A DNA stretch of 62,989 bases, counting the filler, from Stramenopiles sp. TOSAG23-3 (taxonomy: Eukaryota): NCBI GenBank assembly GCA_900128585.1. It is 22 parts of 22 records of this genome, joined end to end, with 100 filler letters (N's around TTAATTAATTAA, not from the genome) between each part and the next. Parts side by side here need not be neighbours in the genome. Positions count along the whole stretch, not along the records: positions 1 to 2,799 come from LT644586.1; positions 2,900 to 5,690 come from LT644587.1; positions 5,791 to 8,577 come from LT644588.1; positions 8,678 to 11,454 come from LT644589.1; positions 11,555 to 14,331 come from LT644590.1; positions 14,432 to 17,206 come from LT644591.1; positions 17,307 to 20,077 come from LT644592.1; positions 20,178 to 22,948 come from LT644593.1; 14 more parts are not named here. One strand, 5' to 3'. This document shows, piece after piece, positions 1 to 62,989 of the stretch. Within the stretch, counting starts at the first letter, position 1; each line of letters begins with the position of its first letter. The notes under the pieces were generated by a model. It saw nothing but the letters and a program-made list of their open reading frames with translations. It was not told the DNA's origin and ran no database searches. The translations under genes and the position numbers were made by a program.

Positions 1-10
1 AAAAAAAGGT

Positions 11-1465
11 ATGGGAAATGGAACGGACGGGGAGGAGGGTAGGCGCCGTCGGCGGACGGGGTACGCCCTTTGGGGGGCGTCCCTGGTGTACTTCTTTTAC
101 TCTTTTTTTCAGAGGGCGGCGCCATCGGTTTTTATAGGAGACCTGATGGAATCATTTTCGACGGACGCACTGGGCGCTGCAACAATATCGTCCTCGTACT
201 TTCTATCTTATGCTGTACTGCAAGTCCCGTTGGGAATCTTACTTGACCGATACGGGCCAATTTCCGTGAGCGCGTTTGGGTCACTGCTTACAATTTTTGC
301 GGTGTGCATATTTTCCGTCGCAGAGACGTTTGCCATGGCCGTTTTTGGCCGGTTGCTGGTAGGGGCTGGCGTTGCCATACCGTGGCTTGCGGGACTGTAC
401 ATTTCGAACACGTACTTTCCGAAGCGTAGGGCGCTGATGACCGGCTTTACGTTTCAATGTGGGATGCTCGGTGGGATTGTCGGCCAGGGACCGCTCGCCC
501 TGCTCAAACTCGGGGTAGGCGGCTGGAGGAACGCGATGCTGTGCTCCGTAGTCGTGCTGATTCCCGTAACGGCCGTGTTCTTCATCGTGCTCTACGGTGG
601 GAGAGCGGCAGCAAGAACTGCGCGGGCAGCCGCCGAAGAAACCCGTACTTTGGGGCAGCGCGGCACGGTTTCGAACGAAGTGGAGCTGGGGACTCTCAAA
701 GGGGAGGGGAAGGGGAAAGGCGTCGTCGTCGTCGAGAAGCCGCCCGACGAGGCGCGCCAAAACACGCTCTCGTTGGGCAGCCAGCTGAACCTTTTGTTTG
801 TCAGGAAACGAAAGTCGACCATCGTGCTGACGCTCTACGGTTTTTTTGCCACTGCCCCCCTGCTTGCCCTCGCTGGATTGTGGCTGGTGCCGATGGTGCG
901 GGACGTGGCCGGGGTTTCAAACGCGGAAGCCGGCGGCATCGCAAGTTTTGTTTACTTCGGGGCCCTCCTAACGGGACCGTTGGGTGGGTACCTGTCCGAC
1001 AGGTTTCCTAAAAGGCGAAAATGGATCATGGTAGCTTCTTGCAGCCTTAGCTTTCTGTTCATGATGTCCGGAACGTTCCTGGTCGGCATTGCGCCCCTGT
1101 GGGCCGTCAGCGGCCTGCTGTTTTTTGGAGGATTCTTCCTATTACCGGGCTTTTTCCTGTGTTTTTTCCTCGCGAGCGACATGTACGAAAAGGACATGAG
1201 CGGCCTGGTTACCTCCATCGTAAATTTTGGCGCACTGTTCGGCGGGGTTGTTTTTCAGAACATTGTAGGCGCCATACTGGACTACAACTGGGACAATACC
1301 ATCGACAGTGGAGGCAGTCGCGTCTACTCCCCCGCTGCGCACCGTCTCGGGATGGTCACGTTTGTGTTTACGTACGTTTTCCAGATCATCTGCGGGATTA
1401 ATCTCGAGACCAAAGAGGAGAAGGAAGGGGCGCTGGAGCTCGTTGAAGATGGAACGGCAGTGTGA
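11..1465 (+). CDS. Major facilitator superfamily transporter, bacterial Pht-like
   Basis: 484 aa, about 12 hydrophobic helices in two bundles; MFS motif A twice (GILLDRYGP, GYLSDRFPKRRK); N-terminal YFFYSFFQRAAPSVF. Confidence 0.9.
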   Translation: MGNGTDGEEGRRRRRTGYALWGASLVYFFYSFFQRAAPSVFIGDLMESFSTDALGAATISSSYFLSYAVLQVPLGILLDRYGPISVSAFGSLLTIFAVCIFSVAETFAMAVFGRLLVGAGVAIPWLAGLYISNTYFPKRRALMTGFTFQCGMLGGIVGQGPLALLKLGVGGWRNAMLCSVVVLIPVTAVFFIVLYGGRAAARTARAAAEETRTLGQRGTVSNEVELGTLKGEGKGKGVVVVEKPPDEARQNTLSLGSQLNLLFVRKRKSTIVLTLYGFFATAPLLALAGLWLVPMVRDVAGVSNAEAGGIASFVYFGALLTGPLGGYLSDRFPKRRKWIMVASCSLSFLFMMSGTFLVGIAPLWAVSGLLFFGGFFLLPGFFLCFFLASDMYEKDMSGLVTSIVNFGALFGGVVFQNIVGAILDYNWDNTIDSGGSRVYSPAAHRLGMVTFVFTYVFQIICGINLETKEEKEGALELVEDGTAV

Positions 1466-1505
1466 CACAAATATCTCATAAAATCAAACACGAGGAAGAT
1501 ATATT

Positions 1506-1541
1506 TTAATTAATTTAAATAACAGCCAGTTTTTTGTTTTT
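1506..1541 (-). promoter_or_regulatory. Recurrent 3'-end motif, copy 1 of 7 (consensus AAAAACAARAAAWTGGCTGTTATTTAAGTAATTAA)
   Basis: Near-identical copies at 30234-30269, 37082-37107, 48436-48464, 48501-48536, 48649-48687, 59991-60024; function inferred only. Confidence 0.55.
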
Positions 1542-1562
1542 ACATACTGTATTTTTTTGTTT

Positions 1563-2567
1563 TCATAAATAGGCGTCGACACGGCACCTTGGTGGATTGC
1601 AGGACGGGTCCCGGCCATCGATAGGACCCATCCCGCGGTGGTATCCTGGAAGCTTCCCATAAAGCACGGCAGGGGCCGACCCTTGCAAGGTGTACGTCCC
1701 CGCGCTGTTCCCCCGCGCGACTGGCAGCAACAGTCGGGCAGCCTCTGTCCACGCCGGCAAGTCAACCGTAGAGCGATCGCGAGCCCCGGGAATCCCAATC
1801 AAACCTTTCAAATTATTGTACACCTTGCTAAAGTTACGAAACGCATCCATGTCACCGTTCCACAACTTTTCAGGCTCCAGGAAGGCTTGGTTGAAGAAAT
1901 ACCCCCACCTAAACTCAAAGAAAGGAATGCTATCGCCGTCCGAGTCGCACGTTTTGATGAATGTGCGGTCGCAGTACTTGACCGCGCAAGAGTCGCTGCT
2001 CAGTTTTCTCCCAAACCCTGCTAAGGAACGCCAGTTGTCGTTGATTAGGGAGGAGGCCGTGGTGTTGAAAAAAATTACGTTCGGTAGGGCGGTGAAGTCT
2101 ATTTCTTTGTACAGCGCGTCCGTAGCCGGGTCTGGGCTTGCGTAGTTGAAAACCCCTTTTTCGTCCACCATTTTCTTCCAAAAAGTCTGCATGTCCATAC
2201 TCGGATCGAATACGCATACAACGTTAATGGTCACCGAGACGTCGAAGTAGCCACTGTAGTCCAACGCGGCCAGCAAATGGTGGTGGTCCAAAAGCCAAGC
2301 GTCGTTGGCTGGTCCAAGGCACACGGGAATAGGCTTTTCGTCCAGCTCGTCCTGGGCTTCCGCCTCACTACCCATGTGCTCACTGTGCTTTTGCAAAGCC
2401 CAAGAGTAGCCCAGCTGTGGCTGCGTCGGGTGCATGCGCCACTTTAACTTCCCCCAGTGCTGATGGCACGAATCTCCCTTCTTCAACCCAGACATATCGT
2501 GGCACTTGTCACTGGTGCACAGCCCACAGCTTGCAAGGAGAAAGAGCAGCACTTGGACGACCTTCAT
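1563..2567 (-). CDS. Secreted ParB-like nuclease family protein (ParBc_2-like)
   Basis: Signal peptide MKVVQVLLFLLASCGLC; ordered motifs HPTQ, PIPVCLGP..WLLDHHHLLAAL, FWKKM, NDNWRSLAG, PFFEFRW. Confidence 0.75.
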   Translation of the reverse strand: MKVVQVLLFLLASCGLCTSDKCHDMSGLKKGDSCHQHWGKLKWRMHPTQPQLGYSWALQKHSEHMGSEAEAQDELDEKPIPVCLGPANDAWLLDHHHLLAALDYSGYFDVSVTINVVCVFDPSMDMQTFWKKMVDEKGVFNYASPDPATDALYKEIDFTALPNVIFFNTTASSLINDNWRSLAGFGRKLSSDSCAVKYCDRTFIKTCDSDGDSIPFFEFRWGYFFNQAFLEPEKLWNGDMDAFRNFSKVYNNLKGLIGIPGARDRSTVDLPAWTEAARLLLPVARGNSAGTYTLQGSAPAVLYGKLPGYHRGMGPIDGRDPSCNPPRCRVDAYL

Positions 2568-2799
2568 TTTGAGACAGGCGGGTACGCAGTCGGCGCTGTG
2601 TTGAAAGGCTTCGGAAAGAGAAGCAAACGCACTTGTTGAAGTCAGAACTTACCCGCTTGTATTGAAAAAAACAGAGAAGACAGCATACAAAAACATACAG
2701 ACGAAAGGAACGGATCAAAATAAAACAGGCAAAAAAAAGACTTCCTTTCCTTACATTCATTTGAATATTTATTATTATAATAATATTTTATATTTTTTT

Positions 2800-2899
2800 N
2801 NNNNNNNNNNNNNNNNNNNNNNNNNNNNNNNNNNNNNNNNNNNTTAATTAATTAANNNNNNNNNNNNNNNNNNNNNNNNNNNNNNNNNNNNNNNNNNNN
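2800..2899. other. Artificial contig-joining linker, first of 21; others start at 5691, 8578, 11455, 14332, 17207, 20078, 22949, 25819, 28688, 31555, 34418, 37281, 40144, 43007, 45868, 48726, 51584, 54440, 57292, 60141
   Basis: Identical N44-TTAATTAATTAA-N44 each time; the core gives stops in all six frames; contig lengths decrease monotonically. Confidence 0.99.
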
Positions 2900-5690
2900 T
2901 ATTGCAACATGTAGGCTTAGGCCCTGAAATGTCACGTTGTTCCTTAAGTCACTTCTGTCAACTCCATTATCGTAACACAACCCCTCAATTCTTGTGCTGA
3001 AGCGTTCGCTTCACAAAGAGAATTGGCTCAAACGAGTTGCTGGAGTGACGCGAGTGGCTATGGAGCAGATGTCCGCCTAGCCGTTGGGCTTTAGGCTCCT
3101 AACGCTACCATCGAATTGACAATTTCCATGTCGATCGTGGTCTGAAAACTGTGGTGTTTACCACATATTGCATTTCCTGCATGCATTGTGTTCGTACTTG
3201 TGTTTTCCATATTCATCACTTTGTTTCTTAACGCATTCTGCGTCACCTTTCCAAGAGGCTTGGTGAACAGATCGCCCTCATTTTCTGACGAGCTCACATG
3301 CTTTAACTCAATCAATTTTGCATCGATAAGTTCACGAATCCAATGATATCGGACTCCCATGTGCTTGCTCAACGCATCGATGTGCTTCATCCGGTTGAGC
3401 GTTGCTTCGCCTTGGGCTAAATTTTGCGCTGTGATGTTGTCGTTCATCAAAATTGCTGGCTTCGGAAACTCCTCGTTGAAGAATTCCGCCAGTCTTTTCG
3501 TCCATATGATATCCTTTGCTGCATCCGTAAACGCACAGTACTCAGCTTCGGTGCTGGAGAGAGTGACATTACGTTGTCTCCGCGACACCGCAATAATGGG
3601 TCCTCCCATGTACTTCACTAGGTAACCAGTGGTGGACCGTCTGGTAGACGGATCGCCACCCCAGTCTGCGTCAACGTAGAATCTGAAGGCTTCTTTTCCT
3701 TCTTTGGAGAATCGTATTCCCTTGTTCTTCGTCGCTGACAAATAATGGACTATTCGACTTAGACCTTTCCAATGTCTGTGGCACGGTTTTTCCGAAAATT
3801 GGGCCAAGTGGAAGGTCGCTTGTAATATATCAGGGCGCGTCATTCTCCCAAGATGAGAGAGACAGCCCAACAGTGATCGATACTTCGTAGTATCCATCAG
3901 TTCTTCCGACGGTTTGCTTTCTTCAAGCCAGTCTACCATCGGAGTGTAAATCGTACGATTGGTCTTTACCAAATCGTTTTCGAACTCTTGTTCAATGAAG
4001 TCAACATAGGTCGGTTGAGATACAACAATTTCCTCATCATCTCTCTTGATCGATAGACCTAAACCTTTGTTGAGTTTTTCCACTATGGAAAATTCGAAGT
4101 TCATTTCAGTCAGACGCTTCACAATTTCTTCAACACTCGATTCGTCCACATAGGACAAAAAGCAGTCGTCGACATGTACACAAAGGTAGACGTCGAGTTC
4201 TCTGTGGTAAAACAGACACTGGTCGAGCTCAATCTTAGCTTGCTCAAAACCAATTTTCTGGAGCGCTTCACTGAGTGCGAGATACCACTCGCGGGATGCT
4301 TGCTTTAGTCCGTACAGACTTTTCTTCAACAGCAGCATCACATTGTTATCGAACTTCTTATCAGCTTCATAAAACTGAGGAATTTTCATATATATTTCTT
4401 CTTTGAGATATGGGAACAAAAAGGCACCTGCGAAATCCATGGTTTTTAATTTCCTTCCATGCTTCAAAGCATGGGCTATCATGAATAAAAATGTCGCATA
4501 CACCGTGACAGGTGAGGTGGTTTTCGTATAGTCGTAACCCTGAATTTGCCTAAAACCTTGCACGGTTAAACGGGCTTTTCGCTTTATGATTGCACTGGTT
4601 CTTGGATCACGTTTGACCTTCAATACCATTTTCGTGCCTAGGGGTCTTTTATTGACTAATCTCCCATCGACTTCAACCCAAGTTCCACGCTTTTTGAGCT
4701 GATCGAATTCAGCTTTAATCGCTGACAGCCACAAAGGCCAGTCATCACGCAGCATGGCTTCAGCCGTCGTTGGGTTGTCGAATTGCTTCATAGTAATTTT
4801 GAAGTCTTTTCCTTGAGTGGCCTGGTAGGCCCACATGTAGTCTACGTGAATAGTGGCGACGTCATGGTCGACTTCAACCACTCTCATCTTCGCAGATTTG
4901 CTTTTGCTAGAGTTGAGGTCCAACGCCATCAGCACTTCAACTACCGGTCCTTGACTTCTGGTATGAGGTCTTTCGAAACGTTCTGCATGTCGCCTTCTGG
5001 CTGCTTCCCGTTCGTCGTTAATTTCTTGATGTTCTTCGTCTTCTACTGGCGCAACAGTGGTACTGGCGGGTTTATAGAGACGGTTATCACCGATTTTTGA
5101 CCAGTTCTGATCATACTCTACATCAACCCCTTCAAAAAACGGGGGTAACGTAGGAATTATGCACTTTCTATTGGGTGCTTCCTCAAAATTGACATAGTGG
5201 GCACCTTCGCGCAGGCGCTTCCATCGAGCTTCGGTGTGACTGAGAGTCTCATCGAGTATGACACTTTTTCGGAGAAATATTTGGTTTCGATGCGGAATGT
5301 AAATTCGCATGGCAGGATTGCGCGGATCGATAGTCCTTTCCTTGCCAAGATAAACACCAAGCCTAAATCGTCTGGAACGTTTCCCATCTGGTCGTTGTTT
5401 CGCAGCTAAATATTCATAGGCTGTTGACCCGAACGTTCTGAGTTCGTTAATGTGGGGTTTTGTCCCTGTCCAAATTTCGTTAGGACATAAATAATCGAGT
5501 CCACTGTGTGGACATAAATTGTACACGTCGACACCATGTCGTAGGCTTTGCCAGTACAATGTCTGGTATTCCTCTGGTGTAAATTTCGCGTGTACCAACT
5601 GAGCGCTAGCAATTTTATTAATGGTTTGAATTACTCTTTCAGCAAAACCATTTTCCCAACTGGAGTGGGCCACGGTGCGAAGGTGGCGTA
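2900..5690 (-). mobile_element. Ty1/copia LTR retrotransposon fragment (3' part of pol, PPT, start of 3' LTR)
   Basis: Integrase-RT-RNase H domain order; purine tract GAGGGG at about 2981-2986 followed by TGTTACG starting at 2977 on the minus strand. Confidence 0.92.
3091..5688 (-). CDS. pol: Copia Pol polyprotein (integrase C-part, RT, RNase H), 5'-truncated by contig edge
   Basis: NGFAER (integrase); KARLTVQGFRQIQGYDY, LKKSLYGLKQASREW, VHVDD (RT); YVDADWGGD..RRSTTGY, LSSTEAEY, RYHWIRE, DLFTKPL (RNase H); no stops or frameshifts. Confidence 0.95.
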   Translation of the reverse strand, partial: RHLRTVAHSSWENGFAERVIQTINKIASAQLVHAKFTPEEYQTLYWQSLRHGVDVYNLCPHSGLDYLCPNEIWTGTKPHINELRTFGSTAYEYLAAKQRPDGKRSRRFRLGVYLGKERTIDPRNPAMRIYIPHRNQIFLRKSVILDETLSHTEARWKRLREGAHYVNFEEAPNRKCIIPTLPPFFEGVDVEYDQNWSKIGDNRLYKPASTTVAPVEDEEHQEINDEREAARRRHAERFERPHTRSQGPVVEVLMALDLNSSKSKSAKMRVVEVDHDVATIHVDYMWAYQATQGKDFKITMKQFDNPTTAEAMLRDDWPLWLSAIKAEFDQLKKRGTWVEVDGRLVNKRPLGTKMVLKVKRDPRTSAIIKRKARLTVQGFRQIQGYDYTKTTSPVTVYATFLFMIAHALKHGRKLKTMDFAGAFLFPYLKEEIYMKIPQFYEADKKFDNNVMLLLKKSLYGLKQASREWYLALSEALQKIGFEQAKIELDQCLFYHRELDVYLCVHVDDCFLSYVDESSVEEIVKRLTEMNFEFSIVEKLNKGLGLSIKRDDEEIVVSQPTYVDFIEQEFENDLVKTNRTIYTPMVDWLEESKPSEELMDTTKYRSLLGCLSHLGRMTRPDILQATFHLAQFSEKPCHRHWKGLSRIVHYLSATKNKGIRFSKEGKEAFRFYVDADWGGDPSTRRSTTGYLVKYMGGPIIAVSRRQRNVTLSSTEAEYCAFTDAAKDIIWTKRLAEFFNEEFPKPAILMNDNITAQNLAQGEATLNRMKHIDALSKHMGVRYHWIRELIDAKLIELKHVSSSENEGDLFTKPLGKVTQNALRNKVMNMENTSTNTMHAGNAICGKHHSFQTTIDMEIVNSMVALGA

Positions 5691-5799
5691 NNNNNNNNNN
5701 NNNNNNNNNNNNNNNNNNNNNNNNNNNNNNNNNNTTAATTAATTAANNNNNNNNNNNNNNNNNNNNNNNNNNNNNNNNNNNNNNNNNNNNCACCCCCCA

Positions 5800-8577
5800 A
5801 TGCTGCTCTTCCGGGGCGGCCCTGTCCTCGCCCTGTTCCTTTTTGGTGTGTGTTGCACGACCATGGTGTCCCCGGAGAATGGGGCGGCGAGGACGGTCAA
5901 GTTCAGCGTGGACTCCCTCGGGGACCCGGCGGACTTCTTCGCCTCGGCCTTGGCCTACGACGACGGCAACGAGGACGACGGCGGCCGCGCCGACGACGGC
6001 AGCGGGGAGGGGGGGGGGCACGGCGAGCCCGGGGCGGACGCGGCCGTATCCACGGAAGCGTTCACGGAGCTCCCCCCCTCCGTCAAGGACAGCCTGCACT
6101 TTGCGTTTTCCCAGTCAAGCGTCCTGGACGAGGTCCAGTTCTTCCTGTCCCTGGACGGAAAGCTCGTCGAGCGACGGTACAACAAAGTAAAGTTCGTTTA
6201 CCGGCTCGAGCGAATGCCCGAGGGCGTCGTCGGCGTCGCACTTACGCCGATCTACTCGGTCGGCCAAGTCCTCGTGACCTCGACCACGGGGAAAGTCTTC
6301 CTCCGGCACTCCGTTTACCCCGCCGGCGACATTGCGTGGACGGACGTCACGATGCCCGGGCACTACATCGTTGGCGGCGGGCAGTTCTACCAGCACTGGG
6401 AGAACGGAAAGGTGCTATGCTACTTCGTTAGCGCTCAGGGGAGCCTGCTCGAGTACAACACGCTCCCGATCGTCACCGTGGGGAAGAACCAACAGTCCCA
6501 CCGGTTCACCTCCGCGGACGACTTTCGGCGAAAGGAGAACTGGAAGAACCTCGGACACCCGCGGGACGGCGGCCTCGTCGGCGTGTCCGCCGTTTTCTAC
6601 ACGTCCGCGGGAAGGAAAGTCATCGCCTGCGTCAACGCGCTCGGCCAAGTGGTCCTCTTCGAAAACCAGCGATGGAAAACGGTCGTTGGCCCCGCCACGG
6701 TCGACCCGGGCAACCTGCTGCCCTCCGGCCAGGGCTCCGGCGGCGACGACGACGACGACGACGACGGCCCCCGCCAGGGCGAACGCCTCCGCATCCTTCC
6801 CCTTCCCGCCGCGACGGTCACCCCGGTGACCCACGAGAACGCGCCGAGCATCATGATGGTCCTTGGGGCGGACGGGAGGGTGTACGGCGTCGTAAAGGTC
6901 GGGAGGGAATGGGTCCTCGAGTACCACGAGTGCTTCTACGGAAAAGCCGTGGTCCACTTCGTCAGCGCCCCCAGCAAGGCCGTGGTCCGGAACTCCGCTG
7001 TGTCCGTCTTCTTCGTGTCTGCGAGCGGGCGCCTCTTCGAGCGGACCCTTGACCTGAAGGTCCAGTCGCGCTGGAAATGGATCGACCACGGCCACCCGGG
7101 CGGCCACCTCCTCGCGGCCGCGCCGCCGCTGGTCTCGCACGGGGCAGAGCTTATCTGCCGGACCCGGGCCGGGGACGTCGCCAAGCTCGTCCTGTGGGGC
7201 TTCGTCTGGCGCTGGAACGTGGATCGCCCCCCGGCGATCCTCCGGTACACCACCAACGCGGGCGGCGAGGGCGATGGCGCGGGAAAGTTCTGCGACCGGG
7301 ACCTTGTGAGCGTCGACGACTGCTACCACGGGTTCGACCCCATGGGCGTCATGCCCGTGCCAAAGGTTGAGGACGCGTACGAGGCCGTTACGCAGGCGAA
7401 GACGAACGACCCGTCCCTCTTCAACATGAAGGAGCTTCGGGTCAACGGCGTCAAGGTCACGACGGACTGCCCCCTCATCTCGTACACGGTCGACCCCGAC
7501 GATGCGGACTCGCCAAATTTCGACAACTCGAACCTTGGCAACCGAGTTCTTCCGGCCACGATGATCGTCGCACGGACAGCCCAACTTTTCGCCCCCGAGA
7601 CGGTCGCGGTCCGCTGGTCCGCCCCGGCGAACGCGTCCTACGCCCCCCCTGCGTCTGGGGCCCCGGACGTGGAGGCCCTGCTTGCCCTGGGGGGGCTGGC
7701 GATGTCCTCCTCCGCGGCCGCGACGCCAGGCTCCCGCGCGGCGTTCGCCATGGCCCGCATGACGGAGAACTCCATATTCATCGTCAGCCCCGGGGGGCTC
7801 GTGTTCGAACGGTTCTGGAACCAGGCCCATTGGGTGTACGTCCGGCACCGGGGCCTGCCCCCGGAGCCCGCCGTCCAGCTGACCACGATCAGCCACGGCG
7901 GGACCCTGTTCGCGTCGACGTTGAAGGGGGGGCTCTACCAGCGCATCGCCAGCGGGTACTCCAAACCGCTCACGTGGAAGCGCCTCATCCACCGAGGAAG
8001 CAAATTCTTTCAAGGGGGTGTAGTCTCCGCCATCGACAACGGGAAGGTATACTTTTTGGACCACACGGGAAAGCTTTTGATCCGTCACATTCAGCAGCAG
8101 CGGTGGCAGAAGGCGTTCAAGGACGCCGAGGAGATGTGGGTGAAGGACCCGCAGCACCGGTCGTACTCGCTGCCGAGGAAAAAGCAGAACATCTTGTACG
8201 CCGGGACCACGGTGCGGAAGGGGGGGCAGATGGTAAAGTTGGCCGTGCTGATCAGCGCGGACGACCTGACCCCGGGCCTCTTCTTCGCGCTGGACGTCAA
8301 CGCCGAGCTCTGGGAGTACTCGACGTGGCTCTCCCGGTGGGTTTGGCACGGCAGGCCCGATGACGCCTTCCTTGCCATTCAGCCCGCCGCGGTCCTCCCG
8401 GACTCGAACGCCGTCGGGTCGCTCTTTTTTCGAACGACTGACGGGCGCGTCTTCGAGCGCTACTTCAACCAGTTTCGAAAGAGCTGGATGTGGGTCGACC
8501 ATGGAAGCCCGATCGTGGCCAAGCTCGCCGGTCCCCCGGGCGCGGTCCTGTTCAACAACCGGATCCATTTTGTTGGG
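5800..8577 (+). CDS. Secreted Trp-rich repeat protein, probable beta-propeller (lectin-like), 3'-truncated
   Basis: Signal peptide; repeated FFxxxxGxLFER..WxWxDHGxP units; long GC-rich open frame. Confidence 0.7.
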
Positions 8578-8677
8578 NNNNNNNNNNNNNNNNNNNNNNN
8601 NNNNNNNNNNNNNNNNNNNNNTTAATTAATTAANNNNNNNNNNNNNNNNNNNNNNNNNNNNNNNNNNNNNNNNNNNN

Positions 8678-11122
8678 GTCGTTCTTTCCAAACGCGTAAG
8701 CGTGTCCACTTGCTGTGGCAATCATTGTATGGTACTGCCCACACGCAATAGATCGGGCACCTTCGCCCTGTGCTTCTGGAAGCTCTACATGGGTGGGCTC
8801 TTTCCTATCAGTGTTGTCTCCAAGCCCCAGTTGACCGAAATCGTTCCTTCCAAAGGCAAATATTTCCCCCGTCGCGCATGACACAACCGAGTGGTAATAA
8901 CTGCAAGATACTGTAACCACCTTTCTTGATTCTAAACCGCGAACTATTCGTGGAGAAAAAATGCTGGAAGTGGATCCTTGGCCAAGTTGACCCCTATAGT
9001 TGTATCCAAACGAATACAATTTCCCTTCTTGGGTTACAATTAGCGTATGTTCACAACCGTTGTAAGCATGGATTTGAGTTACGACCTGACCCCGAAGCTC
9101 CTCCACGACGGTCAACTTCCCAACTCTTTCAGTGCTTCCTTGACCGCATTGGCCGTTGTCATTGTACCCCGCAGTGTACAGCAGCCCATCTGCAGACAAC
9201 ATTACTGTGTGCTCGTTTCCTGCAGCAACACGGACAATATTTTTCCCGTCTGCAACAGGCACACGGCAGGGAACTTTTCTGGTCGCCGTATCCCCCTGCA
9301 CAAGTTCTCCGTAGGAGTTTTGCCCAAAGGTCCATACTTCACGCTCTTGGTTTACACCCGCCGACAACACACCCGTGCTCCCGGGCGTTACAGGACGGCA
9401 CTTTGCTACTTCTAGCTGTTGAAGGTAGCCGCAAACATTAGTCAGGGGCTGTATCCATCTATGGTAGTGCTTGGTATCGTCGTTTCCACCAGGCACAAGA
9501 GCAGCGTTTCTCTGCTTCGCTTCCAACAAAAGCTGCTGTTTTTTAGATATTTCTTTCCCTTCAGCGCCTGCAGACGTTTTACTGTCGTGGTTTCCACTGT
9601 TATCTGACTGAGCCGCGTTACCAGCGGGCAGTTTACTATCGTCAGCAGCACTCGCCATCGTATCAGAGGGCACTGCGCTGCCCGATGTCTCTAACTGCTG
9701 TACAGCTGTAACCCGGTAGGCGGCAACGTCATTCATATCCTTGGCAGCCCTTTCGATCATCAGCTGTTCTTCACGCTCTTGCACGTCCGTGGCTAGCGCA
9801 TTTTTCTGCATTTTCCTGTTGCGCGCTTTGCCTTTGCGCAGGTCGAGCTTTGCGCCATTCATTTGTGGAATAGGCGTTTTACTACTTGCCGTGTTTATAA
9901 TCAGCTTCGTTTGCTGTTGAAGCGGAACGCTTTCAGCGCTATCAGGTTTATTTTCGCTCTGCGACACGGGCGACGAACTGCAAGGGGACCAGCACACCGA
10001 CAGCAGCACTTTCACTGCCATGAGCAGGTCGCAAAGCGAACCCCTGATGCAGGCAAGTGCAACGAGGGACGTGATTGCGCCGGTTCTATCGTCTAAGTCT
10101 AGTCTTCCTGCCACATCAAACTCTTTCTCGGTGAGAATGCCGCTTTTCTTCAACAGGATGCACTCCTCTGGCCCTGGAAGACTGGCAGTAAATAGAAAAT
10201 CACGCAGAGCATCTAAAATACCCATCGAGTTTTTCGCCGAAAGGGTTCTAATAAAAGAGTGGGGGTCGAGTTCCGTAATTATCGGCGTAAGGTCGTGCAA
10301 AAATGCCTGTCGTTCCATAGAGGAGGAATCCACGTCGGATACGCAGTCCAGGAGAGTAAAAAACAGGCTCACCCCAAGCTGTGCACCATGTCCCAACTGT
10401 TTCTGTGCCGCAGTTAATTCGTTTTTTCTATCGTTGCCTGTGGCCAAACTACAATCTGATTGTGTGTTGCTGACGACCTCTCTAATTCGCCGCTCAATAC
10501 TATGCGAGAACGACGTCAGCGCTTGATGTACATTTTGGAGCGCAAACAGTTGCCGAGAAATTCTTTTTGAAAAAACATCTGCCCTTCGGCATTGCCGGGA
10601 TAGAGCAGTGCTCAATGTTTTATTTGCATGCCCCAACAAAATCGAGGGTTCTACGTCTGCCATCCACAGCGACATTTCTAAGTCTCCCAGTTTTCGATCG
10701 GCCCCACCTTTCGACGTTGCCCCCGTCGAAGAGCCGTGCAGGCTCGAGTTGGGAACACCCGTCGCCGTACTGACGCCGCTGGACGACGATCCGTTAGGAA
10801 CTATATCATCGTTGCCACCGTTGAGCCCACCCACCCCGTTTGCAGACGCATTGGGGTACGGGAGGCTCTCCAGAAAATCGTCGTCGAAGACGTCTAACTC
10901 TGTCCGCACCCCGAGCCACCTTGAAGATGGCCAGTCGTTTACTACACGGTCCGGCGACAGGTTGCCAGTAGATGAAGTTGCGGCCTTCGTCGTGCTCGGG
11001 CTTTGGTGTTGTGCAGAAGAGCCGCCCGAGTGGCTGGTGTGCGAATGCTCTCTAATGGGCAATTCGCTTTCTACAGTAGAGCTCACCTCCCTAGGGACAG
11101 AGCTGCTGGCACCGTTTCCCAT
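8678..11122 (-). CDS. RCC1-repeat protein (HERC-like N-terminal part), probably N-myristoylated, 3'-truncated
   Basis: First ATG gives MGNGASSS (MGxxxS); RCC1 blades VWTFGQNSYGEL, LYTAGYNDNGQCG, LYSFGYNYRGQLG, IFAFGRNDFGQLG. Confidence 0.85.
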
Positions 11123-11554
11123 GCTTCCCACTTTCAAGTAGGCAAACCTAGGTGCTTGTTTTGTCCTGGGACCAAGTTAACCGAAAACGCACCAGAAAAT
11201 GTCCTAGCTGTCCAACAATTTAAAATCAACCAACGACACCGTGACGATTTATTTTCAATATTTAGCATTCGGTTACAACGAAGAAGTAAAATGAAACATC
11301 AATAAAAAGGTACGTTTACGTGCATGAAGGACGATAGTTCAGACTTGTTGTGTTATTTATTAGTTTTGTATTGTATTATTACACCACCTACAAATACAAC
11401 CAACAACAACAACAAAAGAAGGAAGGGGTGGCGAAAAAAAGAATAAATAAATAANNNNNNNNNNNNNNNNNNNNNNNNNNNNNNNNNNNNNNNNNNNNTT
11501 AATTAATTAANNNNNNNNNNNNNNNNNNNNNNNNNNNNNNNNNNNNNNNNNNNN

Positions 11555-11755
11555 CTTTTCAATCATCAAAATGGCCTCGTCGGGGTCCAAGTCCCGCGCC
11601 CTAGCAAAACGTAAGATTGCCATGTCATTACACTTTGGGTCCGCTCGCATATCTTCAGACAGTTTTTGTTTGATTGCAAGAACGCATTTCACTTCTTCCT
11701 CCGTCGCACCTTTAACTTGAAGGTCGCCACCCTCGTCCGCCGCTAAAGACGCCAT
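11555..11755 (-). CDS. CRAL-TRIO/Sec14 family protein, N-terminal fragment
   Basis: DMAILRFARARDLDPDEA matches the CRAL_TRIO_N pattern DxxLLRFLRARxxDxxxA; runs into linker. Confidence 0.75.
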
Positions 11756-12360
11756 CCCCTTCAAATGCAATTCCTCCGCAGTTCTGCGCTATAGAACACG
11801 AATCCTTTCACCGGTTTTCAATTATTCGTTCGGATCAACCTTATACACATTTTTCACCTTATTTATACATACAAACTTTTATGTAAATATTTCTTTACGT
11901 CTATTAAAAATAATATAATAAAAAAAAATGCCAAAAAAAAAAAGTTCAAACACAAAAAAAAAAAGAAGAAGTAATTTATTACATACGCGTAGCATCAGGT
12001 ATTTTAATTAATAAAAATACTACTATAGAGAATTATAATAATTCAACTTTATATTTATTGTTGTACCTGGTATTTAGCTGTATTATTTTTAATAATTAAA
12101 AATTAAAAAATATGAATGAACCCCGAACCAATCCCCCTCACATGATATGAAGATCTGATTTAATCTCATTTGATTGCTTATACCAAAACAACCGCTATGA
12201 AATGTGCAATGAATGACTTTTATTGCTTCGTTCCTTTACCTTCCGTTTCAAAAGAAAGCATTGAGTGGGAAAAAAAGGGGAAAACGGCACTTTTTTAATG
12301 AATCATTTTATGGGACCTTTTCTTCTTCTTTTGTTGCAAAAGTAAGACGTCAGGTTGAGG

Positions 12361-13845
12361 ATGCCCTTTGAGGTGGTGCCCGGGGAAGAGGAACATGTTG
12401 TGCTGCTGACAGAAACGAAAGAACGGGGGGACTATTGCTACCGCTTGAATGGAAAAGTAAATGCATTTTTAGTTGCGGTGCTGTGCATTGCATCGTGGAG
12501 TCATTGGGGGCATTGGCGCTTTACGGACATCAAGGGGGTTGTCACGGTCGGCAATGCCCCGCGCAAAGCCAACGTATTTTTTTCCCCTGAATCGGTAGAC
12601 GACGTGGGCAACTGCCTGCAATCGTTAAAGTTTAATGTGAATTATCAAAATGGCGGCGTTCGTCTGAGAAATTCTAAAGTCTTGAAAGCGAAATGTTCTC
12701 CCTGGGACTTTCCGGAACTGAAGCGGGCAATGGGCCTGGCTAAGAACGTGGGGCAGGTAAAGGATAGATCCTCCATATTTTATTCGATGGACGATTTTGA
12801 CCCGAACACGACGGAGGGGAAAAAAAATTTGGAAAAAATCGCCTTTGGTCACCAAGAGAAATCGTCCGAGAACAAATACCCTGGGTTCTTTGAGCACCAC
12901 GGTAGGTCCGGGTCATCCATGGAAAACCTTCGCACGGCACACCGGCTGCTTCAGAAAATGTTTGCACGGAACCCTCCGCCATCAAAGGGGCGCTGGAAAA
13001 CCTGCGCGATCGTGGGAGCATCCGATGGGTTGGATGGGAAAAACCTTGGAAGTGAGATCGACTCTCACGATGCTGTCATTCGAGTCAACGATCACCCTAC
13101 TATTGGTTTTGAAGACGACGTTGGGAGGAAAACCACATTTAGAATCATAGTGAACGATGTCCTGTACAGCATTCTGTCCCAAGTAGGAAAGCGCACGTTG
13201 GCCAAGGTGAAACTCCCAAGTAAGTGCATAGATGTGTTTAGCGGAAGTGCGACGTTCAACTACTGGGCGTCGACGGAAAGAACCGTCAACTATGCAAAGA
13301 ATAGAAACCCAAACGATTGGATGGGGTGCTACAGTGGCTACAAGGAAAATGAAACGCTGCTTTGGCACGGCTTTGGGTTCTTTCCTAATTTAAACCTCCT
13401 AAAAGCCCTGGTCGAGCACGACGATGATGTTACAAAACTTAACGTTTGGATAGCGAAAGAAGGTATTTTTCGAGATAGATTTAGAGCCGTGTTTCCTTAC
13501 ACAAACATTGGATCGATTGCAGATTCCCAAGGCGAGAAAGTGTGGAGGGCGGCGTTCGGGTTCTGCGATAAAGTAAGCCTGTACGGTTTTTCGTTTCGAG
13601 GCGACGCCATGGGGTACAAATATTATTGGGGAGATGCAAAGTCCTCAAAAAAAATTGGGTCTCCCTACTTCTTGGCGTTCATGCGTTCAAAATGGCCAAA
13701 TTCAACACGACCATATGATCCAGACAAGCATTGTAGAAGAAGCAACATTGCTCGGCTTGCAGTGGCAGGCTGTATGGGGCTTCCCCTTCGCTTTGGGGAT
13801 GGGCCAGAGGAATACATTGACTATCTGAATGGGTTTAGTATTTAG
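12361..13845 (+). CDS. Sialyltransferase-like protein (GT29), type II membrane
   Basis: N-proximal TM; sialylmotif L CAIVGASDGL..LGSEIDSHDAVIRVN.PT.GFEDDVGRKTTFR; motif S AAFGFCDKVSLYGF. Confidence 0.85.
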   Translation: MPFEVVPGEEEHVVLLTETKERGDYCYRLNGKVNAFLVAVLCIASWSHWGHWRFTDIKGVVTVGNAPRKANVFFSPESVDDVGNCLQSLKFNVNYQNGGVRLRNSKVLKAKCSPWDFPELKRAMGLAKNVGQVKDRSSIFYSMDDFDPNTTEGKKNLEKIAFGHQEKSSENKYPGFFEHHGRSGSSMENLRTAHRLLQKMFARNPPPSKGRWKTCAIVGASDGLDGKNLGSEIDSHDAVIRVNDHPTIGFEDDVGRKTTFRIIVNDVLYSILSQVGKRTLAKVKLPSKCIDVFSGSATFNYWASTERTVNYAKNRNPNDWMGCYSGYKENETLLWHGFGFFPNLNLLKALVEHDDDVTKLNVWIAKEGIFRDRFRAVFPYTNIGSIADSQGEKVWRAAFGFCDKVSLYGFSFRGDAMGYKYYWGDAKSSKKIGSPYFLAFMRSKWPNSTRPYDPDKHCRRSNIARLAVAGCMGLPLRFGDGPEEYIDYLNGFSI

Positions 13846-14431
13846 AAAAAAGACTTAAAAGTATATTAAATACTCTTATCGTAGTTTTAAAGAAGGTTTA
13901 GAGAAGAAGAAACAAAAGTATTAAGCCTCCTTTTTCTGAAATTATTATTTTTAAAAAGAGCTTTTTTCCAGTAACCCCTCATATAATATGATTATTATTC
14001 CTAATAATTAGATCCGAAAATCGGTGATGAAGTGGTATGCTATTGCCTGTACTTTTTCACTTGGCGCAAATGTCCAGGCACAGAGCACCGACTAACTTTT
14101 TTGGGGGCAAAACAACTATTAAAAAAAACAAAAACAAAAACAACTTTAAAAAAATACGAACCAACAACCTTCCATTCGTCCGTCCGTCGGTTGTTCTTTT
14201 TTTTTTTCTTCCATCATCATATAATATTAATATTATCTCATCATCATCAACAAAACAAGAAAGAAGAAGAAGAATTCACTTTCTTTTCTTTCTAATAAAT
14301 AATAAGAAAATAAAAACGTTAAGAAATGAAANNNNNNNNNNNNNNNNNNNNNNNNNNNNNNNNNNNNNNNNNNNNTTAATTAATTAANNNNNNNNNNNNN
14401 NNNNNNNNNNNNNNNNNNNNNNNNNNNNNNN

Positions 14432-14680
14432 GAAAGAAAGGAAGGAAGGAAGGAAGGAAGAAAGAAAGAACTCAAAAGAAAGAAAGAAAGAACTCAAAAG
14501 AAAGAAAGAAGAGAAAAAAAAAAAAAGAAGAAAAAAAAAAGAAGAAAAAAGAAAAAAAAGAAGAAGAAGAAGAAGAAGAAGAAAAAAAAGAAAAAGAAGA
14601 AAATATATGAAATATAATATTATAATAAAATAATAATAATAATAAAAAATTACCGAAGAAAGAAGAAGAAGAAGAAGAAG
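14432..14680. repeat. Purine-rich microsatellite (GAAA/GAA) with 22-bp CTCAAAAGAAAGAAAGAAAGAA units
   Basis: Direct inspection; the same unit occurs inverted at 17101-17206. Confidence 0.85.
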
Positions 14681-15071
14681 GGAACCACGAAAACCCTCGT
14701 AGGTATTCTAATTGAGGTTATGATTAGGGTTATAGTGTTGTGTGGTGGAGGAGAGAATAAGAATCATCATCATCACATAAGAGATATAATAGTCGTCTTC
14801 TACGTATATTATATCTATAATATTAATACTGATAGTTTATTTTATCATATTGCTTTGTATCACAAAGGATTTGAAAGAAATGTTTTTGTTACCTCTTATA
14901 ATTTTAAAATTTTCACACGAAAAAAAACCCTACTCTTGCACGCTGAAATAAATCATCCTATGCGAACGTTTCGAATGCGGCAGTCCTTGCCTTGTTTCCT
15001 CCCTGGGGACGCCGGCCTGTGGCCCCTGTCCCACTCACAACAAAGCGACGATTTACATCTCGACTGTTTAT

Positions 15072-16469
15072 TTATATCTTGTCTTTGCAGAAATTTTCGA
15101 TCCACTCTGGCGTAACCGACTTTGGTCGTTCCAATGGAAGGCCAAGGGCGCGGTCCCAAAACAACTGACTGAGGCAACCGAAGGTGCGGGAAACGCCGAA
15201 CAAGACGGTGTAGTAGTCTTGTTCGGTGAAGCCGTAGTGCCACAGCAAGCAACCGCTGTGGGAGTCAACGTTGGGCCATGGGTTGGCGGCCTTTCCGTGC
15301 TCGCGAAGAACGTCTGGGACAACTTCAAAAATAGTGCCGACAATCTTGAACAGCGCATCGTCTGGCATGTGTTTCAAAGCAAACTCTCGCTGCGCCGTGT
15401 ACCGCGGGTCGGTTTTGCGAAGGACGGCGTGGCCGTACCCTGGGATAACTTTGCCACTGTTCAAGGTTTCCCACGCGAACTCCCGGATGGTGTCGTGGTT
15501 TACTTCCAAGCCCTTCGAGTCAAAGTGCTCTTGTACGTCAATGATCCACCTCAAGACTTCCTGGTTGGCTAGGCCGTGGAGGGGCCCCGCGAGGGAGTTC
15601 AGCCCTCCCGCCATTGACAGGTACGGGTCGGCAAGGGTGCTCCCGACCAAGTGCGCGGTGTGGGCGCTCGCGTTCCCACCTTCGTGGTCGGTGTGGATCG
15701 TCAGGTACAGGCGCATGAGCTCGTCGAACTGTGGCTTGTCGAACCCAAGCATGCGGCAGAAGTTGCCGCTGTAGTCTAGCGAGTCGTCGTAGGCGGCCAC
15801 GACGCCGTCGTGGTAGGTTTGGCGGTAGATGATGGCCGCGATCTCCGGAAGGCGGGCGATCAGGTCCAGGGAGTCCTCGAGGGTGTAGTCCCAGTAGTCC
15901 ATCTTGGACGCCCCGGCGGCGTAGGCGGCGGCAAACTTGCTCTCGGTCTGGAGGGCCATGACGCCCATGGACAGCTGCGTCATGGGGTGCATGCCTTTGG
16001 GGAGGGAGCGCAAGAGCGGCTCGACGTGGGAGGGGAGCTTCGCCCGGGCGTGCAAGTCCTTGGTCAGGCCTTCCGTCTGCTCTTTGGTGGGGATTTCCCC
16101 GGTCAGGAGCAGCCAGAGGAGGGCCTCCGGCAACGGTTCGTCGTTCTGGTCGCCACTATAAGTCGGGAGGGTCTCCTGCAAGTCGTCGATGGTGTGCCCT
16201 CGAAAGCGGATCCCCTCGTCCGCGTCTAGCAACGACGTCTCCCATACCATACACTTCACACTGCGGGCGCCGCCCATAGCCTGCTCCACCTTTACGTCGC
16301 CGAGGGACACGTCGCCGTACTTCTTCTTCATGTCCACCCACGCGGCACGCTTGGAGTCCAACTGGCCCTCTAGCGTTTCACGCAAGGTCGAGGCCAGGCG
16401 AAAGTTCCGGAAGGCCGCCGAGGTGGACGGACGGACGAAACGGGCTTGGTTTGCAATTTTGGAAAACAT
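15072..16469 (-). CDS. CS: Citrate synthase, mitochondrial
   Basis: Arg/Ser/Ala-rich presequence; DHEGGNASAH, GPLHGLANQEV, VIPGYGHAVLRKTDPRY, NPWPNVDSHSG. Confidence 0.98.
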   Translation of the reverse strand: MFSKIANQARFVRPSTSAAFRNFRLASTLRETLEGQLDSKRAAWVDMKKKYGDVSLGDVKVEQAMGGARSVKCMVWETSLLDADEGIRFRGHTIDDLQETLPTYSGDQNDEPLPEALLWLLLTGEIPTKEQTEGLTKDLHARAKLPSHVEPLLRSLPKGMHPMTQLSMGVMALQTESKFAAAYAAGASKMDYWDYTLEDSLDLIARLPEIAAIIYRQTYHDGVVAAYDDSLDYSGNFCRMLGFDKPQFDELMRLYLTIHTDHEGGNASAHTAHLVGSTLADPYLSMAGGLNSLAGPLHGLANQEVLRWIIDVQEHFDSKGLEVNHDTIREFAWETLNSGKVIPGYGHAVLRKTDPRYTAQREFALKHMPDDALFKIVGTIFEVVPDVLREHGKAANPWPNVDSHSGCLLWHYGFTEQDYYTVLFGVSRTFGCLSQLFWDRALGLPLERPKSVTPEWIENFCKDKI

Positions 16470-17100
16470 TTTGGAAAACTTACTTCTTTTGTAGTTATTT
16501 CGTTATATTGTGCTGAATAATTATTTTGGGTATTTCAATAGGTAGAGTAAAGCGAGAGAAAGTTTTCGTTTGGTCAAACACTTTTTCCCAAACCCTCTTT
16601 TCGTTTCAGAGAAAGAAAGAAAGACAAAATAAAAAAGACTTCATTATTATTATATATATTCTCTCTCTTCTTCTTCTTTTTTTCTTCTTTTTTTTCTTTT
16701 TCTTCGTTGTTGTTCTATTATAATAATACCGTATTACCAAAGAAGAGCATCGTCTCCTTCTTCTTCTATTAGTTTATTATTTTATTATATAAGTTTAATA
16801 TGGATATAGCATCAAGTTTTTAATTATAGTAATAATAGTAAAAATCATAATAATTATTATATATAAGGGTATAAGGAGGAGGGAGGAGGGAAAGGAGGTC
16901 GGTTCTTTCTTTCATTTTTTGTTATTTCTTTCTTTTTCCAGATGTCGCGTCACCAGTTATTTATAGTTCAATCTTATCCACTCCTTTCACCTTTTTTTCA
17001 TTTATCTATACTTATTAAAACAATTAATAGGAAATAAGTATACCTTTTTGTAATTATAGGAAATTGCGAAAAGAGAGAAGGAGGGGAGGGAGGGAGGGAG

Positions 17101-17206
17101 TTGAGTTCTTTCTTTCTTTCTTTTGAGTTCTTTCTTTTGAGTTCTTTCTTTCTTTCTTTTGAGTTCTTTCTTTCTTTCTTTTGAGTTCTTTCTTTCTTTC
17201 TTTTGA
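17101..17206. repeat. 22-bp minisatellite (TTGAGTTCTTTCTTTCTTTCTT)n
   Basis: About 5 tandem copies at contig end. Confidence 0.9.
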
Positions 17207-17306
17207 NNNNNNNNNNNNNNNNNNNNNNNNNNNNNNNNNNNNNNNNNNNNTTAATTAATTAANNNNNNNNNNNNNNNNNNNNNNNNNNNNNNNNNNNNNN
17301 NNNNNN

Positions 17307-17729
17307 CCCTTCGTTTCGCACCACCAATCCCGACTGTGCTGACTCTGGGATTGCATCGCACAGAAAGCCCTGGCTCACGATGTCTTCGTCGATTACCACC
17401 TCGTAAAACGCGCGGTTGCAAAGTTTCAGGTATCGGACCACCCAGAAATTATGAAACGAGAACTCGTACGTCGTTTCTATTTTCCTGTTCGGCAACGGCC
17501 GGTTCACCCCAACGTTCTCCGAGTCCCCTTGCACAGGTTTTTCAAACTCGATGTTTACTGCGACGTCAAAGTAACCAACCCTCACCCCCCTGCCGCATTT
17601 ATCCTTGTACGGGGACACGTACGTCCTCTCCAGGAAATGATGATACTCTTTCGCCCCGGGCACGGCGTGCTTTGAACCGAAGCACACTGTTGCAAGCAGG
17701 CACAAAAAGGTGGATAGCCTCCACCGCAT
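17307..17729 (-). CDS. Signal-peptide protein, possibly a divergent TM9SF/EMP70 luminal domain, 3'-truncated
   Basis: Signal peptide MRWRLSTFLCLLATVCFG; SENVG..RKIETTYEFSF and YEVVID..GF loosely recall EMP70. Confidence 0.4.
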
Positions 17730-18230
17730 AGTCTGATTGTGCAAGCACAGCCTCGCGTTCGTCGAACTTCCTTGCATGCGCAGGGAGACAGCTGCTGAAA
17801 ATCAGAAACGAAGAAATGTACAGTGCCGGTGCTTAAAAGACTGCTTGGTGCATGTGAAATGGTCAACGTGTAATAATTATATTCGACATTTCAAAAAATA
17901 ATAATAATAATGCCTTCTTCTCTTCCACATTTTTTTTTATTTTCAATTTTTTTATTATTATTAATATTAGTAGTGTCTGTCCTATTAATATCATCTATTC
18001 TGTTATTTTAATTAGAACAGACTATTCGTCCATCCCCAACAACAACAATGGCTATTACATTAGATTATTATATTTATAGAAGACACTAAAAACAGCAGCG
18101 GAGTAGCGGTATAATATTAATATCAAATATAAAAAAACAAACACCGCGTTTTTTTTCTCTCTAAAATAAAAATGGTTTTATTATTTTTTTCTGCTGCTGC
18201 TGCCTGTGGATGTACGTAACTATTGAAATT

Positions 18231-18525
18231 AAGAAGAAGAGAAGAAAGAAGAAGAAGAAGAAGGAAAGAAGAAGAGAAGAAAGAAGAAGAATAAGAAGGA
18301 AAGAAGAAGAAGAATAAGAAAGAAGAATAAGAAGAAGAAAGAAGAAGAAGAAAGAAGAAGAAGAAAGAAGAAGAAGAAAGAAGAAGAAAGAAGAAGAAGA
18401 AAGAAGAAGAAGAAGAAGAAGGAAGAAGAATAAAGAAGAAGAAGAGGAAGAAGGGCGGGCGCCAGGCGCGGCGGAGAAGAGAGAGGAGAGAAGAAGAGGA
18501 AGGAAGGATAAAAGAAGAAGAAGTA
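18231..18525. repeat. (GAA)n microsatellite; similar tracts at 20178-20283, 23049-23143, 31655-31792, 43200-43370
   Basis: Direct inspection. Confidence 0.95.
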
Positions 18526-18902
18526 AATAAAAAAATAAAAAAAAAAAAATAATTACTTACAGTATTTTAGTAATAAAAAAAAGTACCAAGTATTATATTA
18601 ATAATAGTCGTCTAGTCTATTATATTATACAATTAAATAAAAAAAAAAGGAAGAAAAGAAAATGTCTTATTTAAAACGATGATCTGATTGATTATCTTCT
18701 GAATAAGTCCTTCTTGTGTATAGCATTTGGTAAGGTTTAAGAATAGAAGATATACAGTATCTTTAGATAGTCGTCTACTCCGTTAGAAGGTGAACAGTTT
18801 GATACGGCGCGTCAGTATTGAATTTTGCCACCCGTTCGCTCTTCACCCGTTCGCTCTCTCCGCACGCTTGGGCTTGTTTGGTTTCTTTCCCCGCTGCGCT
18901 AG

Positions 18903-19895
18903 ATGTTCTGCGCGCTTCCGAAATCTGTCCGCTTCTGGGCTCGTCGACCGTTGTTAAACAAGAAAGCATTCGAATCGTCCAGTGCGCGGCGTTGCCCGCC
19001 AGCATACGCACGTTACTCTAGTGCGCCTAGCAACGGTGGCGAAGAGGCAGAAGCTACTGGCCCGCAGACGCAAACGGTGTGCAACTGGTATTGCCCAGGC
19101 CTGGATCGAAAGTACCAGGACGGGGCACGCTTTTACGAGGTAGACGGGAGCAATGGGGAGAAGAGACTTCTGCCCAGCGTAACGTCTGTGCTGGGCATGA
19201 TAAATAAGCCTGGGCTGAACTATTGGGCGGTGAACATCACCTTGAAAGCACTGGAAAAAACGTACACGTCTTTGAGCCAACAGCGCGACGACAAGCTTAT
19301 TGTCATGGGCAAGGCAGAGATGAAAGGCATTCTAGACCGTTCGAAAAGCACACAAAAGGATTTTCTGCAGTCCGCCGCAGACCTGGGAACGCGTACGCAC
19401 GACACCATCGACCGTATCATCCGTGGGGAGACGGACGGGATGATCGTTGATGAGGATTGTCGGCAAGGGGTAAAGAATTTTTGGGATTGGTGGAGCACAA
19501 GCGGTTTTGTTTTGGACCCGCGTGGGGACTCCATGGTCTACTCGCTTAAGTACGGCTTTGCGGGGGCCGCAGACGCGATTGCGTTGAACGAGAAAGGGGA
19601 TTTGGTGGTCCTGGATTTTAAAACGTCCGGTGCAGTTTACGATACGCATGGGATTCAGGCCGCTGCGTACGCAAAGGCGCTAGAAGAGCAGCTTCTTGGG
19701 CATGGGGTCCCACCAGAACAGGCGCAGGTGAAGGAGGCGTACATTGTTCGCATTGAAAAGCATAAACCAGGGTATGAAGTGAAGCGTGTCGATAACATTG
19801 AAGAATCCTTCAATGCGTTCAAGGCAGCATTGTATTTATGGCATTACAATCGCGGGGAGAAAATGACACAGACTCATTTTTATAAAGACAAGTAA
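18903..19895 (+). CDS. Mitochondrion-targeted PD-(D/E)XK exonuclease, MGME1/phage RecB-like
   Basis: Arg-rich presequence; LPSVTSVL, GTRTHD, FAGAADAI, VLDFKTS, QAAAY. Confidence 0.85.
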   Translation: MFCALPKSVRFWARRPLLNKKAFESSSARRCPPAYARYSSAPSNGGEEAEATGPQTQTVCNWYCPGLDRKYQDGARFYEVDGSNGEKRLLPSVTSVLGMINKPGLNYWAVNITLKALEKTYTSLSQQRDDKLIVMGKAEMKGILDRSKSTQKDFLQSAADLGTRTHDTIDRIIRGETDGMIVDEDCRQGVKNFWDWWSTSGFVLDPRGDSMVYSLKYGFAGAADAIALNEKGDLVVLDFKTSGAVYDTHGIQAAAYAKALEEQLLGHGVPPEQAQVKEAYIVRIEKHKPGYEVKRVDNIEESFNAFKAALYLWHYNRGEKMTQTHFYKDK

Positions 19896-20513
19896 ACAGA
19901 CATAGACAAAAACATTTTTAAAGAATTTTTATTGAAATATTTACAACACAGCAAACAAGAACTTGAACCACTGTTTTTTATTGCGGACGGAGAATGGGGC
20001 AAGTGGCATGTGATGGGGAGGAAGAAGGAGACTTCAGCAGGGAGCAGTACGACCGGTAGTATAATATGATGATCAAGNNNNNNNNNNNNNNNNNNNNNNN
20101 NNNNNNNNNNNNNNNNNNNNNTTAATTAATTAANNNNNNNNNNNNNNNNNNNNNNNNNNNNNNNNNNNNNNNNNNNNGAAGAAGAAGAAGAAGAAGAAGA
20201 AGAAGAAGAAGAAGAAGAAGAAGAAGAAGAAGAAGAAGAAGAAGAAAGAAGAAGAGGAAGAAAGAAGAAGAAAGAAGAAGAAGAGCAACAACACATCATA
20301 ATAACGAACATCATCCTTTTTTTTTTTAGAATTTTTTGTTTTTGTTGTAAGTGAACTTCTTTGTAAATATATTTAAAAATATGATGGATGCATTCTGTAT
20401 AAGAAGAAATGAAATTGGAAGAAAGAATGAAAGAATGTATGTACATGGATTATATTTATTTTTTTATAAATGGGATAAATTTAAATGAGAACAATTGAAA
20501 GGGTCATGAGTAA

Positions 20514-22535
20514 ATGAATTTCACAAACCCGTTTAAAAATGGTGGGATTGCAATCACTCCGGGCCAACCCCGGTTTGGGGGAAGGCAGCAAAACCGACTT
20601 CACCGCCCGAAGCTTCCAAATTTCATGGTGAGTGGGCAAGGTGCGGAGTGCGTCTTTACGTTCGGTTCGGGTGACCATGGCCTTCATGGAAATGGTGGGA
20701 CTAAGTTTACGTGGAAGAACAATTTGACACCGTCCATGGTGAAGAAATTGGCGGCCAAAGACTTTATTGGGCTTGCCTGTGGACCCAACCACACCTTTGC
20801 AGTGACGAAGGAGGAGGGCATGTACGGGTGGGGATCTGGCGCGTATGGCAACTGCATACCGGCGTCTGCGGCCCCAAGCCACGCGTTGCCGTTCAAAATA
20901 ACAGACGGCGATGTCTTGAAACAGAACCGGATCGTTCATGCCGCATCGACAATTTTTCAAACGTGCGCCCTAGCAGACAGTGGGGACGTATACGTGTGGG
21001 GGGACAAGAGCGTCTATTGGAGCAAGCTGAACATGGAGACTTTGCTTATGGACAACGACACCGGGGATGGTGACAAATTCAAAATAGAAAGAATCCCAAG
21101 CCTTTGCCAAAAGCGCGTGGTACAGCTTGCAGCAGGGTACAGCCATTTTCTGTGCCTAAACGCGGGTGGGACGGTCTACTCGTGGGGAGAGAACACCTAC
21201 GGTAAGCTCGGCCACGGCCACGAAAGAAAATTGCAAGAGCCAACGAGGGTCAAAGAATTGAAGTGGATGCAGGTCGCTGTGACTTACATTGCCGCGGGGG
21301 ACAACCATAGTGTTGTTGTGGGCACGATGAACGGGGAACGGGTGAGTCTTTCGTGGGGGAAATGGGATGAGCGGCTCGGCCATGGGGACACCTATCCAAC
21401 CGGGGTCGTCGAACCAGTGCTCCCAAGGAAGCCAAGGCGGCATGCATTTGGTCGATTGACTTACCAGCAGCTTTTTGTCGAAGCCAAAGCGAGGAACCTG
21501 GAAAGAAAGCAACACAAGGAGGTGCTTCTCGGTCACATTATGGAGTACGAGTGGGAAAAGTATAGAATAGAAGTAGAGAAAAGAGTCCGAGAAGCCAAGC
21601 GCCTGTCCGAGCCCCGCCTCAAGCACCCGAAGCTAATTCCTGCGTTGAGAAGGAGCAAAGTCTTTCAAGCGTATTGTGGAGAGTGCCATACCATCGCGCT
21701 GGATACGAAAGGTGACGTTTATGCGTGGGGTAAAAATCAACATTGCCAACTCGGGCTGGGAGATACCAACCCCCGCAGCAAGCCTGTGAAGATTAGAGGG
21801 CTGAAAAACATTGCTTTCGTCGCCGTGGGCGCCCGGCACTGTATGGCCGTCACGAAAAGGGGCGAACTGTTGGCCTGGGGGGACAACCAGTACGGGCAAT
21901 GTGGTCATGGAGATGCCATTCAGAGGAGCGTTCCTCGAGTCATTTCTAGCTTGTGGGGCTATGCTGTTAATTTTGTGGCCTGCGGCACTCGGCATTCGGC
22001 TGTCATCACCACTAGACCCCGTAGCAGCCTGAACGGAAAGATGGTCAACCATAAGTTCATGCCATGGAGACACTCTGATGGGAAGGAAAACGGTATCTTT
22101 CACTGTGGCCAGAAAGCCTCGCCGCTGCTGGCGCCACCAACGTTCAATTACAAAGTGAAGGCCATGGAAGGAAAAGGTGAGAAAACGCAGGAAAACCGCA
22201 CCGACAATCGACCGCCTGAATGGCTCAAATTAACGTACGAAGCGGACGCGGACAACAAGTTTACCGAGCGAGTCATGACAGACAGAAAGCTGTGGACCTT
22301 AGGGTACCATAATTTTATAGAAAATGAAAGCCATGTACGAAGTCGTGCAAACAAGGTTTGCGAAACGTTCCAACAGGTGGACGAGCGAAATTTTCGGCTT
22401 CGAGACGCTTATTTTAGACGAAAGAAAGCCGTACGGGCTGTGAAAGTAATCGGACGAGCGTGGAAGCGGTATCGTATTTCCAAACGAAAATGGGGGATGA
22501 GAAGGCTCCAGAGGATTCAAAATAGAATTAGATGA
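20514..22535 (+). CDS. RCC1-repeat protein with C-terminal IQ-like motif
   Basis: Blades VYSWGENTYGKLGHG, VYAWGKNQHCQLGLG, LLAWGDNQYGQCGHG; C-terminal AVKVIGRAWKRYR. Confidence 0.88.
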   Translation: MNFTNPFKNGGIAITPGQPRFGGRQQNRLHRPKLPNFMVSGQGAECVFTFGSGDHGLHGNGGTKFTWKNNLTPSMVKKLAAKDFIGLACGPNHTFAVTKEEGMYGWGSGAYGNCIPASAAPSHALPFKITDGDVLKQNRIVHAASTIFQTCALADSGDVYVWGDKSVYWSKLNMETLLMDNDTGDGDKFKIERIPSLCQKRVVQLAAGYSHFLCLNAGGTVYSWGENTYGKLGHGHERKLQEPTRVKELKWMQVAVTYIAAGDNHSVVVGTMNGERVSLSWGKWDERLGHGDTYPTGVVEPVLPRKPRRHAFGRLTYQQLFVEAKARNLERKQHKEVLLGHIMEYEWEKYRIEVEKRVREAKRLSEPRLKHPKLIPALRRSKVFQAYCGECHTIALDTKGDVYAWGKNQHCQLGLGDTNPRSKPVKIRGLKNIAFVAVGARHCMAVTKRGELLAWGDNQYGQCGHGDAIQRSVPRVISSLWGYAVNFVACGTRHSAVITTRPRSSLNGKMVNHKFMPWRHSDGKENGIFHCGQKASPLLAPPTFNYKVKAMEGKGEKTQENRTDNRPPEWLKLTYEADADNKFTERVMTDRKLWTLGYHNFIENESHVRSRANKVCETFQQVDERNFRLRDAYFRRKKAVRAVKVIGRAWKRYRISKRKWGMRRLQRIQNRIR

Positions 22536-32483: not shown

Positions 32484-33821
32484 ATGCGACGACGGAGAAG
32501 CATGTCGACGAGGAAAAAGAAAGGCGTCGGTTCAGGTTCAAGTTCAGGTTCGCGACAAAATAGTACGGGTAATTCCCTCTCGATTCTTTCTGTGAATGCA
32601 TGTTGCCTTTCGGGGGGGCTGAGAAATGAACGCCTCCCATGCCTGAGCGTTTCAAGCGGAGTGTTTTTGTTTCTGTTATTGTATTTTACGATTATCTGTT
32701 TTGCGGCGTTTACCCCTTCTTGGTGGGACGCTTCAACCCAGCATTGGGTTGTCCTTTTGCTCTGTTTTTCTCTCCCGTTAACGTTTTGCTTAGGCCATGT
32801 GTTTGCCCTGCAAATGGCCAGGGTGTCGGGTTGCGTTATATCGTGTTGCACGGGAAAGCACGACTTCAAAAAGCAAAGGCTTGCTTCGTTGGTGAAACAC
32901 TATTTTGGAAAATATGACGTAGTGGCCGTCCAGGAGCTATTCGACGCCTGGCCACGGTGCTTGGACTCCAAGTTTCCAGATCTACTGATTCGGCTTGCAG
33001 AAAAGGAAGGGTTTCACTACTCCGTTAGACCACATATTCAGTGTCCTAGTGTTGGGCAGTCAAGTGGGCTACTGATACTGTCCAGGTACAGGATAGAGGA
33101 GAGTGAACACTACGTCTTTAAAGACCAGTACATTGGCGACAAGTATGCGGTGAACCGGGCATTGATGTTTGCCAGGATCGAGCTGCCAAGGAAGACGCTG
33201 GGGGAGGAAGAAAACCATTTGAATTTTTTCACCTGCCATGTTTGCCCGCAAATGAGCAACCTTGCAAAAGGTTGCCCAAAGTCTATCATAGAGAAAGGAA
33301 ACTACACACGCTCGTCACAATTCTCTGAATTGAGCGACTACATCAGTAGCCATAGTTCGACGAACGAGCTGACTGTCGTTGCTGGTGATTTTAATGCAGA
33401 TATACAATTTCCCAATGCCAATGTAATTGATAGCCTGAATAAAAGAAATCTCGGTTTTGGCGAGGCAGAATCCGGAAAAGCTATGGACACGGTCCTCACG
33501 CATATGACAAAAATAGGGCTAAGAAATGCAGGCGGGCTGGTCCCCACGTACGGCTACTTGAACAACAACGACGGGAACCCCGTAGAAACCCTGCTCACAA
33601 GCGTTAAGCAGCGGCACAAAATCATGGGGGACGATCTCATTTTCACCAACAAAAAATGCGATGAGTTGGACGCAGCGTTTTCGACTGTTCCTTTGGTTGT
33701 ACACAGCGAACCCTTCACACACTTGAGCGACCATTGGGGGATTAGCATTGTCCTGAAGAATGTAAATATGAAGAGAAACGTTGCCGGCCCAGAAAACGTG
33801 AAAGTAGTAGATACAGAGTAG
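32484..33821 (+). CDS. EEP-family phosphodiesterase, neutral sphingomyelinase-like
   Basis: YDVVAVQELF, SSGLLILSRYRI, VVAGDFN, LSDHWGI; hydrophobic N-terminal segments. Confidence 0.87.
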   Translation: MRRRRSMSTRKKKGVGSGSSSGSRQNSTGNSLSILSVNACCLSGGLRNERLPCLSVSSGVFLFLLLYFTIICFAAFTPSWWDASTQHWVVLLLCFSLPLTFCLGHVFALQMARVSGCVISCCTGKHDFKKQRLASLVKHYFGKYDVVAVQELFDAWPRCLDSKFPDLLIRLAEKEGFHYSVRPHIQCPSVGQSSGLLILSRYRIEESEHYVFKDQYIGDKYAVNRALMFARIELPRKTLGEEENHLNFFTCHVCPQMSNLAKGCPKSIIEKGNYTRSSQFSELSDYISSHSSTNELTVVAGDFNADIQFPNANVIDSLNKRNLGFGEAESGKAMDTVLTHMTKIGLRNAGGLVPTYGYLNNNDGNPVETLLTSVKQRHKIMGDDLIFTNKKCDELDAAFSTVPLVVHSEPFTHLSDHWGISIVLKNVNMKRNVAGPENVKVVDTE

Positions 33822-34518
33822 CACACATTACTCGCCTGAAGAAAGAAAGAAAGAAAGTTATACACCCGAGGTGTAATAATAACATTTACCGCTACAGACA
33901 TTTTGCTGCAAGGGCTTGGTGTTACATTATACGTATATCCGTCAAACCATATACGACGAGGAACCAAGTCAATAATGAATCCAGCATCCAAGAACTATGA
34001 TTTACCTATCTAATTTATGACTTGTAAATACTCTACACTACAATTGGTAGTAGAAAAACAAATTTTGGATGCTGCTTTTATATATATCTAATATACAATA
34101 CAAGTACACATTTCCTATTAATTAATATACTTTTTATCTAAATTTGTGTTAGGAGTACTCGCACTCTTCTTCTTTATTAGAAGGCGGTTGATTCTGATGC
34201 TGTGCCCACATTAAATATAATTTAAAAAAAAAAGATATTTCTTCTTCTTCATTCATATATTTTTTATTTATTATAACAACACACCACCATCACACACACA
34301 CATAATTATATTTTATTATTATATTATATAATTAGACTATTAATAATAAAAAAAGGAGGAGAGGGTAACTTCTTCTTCTTGCAAAAAAAGTTATAATTTT
34401 ATCCATAAAAAGACACANNNNNNNNNNNNNNNNNNNNNNNNNNNNNNNNNNNNNNNNNNNNTTAATTAATTAANNNNNNNNNNNNNNNNNNNNNNNNNNN
34501 NNNNNNNNNNNNNNNNNC

Positions 34519-37017
34519 GACAGTACGGAAGTTGCACTGCGAGAGTACGCCGGGGACGAGACCTCACAGGTTCGAAAAGCGAGGTACCTGGAAACTGAAA
34601 CCCGAAAACTTGAGAAGTTAACCACAACAGAATTGAAAGTCCGTTTGAAAAATCGCAACCTGGAGATCAAAGGTAAGAAAGCAGAACTCGTAAGCCGCCT
34701 AGCAGGGTCGATAGTCGAAGCCGGGTTTGGCGACGAGACGGGGGTATACTCGGGCGATGATAGTAGCGAAGAAGGGGACAGCGATTCTAGTTTAGAGCTG
34801 ATCGAAGCAGGGACGCCGGACGATCCCGAAGAACTGCTGGAAACCAGCAGTGCCGCAAAGCCCGCGTTTTCGAAAGGGGGAAAAGGCACCGTCTTCGATT
34901 ATCAATCCACAGGAAAATGTCCCAGCAAGGCAGAACTAGAATCGCTGTTGAAGCAACGCTTTGGATTTTCGTCGTACAGGGACGGTCAGCTGTGGGGTAT
35001 ACAGCGGACCCTGGCAGGGAAATCGTCGCTGGTGGTCATACCGACTGGTGGCGGGAAAACCCTTATCTACCAGGTTGCTGCGATGGTAAGCTCTGGGTTG
35101 ACATTGGTGATTTCTCCGCTACTGTCCCTCATGAGGGACCAATTGGAACACCTGCCGTACGGCCTTCACGGTGCTAGCTTAAATTCAACGATGGGAAAAG
35201 TAGAAACTGCCCGAGTTCTCCGTGATCTGAAAGAAAGGCGCCTGAAGGTATTGTTTGTATCGCCCGAAAGGCTGTTCAGTGCCAGCTTTCAGCGGCTGAT
35301 ATCGACCCCGGGGATTATCCCGCCAATATCCATCGCGGTTATAGATGAAGCCCACTGCGTGTCCGAGTGGTCTCACAACTTTCGGTCGGCGTACATGAGA
35401 CTGAACCAAGCGCTGCGTGGGGCATCGTCGGTCTCGCTGGGTGCCCAGTGTGTTCTAGCACTGACCGCAACTGCGACTCCCCTGGTGGTCGACCACATCG
35501 CGACGTCGCTGAAGATACCTTCCGAAGGCATTCTTTTGCAGTCGTGGAAACGCCCAAATTTGAATCTGCAAGTAGAAACCCCGAAAGACAAGTACGCCGC
35601 GCTCGCCAAGATGCTAAAATCGACTACGTTGACGGTCCGCCCGAAAACCACTGCGACCACCAAGAAAAGGACGCAAGGCTTCCACATGGTAACAAAGTCC
35701 CTTTCAACGATTGTCTACGTCTTTCGAAGAAACGACGCGGATAACGTTGCAAAATTTTTGAAAAATCAAGGGATGAATGCCGCAGCGTACCACGCAAACA
35801 TGTCTTGGCCCGACCGGCAGAAGGTTCAGTCCTCATTTATATCCGGGCGGGTGAAAATTATTGTAGCGACCGTCGCATTCGGGATGGGGCTTGACAAAGC
35901 AGACGTTCGGGGCGTCATTCACTTTCACCTGCCCAAGAGCGTAGAAAACTATATACAGGAAGTTGGCCGCGCTGGGCGGGATGGAAAAGGAAGTCTCTGC
36001 CACCTCTTTTTGGACGACCAAGACTTTATAAAAAACCACAGCCTGGCCCACGCAGACAGTATTGACAGGGTCCAAGTGAGGCGATTCTTAGAAACATTGC
36101 TCAAACCTGCGTCTGCAGCAGCAGATCGATCGCTGCAGTACCCAGTCGACTTGAATCAAGAAACGATATCTGCAAAGTTGGATATAAAGACCAATGTTAT
36201 TGAGACGCTCCTGTGCCACCTTGTATTGCCCCCCTACTCCATGCTAGACCTTCTGCCGAATGGCTGTGTGGCTTGCACAGTTACCTGCAAGTGTCCGCTA
36301 GAGAAAATTAAGAGACAGTCTACTTTGGTAAACACGATTATGAATTGTGGGACAAAAGCGACTCCTGATCCGTCGGCTGCAGCTGGACGCTCTTATGCAA
36401 GTGGGGGCGAATCGATAAAAGTTAACGTTCCACATGCGGCAAAAGTGGCCAAGGTTACAGAAAATGCAGTCCGGAGAGCGCTGGATGATTTGCGCTTTCG
36501 CGGCCTCATCACAACTTCCTGGTCAGACTTATCGTTCCGCTGCTTAATCAAGAGCGTCCCCGATGTCGAAGAGCTGGATGAAGTCGCCACGTTCTTGTGG
36601 GACAAGACAAAAAACTTCGAGACGTCCTTGAGGAAGAAAGCTGAAGTGATGTATGTAGCTGCCGCCAGTGGTTTGACCGGTGATATTATCACGTCATATT
36701 TCGACGGTAATGCGGAGGAGGCCGTCACACAGTTTCAGAAGATGCCTTTTTTAGATGTCAAGCAGAGTTTGTCCCTGCTCCGAGCTGATATCCGCGTACT
36801 GCTGCGCGATCAGCGCTGTCGTGGAAACCGGTTGGCAACCCCGCGTGCAATCACACGAATTTTCCACGGTATATCGAGCCCAGCATTTGCTTTCGATGAT
36901 TTTAAGGGCAGCGTGTTTTGGGGCAGACATATCACCTTTGATTTTAATGAGCTGCTGGGATATGTTCAACAAATATGTGTGCAGACGAAGAAGCGTGCTG
37001 TTGCACAGCAGAAATAA
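34519..37017 (+). CDS. RECQL4: RecQ4-type DNA helicase with upstream SAP domain, 5'-truncated
   Basis: PTGGGKT, DEAHCVSEWSHNFR, VATVAFGMGLDK, QEVGRAGRDG; RecQ4-type C-terminus TRIFHGISSPAF..FWG; frame open back to contig edge. Confidence 0.9.
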   Translation, partial: DSTEVALREYAGDETSQVRKARYLETETRKLEKLTTTELKVRLKNRNLEIKGKKAELVSRLAGSIVEAGFGDETGVYSGDDSSEEGDSDSSLELIEAGTPDDPEELLETSSAAKPAFSKGGKGTVFDYQSTGKCPSKAELESLLKQRFGFSSYRDGQLWGIQRTLAGKSSLVVIPTGGGKTLIYQVAAMVSSGLTLVISPLLSLMRDQLEHLPYGLHGASLNSTMGKVETARVLRDLKERRLKVLFVSPERLFSASFQRLISTPGIIPPISIAVIDEAHCVSEWSHNFRSAYMRLNQALRGASSVSLGAQCVLALTATATPLVVDHIATSLKIPSEGILLQSWKRPNLNLQVETPKDKYAALAKMLKSTTLTVRPKTTATTKKRTQGFHMVTKSLSTIVYVFRRNDADNVAKFLKNQGMNAAAYHANMSWPDRQKVQSSFISGRVKIIVATVAFGMGLDKADVRGVIHFHLPKSVENYIQEVGRAGRDGKGSLCHLFLDDQDFIKNHSLAHADSIDRVQVRRFLETLLKPASAAADRSLQYPVDLNQETISAKLDIKTNVIETLLCHLVLPPYSMLDLLPNGCVACTVTCKCPLEKIKRQSTLVNTIMNCGTKATPDPSAAAGRSYASGGESIKVNVPHAAKVAKVTENAVRRALDDLRFRGLITTSWSDLSFRCLIKSVPDVEELDEVATFLWDKTKNFETSLRKKAEVMYVAAASGLTGDIITSYFDGNAEEAVTQFQKMPFLDVKQSLSLLRADIRVLLRDQRCRGNRLATPRAITRIFHGISSPAFAFDDFKGSVFWGRHITFDFNELLGYVQQICVQTKKRAVAQQK

Positions 37018-37380
37018 CGGATTTTTTTAAAAGCAAAATTATGGCTATTTTAGAGTGTATGATAAATTTAAAATATATATAAAATAACAGCCAATTTTCT
37101 TGTTTTTAAAAAGATAAAAGATAATTCTTCTCGTTGGAATAAAAATAATTCCTCTGTGATGATGATGATTGACAACCATCAACGACGAAACGAAATTAAG
37201 AAATTAAAACATCAAGATAGGATTAGGGTTGGAACTGAAATAGTAGTAATTGATTTAAAATGAGAGTCTTAAAACATACTNNNNNNNNNNNNNNNNNNNN
37301 NNNNNNNNNNNNNNNNNNNNNNNNTTAATTAATTAANNNNNNNNNNNNNNNNNNNNNNNNNNNNNNNNNNNNNNNNNNNN

Positions 37381-38660
37381 CAGCGGGCCTTCCGACACAG
37401 AGCAAAATTTTACGGGTATACTAATGGGGACATACTGTATGGGGAAAATTTGATTACCTCGTTGCATGTGATTGCGAAAGAAATAGATGAAAAGCGGCTT
37501 CACGAACGAATATTGATTACAGGACGCCGGTTGGAACATAAATTGTCCCAAAAAGATTACATATCACAAAATCCTTACGAAGCGAACGAAAAAATTCTTC
37601 AATTCTCAAAACTTGCTGTAAGTAATATTTTCTATTTCTTTCTCACTTTGCAAAAGACGGTTCCCTAACAAAGATATTTTTGTTTTTAATCCGTTCGTAG
37701 ACGCTTGGAGTAAACAACGCCCAAGACTATTTCATTATTACCCCGTCCACTTTCAACTGGAACGTGATGCCAAAGTATGTAATAGGGCGCCCTGCCTACG
37801 ACAATTGCCTTGTGCATATGGTGAATGTACGGAGCGACATCTCGGGGGTAGATGCCACCAATACGATTGACGCCGTTCATCAGGTGGGGCGAGATGGTGT
37901 AAAAGCCGGTCACAAACGCCGGCCCGACCGTGGATGGAACAAGGTCCGATGTCGAGGGAGGTGGGTTCGGGGGATGACCGATTTGATGAAGCATATGACG
38001 TTTTTCAAAAATAATGAAATCGCTTGCAAAATACGACCAAAACAGAAACGCGGCCATTTGTGGAAATTGTATAAAAAAATATTGCAGCCGCAAATGCGAA
38101 TTCAGGATATGGCATTTATTTCTGTAAAGTTAAAACCGTACTCCAGGGTCCTGATAGTGGAAGGGTTTGCGTACAACAACTTTGTTGCGAACTTGGCAAA
38201 GAAAGTAAAGAATGGGAATATTGTGTACATGGAAATGTTTCCTAAATGCATGCGAACGAAAAAGCTCTTGAAGACGTACAAAAACGTCCAGCATATATGC
38301 GCGCCCCCTCATGTTATGCGCCACATAGGAAAACCGTCGTTGTGGAAAGACTACAGAGATCTTTACGAAAGCAAACTTTCTCCGCTTAAGATGAAGTTTG
38401 ACGCGATTCTTGTGAAGGGTAGAGCTAGGCCCCAATTCGCGGTGTGGTGTTTATTTAACAATATGGTGAAAAAGGGGGGGTACGTATACATGTTTGACAC
38501 TGCGCTCGGGGGACGCACTCATTACAAGGCTGCTGAAGATTTCTTTACAGTAGCCATGCACGATAAGACGGGGAAAGGAATCAAACGCTTGAAGCCGAAA
38601 CCTCCCATTGAATTTCCCGATCTAAATTTTGACGAGTGGTTGATGGAGTACAATTTGTGA
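37381..38660 (+). CDS. Spliced gene (exons 37381-37617, 37701-38660): glycosyltransferase-like domain plus degenerate SAM-methyltransferase-like domain; 5'-truncated
   Basis: Exon 1 FYGYTNGDILY..LITGRR; exon 2 AQDYFI..VIGRPAYDN..VDATNTIDAVHQ, then FDAILVKGRAR..KKGGYVYMFD. Confidence 0.7.
37618..37700 (+). other. Spliceosomal intron, 83 nt, phase 0
   Basis: GTAAGT donor, CTAAC branch point near 37665, T-rich tract, TAG acceptor; removal joins two conserved-looking frames. Confidence 0.85.
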
Positions 38661-38990
38661 AAATAATTTTTTAGTAAAACGTGAGTAAGCATAAATTCAA
38701 TTTTACTCTTATATATCTTTCTTTTAGTCTTCACTAATCATCCTCGTGTTCATTTGATCAGAATTGGTATTTGGATTTTTAACGATTTCAAATGACCCAA
38801 AGTCGACTTCTTCACCCAGCGTCTCGCTAAAGACCCTAAAAGAACCATTGATTCAGAACTTGTTTTGATTTATCAAGCAGCGGCGTAAATGTTTCCCAAA
38901 TTAATTTCTATTTTAATTTTTGGAGTATACATGAGATGATAGTCAAGACTAAGCACCAAAATGTTCGCACATGATGCGCGCGCCCTCTTT

Positions 38991-40142
38991 TTAAGTGTCT
39001 ATCCCTTCTACCAAAAACGATTTGAGAGTTTCAAAGTGTTTTGGAGAGCTGAACAAATCACTTTGTTCACCCAAAACCTTGCAGTACTCATTCAAACATT
39101 TTTTTCTGTCTTCCAAAAAATCTCTGTTAAACTTATGAATCCAAGTTTTATTCGGTAAATGTACACTCATAACGATCCCGTTCCCTTCCAGATAGTCATT
39201 CAACTCATAAAATTCACTGACTCGTCTATATACCCCCCATCGGTTTTCTGTCGGTTCAATCTGCTCCACCTCCACTAAATATTGGGCAAATTTACGATCG
39301 TTTGCTTTATCTTTCGTTACTTGAACGAACGGTACGGTAATCCTTAACTTGCAGCCAATCGGCATGATTTCACTTAAACTATTTTTGGTGTCAGCAAAGC
39401 GTTTCACCAAGCGTCGGCGAATGTTGAGCACCGCGTCATTATGTATTAGCAGTCCATCATTCTCATGTTTGGGAGGCGAAACGTCGCCCCCAGCAAATGC
39501 GGCAAGTTGCCGCTTGAGCGTTTGCAATCGTCTCTCGTCGTTTGCAATTGAGCATTCAAGGCCGCGTTTGTACGCAAGGGTAGATAATATAGGGGCGTTG
39601 TGCATCGATTTCAAGTACAGCTTTTTCCAGAAACATATGGAGGATGGGTGTTTGGACGGACACAACCTTTTGACTTTGTATTTTTTGTCTGCCGCGTAGT
39701 CGATATTCTCAAACATGGACCTGTTGGAGGCAACGAATTCCCACACGTCGGCATGGACGACGCCTTTCATCTTAATTTGATCTCGGTTTTCTTCCGTGTC
39801 GAACATAAAATTTCCAAAAATGCCCGAATAGACATGATTCATAAGAAACAACAGGAATTCTTCGTTAAATTCAAAGTGGGAAGGAAATTGCCGGTTCAAG
39901 TGGTAAACGACCTCCAGCCACTGCCAAAATATGGGAGAGCTCTCTCCTTTCTCGAAAGTCTTCCCAACTGCCCCATCTCCCCGCTTTTGAAATTGGAACC
40001 CAAACGCTGCAAAGTCCTTAGAAATTAAGTCCCCGAACCCACGGATCGTGCGATAGTACGGGTCCAACAACAGCTGGGCAGTAGCTGAGACCTGCGACGT
40101 CCTATCCCACCCATCACTGCAATGTACAATGCACGGGAACCC
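38991..40142 (-). CDS. Catalytically active myotubularin with coiled coil and C-terminal PX domain; 5'-truncated
   Basis: HCSDGWDRT, LLLDPYYRTIRGF, SPIFWQWL..QFPSHFEFNE; PX motifs VYRRVSEFYEL, LPNK, FLEDRKKCLNEY. Confidence 0.9.
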   Translation of the reverse strand, partial: GFPCIVHCSDGWDRTSQVSATAQLLLDPYYRTIRGFGDLISKDFAAFGFQFQKRGDGAVGKTFEKGESSPIFWQWLEVVYHLNRQFPSHFEFNEEFLLFLMNHVYSGIFGNFMFDTEENRDQIKMKGVVHADVWEFVASNRSMFENIDYAADKKYKVKRLCPSKHPSSICFWKKLYLKSMHNAPILSTLAYKRGLECSIANDERRLQTLKRQLAAFAGGDVSPPKHENDGLLIHNDAVLNIRRRLVKRFADTKNSLSEIMPIGCKLRITVPFVQVTKDKANDRKFAQYLVEVEQIEPTENRWGVYRRVSEFYELNDYLEGNGIVMSVHLPNKTWIHKFNRDFLEDRKKCLNEYCKVLGEQSDLFSSPKHFETLKSFLVEGIDT

Positions 40143-40243
40143 GNNNNNNNNNNNNNNNNNNNNNNNNNNNNNNNNNNNNNNNNNNNNTTAATTAATTAAN
40201 NNNNNNNNNNNNNNNNNNNNNNNNNNNNNNNNNNNNNNNNNNN

Positions 40244-40322
40244 AATATATTAAATACAACTAATATATATTTATAATATTTATTATATTCCTATATAAAT
40301 ATAAATATTATACTTATAACAT
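40244..40322. repeat. 79-bp AT-rich inverted repeat, left copy
   Basis: Exact reverse complement of 42928-43006. Confidence 0.95.
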
Positions 40323-40637
40323 ATAACACTACATCAATCATCTTCCTTCTTTCTTTTATAGCGGCGCGGCCGGTTGCTTTATTAACCTTCTTTACCCCAC
40401 CTCTCTTCTTCTTCCTCCTTCTTTCTTTCTTCTTTCTTTCTTCTCTTATATTTTGGTATATTAGAATGATCAACAATCATATATACAAGAAATGCATTTA
40501 AGTAAATGTAAAAGAGTAAAGAATGTTTTAATGAAAATGAATCTGGAACATTGATTGTTAAGTCATGAAATTCTTCGTACTGAACGTTGTTTTGTTGAAA
40601 AGAAGTTTGTTTGTTGTACCAAGTATATTCCAATCCA

Positions 40638-42581
40638 ATGGATGCACCGGATGCTCCGAGAACCGTCCAGAACGTGGAATTGACGGAGATCAAGAAATCC
40701 ACCTCCTCGCCTGGGTCGGTGAAGGCGAGCGTGATGCCCGAATGGTTAAACATTAATACATCATTTTGTAACATTGTAGGATGGGATGGGATGATAGTGA
40801 TGCTCTTTACACTCGTACTTGCGGGACTCTTTGGGTACCTTACATTCCTGTATACAAAGTCGTTTGAAGCGTGGAATCGGCAATTTGTTTGGTTGTTCGT
40901 GGTCTTTGGAGTGGTGTACACGTTGATGTTTCTCTCGGACTTCTTTCTTTGGAAGACTGTCGCGCGAAAGTATTTGGAAAAAAATAATGCCAGTAGCTCA
41001 AAAGGACGGACCAGAAAGAGAAAATTGCCCCCCATGATCGTAAAGTTACGGAGATTTAAACGAAAGTTTAATGTCAATGGCGCGTACTATATGTGGAAGT
41101 TGTACTTTATGGAGTTTGTGGAAAGCATGAACCAACTGTCCAATTGTTTCACCTTGTATTTATGCACGCTGCCAGTGCACGTAACAAGTAGCTTGGCGCT
41201 GGTGTTATCTGCAGATGCCTTTTTTCGTATTTATCAGCTGCAACAAACGCCGACGCCGGCAGGAAGAGACCGGCAGATAAAAGTAGATTTGGCGGTTGAC
41301 TTTCTTTGCGCGGCGGTGCCACTGTGTACGATATGGTTTGTTTATCAGATTCCTATATCGCCACGTGAGATGCTGCAAGTGACAATGTGGCCTTCGGTTT
41401 GCATGATCAGCAAGTTACGGACAATCTTTAAGCAGATTATACATGCGAGGGTGGACGATGCTATTATTCGTGTACAAAACGACATGTCCCAAAGGCGCAT
41501 GCGGAAGCGAGGAAGCATTTTTGGTGGCACGAAACGGGAACGGCAAAGTGTGGCGCAGAAGAGGTTTCCGAAAAAGTTGTCGGTTGCCTTTTCCGCTTAC
41601 AGTCTTGGGTATGGAGTGCTGTTGTTGGTGTTGGGCATTCTCCATCTTTGTTTATCCCCGTCTGGCTGCGACGAGAAGACTTGGAGGAAAGGGTGTGCCA
41701 ACAAAATACCGTTCTGCAAAAATATATTCATACCGTCGTGCGACTGTGCGTCGTTGCACATTGTAAACGATTTCAACCTGACAGCGTTGCCGGACAGTCT
41801 GGTGGACGAGATGACGGGGTTGAGGAAAGTTTTCATACGGCGTTGTAATTTGACAGCGTTGCCGCAAGGGATGGAAAAATTAGAGGAAATGGTGGACTTT
41901 GAAGTTTCTTATAATAAGCTCAAAGCGTTTGACGTGAACGTTTTGAAGTGGACAAAATTGACTAATTTAATTTTGACGGAAAATAATATTACACGGTACA
42001 ATAAAATGTCGGTGTGGACACACCCTGGTTTGGCTGCTATTGCACTGGCTGGTAATGTGGGACTACAGATGCCTGCTACGGGAATATTTATGCCATCGCT
42101 GAACTACCTAAACTTTGAAGAAAATAAAATGACATTTAATTCACCATTTGAAGACGGATCCTTCCCACAGCTGATAGATTTATATTTAAGCGGGAATCAT
42201 TTGAACTCATTTCCTGGCAAGAACTTGCACAACATACTGTATTTGGGTATTGCTCGGTGCGGTCTTATCCATGTTCCAAAAGCTGTATTGAAGTATCACA
42301 ATCTGCAATATTTGGATGCAAGAGACAATAATATTACTGCTGTGAGTACTGATTTGAGAGAATTGATAGCAAAAAATAAGGTAGAGGCGTACTTTTCCGG
42401 AAATTTGATTTGCAAAGATGATTCATCGTTAGACTGTGTACCGCTTTGCTCCAAAACTTGTTGGAGTAGGGAGTTCTCCGTTCATCTTTTTCTTCTCTTT
42501 TTTTTTTCGCTCTTCTTCTTTCTTTTTTTCCTTCTTCTTTTCCTTCTCTGCCCTTCTCTTGTCCTTCTTCTGCACTGTTAG
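40638..42581 (+). CDS. Multi-pass membrane protein with extracellular LRRs; C-terminus apparently disrupted near 42470
   Basis: About 5 TMs, Cys-rich LRR cap, LxxLxLxxNxL repeats, GNLIC..DCVPLCSKTCWSR, then abrupt TTC-rich low complexity. Confidence 0.8.
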   Translation: MDAPDAPRTVQNVELTEIKKSTSSPGSVKASVMPEWLNINTSFCNIVGWDGMIVMLFTLVLAGLFGYLTFLYTKSFEAWNRQFVWLFVVFGVVYTLMFLSDFFLWKTVARKYLEKNNASSSKGRTRKRKLPPMIVKLRRFKRKFNVNGAYYMWKLYFMEFVESMNQLSNCFTLYLCTLPVHVTSSLALVLSADAFFRIYQLQQTPTPAGRDRQIKVDLAVDFLCAAVPLCTIWFVYQIPISPREMLQVTMWPSVCMISKLRTIFKQIIHARVDDAIIRVQNDMSQRRMRKRGSIFGGTKRERQSVAQKRFPKKLSVAFSAYSLGYGVLLLVLGILHLCLSPSGCDEKTWRKGCANKIPFCKNIFIPSCDCASLHIVNDFNLTALPDSLVDEMTGLRKVFIRRCNLTALPQGMEKLEEMVDFEVSYNKLKAFDVNVLKWTKLTNLILTENNITRYNKMSVWTHPGLAAIALAGNVGLQMPATGIFMPSLNYLNFEENKMTFNSPFEDGSFPQLIDLYLSGNHLNSFPGKNLHNILYLGIARCGLIHVPKAVLKYHNLQYLDARDNNITAVSTDLRELIAKNKVEAYFSGNLICKDDSSLDCVPLCSKTCWSREFSVHLFLLFFFSLFFFLFFLLLFLLCPSLVLLLHC

Positions 42582-42614
42582 CATGGCGTCTCTCGCGACA
42601 CCATCGTCGTGGTC

Positions 42615-42850
42615 GTCTTCTTCTTCCTTGTTGAACATTTCGACCTCCTCGGTTTCTTCTTCGTCCTCTTTTTCATCGCCCGACTTCGGAGCGTCTTTGT
42701 TCTCGTCTTCTTCCTTGTTGCGCATTTCGACCTCTTCGTTTTCTTCTTCGTCCTCTTTTTTATCGCCCGACTTTGGAGAGTCTTTGTTCTCTTCTTCTTC
42801 CTTGTTGAGCATTTCAACCTCCTCGTTTTCTTCTTCGTCCTCTTTTCCGT
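42615..42850 (-). repeat. 87-bp tandem repeat encoding a 29-aa acidic unit (probable gene fragment)
   Basis: EEVEMxNKEExENKDxPKSGDxKEDEEE about 2.7 times; period is a multiple of 3. Confidence 0.8.
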
Positions 42851-42927
42851 CATCGTTTTTCGTGGTCTCGCCAGTCTTTTCCCGGTTTTCTTCTTCGGTT
42901 TCTTCGGCTTCCTCCTCGTCGCCGTCA

Positions 42928-43006
42928 ATGTTATAAGTATAATATTTATATTTATATAGGAATATAATAAATATTATAAATATATATTAGTTGTATTTAA
43001 TATATT
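42928..43006. repeat. 79-bp AT-rich inverted repeat, right copy
   Basis: Exact reverse complement of 40244-40322. Confidence 0.95.
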
Positions 43007-43106
43007 NNNNNNNNNNNNNNNNNNNNNNNNNNNNNNNNNNNNNNNNNNNNTTAATTAATTAANNNNNNNNNNNNNNNNNNNNNNNNNNNNNNNNNNNNNN
43101 NNNNNN

Positions 43107-43190
43107 AGTTCGGGTCTCATTTCAAGTGCATGGATCTTTTGGACGAGTCGAAGCTGAAAGGGGATCACCTTCGCGACACGCTCTCAAAAA
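43107..43190 (+). pseudogene. Fragment of a paralogue of the downstream vWA gene
   Basis: FGSHFKCMDLLDESKL aligns with FGCHLKEFDLLDETKL in 43674-44744. Confidence 0.6.
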
Positions 43191-43673
43191 CAAACCACAC
43201 CTTCTTCTTTCTTCTTCTTTCTTCTTCTTCTTCTTCTTTCTTCTTCTTCTTCTTTCTTCTTCTTCTTCTTCTTCTTCTTCTTCTTCCTTCCTCTTCTTCT
43301 TCTTCTTCTTCTTCTTCTTCTTCTTCTTTTCTTTCTTCTTCTTCTTCTTTCTTCTTCTTTCTTCTTCTCTACCGAGTACCGTAGTGGGTAGTGAGTGGGA
43401 TGAGCAAAAGTTTGAATGGATCAACTTATTATTAGTAGGTACGTAACGTATCGCACGGAACGAGGAGGAACCCACCACCGGCCTCCGGCTCAACTCCTTC
43501 CTATACTAATAACTCTTGTTTAAGTGACTCAACACCTACGTCTGAACACAAACACTAACGATTGGATTTGAATTAAGAAAGTACTAAAGAGTTATTTAAG
43601 CATTGAGTACGATTTCATGCCGATTTCGCACTTAATAAAATAAAGTACAAGACTACCATTATAAATCTAAACA

Positions 43674-44744
43674 ATGTCACAGTTTGCAGCCAATGCCACC
43701 CCTCCGATAATGGCCACTGCGCAAGCTGTGCCGGCCCAGGCCCCGGACACTGCAGGGCTTGGGGTAAATGTGAATGCCGCGGCGCACTTCTTACAACAAA
43801 GCAATTGGCCGGAAGGCCTTGCTAACCTGATGATAGATGGCATTCATAAGACGTGCTATCGCATCTTTATTGTGGACGACAGCGGTTCGATGGGTCACGG
43901 AGACGGGAACAAGCTGCAGACAACGTCGAGAGGGCTGCATGTGCATAAGATTCGGTGCACCCGCTGGGCAGAGATGGTCGAAGCCATCAAGTTTCATGCA
44001 GCGTTTGCCGAAGCCGCAAACGCACCTTCCGAATTCCGCTTGCTGAATAACGGCAACCCAATTGTCATCGGCGGGGGACTTGACACCAGGCAGAACGCTA
44101 TGATCCTGAACTCGCTCTTGGACGGTTCACCCGGTGGAATGACACCCCTCTGCCGTCATGTAGCCGAAGTCGTTGTGCGGATCAAGTCCATGGAGCATCA
44201 GCTAAAGGCAAATGGTCAGAAGGTATCGTTGACCATTTTTACTGACGGGAAATCGTCCGATGGGGATGTCTCAAAAGCACTCGAGCCACTGTCGTATTTG
44301 CCGGTAAGAGTAATCATTCGATTGTGTACCGATGACGACAGTGTAGTGAACTACTGGAATCATGTGGACGACAACATTGAATTGCAAATGGATTGCTTGG
44401 ACGATTTGTTCGGGGAGAACGATGAAGTCCGGTCTAAGAATCGGTGGCTGACGTATGGGGTGCCGTTGCATCGTTTGCGCGAGTTTGGGTGCCATCTGAA
44501 GGAATTCGACCTTCTCGACGAAACTAAACTAAGCGAATCACAAATACGCACGGTAATTGCACATGTACTGGGTGGTCCATTGGAAAGTTACCCACACCCA
44601 TCCATGGACAAAAAGCGGTTTCTTAAGTACGTCAAGGAAAAGTTGGTCCAATCCCCTATGACGATCTGCCCTGAAAAGAAAGTGATGAGACCATGGATTA
44701 GAACGCAACACCTGCCAGGTGCTGGCGCGTGTACCATATCGTAG
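43674..44744 (+). CDS. vWA-domain protein with C-terminal CaaX box
   Basis: MIDAS motif IVDDSGSM, GMTPL, TIFTDG; ends CTIS-stop. Confidence 0.85.
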   Translation: MSQFAANATPPIMATAQAVPAQAPDTAGLGVNVNAAAHFLQQSNWPEGLANLMIDGIHKTCYRIFIVDDSGSMGHGDGNKLQTTSRGLHVHKIRCTRWAEMVEAIKFHAAFAEAANAPSEFRLLNNGNPIVIGGGLDTRQNAMILNSLLDGSPGGMTPLCRHVAEVVVRIKSMEHQLKANGQKVSLTIFTDGKSSDGDVSKALEPLSYLPVRVIIRLCTDDDSVVNYWNHVDDNIELQMDCLDDLFGENDEVRSKNRWLTYGVPLHRLREFGCHLKEFDLLDETKLSESQIRTVIAHVLGGPLESYPHPSMDKKRFLKYVKEKLVQSPMTICPEKKVMRPWIRTQHLPGAGACTIS

Positions 44745-44938
44745 TGAATCAAGATCTATGGTATCATATGATATCATATGTTTTAAGACGCTCTCTTTAT
44801 ATCAATTGCGATTTCATATATAATTTGTTTTTTTGAATTAGGATAACACCCGAACTTAAAAAATGTACCGGTACACAAATTATGTCTCTTTTTAAATTTG
44901 CGCTTTATCGTATTCCCGGGCCCGGGTCTCCAACAAAA

Positions 44939-45682
44939 TTATCCCTTCTTCTTTGGCGTCGACCCTCCTCCCCCCTTGTGGTTGTACGGCAACGTCTGCA
45001 TATTTCTTGGGTTTTCCGGGGACTTCACCCAAAGCTTCCACACCATGTCTTGAATTTGACTCTTTTTCAAGCCTGTCCGTTCCGTACGGATCCGTGCCGT
45101 TTCTCTGTCACTAAATGCGTTGAACGCGGCCTTGAATTTAGGGGCTTTTTTCAACTCTTGGGACGCAACATCCAGCACACTCAGTGCGCCTTCGATGCCA
45201 CTGGCTTCCAACACACCCTCCTCTACTTTCTTTTTGTTTTCGTTCTTTGTCGCAAGCAAATCCGTCGAGTTGAGGTTGGCACGGGCTTCTTTTTCCCTCT
45301 TTAACCGGTCTGCCTTTTCCTTCTCTTTTATCATGCGCATCATTTGGGCACTCATTTTCCCTTTCTTCTTTTTTGCAGCCGCCGCATTTTTCCGTGCCTT
45401 CCCGGGGGCCTTTTTCATATTATTCAGCATCTCCTCGTCCCCTGCCCTCGCTTCCGCCTTTGCCAACCTTGCCTCTTCCTTTTGGCGCTGTTTCTCTGCT
45501 TGTGCCCTGGCCCGTTCCGCTGCTCGTTTGTTACTACCTTGCGCCCAATCTGCGTCCTCATGTTTCTTCTTCGCAACGTCCCTTGCATCATTCTTAAGTT
45601 GTTGGCTTGCTTTCTTTTGCGCCTTTGACTTTGCCCCTGCTGTATTCTCCCCCGAATTCTTCATTTTTTTCCCCTTTCCCAT
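44939..45682 (-). CDS. CCDC124: Coiled-coil domain-containing protein 124 (Lso2/Oxs1-like)
   Basis: EDADW, EASGIEGALSVL, KAAFNAF..GLKKSQ..WVKSPENP. Confidence 0.88.
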   Translation of the reverse strand: MGKGKKMKNSGENTAGAKSKAQKKASQQLKNDARDVAKKKHEDADWAQGSNKRAAERARAQAEKQRQKEEARLAKAEARAGDEEMLNNMKKAPGKARKNAAAAKKKKGKMSAQMMRMIKEKEKADRLKREKEARANLNSTDLLATKNENKKKVEEGVLEASGIEGALSVLDVASQELKKAPKFKAAFNAFSDRETARIRTERTGLKKSQIQDMVWKLWVKSPENPRNMQTLPYNHKGGGGSTPKKKG

Positions 45683-46335
45683 TTGCGATTTGTGAATTGA
45701 ATACGAAGAGATGTAAATTAATCCCTTTGGCTAAAATAACTCGCTGTAATTACAATTTTATGTATTTGATTAGTACATGTAGTTCTACATTGTTCATAGC
45801 TTCATTTATTCATAAGAATCTCATAAATAGTAAATTAATACTTCCTCTTTACGAAGTACATATATATNNNNNNNNNNNNNNNNNNNNNNNNNNNNNNNNN
45901 NNNNNNNNNNNTTAATTAATTAANNNNNNNNNNNNNNNNNNNNNNNNNNNNNNNNNNNNNNNNNNNNTAAGGTATTATTCAATGTAAATAAATAACATAT
46001 ATATACCATTGGAACTACCTGTTGTTCATCAGCCAGCAGCCCAGCTCAGCGCCGAGATTCTCTTCTTTCTTCTTTCTCCTCTACAGTTATAGTTATACTC
46101 CTCTACTAATAATAATAATGTAATACCGTAATATAATAATTATTAAATCTCGTCTCTATTATTATTATTTGAGCTGCCTTACCAATTCTTCCATCTGAAT
46201 GGAAGTAGAAAAGTGATTTAAATTTTAGGTCGAATTCAACCCATACGAACTGAGGCACATTTTGGACATATATAAAAGGAGCAGGTTACTGGAGGCGTTC
46301 AAGTTTACGGGAAACTTCCTTTTCTAGGTATTTCG

Positions 46336-48273
46336 ATGGCAACACCAAACGGGTCCTCGACCCTGGCCCGTTCGGCGATCAACCTTAGCGCCCTGCGGGA
46401 CGAGGCAAACATGGAGCTTGCAGAGATCTTGGACAGTATTGGCGGGTCAAAATGCCTTGTACTCGACCCCTGCTTGGGGGGCCCGTTGAATCTCGTCGTT
46501 ACTGAAGGGCCAAAAATGTTTAAATCCCATGGAGTCGAAAATTTTTTGGAGCTTGGGTGGAGAAAGCCTTCGACGACGTGCAACAACATAGTCTATATCG
46601 TTCGGCCGGAAGTAGTGCGAATGCAACAAATAGCAAAACACGTCCGGGCACACGCAAAAGATCACGTGAAAAAGAACTACCATGTATTTTTCACTCCCCG
46701 AAGGTCATTTATATGCGAAAAAGTTTTAAAAGAAGAAGGCGTGTACGCCAACTTGTCAATTTCGGAGTACCAGTTGGGGTTGATCCCGTTCGATGACGAT
46801 ATCCTCTCGCTGGAGCTTCCAAACCCCATCTACGAGTGCGTGTTGGAAAAAGACAATTTTCCGTTGTACACGATGGCTCGGTCCTTAATTGACATCCAAA
46901 CATTGTATGGGATTATTCCCAGTGTTCGCGCCAAAGGGTACATGGCAAAGAATGTGGTTGAACTGATGCTGCGGTTGCGGAAAGAGGAGGGAGACCATGG
47001 TGACCACGGGGCCAACTCCGACATTGACTGTCTTCTGGTAATTGATCGGCTGGTCGACCCCGTTTCCCCATTGTGCACCCCATTGACGTACGAGGGGCTG
47101 ATCGACGAGTTGATCGGCATACAGAACACGTACGTACAAACCGAGCAGGACAAAGAAGACGGAGAAGGGCAGTCAAATGCCCCAACGCACTACCCAGACA
47201 CCCCGTGGAAGTGCACCGCATGCGCCTGGAAAAGCGCAGCAAACGATATATCCTGCAGCATGTGCGGTTTGGAACGTCCTAAGCTCCACATGACTTCCCC
47301 GGTTCCTTTGAATTCAAACGACCAACTATTTGCTGAAGTTCGCGACACCAACATAGGGGTGCTTTTACCGAAACTGTCGCACCGGGCGGCGGAAATGAGC
47401 CAGCTAGAGAATTCCAGGGAGCAGATGGAGAGTTTGGATGAGATCCACCGTTTTGTTAAGGACTTGCCGATGCTTCAGGCGAATAAGAAATCGTTGAAGC
47501 AACACATCGATCTCACCGAAAAATTGCACACGACGACGAACTCTATTGCATTCAAAGAACTCTGGCAAGTGGAGCAAGAAATGCTGGAAGGAAAGAGCAA
47601 CATCCCTTATATCGAAGAGAGCATAGCCCGGAGCGAGCCACTGGCAAAAGTCCTTCGTGTTGCTTGTTTGCAATCGCTTTGCTGCGGGGGATTTCGACAG
47701 GCTAAATTCGACCAAATTCGGAGGGAAATTCTACAAACGTATGGGTACGAATATATGTTTACGCTGGATATTCTAGAGCGAATGCATCTTTTCAGCCGCA
47801 ACGTGTTCTGGGAGTGGAAAAGTCTGAACCGCACGTTTTCACTGTGCACCGACGAAGTCGAGGTGCAGAACCCCAACAACATGGCGTATGTCACTTCAGG
47901 CTATGCCCCACTTAGCTGTCGAATTGTAGAAAGTATGATCCGGACTGGCTGGCAGCAGACCGCAAACGCTCTCCGCGCTATACCCGGACCAGCCGTGGAC
48001 ACTAAACAGTCGCGCAAAACTCCGAACGTTCCTGGAAAGCAACACAACCAGCCCACAGCAGAGATAGCTGGTAGAAATAAACGCCACGTGATCATGGTGT
48101 GTTTCGTAGGCGGGGTTACGCACATGGAAATTGCTGCTTTGCGCCTTTTGAAGAGAGAGGGTGTCTTGGCCCAATCCGTAGAAATTATCATTGCCACCAC
48201 CAAAATAGTAAATGGCAAGTCCTTTATTACTGGCATGATGGATAACCCCAGGGCTAAATTAGACAGGGTATAA
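46336..48273 (+). CDS. VPS33: Sec1/Munc18 protein VPS33 with inserted RanBP2-type zinc finger
   Basis: LIPFDDDILSLE, IDRLVDPVSPLCTPLTYEGLIDE, YVTSGYAPLSCRIVE, FVGGVTHMEIAALR. Confidence 0.93.
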   Translation: MATPNGSSTLARSAINLSALRDEANMELAEILDSIGGSKCLVLDPCLGGPLNLVVTEGPKMFKSHGVENFLELGWRKPSTTCNNIVYIVRPEVVRMQQIAKHVRAHAKDHVKKNYHVFFTPRRSFICEKVLKEEGVYANLSISEYQLGLIPFDDDILSLELPNPIYECVLEKDNFPLYTMARSLIDIQTLYGIIPSVRAKGYMAKNVVELMLRLRKEEGDHGDHGANSDIDCLLVIDRLVDPVSPLCTPLTYEGLIDELIGIQNTYVQTEQDKEDGEGQSNAPTHYPDTPWKCTACAWKSAANDISCSMCGLERPKLHMTSPVPLNSNDQLFAEVRDTNIGVLLPKLSHRAAEMSQLENSREQMESLDEIHRFVKDLPMLQANKKSLKQHIDLTEKLHTTTNSIAFKELWQVEQEMLEGKSNIPYIEESIARSEPLAKVLRVACLQSLCCGGFRQAKFDQIRREILQTYGYEYMFTLDILERMHLFSRNVFWEWKSLNRTFSLCTDEVEVQNPNNMAYVTSGYAPLSCRIVESMIRTGWQQTANALRAIPGPAVDTKQSRKTPNVPGKQHNQPTAEIAGRNKRHVIMVCFVGGVTHMEIAALRLLKREGVLAQSVEIIIATTKIVNGKSFITGMMDNPRAKLDRV

Positions 48274-48825
48274 GAATATTTGTGCATTATGCACTTAATG
48301 CTTTCAATTTACTTCGTAAAGGGTAAAATTTATTTCCTTTTAAGTTTAATCATTTATAAAACGGGGTTTAAAACATTTCTTCGTCCAAAGACACCACCAC
48401 GCACCCGAACCAAATAGTAAGTCTAAATATTCAATAAAAACAAAATAAATGGCTGTTATTTAAGGTATGATATGCATATTATTTAACATATTTCTTTCTT
48501 AAAAACAAACAATTGGCTGTTATTTAAAGTAATTAAGAAAGTTTTTCTTCTTCATTAATATTATTATTAGCTTAATAATATTAGCTAATTATAATGGACA
48601 AAAGGAGCAGATTCATTTTCGCGGTACATATGAGGAAGATAAATTTTATTTAATTTACTTTATAAATAACAGCCAATTTTTTGTTTTAAAGTTGTAAACT
48701 TTCACAAGTTTACCCCTATATTGCANNNNNNNNNNNNNNNNNNNNNNNNNNNNNNNNNNNNNNNNNNNNTTAATTAATTAANNNNNNNNNNNNNNNNNNN
48801 NNNNNNNNNNNNNNNNNNNNNNNNN

Positions 48826-51504
48826 AAGTTTTTCATGTAGATTATGATCGATACCCTATCCGTCAAAAATATCATCATTAAAGATGTTTAATGAACATTT
48901 TCAACAGCGCCCAGAGCGGTAAATTAAGGCAGGGAAACGTCGGCTTATACGCCTTGGTATATTGGTTCACCTTTGATGCGCTTGGCAGTTGAATTACCGT
49001 TACAGTGAGAGTTGAAGCAAGGTATGCATAGTTTTGCTTTGCAATCTTCACAACACAATTGTGTGTGTTTGCGTTGGTGCTTCCTTGTAGGGCCAAAGCC
49101 ATTTTTGCAGGATTGGCAGTCCCCTCTGGAACAAGAGCCCAGTCTCTTCCGGCAAGACGTCGTTTGACGTTTGTATGGGGAACGCCTTTTTTGCTGACGT
49201 GCCGGGGTTGAACGTTCAATAGTTTCGCCCCGTTCTCTTAAAGCATAACCGGCAAGGCCGTCGGCGATTTCCAATTGGAAATCAAGCCGCGCCTTTGCCG
49301 GTATACCTGCCCTTGCACAAAGTGCTTTGTGCATGGAATAAGCGTTCGCTGCTGGGGCGTCCAGCATCGCCCAAAGGGCGACGGGGACATTCCATCTTCT
49401 ACAACGTAAACGATCGGTACGAAAATGGTTAACACGTTGGTCAAACCTGTCCACACTATTCATATGTGCATTGTAATCTGTTTGCAGTATCAGTTTTGGC
49501 AAAGGCTTTAAGTAATTACCCCTATTTTTATACAAACCTTGTACATCTGTATAGTAACTACTTCCAAAAACTGTGGGAACAGTATCATAAATTGACGCTG
49601 CCAGAAGACCATTGCTGGAGGTAGCATATTTTACTAGGCCCTTGTTTTTTTTCTTTTTTGATGTAGGTATTTTTATGCACTCCGGTACTAAGCCACTATG
49701 ATTAACATGACATGTCCCACTGCAATAGAAACCCATTCTGTGCTTACCAAAGAGCATAAGCCCAGCACTATTGTAATATCGATCCATATACAAATGATAC
49801 CATTTTCGATTATTTTGTTTCATAATCCTATCAACTAGAGTAGAAACCCTTTTACCAGTTCTGGTAAGCAGGCTGTACTCATCGTAGTCCCAATAGTCTG
49901 GATGTAGCTCGTACGTATGCTTTCGAGGGTCATGGCGCCATTCGAATGTTACACAGTATGATCCATCGGCAATAACCTCGAATTGGATACCATCCCCTTC
50001 CCGCTTAAAGGACCTACATGTAGCTTTTATCAACTTGCTACAGTGAGGCCCTATCGCTCTTGTACTCTCATCAAGCGCAAGTCTGGGGGATGGCTCCCAG
50101 AGCCGAATGCAATTCGAATTAAAATGGCGTAGTGCTGGGCGCACCTTATACAAAGGATCCCAGCTTCTTTCCCCTTCTGCAGGTTGTAGTTCATTATCCG
50201 CTAAATGAAACGAAAACCAGAATGCGGAGAATTTCCGATAGGTTGGAAGCGCATTAATGATACACGGATTCCTTAGTGATTGGTGACCTAACCAGTTCGT
50301 CCTCATTCTAGGAGCTGGTTTTACTCCATTGTACACAAGGCAAGCCAAAGCACGGTCAAGATCCTCTGAAGTTAATTGTCCGATTCCGCTTGATTTAAGG
50401 TCCTTATGCTTAGTAATACCAGCTCCTATCTGGGATGCGTAGAGATTACATTGAGGTAGACAAGTAAATTTTCTAAATATTGGCGTATTAAATAAATTAA
50501 ATACGTCAAATCCAGTACTTGTTTCTGAAACCCCACGGGGAAGATTTTTGGGGCCGAATGGTGATTCCACTATAGCCCCTACTAACGACCGTTGCTCTCT
50601 TATCTTCTGATACTCCGCCCGTATCGTTTCGTCTTCACTAAAGGGGGTATTGTATCTCCATGTTAATACCTTTTGATATTTTTTTAACCTCGACGGGTAT
50701 TCACGCTGAAAACTTTGATCCTCATATTTGAGAGTCACGTCTGCTCGGCTCTTAAGCTCCTCTGACCAGTCCTCTGGCAGAGGCAGAGGGGTTGTCTCCA
50801 ACTCTTGTGGTTCAGGATCAACATTTAGACCAACAATCCCCGCAATATCGTCAGTGTCGGACGGGTATGATTCTTCTTCTACAGATACATCAGCACCATC
50901 ACCTGCCTCTTCACCACCTGCCTCTTCACCACCTGCCCTTCTGATGGCACTACCAAGAGTGGCAACGACACTTGCAGCTCCTGCAGCTGTTTGCTGAATC
51001 AGCCCAGAAAATAAACTTGCAATTGGATTGGGAGACAGAGTGGATGAATGCGGCTCTTCCCTACGGATGTCCCGGCCCATAGCTTTAACAACATCACCTG
51101 ATTCTACCAAGGCTACAGGCCACTGCCTTTCTTTTGGCACTTTCTTGCCAATTCTACCTTCCACCCAGGATTCACCACAACGAACAAACACACGTTCGTT
51201 TTCTGCAAAACGGCTCTTTCTTCCCATTTTGTAAATCTTTTGCTATGGTGTGTCCGTGTATTGTTTTGCAAATGTAACGGTTTTAACGGCTATTTGTGGC
51301 CATGAGTGGTGGCAAGAAGTTCAACAGTTTCCTAAGAAAATCGTCAAATATTTGTAGTTTTTCTAGGGAACTGCAAAGCCAACAGTTCAAACGACGTGAA
51401 CCAACTCCAACTTTTAGATAAATATCGTTATTTTTAGTATACAGTCACAATGTACCTATAATTTGCTATGAATACGCATATATGCGTATTTGCGTTATAA
51501 AGAG
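48826..51504 (-). mobile_element. piggyBac-like DNA transposon (3' end probably off contig)
   Basis: Intact transposase; candidate 5' terminus CTCTTT at 51504 followed by a 20-bp palindrome. Confidence 0.75.
48945..51227 (-). CDS. piggyBac-family transposase
   Basis: DPLYKVRP; DDD triad LALDES, LYMDRYYNS, YNAHMNSVDRFDQ; C-terminal Cys/His-rich domain. Confidence 0.92.
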   Translation of the reverse strand: MGRKSRFAENERVFVRCGESWVEGRIGKKVPKERQWPVALVESGDVVKAMGRDIRREEPHSSTLSPNPIASLFSGLIQQTAAGAASVVATLGSAIRRAGGEEAGGEEAGDGADVSVEEESYPSDTDDIAGIVGLNVDPEPQELETTPLPLPEDWSEELKSRADVTLKYEDQSFQREYPSRLKKYQKVLTWRYNTPFSEDETIRAEYQKIREQRSLVGAIVESPFGPKNLPRGVSETSTGFDVFNLFNTPIFRKFTCLPQCNLYASQIGAGITKHKDLKSSGIGQLTSEDLDRALACLVYNGVKPAPRMRTNWLGHQSLRNPCIINALPTYRKFSAFWFSFHLADNELQPAEGERSWDPLYKVRPALRHFNSNCIRLWEPSPRLALDESTRAIGPHCSKLIKATCRSFKREGDGIQFEVIADGSYCVTFEWRHDPRKHTYELHPDYWDYDEYSLLTRTGKRVSTLVDRIMKQNNRKWYHLYMDRYYNSAGLMLFGKHRMGFYCSGTCHVNHSGLVPECIKIPTSKKKKNKGLVKYATSSNGLLAASIYDTVPTVFGSSYYTDVQGLYKNRGNYLKPLPKLILQTDYNAHMNSVDRFDQRVNHFRTDRLRCRRWNVPVALWAMLDAPAANAYSMHKALCARAGIPAKARLDFQLEIADGLAGYALRERGETIERSTPARQQKRRSPYKRQTTSCRKRLGSCSRGDCQSCKNGFGPTRKHQRKHTQLCCEDCKAKLCIPCFNSHCNGNSTAKRIKGEPIYQGV

Positions 51505-51685
51505 ATAGTTATTAATGGACAAATATTTAATATTGATGCAGGTAGTTATAAATTTTATGAAGAATAAATAAACGAACATTCTTNNNNNNNNNNNNNNNNN
51601 NNNNNNNNNNNNNNNNNNNNNNNNNNNTTAATTAATTAANNNNNNNNNNNNNNNNNNNNNNNNNNNNNNNNNNNNNNNNNNNNTT

Positions 51686-54190
51686 CTGATGAAATTTTTG
51701 CCCGGTTTACTAAGCCGGTACCAGCACGACGAGCGAAAAATTGCGCTCCTTGGGGCCTTGCCACAATATCTGAACCTTGAGCACGCAGCGACGAACAGGG
51801 GTGCCAAACAGTTCACTGAACTGCTCTCGCAAATGCACGTGTTGTATGTTCAACACGGTGCGGGCACGAAACTTGCAGAGGAGGAGGGTGAGGAAAGTAG
51901 AGCTGTACCTGCTTCGTCTCTGGCAAATCTTCGAGAAAGTGCAGATGACGAAGGGCACACGTATGAAATGTCTCCGGTCATCAAGAATTTCCTTGAGAAC
52001 CACTCCTTGCGGGGCAAGAACGTTCTTGCTGTCCTTGCCCGAGCCATAGCTCACTTAGTCGGGCCGTCGCATTTGCAGCGGGCTGCACAAACGTCGCTGA
52101 GAAATATTTGCGACGAAATCTCAGCCGCCATTGAAAAGAACATGCCTGCGCTCGAGACGAATGAGGATGGAAATCACGACGACGAGGAAGGTCTGTTCAC
52201 GTTGGTCTTGCACTTGGAACGAATGTCTGCCCTTTATAGCCAGATTGACCTAATTGAACATGTCAGTCCTGAATTTTTCGACTCCCTGAATAGTGCGCTG
52301 ATGAGCCTAACGCGGGACGGTATATCTGCGCATGCCGGGGACGCGGCGATTGTGCGATCTTGTCTGCGGCTTCTCTATTCTCGTATTCAATTTTCCTTGT
52401 TCCCGCTGTACCAACGGGCTATGGTCAAGACCGATGCCGACGGTGGCAGAACGAACAGCAAAGCTCAGAAGGGAGGCAAGCGAGGCAGCAAAGAAGGCTC
52501 GGCTGCTAGTGCCAACGATCCAGTAGAAGATGCCAGCGCCGAGGCTGGCGCGGAGGCCGTCGAGCTTGCCGCCCCGGTGGTCTCGAATCCACCAATACGC
52601 CCCGAAGAATTCGAGCCGGTCATTAGTATGCGAGAAGAGCTTGTCCCATACCTTCTGGACATAATGCAGTTCGAGGGCCCAACAACGAACGAGCAATGGT
52701 GCGTCGTCGTAGAGGCGTTTAATTTGTTTTGTGACTTATCGTTACTTTTCAAAGAGACGCTTCGCACGAGAAAAACTGTGCTATACGGCCTGGGGTGGAT
52801 CCCGGGAAAGGACGTGCCTTTCGCGCTGGCCCAGTGCTTCGAGCGACTTATTGAGTACCGGGCTAGTGAGGGTTACACGCAGAACAGCAATGGGAATGAC
52901 GCGATCGAAGACTACGTGAACAAACTTGACATTCACCAACATGACATTTTACGGAACGTTGTTGCTCCGTACTGCAAGTACGCCATCAGGGGCCTTCCGC
53001 AGTCGTGCGACGTCTATGCGACCGCAACGCTGCTGCTCGCGACTCGGGCGGGCCTCTCCGGTGAAGGATACAACAAGGACGTGGTAAATGCGGTTATTAC
53101 CAAAGTGAAGAAAACGGAGAATGGGTTTTCGACGTTTTTCGACATCCAGAAAACGGCATTGATGCGCCTTTACAAAGACACCATGGAGATCGACAACGTC
53201 CCAGCAAGGAACAAAAAGGCGGTGGAGTTCTGTGCATTTGCGAAAAAATTGGCGAACAAACTGAAGTTTGGTTTGAAGACGCAATTTCACCGCAACTGCG
53301 TGGCGTCGTTTGTGTCTGACGGCTTGCTGTTTGCGTTGGACCAGCCTGAAAACGCTCACTACGTGGGCGCCTTGAAGCCTTACTTGCTCTTGCTCAAACC
53401 GAAAGGTTGCGAAAGAATCCATGCAAATATCCTTGAAAGCAGTCGGAGGCGACGCTTCACAGAACCGTGGCTCGATGACCCCGAGTTTGAAGACAAGTTT
53501 CGCTTTGTGAAAGATTTTCAAGCTACGATGGTTTCTAAGACCGGGAAAGAACTGTCTTACGCGGAAATCGTACAGCCGCAGGTGGTCCCCGCGTCCGATG
53601 CAAACGTAGAAGCCGAGACAGCAACGCTCGTCAGGGGGAACGATTCGTTGGTACAAGTTCCGCCACCTCAGCGCGGCGAGCCAGTTGATCTAACCGGGCC
53701 AAATGATATTTCGAACATAGGGTACGTGAGCTCATCGGATGACGGGAAAAATTCCGATGGGGTGGAGACCCGAAACGCAAAGGAAAGTAGGAAAGAAAAC
53801 GCCCCTCCTGCTGTTCGCCAGGCGGCGGCAAAAAAACGAAAGCGTGAGTCCATGAACCTCAGTGACGGCCTCAGTGACTTGTCCTCCTCCGATTCGGAAA
53901 ATGACTTTGAAAGTGGTCGTTCGCCCGTCAAAGTCGCAAAGAGGTCCCCGGGCGAAGGATCCTACCGCATTAGTAGCGACAGCGACGACAGTGACGCACA
54001 GTCCGGCCAAAGCTTCAACGAACGTCGCCCAGAAATGAAAAATTACCGCCGCAGAACCATTGAGAAAAACCGCCGACGACACCGTCCATCCGAAGTGTCG
54101 ATACCTGAAGTCGACGAAGATGAGGACATGAGCGATGACAGCGACGATGATGACTTTTTCACAAGAGAAGCTAGTCGGATGATCGAGTAA
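51686..54190 (+). CDS. SCC3: Cohesin subunit SCC3/STAG, C-terminal half; 5'-truncated
   Basis: LPGLLSRYQHDERKIALLGALPQYLNLE resembles the STAG LPxLLxKY..KV..L..LPxYxxLE block; helical repeats; acidic/basic disordered tail. Confidence 0.7.
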   Translation: MMKFLPGLLSRYQHDERKIALLGALPQYLNLEHAATNRGAKQFTELLSQMHVLYVQHGAGTKLAEEEGEESRAVPASSLANLRESADDEGHTYEMSPVIKNFLENHSLRGKNVLAVLARAIAHLVGPSHLQRAAQTSLRNICDEISAAIEKNMPALETNEDGNHDDEEGLFTLVLHLERMSALYSQIDLIEHVSPEFFDSLNSALMSLTRDGISAHAGDAAIVRSCLRLLYSRIQFSLFPLYQRAMVKTDADGGRTNSKAQKGGKRGSKEGSAASANDPVEDASAEAGAEAVELAAPVVSNPPIRPEEFEPVISMREELVPYLLDIMQFEGPTTNEQWCVVVEAFNLFCDLSLLFKETLRTRKTVLYGLGWIPGKDVPFALAQCFERLIEYRASEGYTQNSNGNDAIEDYVNKLDIHQHDILRNVVAPYCKYAIRGLPQSCDVYATATLLLATRAGLSGEGYNKDVVNAVITKVKKTENGFSTFFDIQKTALMRLYKDTMEIDNVPARNKKAVEFCAFAKKLANKLKFGLKTQFHRNCVASFVSDGLLFALDQPENAHYVGALKPYLLLLKPKGCERIHANILESSRRRRFTEPWLDDPEFEDKFRFVKDFQATMVSKTGKELSYAEIVQPQVVPASDANVEAETATLVRGNDSLVQVPPPQRGEPVDLTGPNDISNIGYVSSSDDGKNSDGVETRNAKESRKENAPPAVRQAAAKKRKRESMNLSDGLSDLSSSDSENDFESGRSPVKVAKRSPGEGSYRISSDSDDSDAQSGQSFNERRPEMKNYRRRTIEKNRRRHRPSEVSIPEVDEDEDMSDDSDDDDFFTREASRMIE

Positions 54191-54642
54191 GAAAGAGAAT
54201 TCGCCAAAAAATTGCACGTTGGACGTATGAATTCTTTGGAGTTAAAAATTCTTTTGGGATTGTGTAAGATTTTTATAATAAAACAATTAATTGTAAACTC
54301 ATGCACTTTAAGCTATTTAAAACTACAAATAACAACTACATTTGCATCTACATGTTCCTATATAATATTCATAAGAAAAGTGTGAATTATAGCATTATAG
54401 CATCACACAGAATAAACAGAAAGAGAAATCCATTAAAATNNNNNNNNNNNNNNNNNNNNNNNNNNNNNNNNNNNNNNNNNNNNTTAATTAATTAANNNNN
54501 NNNNNNNNNNNNNNNNNNNNNNNNNNNNNNNNNNNNNNNACCGCATATGTGATACAAAAGTTGGTATTTATACGGACAAAAGATTGTTTTCGCCGACAAT
54601 CACCAAAGTGGAAGTATAAATACCTACCTGCTGGTATTTTAT

Positions 54643-54957
54643 ATGAAGCAATTGAAGCCGGACTTGGCAAACACGATCGTAAAAACTGTGGGCTGGTCCT
54701 CCATCGAAGATACCAACTCAATTGTAACGAAAAAAGATATTGAGGTTGCCTTACAACATTTCGACAAGGATATGTTGACGCGAATCGAACAAACCTACAA
54801 GAACGATGTCAGAAAGCGTATTCGAGAAGGGATAGATTCACCTAGGGCATTCATGACCCTTCTGCGCAGGGTATTGAAGCGTCACAAGGTTTCCGTGTTG
54901 TACGATAAAGAAGTTGGTGAGGGAGGAGCGTATTTTAAATACAGACTAGTACATTGA
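54643..54957 (+). CDS. Small hypothetical protein, possibly winged-helix / large-DNA-virus-like
   Basis: 104 aa, natural composition; AFMTLLRRVLKRH..YRL suggests helix plus beta-wing. Confidence 0.5.
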   Translation: MKQLKPDLANTIVKTVGWSSIEDTNSIVTKKDIEVALQHFDKDMLTRIEQTYKNDVRKRIREGIDSPRAFMTLLRRVLKRHKVSVLYDKEVGEGGAYFKYRLVH

Positions 54958-55282
54958 TTATATTACTGTTTTACATACCTTTTTCAAGCGCTGAAAGGGT
55001 TTTGCCCATTCTGGATATATATCTTTTCAATATGAAAAGTCGAAAAAGTGGAAAAAGTGGAAAAAGTGGAAATCAGAAGAAAAGTTGAGAAGAAATAAAA
55101 AAAAAATTATAAAAATATTTCGGGGTACTCCGGATTTCCCCCAATTTTCCACTTTTTCCACTTTTCAACCTATTTCTATATTATTTTACAAACCTTTGTT
55201 TTTAGTCATTGAAAGGGGTTATCCCCGTACTGAAAAGTGGAAATCAGAGGAAAAGTTGAGAAGAAATTAAAAAAAAATTATA
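54958..55282. repeat. Iteron-like cluster: (GAAAAAGTG)x3, inverted copies and ~50-bp direct repeat
   Basis: 9-mers at 55042, 55051, 55060; inverted at about 55145-55166; direct repeat 55062-55111 vs 55232-55282. Confidence 0.85.
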
Positions 55283-55750
55283 GTGTTGAAATGTTTTTTT
55301 AAAAAAATTAGGTAAATTATCTGTGTTTTACGACAGAAAACAAAATAAAACTTCCTTTTACTGTCATTGATAAACCCTATACCTGAACATCAACGCTGTA
55401 GTTGTAAAAGATGAATTGCATTTATTTTTTAAATATTCTTTACGGCACAGCTACTACTACACCTTAGTTTGAATATTATTATTTATTATTTAATACTTTT
55501 TACTTAATATTTGAAAATTTCAACTACTACTATCTCCTTCGTGGTGGACGCAAGAGCGAGAAAGTGTATACCTTGATAATGATACTTTTTCCGCTAGCTA
55601 CTGTAGAACCGCCATGGATGTCAAGAAACGTTTTCGTAGTTTTATCAGCGAGCTGCAGGCAGAAGGAGAACGCTTTGAATGCCCTTGAGAAGGAGTACCG
55701 CCTTGGAGGATAGAAGAAAACGAACGCAGTTTGCGGGAAAACTCGGTAAA

Positions 55751-56299
55751 ATGAAAGCACTCTTTCTTTTCGGTGTATTACTTGCAGTTTATCACGCAAA
55801 CGTAGATGCTAAATCATTTCGAATGCTTGGGAAGAATGGAACAACAGCGTGCAGAAAATCTCATTATATAGACAATGGGCAACGGAGGTTGTGTGAGTGT
55901 GACAGCGACTGTAACCACGAAAACAACTTTTGCGCGGAAGGTTTGACCTGCAGGGCAGACGGTGTTTGTCGCAACATCAGCTCGCAGAAAAACTGTAACG
56001 TCACTTGGTTGATGAATATCCCGGCAATCATGACAATCCTTGGCGTTGTCATAATAATAATAGTCTGTGTATTCCTTTATGTGTGCCTGCTTGCCCGCTT
56101 GTCCAAAGTACGAAGGGTGGAATCAGGAGACGTTGTTGTTGGCAGAGCTGTTATCGACAATACTACAAACGGATACGTAACTTCTCGCGTTGACGTTAAT
56201 ATACCAGTCGCCAGACTTGTTAATGAAATAGAACTAGAAAATGTCCGTTATGCAGTTCCGTCAACTTTGCACACAACCGAAAAATATTCAGCTAGATAA
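55751..56299 (+). CDS. Small Cys-rich type I membrane glycoprotein
   Basis: Signal peptide, 8-Cys ectodomain, sequons NGT, NIS, NVT, one TM, cytosolic tail. Confidence 0.75.
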   Translation: MKALFLFGVLLAVYHANVDAKSFRMLGKNGTTACRKSHYIDNGQRRLCECDSDCNHENNFCAEGLTCRADGVCRNISSQKNCNVTWLMNIPAIMTILGVVIIIIVCVFLYVCLLARLSKVRRVESGDVVVGRAVIDNTTNGYVTSRVDVNIPVARLVNEIELENVRYAVPSTLHTTEKYSAR

Positions 56300-56594
56300 T
56301 AGAGCAACGCTGCGGTCGTGGTAAATTTATCGACTTTAGAGTATTTTTGGATATGTAGTCGTTCACGTACAGGTGGTGAAAAAAGGACCGTAGGGCGATG
56401 ATTCTTCTTCGCTTGGCCGGGGTGTCTGGCAACGTCTTCAAGTACCTTTGGACGTGCAGTAGGCGTATCTTAGTCACGTCTTCTTCCACGTTATTTGCTC
56501 TCAACCACTTTCGAAAATGTGACAAATCGATGTTGTAATGCTCCTGCGTTAGTTTGCCCTTGGTGTAGATGAATTCTTCGATATGTTCGTCCAT
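56292..56594 (-). CDS. Tyrosine recombinase (XerC/D-like) N-terminal core-binding domain only; catalytic domain absent
   Basis: TQEHYNIDLSHF..VQRYL..RRIIALRSFFHHL..YISKN..INLPR. Confidence 0.72.
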   Translation of the reverse strand: MDEHIEEFIYTKGKLTQEHYNIDLSHFRKWLRANNVEEDVTKIRLLHVQRYLKTLPDTPAKRRRIIALRSFFHHLYVNDYISKNTLKSINLPRPQRCSII

Positions 56595-57391
56595 TTTATC
56601 ACCGTTTTTTATTTGTATCTATTATGCAACCTACCGTTTTCGTTCTCCGATAGTTTTGGGAGGCACGGTTCCAAACCGGCCCCCGGGACTCGTACGCGTG
56701 TGTGTCGGGCCAGCTCAACCGGCCCAATACGAATGCGTCGGGCCAGTTTTCTCACGCACATGGCAACCCACGCACAACTTTCCTAGGATGTCAGAGTAAA
56801 TGAACGGGCATTTTTGTTTCAATAGAAGAAAAGTTTTTTTTCTGTAAAGTTCAGGTAAGACTGACTTGTCGAAGGTGTCGGGACTATTGGTAGGCACCAG
56901 AAAAGGGCTATCTTTGTATGTTGGAAGAGAACAAAAATGCCACCTGCTTGTGCTGGGGCAGTGAATGCATGACGCAAATAATTGTTCAGATAGAAGGAGT
57001 CAAAGAGTTCCTTCCATGAAGGTTGATCCGGGCGTGTCTTGCCTCCTTCGATAGACCTTTAGCTTCGTATGGCCAAAATTCGGGTACAAAAAAGGTCCAC
57101 TTCAATGGTGCGCGCCTAGACTCCTACTGTTGTTCTATAAATACTTAATTATAATGTATCATTTTGAATAATATCCATATAATAGAGATAACTTATCGTT
57201 AGCTGGTACGTTGTTCCAGAAAAACGCTATATCATATACTCCTGCTGTGTTTCATTTTAATATTATTTTTGTTAAGGGTTAGCTTTTTATGNNNNNNNNN
57301 NNNNNNNNNNNNNNNNNNNNNNNNNNNNNNNNNNNTTAATTAATTAANNNNNNNNNNNNNNNNNNNNNNNNNNNNNNNNNNNNNNNNNNNN

Positions 57392-59941
57392 CATATATTC
57401 CAAATCGAAGAATTTGGTGGCACTGATGGACGCCACTCCGTAACGATGGTACTATGGGATGATGTAGACTGGGGGGCATTTGTTGTAGTTGAAGGGGAAA
57501 CCTTAGCGACGTACGTATATTCACCGGTATCCATAAATGGTCCTGTTTGCACGAAAATAGGTTCAATTGGCATAGGAGCAAATGGAGACATGAAAATCAC
57601 CCCAAACAACACTAAATTGCCCCACGGTTGCAGTCCTATAAGTATATTCAATGGCAGAATTACGTGCCAGCGGCAGAATGGCCAGTTGGATTCAGTTGTA
57701 CTGCAAACTCACACCAATGTGAAAATAAGGCATGGAATGGAGAAGTCTCGAGCATATTTTGAGTTATGTTTCAATCAGCGGTTAGCTCTAATGCGACTTA
57801 AGGATGCGTGGGATGTGGCTGTGAAACTTAAGGAGAGGCGATTCTGGCTTGCGTTAAGTGGGAAGGCCCTTGAACAGCTAGATATAGCAATGGCTCTGCG
57901 TGTTTACCGTGCTCTTGGAGATGCTGGTATGACGCAATCGTTAGAACGAGTAGTGGATGTGGAGGACAAGCGATTTTTGGCTGGGTACGTCCATATTTTG
58001 TTCTCCGATTATTCCAAAGCACAGGAAAACTTTCTCGGTTCTACTGTTCCACAAGCAGCGTTGGAAATGCGTCGAGACTTATTACACTGGGATCATGCTC
58101 TGAAACTGGCTGAGACGATCGATCCCTCTCAGGTTCCATTTATATCTGCAGAATATGCCCAGCAGTTGGAATTTAAAGGAAAATATGGGGCAGCGTTACA
58201 AAACTACGAGTCCGCGATTCTAGGTATACAGGCATTGAATACTTCCCCCGGCTACAGAGGGAAGGAGAGTACAATCTCCGGTTCTTCGTTTGATGCTGAT
58301 CGCAATAAGCTGGCCAAGTATGAATCGTTGTGTGAATGTGGTATTGCTCGGATGATGATACGGCAAGGTGATATTCGCCGTGGAGTGTCGCGAGTGAAGA
58401 ATAATGGCAATGCTTCTTTATGTCGCGAATGTGCTTCAATATTAGAAACAATGCGACAGTATCCTGAAGCTGCGCGCTTGTTTGAATTGGGTGGGTGCCA
58501 CGAAAAAGCTGCTGCTGTGTACATTCAATGCAAAGACTTCACGTCTGCTGCTCCGTTAATGACTCATATCAAGTCCGCCAAGTTGCATGGGCAGTATGCC
58601 AAGGCGAAGGAGGCGGCAAAAGATTATGAAGCTGCTATTAAAGCTTATGAAGCTGCAAATGATATGGACTCTGTAGTAAGGCTGTATCTGGACTACGTGG
58701 ACAACCCAGAACTTGCGTTTGCAATTGTCCGAAGTACATCCTCTGCAAATGCTGCACAAATGGTGGCTACGTTCTGTCGCGTGAAAGCTAATTGGGCAGG
58801 TGCTATAGAATTTTTGTTAATGGCAAAACGGGGAGAGGAGGCATTTGAACTCGCAGAAAAGCACAACCAAATGGATATTTATGCAAATGCTATGAAAGAT
58901 AACGGCTCAAGTGAAGATTACATGAAAATCGCAAAGCATTATGAACGAAAGGCCAATTGGGGGAAAGCTGGTAAATATTGGGCAATCTCTGGCAAATACC
59001 ACCAAGCTCTTAAGTTGTTTTTGAAGTGCGGAGAAGATGAAATCGAAAAAGCCATTGAAGTTGTTGGGAAAGCGAAGTCCCAAATTTTGACTCACACTTT
59101 GATCGATTATTTGATGGGAGAAGAGGATGGTGTTCCAAAAGATCCCAACTATATATTTCGCCTATATATGGCTCTTGGGAACTTTAAACAAGCGGCAAAA
59201 ACTGCCAATATAATAGCGCGCCAAGAACAGGAACTTGGGAATTATAAAGTTGCCCATCTTATACTGTTTGAAACTATAAAAGATCTGGAAGCCCAGAATG
59301 TGAAAGTTCCAGCAAATTTGCGTTCATCTTTTTTGCTATTGCATAGTTACATACTAGTAAAGAAACTGGTCAAGCAAGGTGACCATGTCAACGCTGCCCA
59401 TATGCTTATGCGAGTCGCGGACAATATTTCAAAATTTCCGATGCATACTGTGCAAATACTGACATCAGCAGTCATCGAATGCCAGCGCTCTGGCATGAAG
59501 GCAAAAGCTTTTGAATACGCTTCTCTATTAATGACGCCCAACAATCGTAAATCTGTCCCGGAGAAATTCCGCAAGAAGATTGAGAACATTGTAAGGAAAA
59601 AACGGGGTGTGCTGGAAGATGTTAAGACTGATGCATCACCGAGTCCATTCGATTCAAAAGTGAAAGTTCCTGTAGATCAATTGATTTGCCCGACAACTCG
59701 AAATGATATACCTTGGTGTATTGTTTCAGGTTATCACATGGAAATTGGCGATTGGAGTATTTGCCCGAACACAAATATGCCTGCCCTGCACAGCAAATAT
59801 ATAGCATGGCTAAAGAAAGACCCCTACGATCCAATAACGGGTAAACCTGTGGATTTGTCTGCAATCCAGTTGCTGAGAAAACCTAAGGTTGTTCACATCA
59901 CGTCATCTCCACCTGCGAACCATGCACAGATTTCGAAGTAA
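57392..59941 (+). CDS. WDR19: Intraflagellar transport protein IFT144/WDR19, C-terminal part; 5'-truncated
   Basis: AALEMRRDLLHWDHALKLA, EYAQQLEF, LIDYLMGEEDGVPKD..FRLYMAL, ISKFP.H.V.ILTS.VIECQRSG. Confidence 0.95.
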   Translation, partial: HIFQIEEFGGTDGRHSVTMVLWDDVDWGAFVVVEGETLATYVYSPVSINGPVCTKIGSIGIGANGDMKITPNNTKLPHGCSPISIFNGRITCQRQNGQLDSVVLQTHTNVKIRHGMEKSRAYFELCFNQRLALMRLKDAWDVAVKLKERRFWLALSGKALEQLDIAMALRVYRALGDAGMTQSLERVVDVEDKRFLAGYVHILFSDYSKAQENFLGSTVPQAALEMRRDLLHWDHALKLAETIDPSQVPFISAEYAQQLEFKGKYGAALQNYESAILGIQALNTSPGYRGKESTISGSSFDADRNKLAKYESLCECGIARMMIRQGDIRRGVSRVKNNGNASLCRECASILETMRQYPEAARLFELGGCHEKAAAVYIQCKDFTSAAPLMTHIKSAKLHGQYAKAKEAAKDYEAAIKAYEAANDMDSVVRLYLDYVDNPELAFAIVRSTSSANAAQMVATFCRVKANWAGAIEFLLMAKRGEEAFELAEKHNQMDIYANAMKDNGSSEDYMKIAKHYERKANWGKAGKYWAISGKYHQALKLFLKCGEDEIEKAIEVVGKAKSQILTHTLIDYLMGEEDGVPKDPNYIFRLYMALGNFKQAAKTANIIARQEQELGNYKVAHLILFETIKDLEAQNVKVPANLRSSFLLLHSYILVKKLVKQGDHVNAAHMLMRVADNISKFPMHTVQILTSAVIECQRSGMKAKAFEYASLLMTPNNRKSVPEKFRKKIENIVRKKRGVLEDVKTDASPSPFDSKVKVPVDQLICPTTRNDIPWCIVSGYHMEIGDWSICPNTNMPALHSKYIAWLKKDPYDPITGKPVDLSAIQLLRKPKVVHITSSPPANHAQISK

Positions 59942-60240
59942 ATCTCTTGCTGGAAACTAAAAAAAAACCTACGAAGTAAAATATCTTAATAAACAAAAAA
60001 CTGTCTGTTATTTCAAGTAATTAAAAAATCCAGCAGTGAGCAATCCAGCAGTCAGCACCCCAGCATCGCCCCGACCCTAGTAGTGATATCCTCGGATGAT
60101 GACACAGAGAATCAGAGCGTTGCCAGCAGGACGAGGTTCCNNNNNNNNNNNNNNNNNNNNNNNNNNNNNNNNNNNNNNNNNNNNTTAATTAATTAANNNN
60201 NNNNNNNNNNNNNNNNNNNNNNNNNNNNNNNNNNNNNNNN

Positions 60241-62323
60241 CAGTATACACCGCGAGGGGAGCATTCAGCGCGACGCAAGTACCACCAGGAGTGCCGTTGG
60301 CGCCACAGACCGGGGGCTCGAAAACCGAAAATCGTACGGACTTGTACGTGTTTGTTTGGTGCTGAAGTTTGTACACATGCAGTTCCCAATGTTCTGGTGG
60401 GCTGTGCGAGTACGCCCGTCCCATAGCAATTTCAACAGAATGAATGTTCCCATTTGCTGCACAGGGCTGGGATAGCATAATTGCGGGTTTTTTCCACGTG
60501 GCGGTCGTCGGTAGGCATGACGGGCCTACAGAGAATTGATCGGTATGCGGCAAAATTGTAGCAAAAAATCCGGCCACCGTTTTCCCTCGGGAATCTTCAT
60601 TTCGATACGCCGAGAATTCCATAAGATGGCCGATGCCGAACACATGAGCCCGCATGGCCTTGAAATACAAGGTTTGCGACGCCGCGGCAGCCCTTGAGCG
60701 GCTGCGTAGGTTTAGGTTCCCGGACGGCCCGTGTAGGCAGATGTACTGCCCCCTTTTCACGAGGACGGGCTGTGTCGGAACACAGGTCTGCGGGCTCTGT
60801 ATTTGGATTAAATTGATAGAAAGATCATGCTCAGAAACGCAACGGAATCGCGCATGACCGGAAGAAATGGCAACGTTCTCCATGACGTACATTTTAAGCT
60901 TTCCGCCAAGCACAGAGCACGCGGACCCCAGCCACAAAGTAACAGACTTTAGCACACCATCCGAAGGGACAATACCGTCGCTCATCATGTACTTCGCCTT
61001 CCAGCTGGCCGTCATATCGTACGGGATCGGGGAGAAATTAACGTATTCGAACGGACGCTCCTCTTGCAATGGCAAGTCTTCGGCGAAGTGAACCCTGGCG
61101 ATCGACGTAGGCCTATTGGTTGGGATTGGTGGGGGTGGAGAACCGCTTCGTGAACGACCCGCTGAGTTTCCATCCGGGTTGGTCAGAACGACGAACCCTG
61201 GACAAGTTGACCCCCGGTGATCCGTATTCTCGTACTGCGAAAATGTAAATTTGTTCCCAATCAGACCCTCTACATCCAAACCGAGGGGAACGCGAGGAAA
61301 TGCGGGGCTTGGACGGAAGAGAAAGGTCTCTGGCCTTGCTCCCGTTCTTTTGGTCCTAGAACAAAGTTGCAACGCCTTTCCCGTAACATTATACAGGGCA
61401 ACGTAATTTCCACTATCGATTGCAGATTCCCCGCGGCGTGTGTTCAACCTCGCCGGTGCCGCATTGGCAGACGCGTGCATTAGACCATTTTCAATTGGCG
61501 AAGTATCGAGCTTGTGCACCCGCACAAGACTAAACCTTGCTTGAACCACTCGCTTGAATTCAAGAAGCACCCAGTCACCAGGATATTTGGGTTTCCCTAA
61601 CTTGACGTCGATCCCGACGATTACGCCACCCTGCCTCACCGGCTGGTCTAGCATGCAGAACGGTGTTTGCCAGTTTGCAGTGTGTGCCAGGGTCAGGTTG
61701 TGATGAGGGACATCGCCGGTACGGCGCGTGGCGGAACTATTCACTTCACTAGCCGCCGGCCGGACCGAAGGCTCGGGGGCACGAATCAAAACCGAAAAGC
61801 CGCAGGTAGGATTGCCCAGTCTGCTAGCCTTGTGGACTCTTGTGGTCATCATAGTGTAAGTGTTCCCTCCAATGCGTCGGTCGTTGTTAAAGAAAAGGGG
61901 GGTTGCGTGGCTTCCCCGACTTGCCAAGTTAAGTTTTGAACCAGGAGAATGCAAGGCAACGAATTGCCCTCTTTTGACAGGGACAGGCCTTTGTAAATGT
62001 TCAGTCTGTTCCGTAGTTATCTGGTATGCACTGGAATTAGAGTCTGCAGAAAACGACTGTCTATGACAAATTGTAAATTGATGGATTTCGGTTTCAGGGA
62101 AAGTACCCGCATCGTCCAAGACAAGAAGCTGTAGTTCCTGTACTGCTGGTGTCCTGAGAGTTCTGACAAACTTGACTGCAGAGATGACCCCGTCCCGGTC
62201 GACGGGAAAAGAGTTAACCATAAGTGGGGCAGCCCATGTCCCGTGGATTGGCAAAGGATGCTCATGTCGGGAGAGGTGCCAATGTTCTGCGGAGGTTTGG
62301 TTGTTTGAGGACCGCAAAGCCAT
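60241..62323 (-). CDS. Uncharacterised protein with at least 4 copies of a ~160-aa beta-rich domain; 3'-truncated
   Basis: Recurring TAxW..M..P...GxIxxV and PVxVKRGQxxxLH..LNLxSR motifs. Confidence 0.75.
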
Positions 62324-62718
62324 GGGACTTACGAAAGCGAAAAAGGACCGAGGCCGACAAGCAAATGCAGCAAAAACGCCCCAGGCAAGGAGGAAAGCTT
62401 GTAGCCCAAATACGATTTGTAAACCCTTGGTTTGACTAAAGTCGTTTCGGGCAACAGCAGCAGCAGTGCGGTGGGCGTGGGTGGGCGAAATTTAATAATA
62501 ATATTTACACCGAAGATATATTTGGCTACTAACGAATTACTACTTCGTACAACAATTTAAACTCTATTTTTTCTTTATTATTATTATATTTTTTATAAAA
62601 AAATAACTAATAAATAATAATAATAATGAGGAGGAGATGATTTTTTTTAGGATAATAATTTTTTAAATTATTATTTTTATTATCTCTTCTTCTTTCTTCT
62701 TCTTTCTTCTTCTTCTTA

Positions 62719-62989
62719 TTAGAAACAAAAAAGAGAAACGAAAAGAGAAAAGATCGCTCTTACTTCCTCCTTCCTCCTTCCTTCCTTCTTCTTCTTAAAA
62801 ATAAAAAAGAGAAACGAAAAGAGAAAAGATCGCTCTTACTTCTTCTTCCTCCTTCCTTCCTTCTTCTTCTTAGAAATAAAAAAGAGAAACGAAAAGAGAA
62901 AAGATCGCTCTTAAAATTACTTCCTTCCTTCCTTCCTTCCTTCCTTCCTTCCTTCCTTCCTTCCTTCCTTCCTTCCTTCCTTCCTTCCT
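62719..62989. repeat. ~75-bp tandem repeat (3 copies) followed by (TTCC)n
   Basis: AAAAAAGAGAAACGAAAAGAGAAAAGATCGCTCTTA three times. Confidence 0.92.

What the first reader, a model, noticed from the sequence alone, without database searches (positions are those of the whole stretch)
1506..60024. Conserved ~35-nt element near gene 3' ends on five unrelated contigs
Seen: consensus AAAAACAARAAAWTGGCTGTTATTTAAGTAATTAA occurs 7 times. It is in sense orientation about 20 nt after the ParB-like stop, directly at the NnrU stop, about 50 nt after the IFT144 stop and twice after VPS33. The copies at 30244 and 37082 share 26 identical nt. Two copies are reversed and form inverted pairs (48501/48687; degenerate 37029/37107). 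None was seen in a CDS. Inference: either a lineage-specific 3'-processing/termination or 3'-UTR signal much longer than a normal poly(A) hexamer, or the TIR of an abundant MITE targeting gene ends.
Basis: partly seen in the sequence, partly recalled or inferred. Interest (0 to 1): 0.75.

Follow-up and report, generated by a model that had tools for sequence, protein, structure and literature searches.

The report
Short dispersed repeat at gene tails
A 40-65-base AT-rich repeat with an invariant 12-base core sits only in the short spacers behind genes of an unidentified protist; it is most likely a small mobile-element-derived repeat that may have been put to use at gene ends, but that use is not shown.

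Summary
The window is 22 short contigs of an intron-poor eukaryote joined by N spacers. The core TGGCTGTTATTT (at most 1 mismatch) occurs 7 times against 0.38 expected. A profile finds the same 7 copies on 5 contigs and nothing intermediate.

All 5 loci lie in spacers behind stop codons; none lies in 9.1 kb of 5' spacer or 40.5 kb of ORF (P about 0.009). The claimed sense orientation is confounded: at 2 loci the spacer is shown to be tail-to-tail, and at the other 3 the far side runs off the contig.

The shared unit has a sharp edge at a TA 17 nt before the core, a 98%-identical core and a fraying inner side. It occurs solo (3 loci), as an abutting 64-nt tandem, and as two inverted pairs: a 195-nt foldback with a stem of about 65 bp (z -9.2) and an 82-nt palindrome (z -4.7).

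Only 5 of 17 gene-tail spacers carry it. Homology this long implies spread by copying, so I read it as a MITE/foldback-like repeat family that is tolerated, perhaps co-opted, at gene tails. A pure 3'-end signal remains a live rival. No RNA data or further DNA of this organism could be reached.

The parts
1505..1543 (-). Copy c1 (core 1517-1528). It is a solo unit that fills most of the 97-nt spacer between the convergent MFS (+, stop ends at 1465) and ParB-like (-, stop at 1563) genes. Similarity to copy c17c runs on to about 1492.
   Evidence: (1492-1517 vs 48632-48657, 92% of 26)
30233..30269 (-). Copy c11 (core 30244-30255). It is a solo unit. The NnrU stop codon TAA overlaps the unit's first bases. 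The convergent Trp/Tyr-type tRNA synthetase gene stops at 30046, 186 nt away.
37072..37108 (-). Copy c13 (core 37082-37093). It forms the right arm of an 82-nt palindrome, 37027-37108.
   Evidence: (-22.2 kcal/mol, z -4.67)
37027..37060 (+). Degenerate left arm of the contig-13 palindrome. It starts about 10 nt after the DEAD-helicase stop (37017). The profile barely detects it (about 0 bits).
   Evidence: c13 vs c13p: 58 identities over 76 nt
48435..48498 (+). Copy c17a (core 48450-48461). It is a 64-nt unit 161 nt after the VPS33 stop, and copy c17b abuts it head to tail.
48499..48563 (+). Copy c17b (core 48514-48525). It is the left arm of a foldback of about 195 nt.
   Evidence: stem of about 65 bp, -59 kcal/mol, z -9.19
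48630..48692 (-). Copy c17c (core 48664-48675). It is the right arm of the foldback, 33 nt from the contig end.
   Evidence: c17b vs c17c: 52 identities over 58 nt
59987..60026 (+). Copy c21 (core 60002-60013, 1 mismatch: TGTCTG). It is a solo unit 45 nt after the IFT144/WDR19 stop. GC-rich sequence that is open in two frames starts 2 nt after it, and the contig ends 114 nt later.

Best explanation
The element is a family of short dispersed repeats that spread by copying, that is, of mobile-element origin, most like a MITE or foldback element.

The shared unit is 40-65 nt. It has a sharp outer end at TA-AAAAC, an A-rich stretch, the invariant core TGGCTGTTATTT, often TAATTAAAA, and in the longer copies a pyrimidine block ATCTTCCTC.

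Units occur alone, as an abutting tandem, and as two inverted pairs whose outer ends face outwards and whose arms match in length.

The units persist only in the AT-rich spacers behind genes of a compact genome. There they must be part of, or lie immediately next to, the 3' UTRs of the flanking genes.

Shown: the repeat family, its anatomy, its restriction to gene tails, and the hairpin potential of the pairs.

Inferred: mobility, from homology of 26-58 nt between unlinked loci, the common sharp edge and the foldback pairs.

Also inferred: that the invariant core is a protein-binding site (transposase or host factor), and that some copies now supply 3'-end signals. ATTAAA lies 17-21 nt after the core start in 4 of 7 copies.
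For: - Homology between loci is too long for independent origin: 26 of 26, 46 of 49 and 52 of 58 identical bases between copies on different contigs or arms. In an all-against-all blastn, the only inter-contig pairs at E of 1e-6 or better (3 pairs) belong to this family or to element B, among 49 pairs listed at E of 0.01 or better, the rest being intra-contig tandem repeats and simple repeats.
- All 7 copies share a sharp edge. Pairwise identity is 0.30-0.33 beyond -17, 0.64-0.72 from -16 to -1, 0.98 in the core, and decays to background by about +25.
- There are two inverted pairs with outward-facing sharp ends and length-matched arms: a stem of about 65 bp (z -9.19, 0 of 200 shuffles as stable) and an 82-nt palindrome (z -4.67).
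- An exactly abutting 64-nt tandem lies at 48435-48562.
- Presence or absence is all-or-none: 5 of 17 gene-tail spacers carry the unit, and the next profile hit scores 3.6 bits.
- Every copy is preceded by TA.
- The same 63 kb holds other mobile DNA and a second dispersed repeat: a copia-type RT, a piggyBac-type transposase ORF and element B.
- All 5 loci are in gene-tail spacers (P 0.0087).
Against: - Four of the 7 copies have no inverted partner. Contigs 1 and 11 were searched whole, more than 1.2 kb on each side. Copy c17a is also unpaired. For copy c21 only 114 nt of contig remains on its inner side.
- The two paired elements differ in size (82 and about 195 nt) and share no interior sequence. 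Classical MITE families are uniform.
- No TSD can be read. The junctions are T-run/A-run and fit TA, TWA or TTAA equally.
- No autonomous element with these termini is in the window. The piggyBac-like ORF's flanks hold no copy.
- The core is invariant in 6 of 7 copies while the bases next to it vary and carry indels. That looks like a constraint acting at each locus, which favours a present function rather than passive junk.
- The fit to stop codons is very tight: 0, 19 and 45 nt, and one unit fills most of a 97-nt convergent spacer.
Confidence: 0.55

Rival explanations
1. The unit is a dedicated cis-acting 3'-end module. It would be a composite cleavage/polyadenylation or termination signal, possibly working in both directions for two convergent genes, and kept at each locus by selection. 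Read forward it is U/G-rich core - AUUAAA - pyrimidine block. Read in reverse it is AAAUAAC - CA - U/GU-rich run.
For: - The unit is found only behind stop codons (5 of 5 loci), at 0-45 nt in three cases.
- One unit occupies most of the 97-nt spacer between two convergent genes.
- The core is 98% identical while its neighbours vary.
- ATTAAA sits at a fixed offset, 17-21 nt from the core start, in 4 of 7 copies.
- The reverse strand carries a TTGTTTTT-type run. It recalls the Blastocystis downstream element TGTTTGTT, which lies 4 nt after the poly(A) site in about 96% of 2,419 genes (PMC4159000, passages read).
- Of the 7 adjacent gene pairs in the window, 5 are convergent and none is tandem, so a two-way terminator would be useful here.
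Against: - Twelve of 17 gene-tail spacers have no copy and nothing degenerate, so it cannot be the general signal.
- Known protist poly(A) signals are hexamers with loose auxiliary elements (PMC11529991, abstract and passages), not 40-65 nt of homologous sequence.
- Such homology still needs a copying mechanism.
- The tandem and the 65-bp-arm foldback are not needed for a signal.
- The genes involved share no function: ParB-like, NnrU, VPS33, IFT144 and a DEAD helicase.
- No poly(A) site data exist.
Confidence: 0.3
2. The copies are 5'-truncated tails of a non-LTR retroposon or SINE. Read on the reverse strand, every copy shares a fixed 3' terminus (...CTTGTTTTTA) and is cut off at a different point upstream.
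For: - One edge is sharp and the other frays.
- Copy lengths are nested. Similarity ends at or just after the core in c13 and c17a, about 15 nt after it in c11 and c21, and about 40 nt after it in c1, c17b and c17c.
- Solo copies occur in either orientation.
- An ORF with an endonuclease/exonuclease/phosphatase domain is present on contig 12, although it has no reverse transcriptase domain.
Against: - The fixed end is T-rich rather than a poly(A) or simple-repeat tail.
- The two arms of each inverted pair match in length, which independent truncated insertions would not do.
- No variable-length TSDs were seen; only 4-nt matches at chance level, read by eye.
- No LINE with this tail is in the window.
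Confidence: 0.1
3. The unit is a small non-coding RNA gene, or a structured 3'-UTR RNA element such as a protein-binding or localisation signal.
For: It has a conserved core in a transcribed region, and a T-run at the reverse-strand end could act as a Pol III terminator.
Against: - No Rfam family matches: 0 matches at gathering score over the whole window, and 0 at E up to 1 over 48274-48725. No tRNA-like genes were found.
- Solo copies have no structure beyond chance: z -0.24, -0.28, -0.34 and -0.23.
- There are too few copies for any covariation test.
Confidence: 0.03
4. The copies are an artefact: adapter or primer remnants, chimeric joins, or an assembly repeat.
For: Three of the 5 loci lie within 300 nt of a contig end. 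Contig 15 carries a perfect 79-nt terminal inverted repeat that looks like an assembly or amplification artefact.
Against: The copies differ from one another by substitutions and indels. Two loci (contigs 1 and 11) are more than 1.2 kb from any contig end, between well-supported genes. The unit overlaps a genuine stop codon.
Confidence: 0.02

Closest known systems
TIR-type MITEs and foldback elements (Stowaway/Tourist-like; general knowledge, recalled, not from a call)
   Same: Short, AT-rich, non-coding and dispersed. Inverted arms form long hairpins. The outer end is sharp and preceded by TA. Copies sit close to genes, often in 3' regions.
   Different: Four of 7 copies are solo arms. The paired copies differ in size and interior. 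No TSD could be read, and no matching autonomous element was found here.
LmSIDER1/2 of Leishmania major (PMC2323293; abstract read)
   Same: A large family of short, degenerate mobile-element relics found almost exclusively in 3' UTRs and recycled to control mRNA fate. This is the best precedent for mobile DNA domesticated at gene tails in a protist.
   Different: SIDERs are retroposon relics recognised by a 79-bp trypanosomatid signature, and there is experimental evidence for their function. Here the units are 40-65 nt, pair as inverted repeats, and have no functional data.
Blastocystis GU-rich downstream element TGTTTGTT (PMC4159000; passages read)
   Same: A lineage-specific, strongly conserved 3'-end motif that allows extremely short 3' UTRs. 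The reverse strand of the present unit ends in a similar T/G-rich run, and copy c17b holds TGTTTGTT exactly.
   Different: The Blastocystis motif is 8 nt, present at about 96% of genes, and sits at a fixed 4-nt offset from the poly(A) site. The present unit is 40-65 nt, sits at 5 of 17 gene tails, and its offsets to poly(A) sites are unknown.
Yeast bidirectional termination zones (bioRxiv 10.1101/2022.11.02.514956; abstract) and inverted repeats at yeast poly(A) sites (PMC6420913; abstract)
   Same: AT-rich regions of about 120 bp that end transcription from both strands between genes. A/T-tract inverted repeats are enriched at poly(A) sites.
   Different: The yeast zones are built from degenerate UAUAUA-type motifs, not from a homologous repeat family.
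Mimiviridae 'hairpin rule' (PMC4402537; only the start of the abstract seen in the listing)
   Same: Palindromic AT-rich hairpins mark transcript ends.
   Different: That system is viral, and each hairpin has its own sequence. Here 3 of 5 loci do not form a hairpin, and gene-tail spacers show no general excess of hairpins.
Canonical poly(A) hexamers of protists (PMC11529991; abstract and passages)
   Same: ATTAAA, the common variant hexamer, lies inside the unit in 4 of 7 copies.
   Different: Those signals are hexamers with loose UGUA and U-rich helpers. In this window AATAAA is rare behind genes: 5 of 22 flanks within 300 nt.

Membership tests
TIR-type MITE / foldback element | Terminal inverted repeats at both ends of each copy | tested here: inconclusive
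   Met at 2 of 5 loci (37027-37108; 48499-48692). Not met at contigs 1 and 11, whose whole contigs were searched. Contig 21 ends 114 nt after its copy.
TIR-type MITE / foldback element | Target-site duplication of fixed length flanking the element | tested here: inconclusive
   The outer junctions are T-run/A-run. TA, TWA and TTAA can each be read in some register (sequences). No empty site is available for comparison.
TIR-type MITE / foldback element | Copies of uniform size with homologous interiors | tested here: not met
   The paired copies are 82 nt and about 195 nt, and their interiors share no similarity.
TIR-type MITE / foldback element | Termini shared with an autonomous transposase-bearing element | tested here: not met
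   This covers the 63-kb window only. The piggyBac-type ORF at 48945-51242 has no copy in its flanks. The rest of the genome could not be searched.
TIR-type MITE / foldback element | Dispersed, multi-copy, non-coding, AT-rich | tested here: met
   7 copies on 5 of 22 contigs, none inside a long ORF.
General cleavage/polyadenylation signal | Present behind most genes in one orientation | tested here: not met
   5 of 17 gene-tail spacers carry it. Orientation relative to the nearest visible gene is mixed: forward at NnrU, IFT144 and VPS33, reverse at the DEAD helicase, ambiguous at MFS/ParB.
General cleavage/polyadenylation signal | Fixed distance to mapped poly(A) sites | not testable with these tools
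   No transcript data for this organism could be reached.
Blastocystis-type GU-rich downstream element | TGTTTGTT (up to 2 changes) 4 nt after the poly(A) site at nearly all genes | not testable with these tools
   Poly(A) sites are unknown. TGTTTGTT with at most 1 mismatch occurs within 300 nt behind 12 of 22 genes, at scattered positions.
Hairpin-type terminator (Mimiviridae-like rule) | A stable hairpin at every transcript end | tested here: not met
   Solo copies have z between -0.23 and -0.34. The median best z is -1.87 for 17 gene-tail spacers and -2.93 for 18 gene-head spacers (90-nt windows, mononucleotide shuffles).
Any Rfam RNA family / tRNA-derived SINE | Match to a curated covariance model or a tRNA-like head | tested here: not met
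   0 Rfam matches and 0 tRNA genes.

The most novel reading that the evidence does not exclude
The unit is a portable two-way gene-end cassette. It would be a mobile repeat whose invariant core binds a host factor. It would carry poly(A)-type signals on both strands, so one insertion ends transcription of both genes of a convergent pair. That would have let this compact genome shrink tail-to-tail spacers to about 100 nt. It would be a eukaryotic case of terminators spreading by transposition.
Probability: 0.2. Interest if true: 0.7.

Novelty: new member of a known kind. Interest (0 to 1): 0.4.

Why it matters
If the repeat is only selfish DNA, it is a new small repeat family in an unsampled protist lineage. 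It is useful for annotation and explains some assembly breaks.

If the invariant core is a working gene-end signal, it would show how a compact eukaryotic genome standardises 3' ends with a copied module. Mobile DNA is known to have been recycled in Leishmania 3' UTRs. A working module here would also give a handle for calling gene ends in uncultured protists.

Tried and rejected
- Prokaryote genome scan (GTDB) for AAACAANNNANTGGCTGTTATTT: 13 single matches in 13 unrelated bacterial or archaeal records. None carries the AAGTAATTAA block that follows the core in most window copies. The best (L001) still scores 26.5 bits, inside the window copies' range of 24.5-32, so the profile score alone does not mark these as chance. 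One match per unrelated genome is what makes them chance hits, and the source genome is not in that collection.
- Literal strings in papers: TGGCTGTTATTT (8 papers) and its reverse complement (3 papers). Judged from the titles and abstract starts in the listings, all are on unrelated topics such as animal, cancer and plant-virus studies, so the strings are presumably primers or gene sequence; the passages themselves were not read.
- Rfam and tRNA scans: nothing.
- Intron / introner reading: GTAAAT- or GTATGT-like sites precede 2-3 copies, but not the others. The IFT144 ORF already has the expected length after its propeller domain. Rejected.
- Spliced-leader or CCAAT-box readings: the position before the core varies (T in 4 copies, C in 2, A in 1), so CCAAT is not conserved. 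Rejected.
- Link to the piggyBac-type ORF on contig 18: its flanks hold no copy. Rejected within this window.
- 'Empty site' on contig 10: two 13-mers are shared with contig 21. The implied insert would include non-element sequence, so I judged it chance in A-rich DNA.
- General hairpin rule at gene tails: not supported.
- k-mer contrast of 3' against 5' flanks: TTTAAA occurs in 15 of 22 against 5 of 20, and AAACAT in 7 of 22 against 0 of 20. Neither survives correction for 4096 words.
- Organism name: the VPS33 cluster members carry no organism names, and I took this no further.
Copy number, strain polymorphism and poly(A) sites therefore stayed unchecked.

Full report
WHAT THE WINDOW IS. The 62,989 bases are 22 contigs of 2,749-2,799 bp, sorted by length and joined by N44-TTAATTAATTAA-N44 spacers. 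Long uninterrupted ORFs encode typical eukaryotic proteins: Sec1/VPS33, IFT144/WDR19, Rpb4, an SCC3-type cohesin subunit, a condensin subunit, RCC1-repeat proteins, myotubularin, citrate synthase, a class-I Trp/Tyr-type tRNA synthetase and Ccdc124. There is also a copia-type reverse transcriptase and a piggyBac-type transposase. The best named relatives are oomycete proteins at 39% identity. The source is therefore an unidentified, intron-poor, compact protist genome, and I did not pursue its origin further.

- The core TGGCTGTTATTT with at most one mismatch occurs 7 times against 0.38 expected, and 0 of 100 shuffles reach 7.
- A profile built from the 7 copies finds them at 24.5-32.0 bits, and the next hit scores 3.6 bits. 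Because the profile was trained on them, the informative result is the empty gap: there are no degenerate or intermediate copies except one weak arm at 37027-37060.
- The 35-nt consensus as written fits only 1 of 7 copies within three mismatches, because of indels on both sides of the core.

ANATOMY.
- With the copies anchored on the core, mean pairwise identity is 0.30-0.33 upstream of position -17, 0.64-0.72 from -16 to -1, 0.98 in the core and 0.44-0.47 over the next 12 nt. The last value is lowered by indels. Identity is at background (0.23-0.28) beyond +25.
- All seven copies are preceded by TA, and the similarity starts abruptly there.
- The inner side frays in a nested way. Similarity ends at or just after the core in c13 and c17a, about 15 nt later in c11 and c21, and about 40 nt later in c1, c17b and c17c. 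Those last three share a pyrimidine block, ATCTTCCTC or TTCTTCTTC.
- ATTAAA lies 17-21 nt from the core start in 4 of 7 copies.

ARRANGEMENTS.
- Three loci hold a single unit (contigs 1, 11 and 21).
- On contig 17 two 64-nt units abut head to tail (48435-48498 and 48499-48562). The second pairs with an inverted unit 48630-48692 to give a foldback of about 195 nt with a stem of about 65 bp: -59 kcal/mol, z -9.19, 0 of 200 shuffles as stable.
- On contig 13 a degenerate forward arm and a strong reverse arm form an 82-nt palindrome: -22.2 kcal/mol, z -4.67.
- The solo copies, and the tandem taken on its own, fold no better than shuffles, with z between -0.23 and -0.34.

WHERE IT SITS.
- Using the long ORFs as genes, the window has 5,739 nt of gene-tail spacer, 9,072 nt of gene-head spacer and 40,539 nt of ORF. 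Contigs 3 and 20 were left out for lack of a confident gene.
- All 5 loci are in gene-tail spacers, P = 0.0087 for random placement in non-coding DNA.
- Only 5 of the 17 gene-tail spacers carry a copy.
- Of the 7 adjacent gene pairs, 5 are convergent (spacers of 97-679 nt), 2 are divergent (1,101 and 1,268 nt) and none is tandem.
- This undermines the claim of 'sense orientation'. On contigs 1 and 11 the unit lies between two convergent genes and is sense to one and antisense to the other. On contig 1 it is 19 nt from one stop and 39 nt from the other.
- On contig 13 the strong copy is antisense to the only visible gene.
- On contigs 13, 17 and 21 the far side runs off the contig.

WHAT IT IS NOT.
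- It matches no Rfam family and no tRNA-like gene.
- It has no counterpart in prokaryote genomes beyond 13 chance matches.
- It is not the terminus of the piggyBac-type element in the window.
- It is not an intron or a spliced-leader feature, and not a CCAAT box, because the base before the core varies.
- Gene-tail spacers as a class are not richer in hairpins than gene-head spacers, so a general hairpin rule does not apply.
- AATAAA is rare behind genes here, in 5 of 22 flanks. A contrast of 6-mers and 7-mers between flanks gave only uncorrected hints, such as TTTAAA in 15 of 22 against 5 of 20.

MOST LIKELY EXPLANATION. Identity of 26-58 nt between unlinked spacers cannot arise independently, so the units were copied from one another. 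Several features are what a small TIR-type or foldback mobile element leaves behind:
- the common sharp outer edge;
- outward-facing, length-matched inverted arms;
- the abutting tandem;
- the all-or-none distribution;
- the company of other mobile DNA and a second dispersed repeat, element B.

In a compact genome such insertions would survive mainly in gene-tail spacers. I give this reading 0.55.

Its weak points are real. Four of 7 copies are solo. The paired copies differ in size and interior. No TSD can be read, because the junctions are T-run/A-run. No autonomous partner was found.

THE MAIN RIVAL (0.30). In this reading the unit is kept at each locus as a gene-end module. Four things favour it:
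- a core that is invariant in 6 of 7 copies, next to variable neighbours;
- the very tight fit to stop codons;
- a unit that fills most of a 97-nt convergent spacer;
- recognisable signal-like parts on both strands.

Against it, 12 of 17 gene tails lack the unit. Known protist signals are hexamers with loose helpers (PMC11529991). Even the strongly conserved Blastocystis element is only 8 nt and is present at about 96% of genes (PMC4159000).

The two readings are not exclusive. Leishmania SIDERs show that mobile relics can be recycled in 3' UTRs (PMC2323293, abstract), and yeast ends transcription from both strands in shared AT-rich zones (bioRxiv 10.1101/2022.11.02.514956, abstract). A retroposon-tail reading (0.10), a small-RNA reading (0.03) and an artefact (0.02) are less likely, for the reasons given under the rivals.

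LIMITS. Everything rests on 7 copies in 61 kb of short contigs. Such contigs are probably enriched for repeats near their ends: 3 of the 5 loci are within 300 nt of a contig end. No further DNA of this organism, no sister genomes and no transcript data could be reached. Copy number, orientation statistics, TSDs, strain polymorphism and poly(A) sites all remain to be measured.

VERDICT. This is a real, non-random, gene-tail-restricted dispersed repeat, most likely a new small mobile-element-derived family with possible secondary use at gene ends. It is of moderate interest, and would be of higher interest if the two-way gene-end cassette reading proves true.

Noticed in passing
whole window; spacers at e.g. 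2800-2899: The window is not one locus. It is 22 contigs (2,749-2,799 bp, in descending length) joined by N44-TTAATTAATTAA-N44. Any feature that spans a spacer is artificial.
   Followed up: yes
24320-24384 (contig 9), 37230-37280 (contig 13, cut by the contig end), 44777-44834 (contig 16): A second dispersed repeat, 'element B' (TGGAACTGAAATAGTAATTGATTTAAAATGAGAGTCTTAAA...). Contigs 9 and 13 share 37 nt at 97%. On contig 16 part of it is inverted relative to a shared TATATAATTTGTTTTTTT block. All three copies lie in gene-tail spacers, two of them between convergent genes.
   Followed up: partly
all two-gene contigs (1, 7, 9, 10, 11, 14, 16): Of 7 adjacent gene pairs, 5 are convergent (spacers of 97-679 nt), 2 are divergent (1,101 and 1,268 nt) and none is head-to-tail. 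Several ORFs have no Pfam support, so the count is provisional.
   Followed up: partly
40244-40322 and 42928-43006 (both ends of contig 15): A perfect 79-nt terminal inverted repeat sits exactly at the two contig ends. (I1) reports 179 nt, of which 100 nt are the artificial spacer. It is probably an assembly or amplification artefact, possibly a real hairpin-ended unit.
   Followed up: no
48945-51242 (-) and 51329-51370: An ORF of 765 aa has a piggyBac-type transposase domain (DDE_Tnp_1_7, E 3.9e-26). Upstream of it lies a 42-nt palindrome containing TTTCTAGGG, which resembles the canonical piggyBac end as I recall it; that was not checked against a reference.
   Followed up: partly
3091-5688 (-): A copia-type polyprotein fragment (RVT_2, E 2.2e-39, plus a retroviral SH3-like domain) fills contig 2.
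   Followed up: no
5791-8577 (contig 3): This contig has 66% GC against 40-53% for the other 21. It has long open frames on both strands (929 and 720 aa) and no Pfam match. It may come from another organism or be a repetitive gene.
   Followed up: no
27444-27472 (contig 10) and 59951-60027 (contig 21): Two 13-mers (TGGAAACTAAAAA and AAGTAATTAAAAA) are shared in the same order. They are adjacent on contig 10 and separated by the c21 copy on contig 21. This looks like an empty site, but the implied insert includes non-element sequence, so I judged it chance.
   Followed up: partly
62709-62913, 42616-42846, 26713-26861, 55062-55282: Local direct repeats: a unit of about 76 nt (three copies, 95-96%) on contig 22; an 87-nt period on contig 15; a 75-nt period on contig 10; and two 50-nt copies 171 nt apart on contig 20.
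   Followed up: no
contig ends, e.g. 14436-14600, 18230-18450, 20179-20290, 23049-23145, 31655-31800, 43195-43370, 62909-62984: Long GAA/CTT-type and related microsatellites lie at or near many contig ends and probably caused the assembly breaks.
   Followed up: no
first 200-300 nt behind the stop codons of 22 genes: TTTAAA occurs behind 15 of 22 genes against 5 of 20 gene heads. AAACAT occurs behind 7 of 22 against 0 of 20. AATAAA occurs behind only 5 of 22. These are hints at the organism's general 3' signals, not significant after correction.
   Followed up: partly
60029-60140: GC-rich sequence starts 2 nt after copy c21. It is open to the contig end in one frame on each strand. The minus-strand frame would stop at a TAA inside the unit. 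The coding status is unresolved (read by eye).
   Followed up: no
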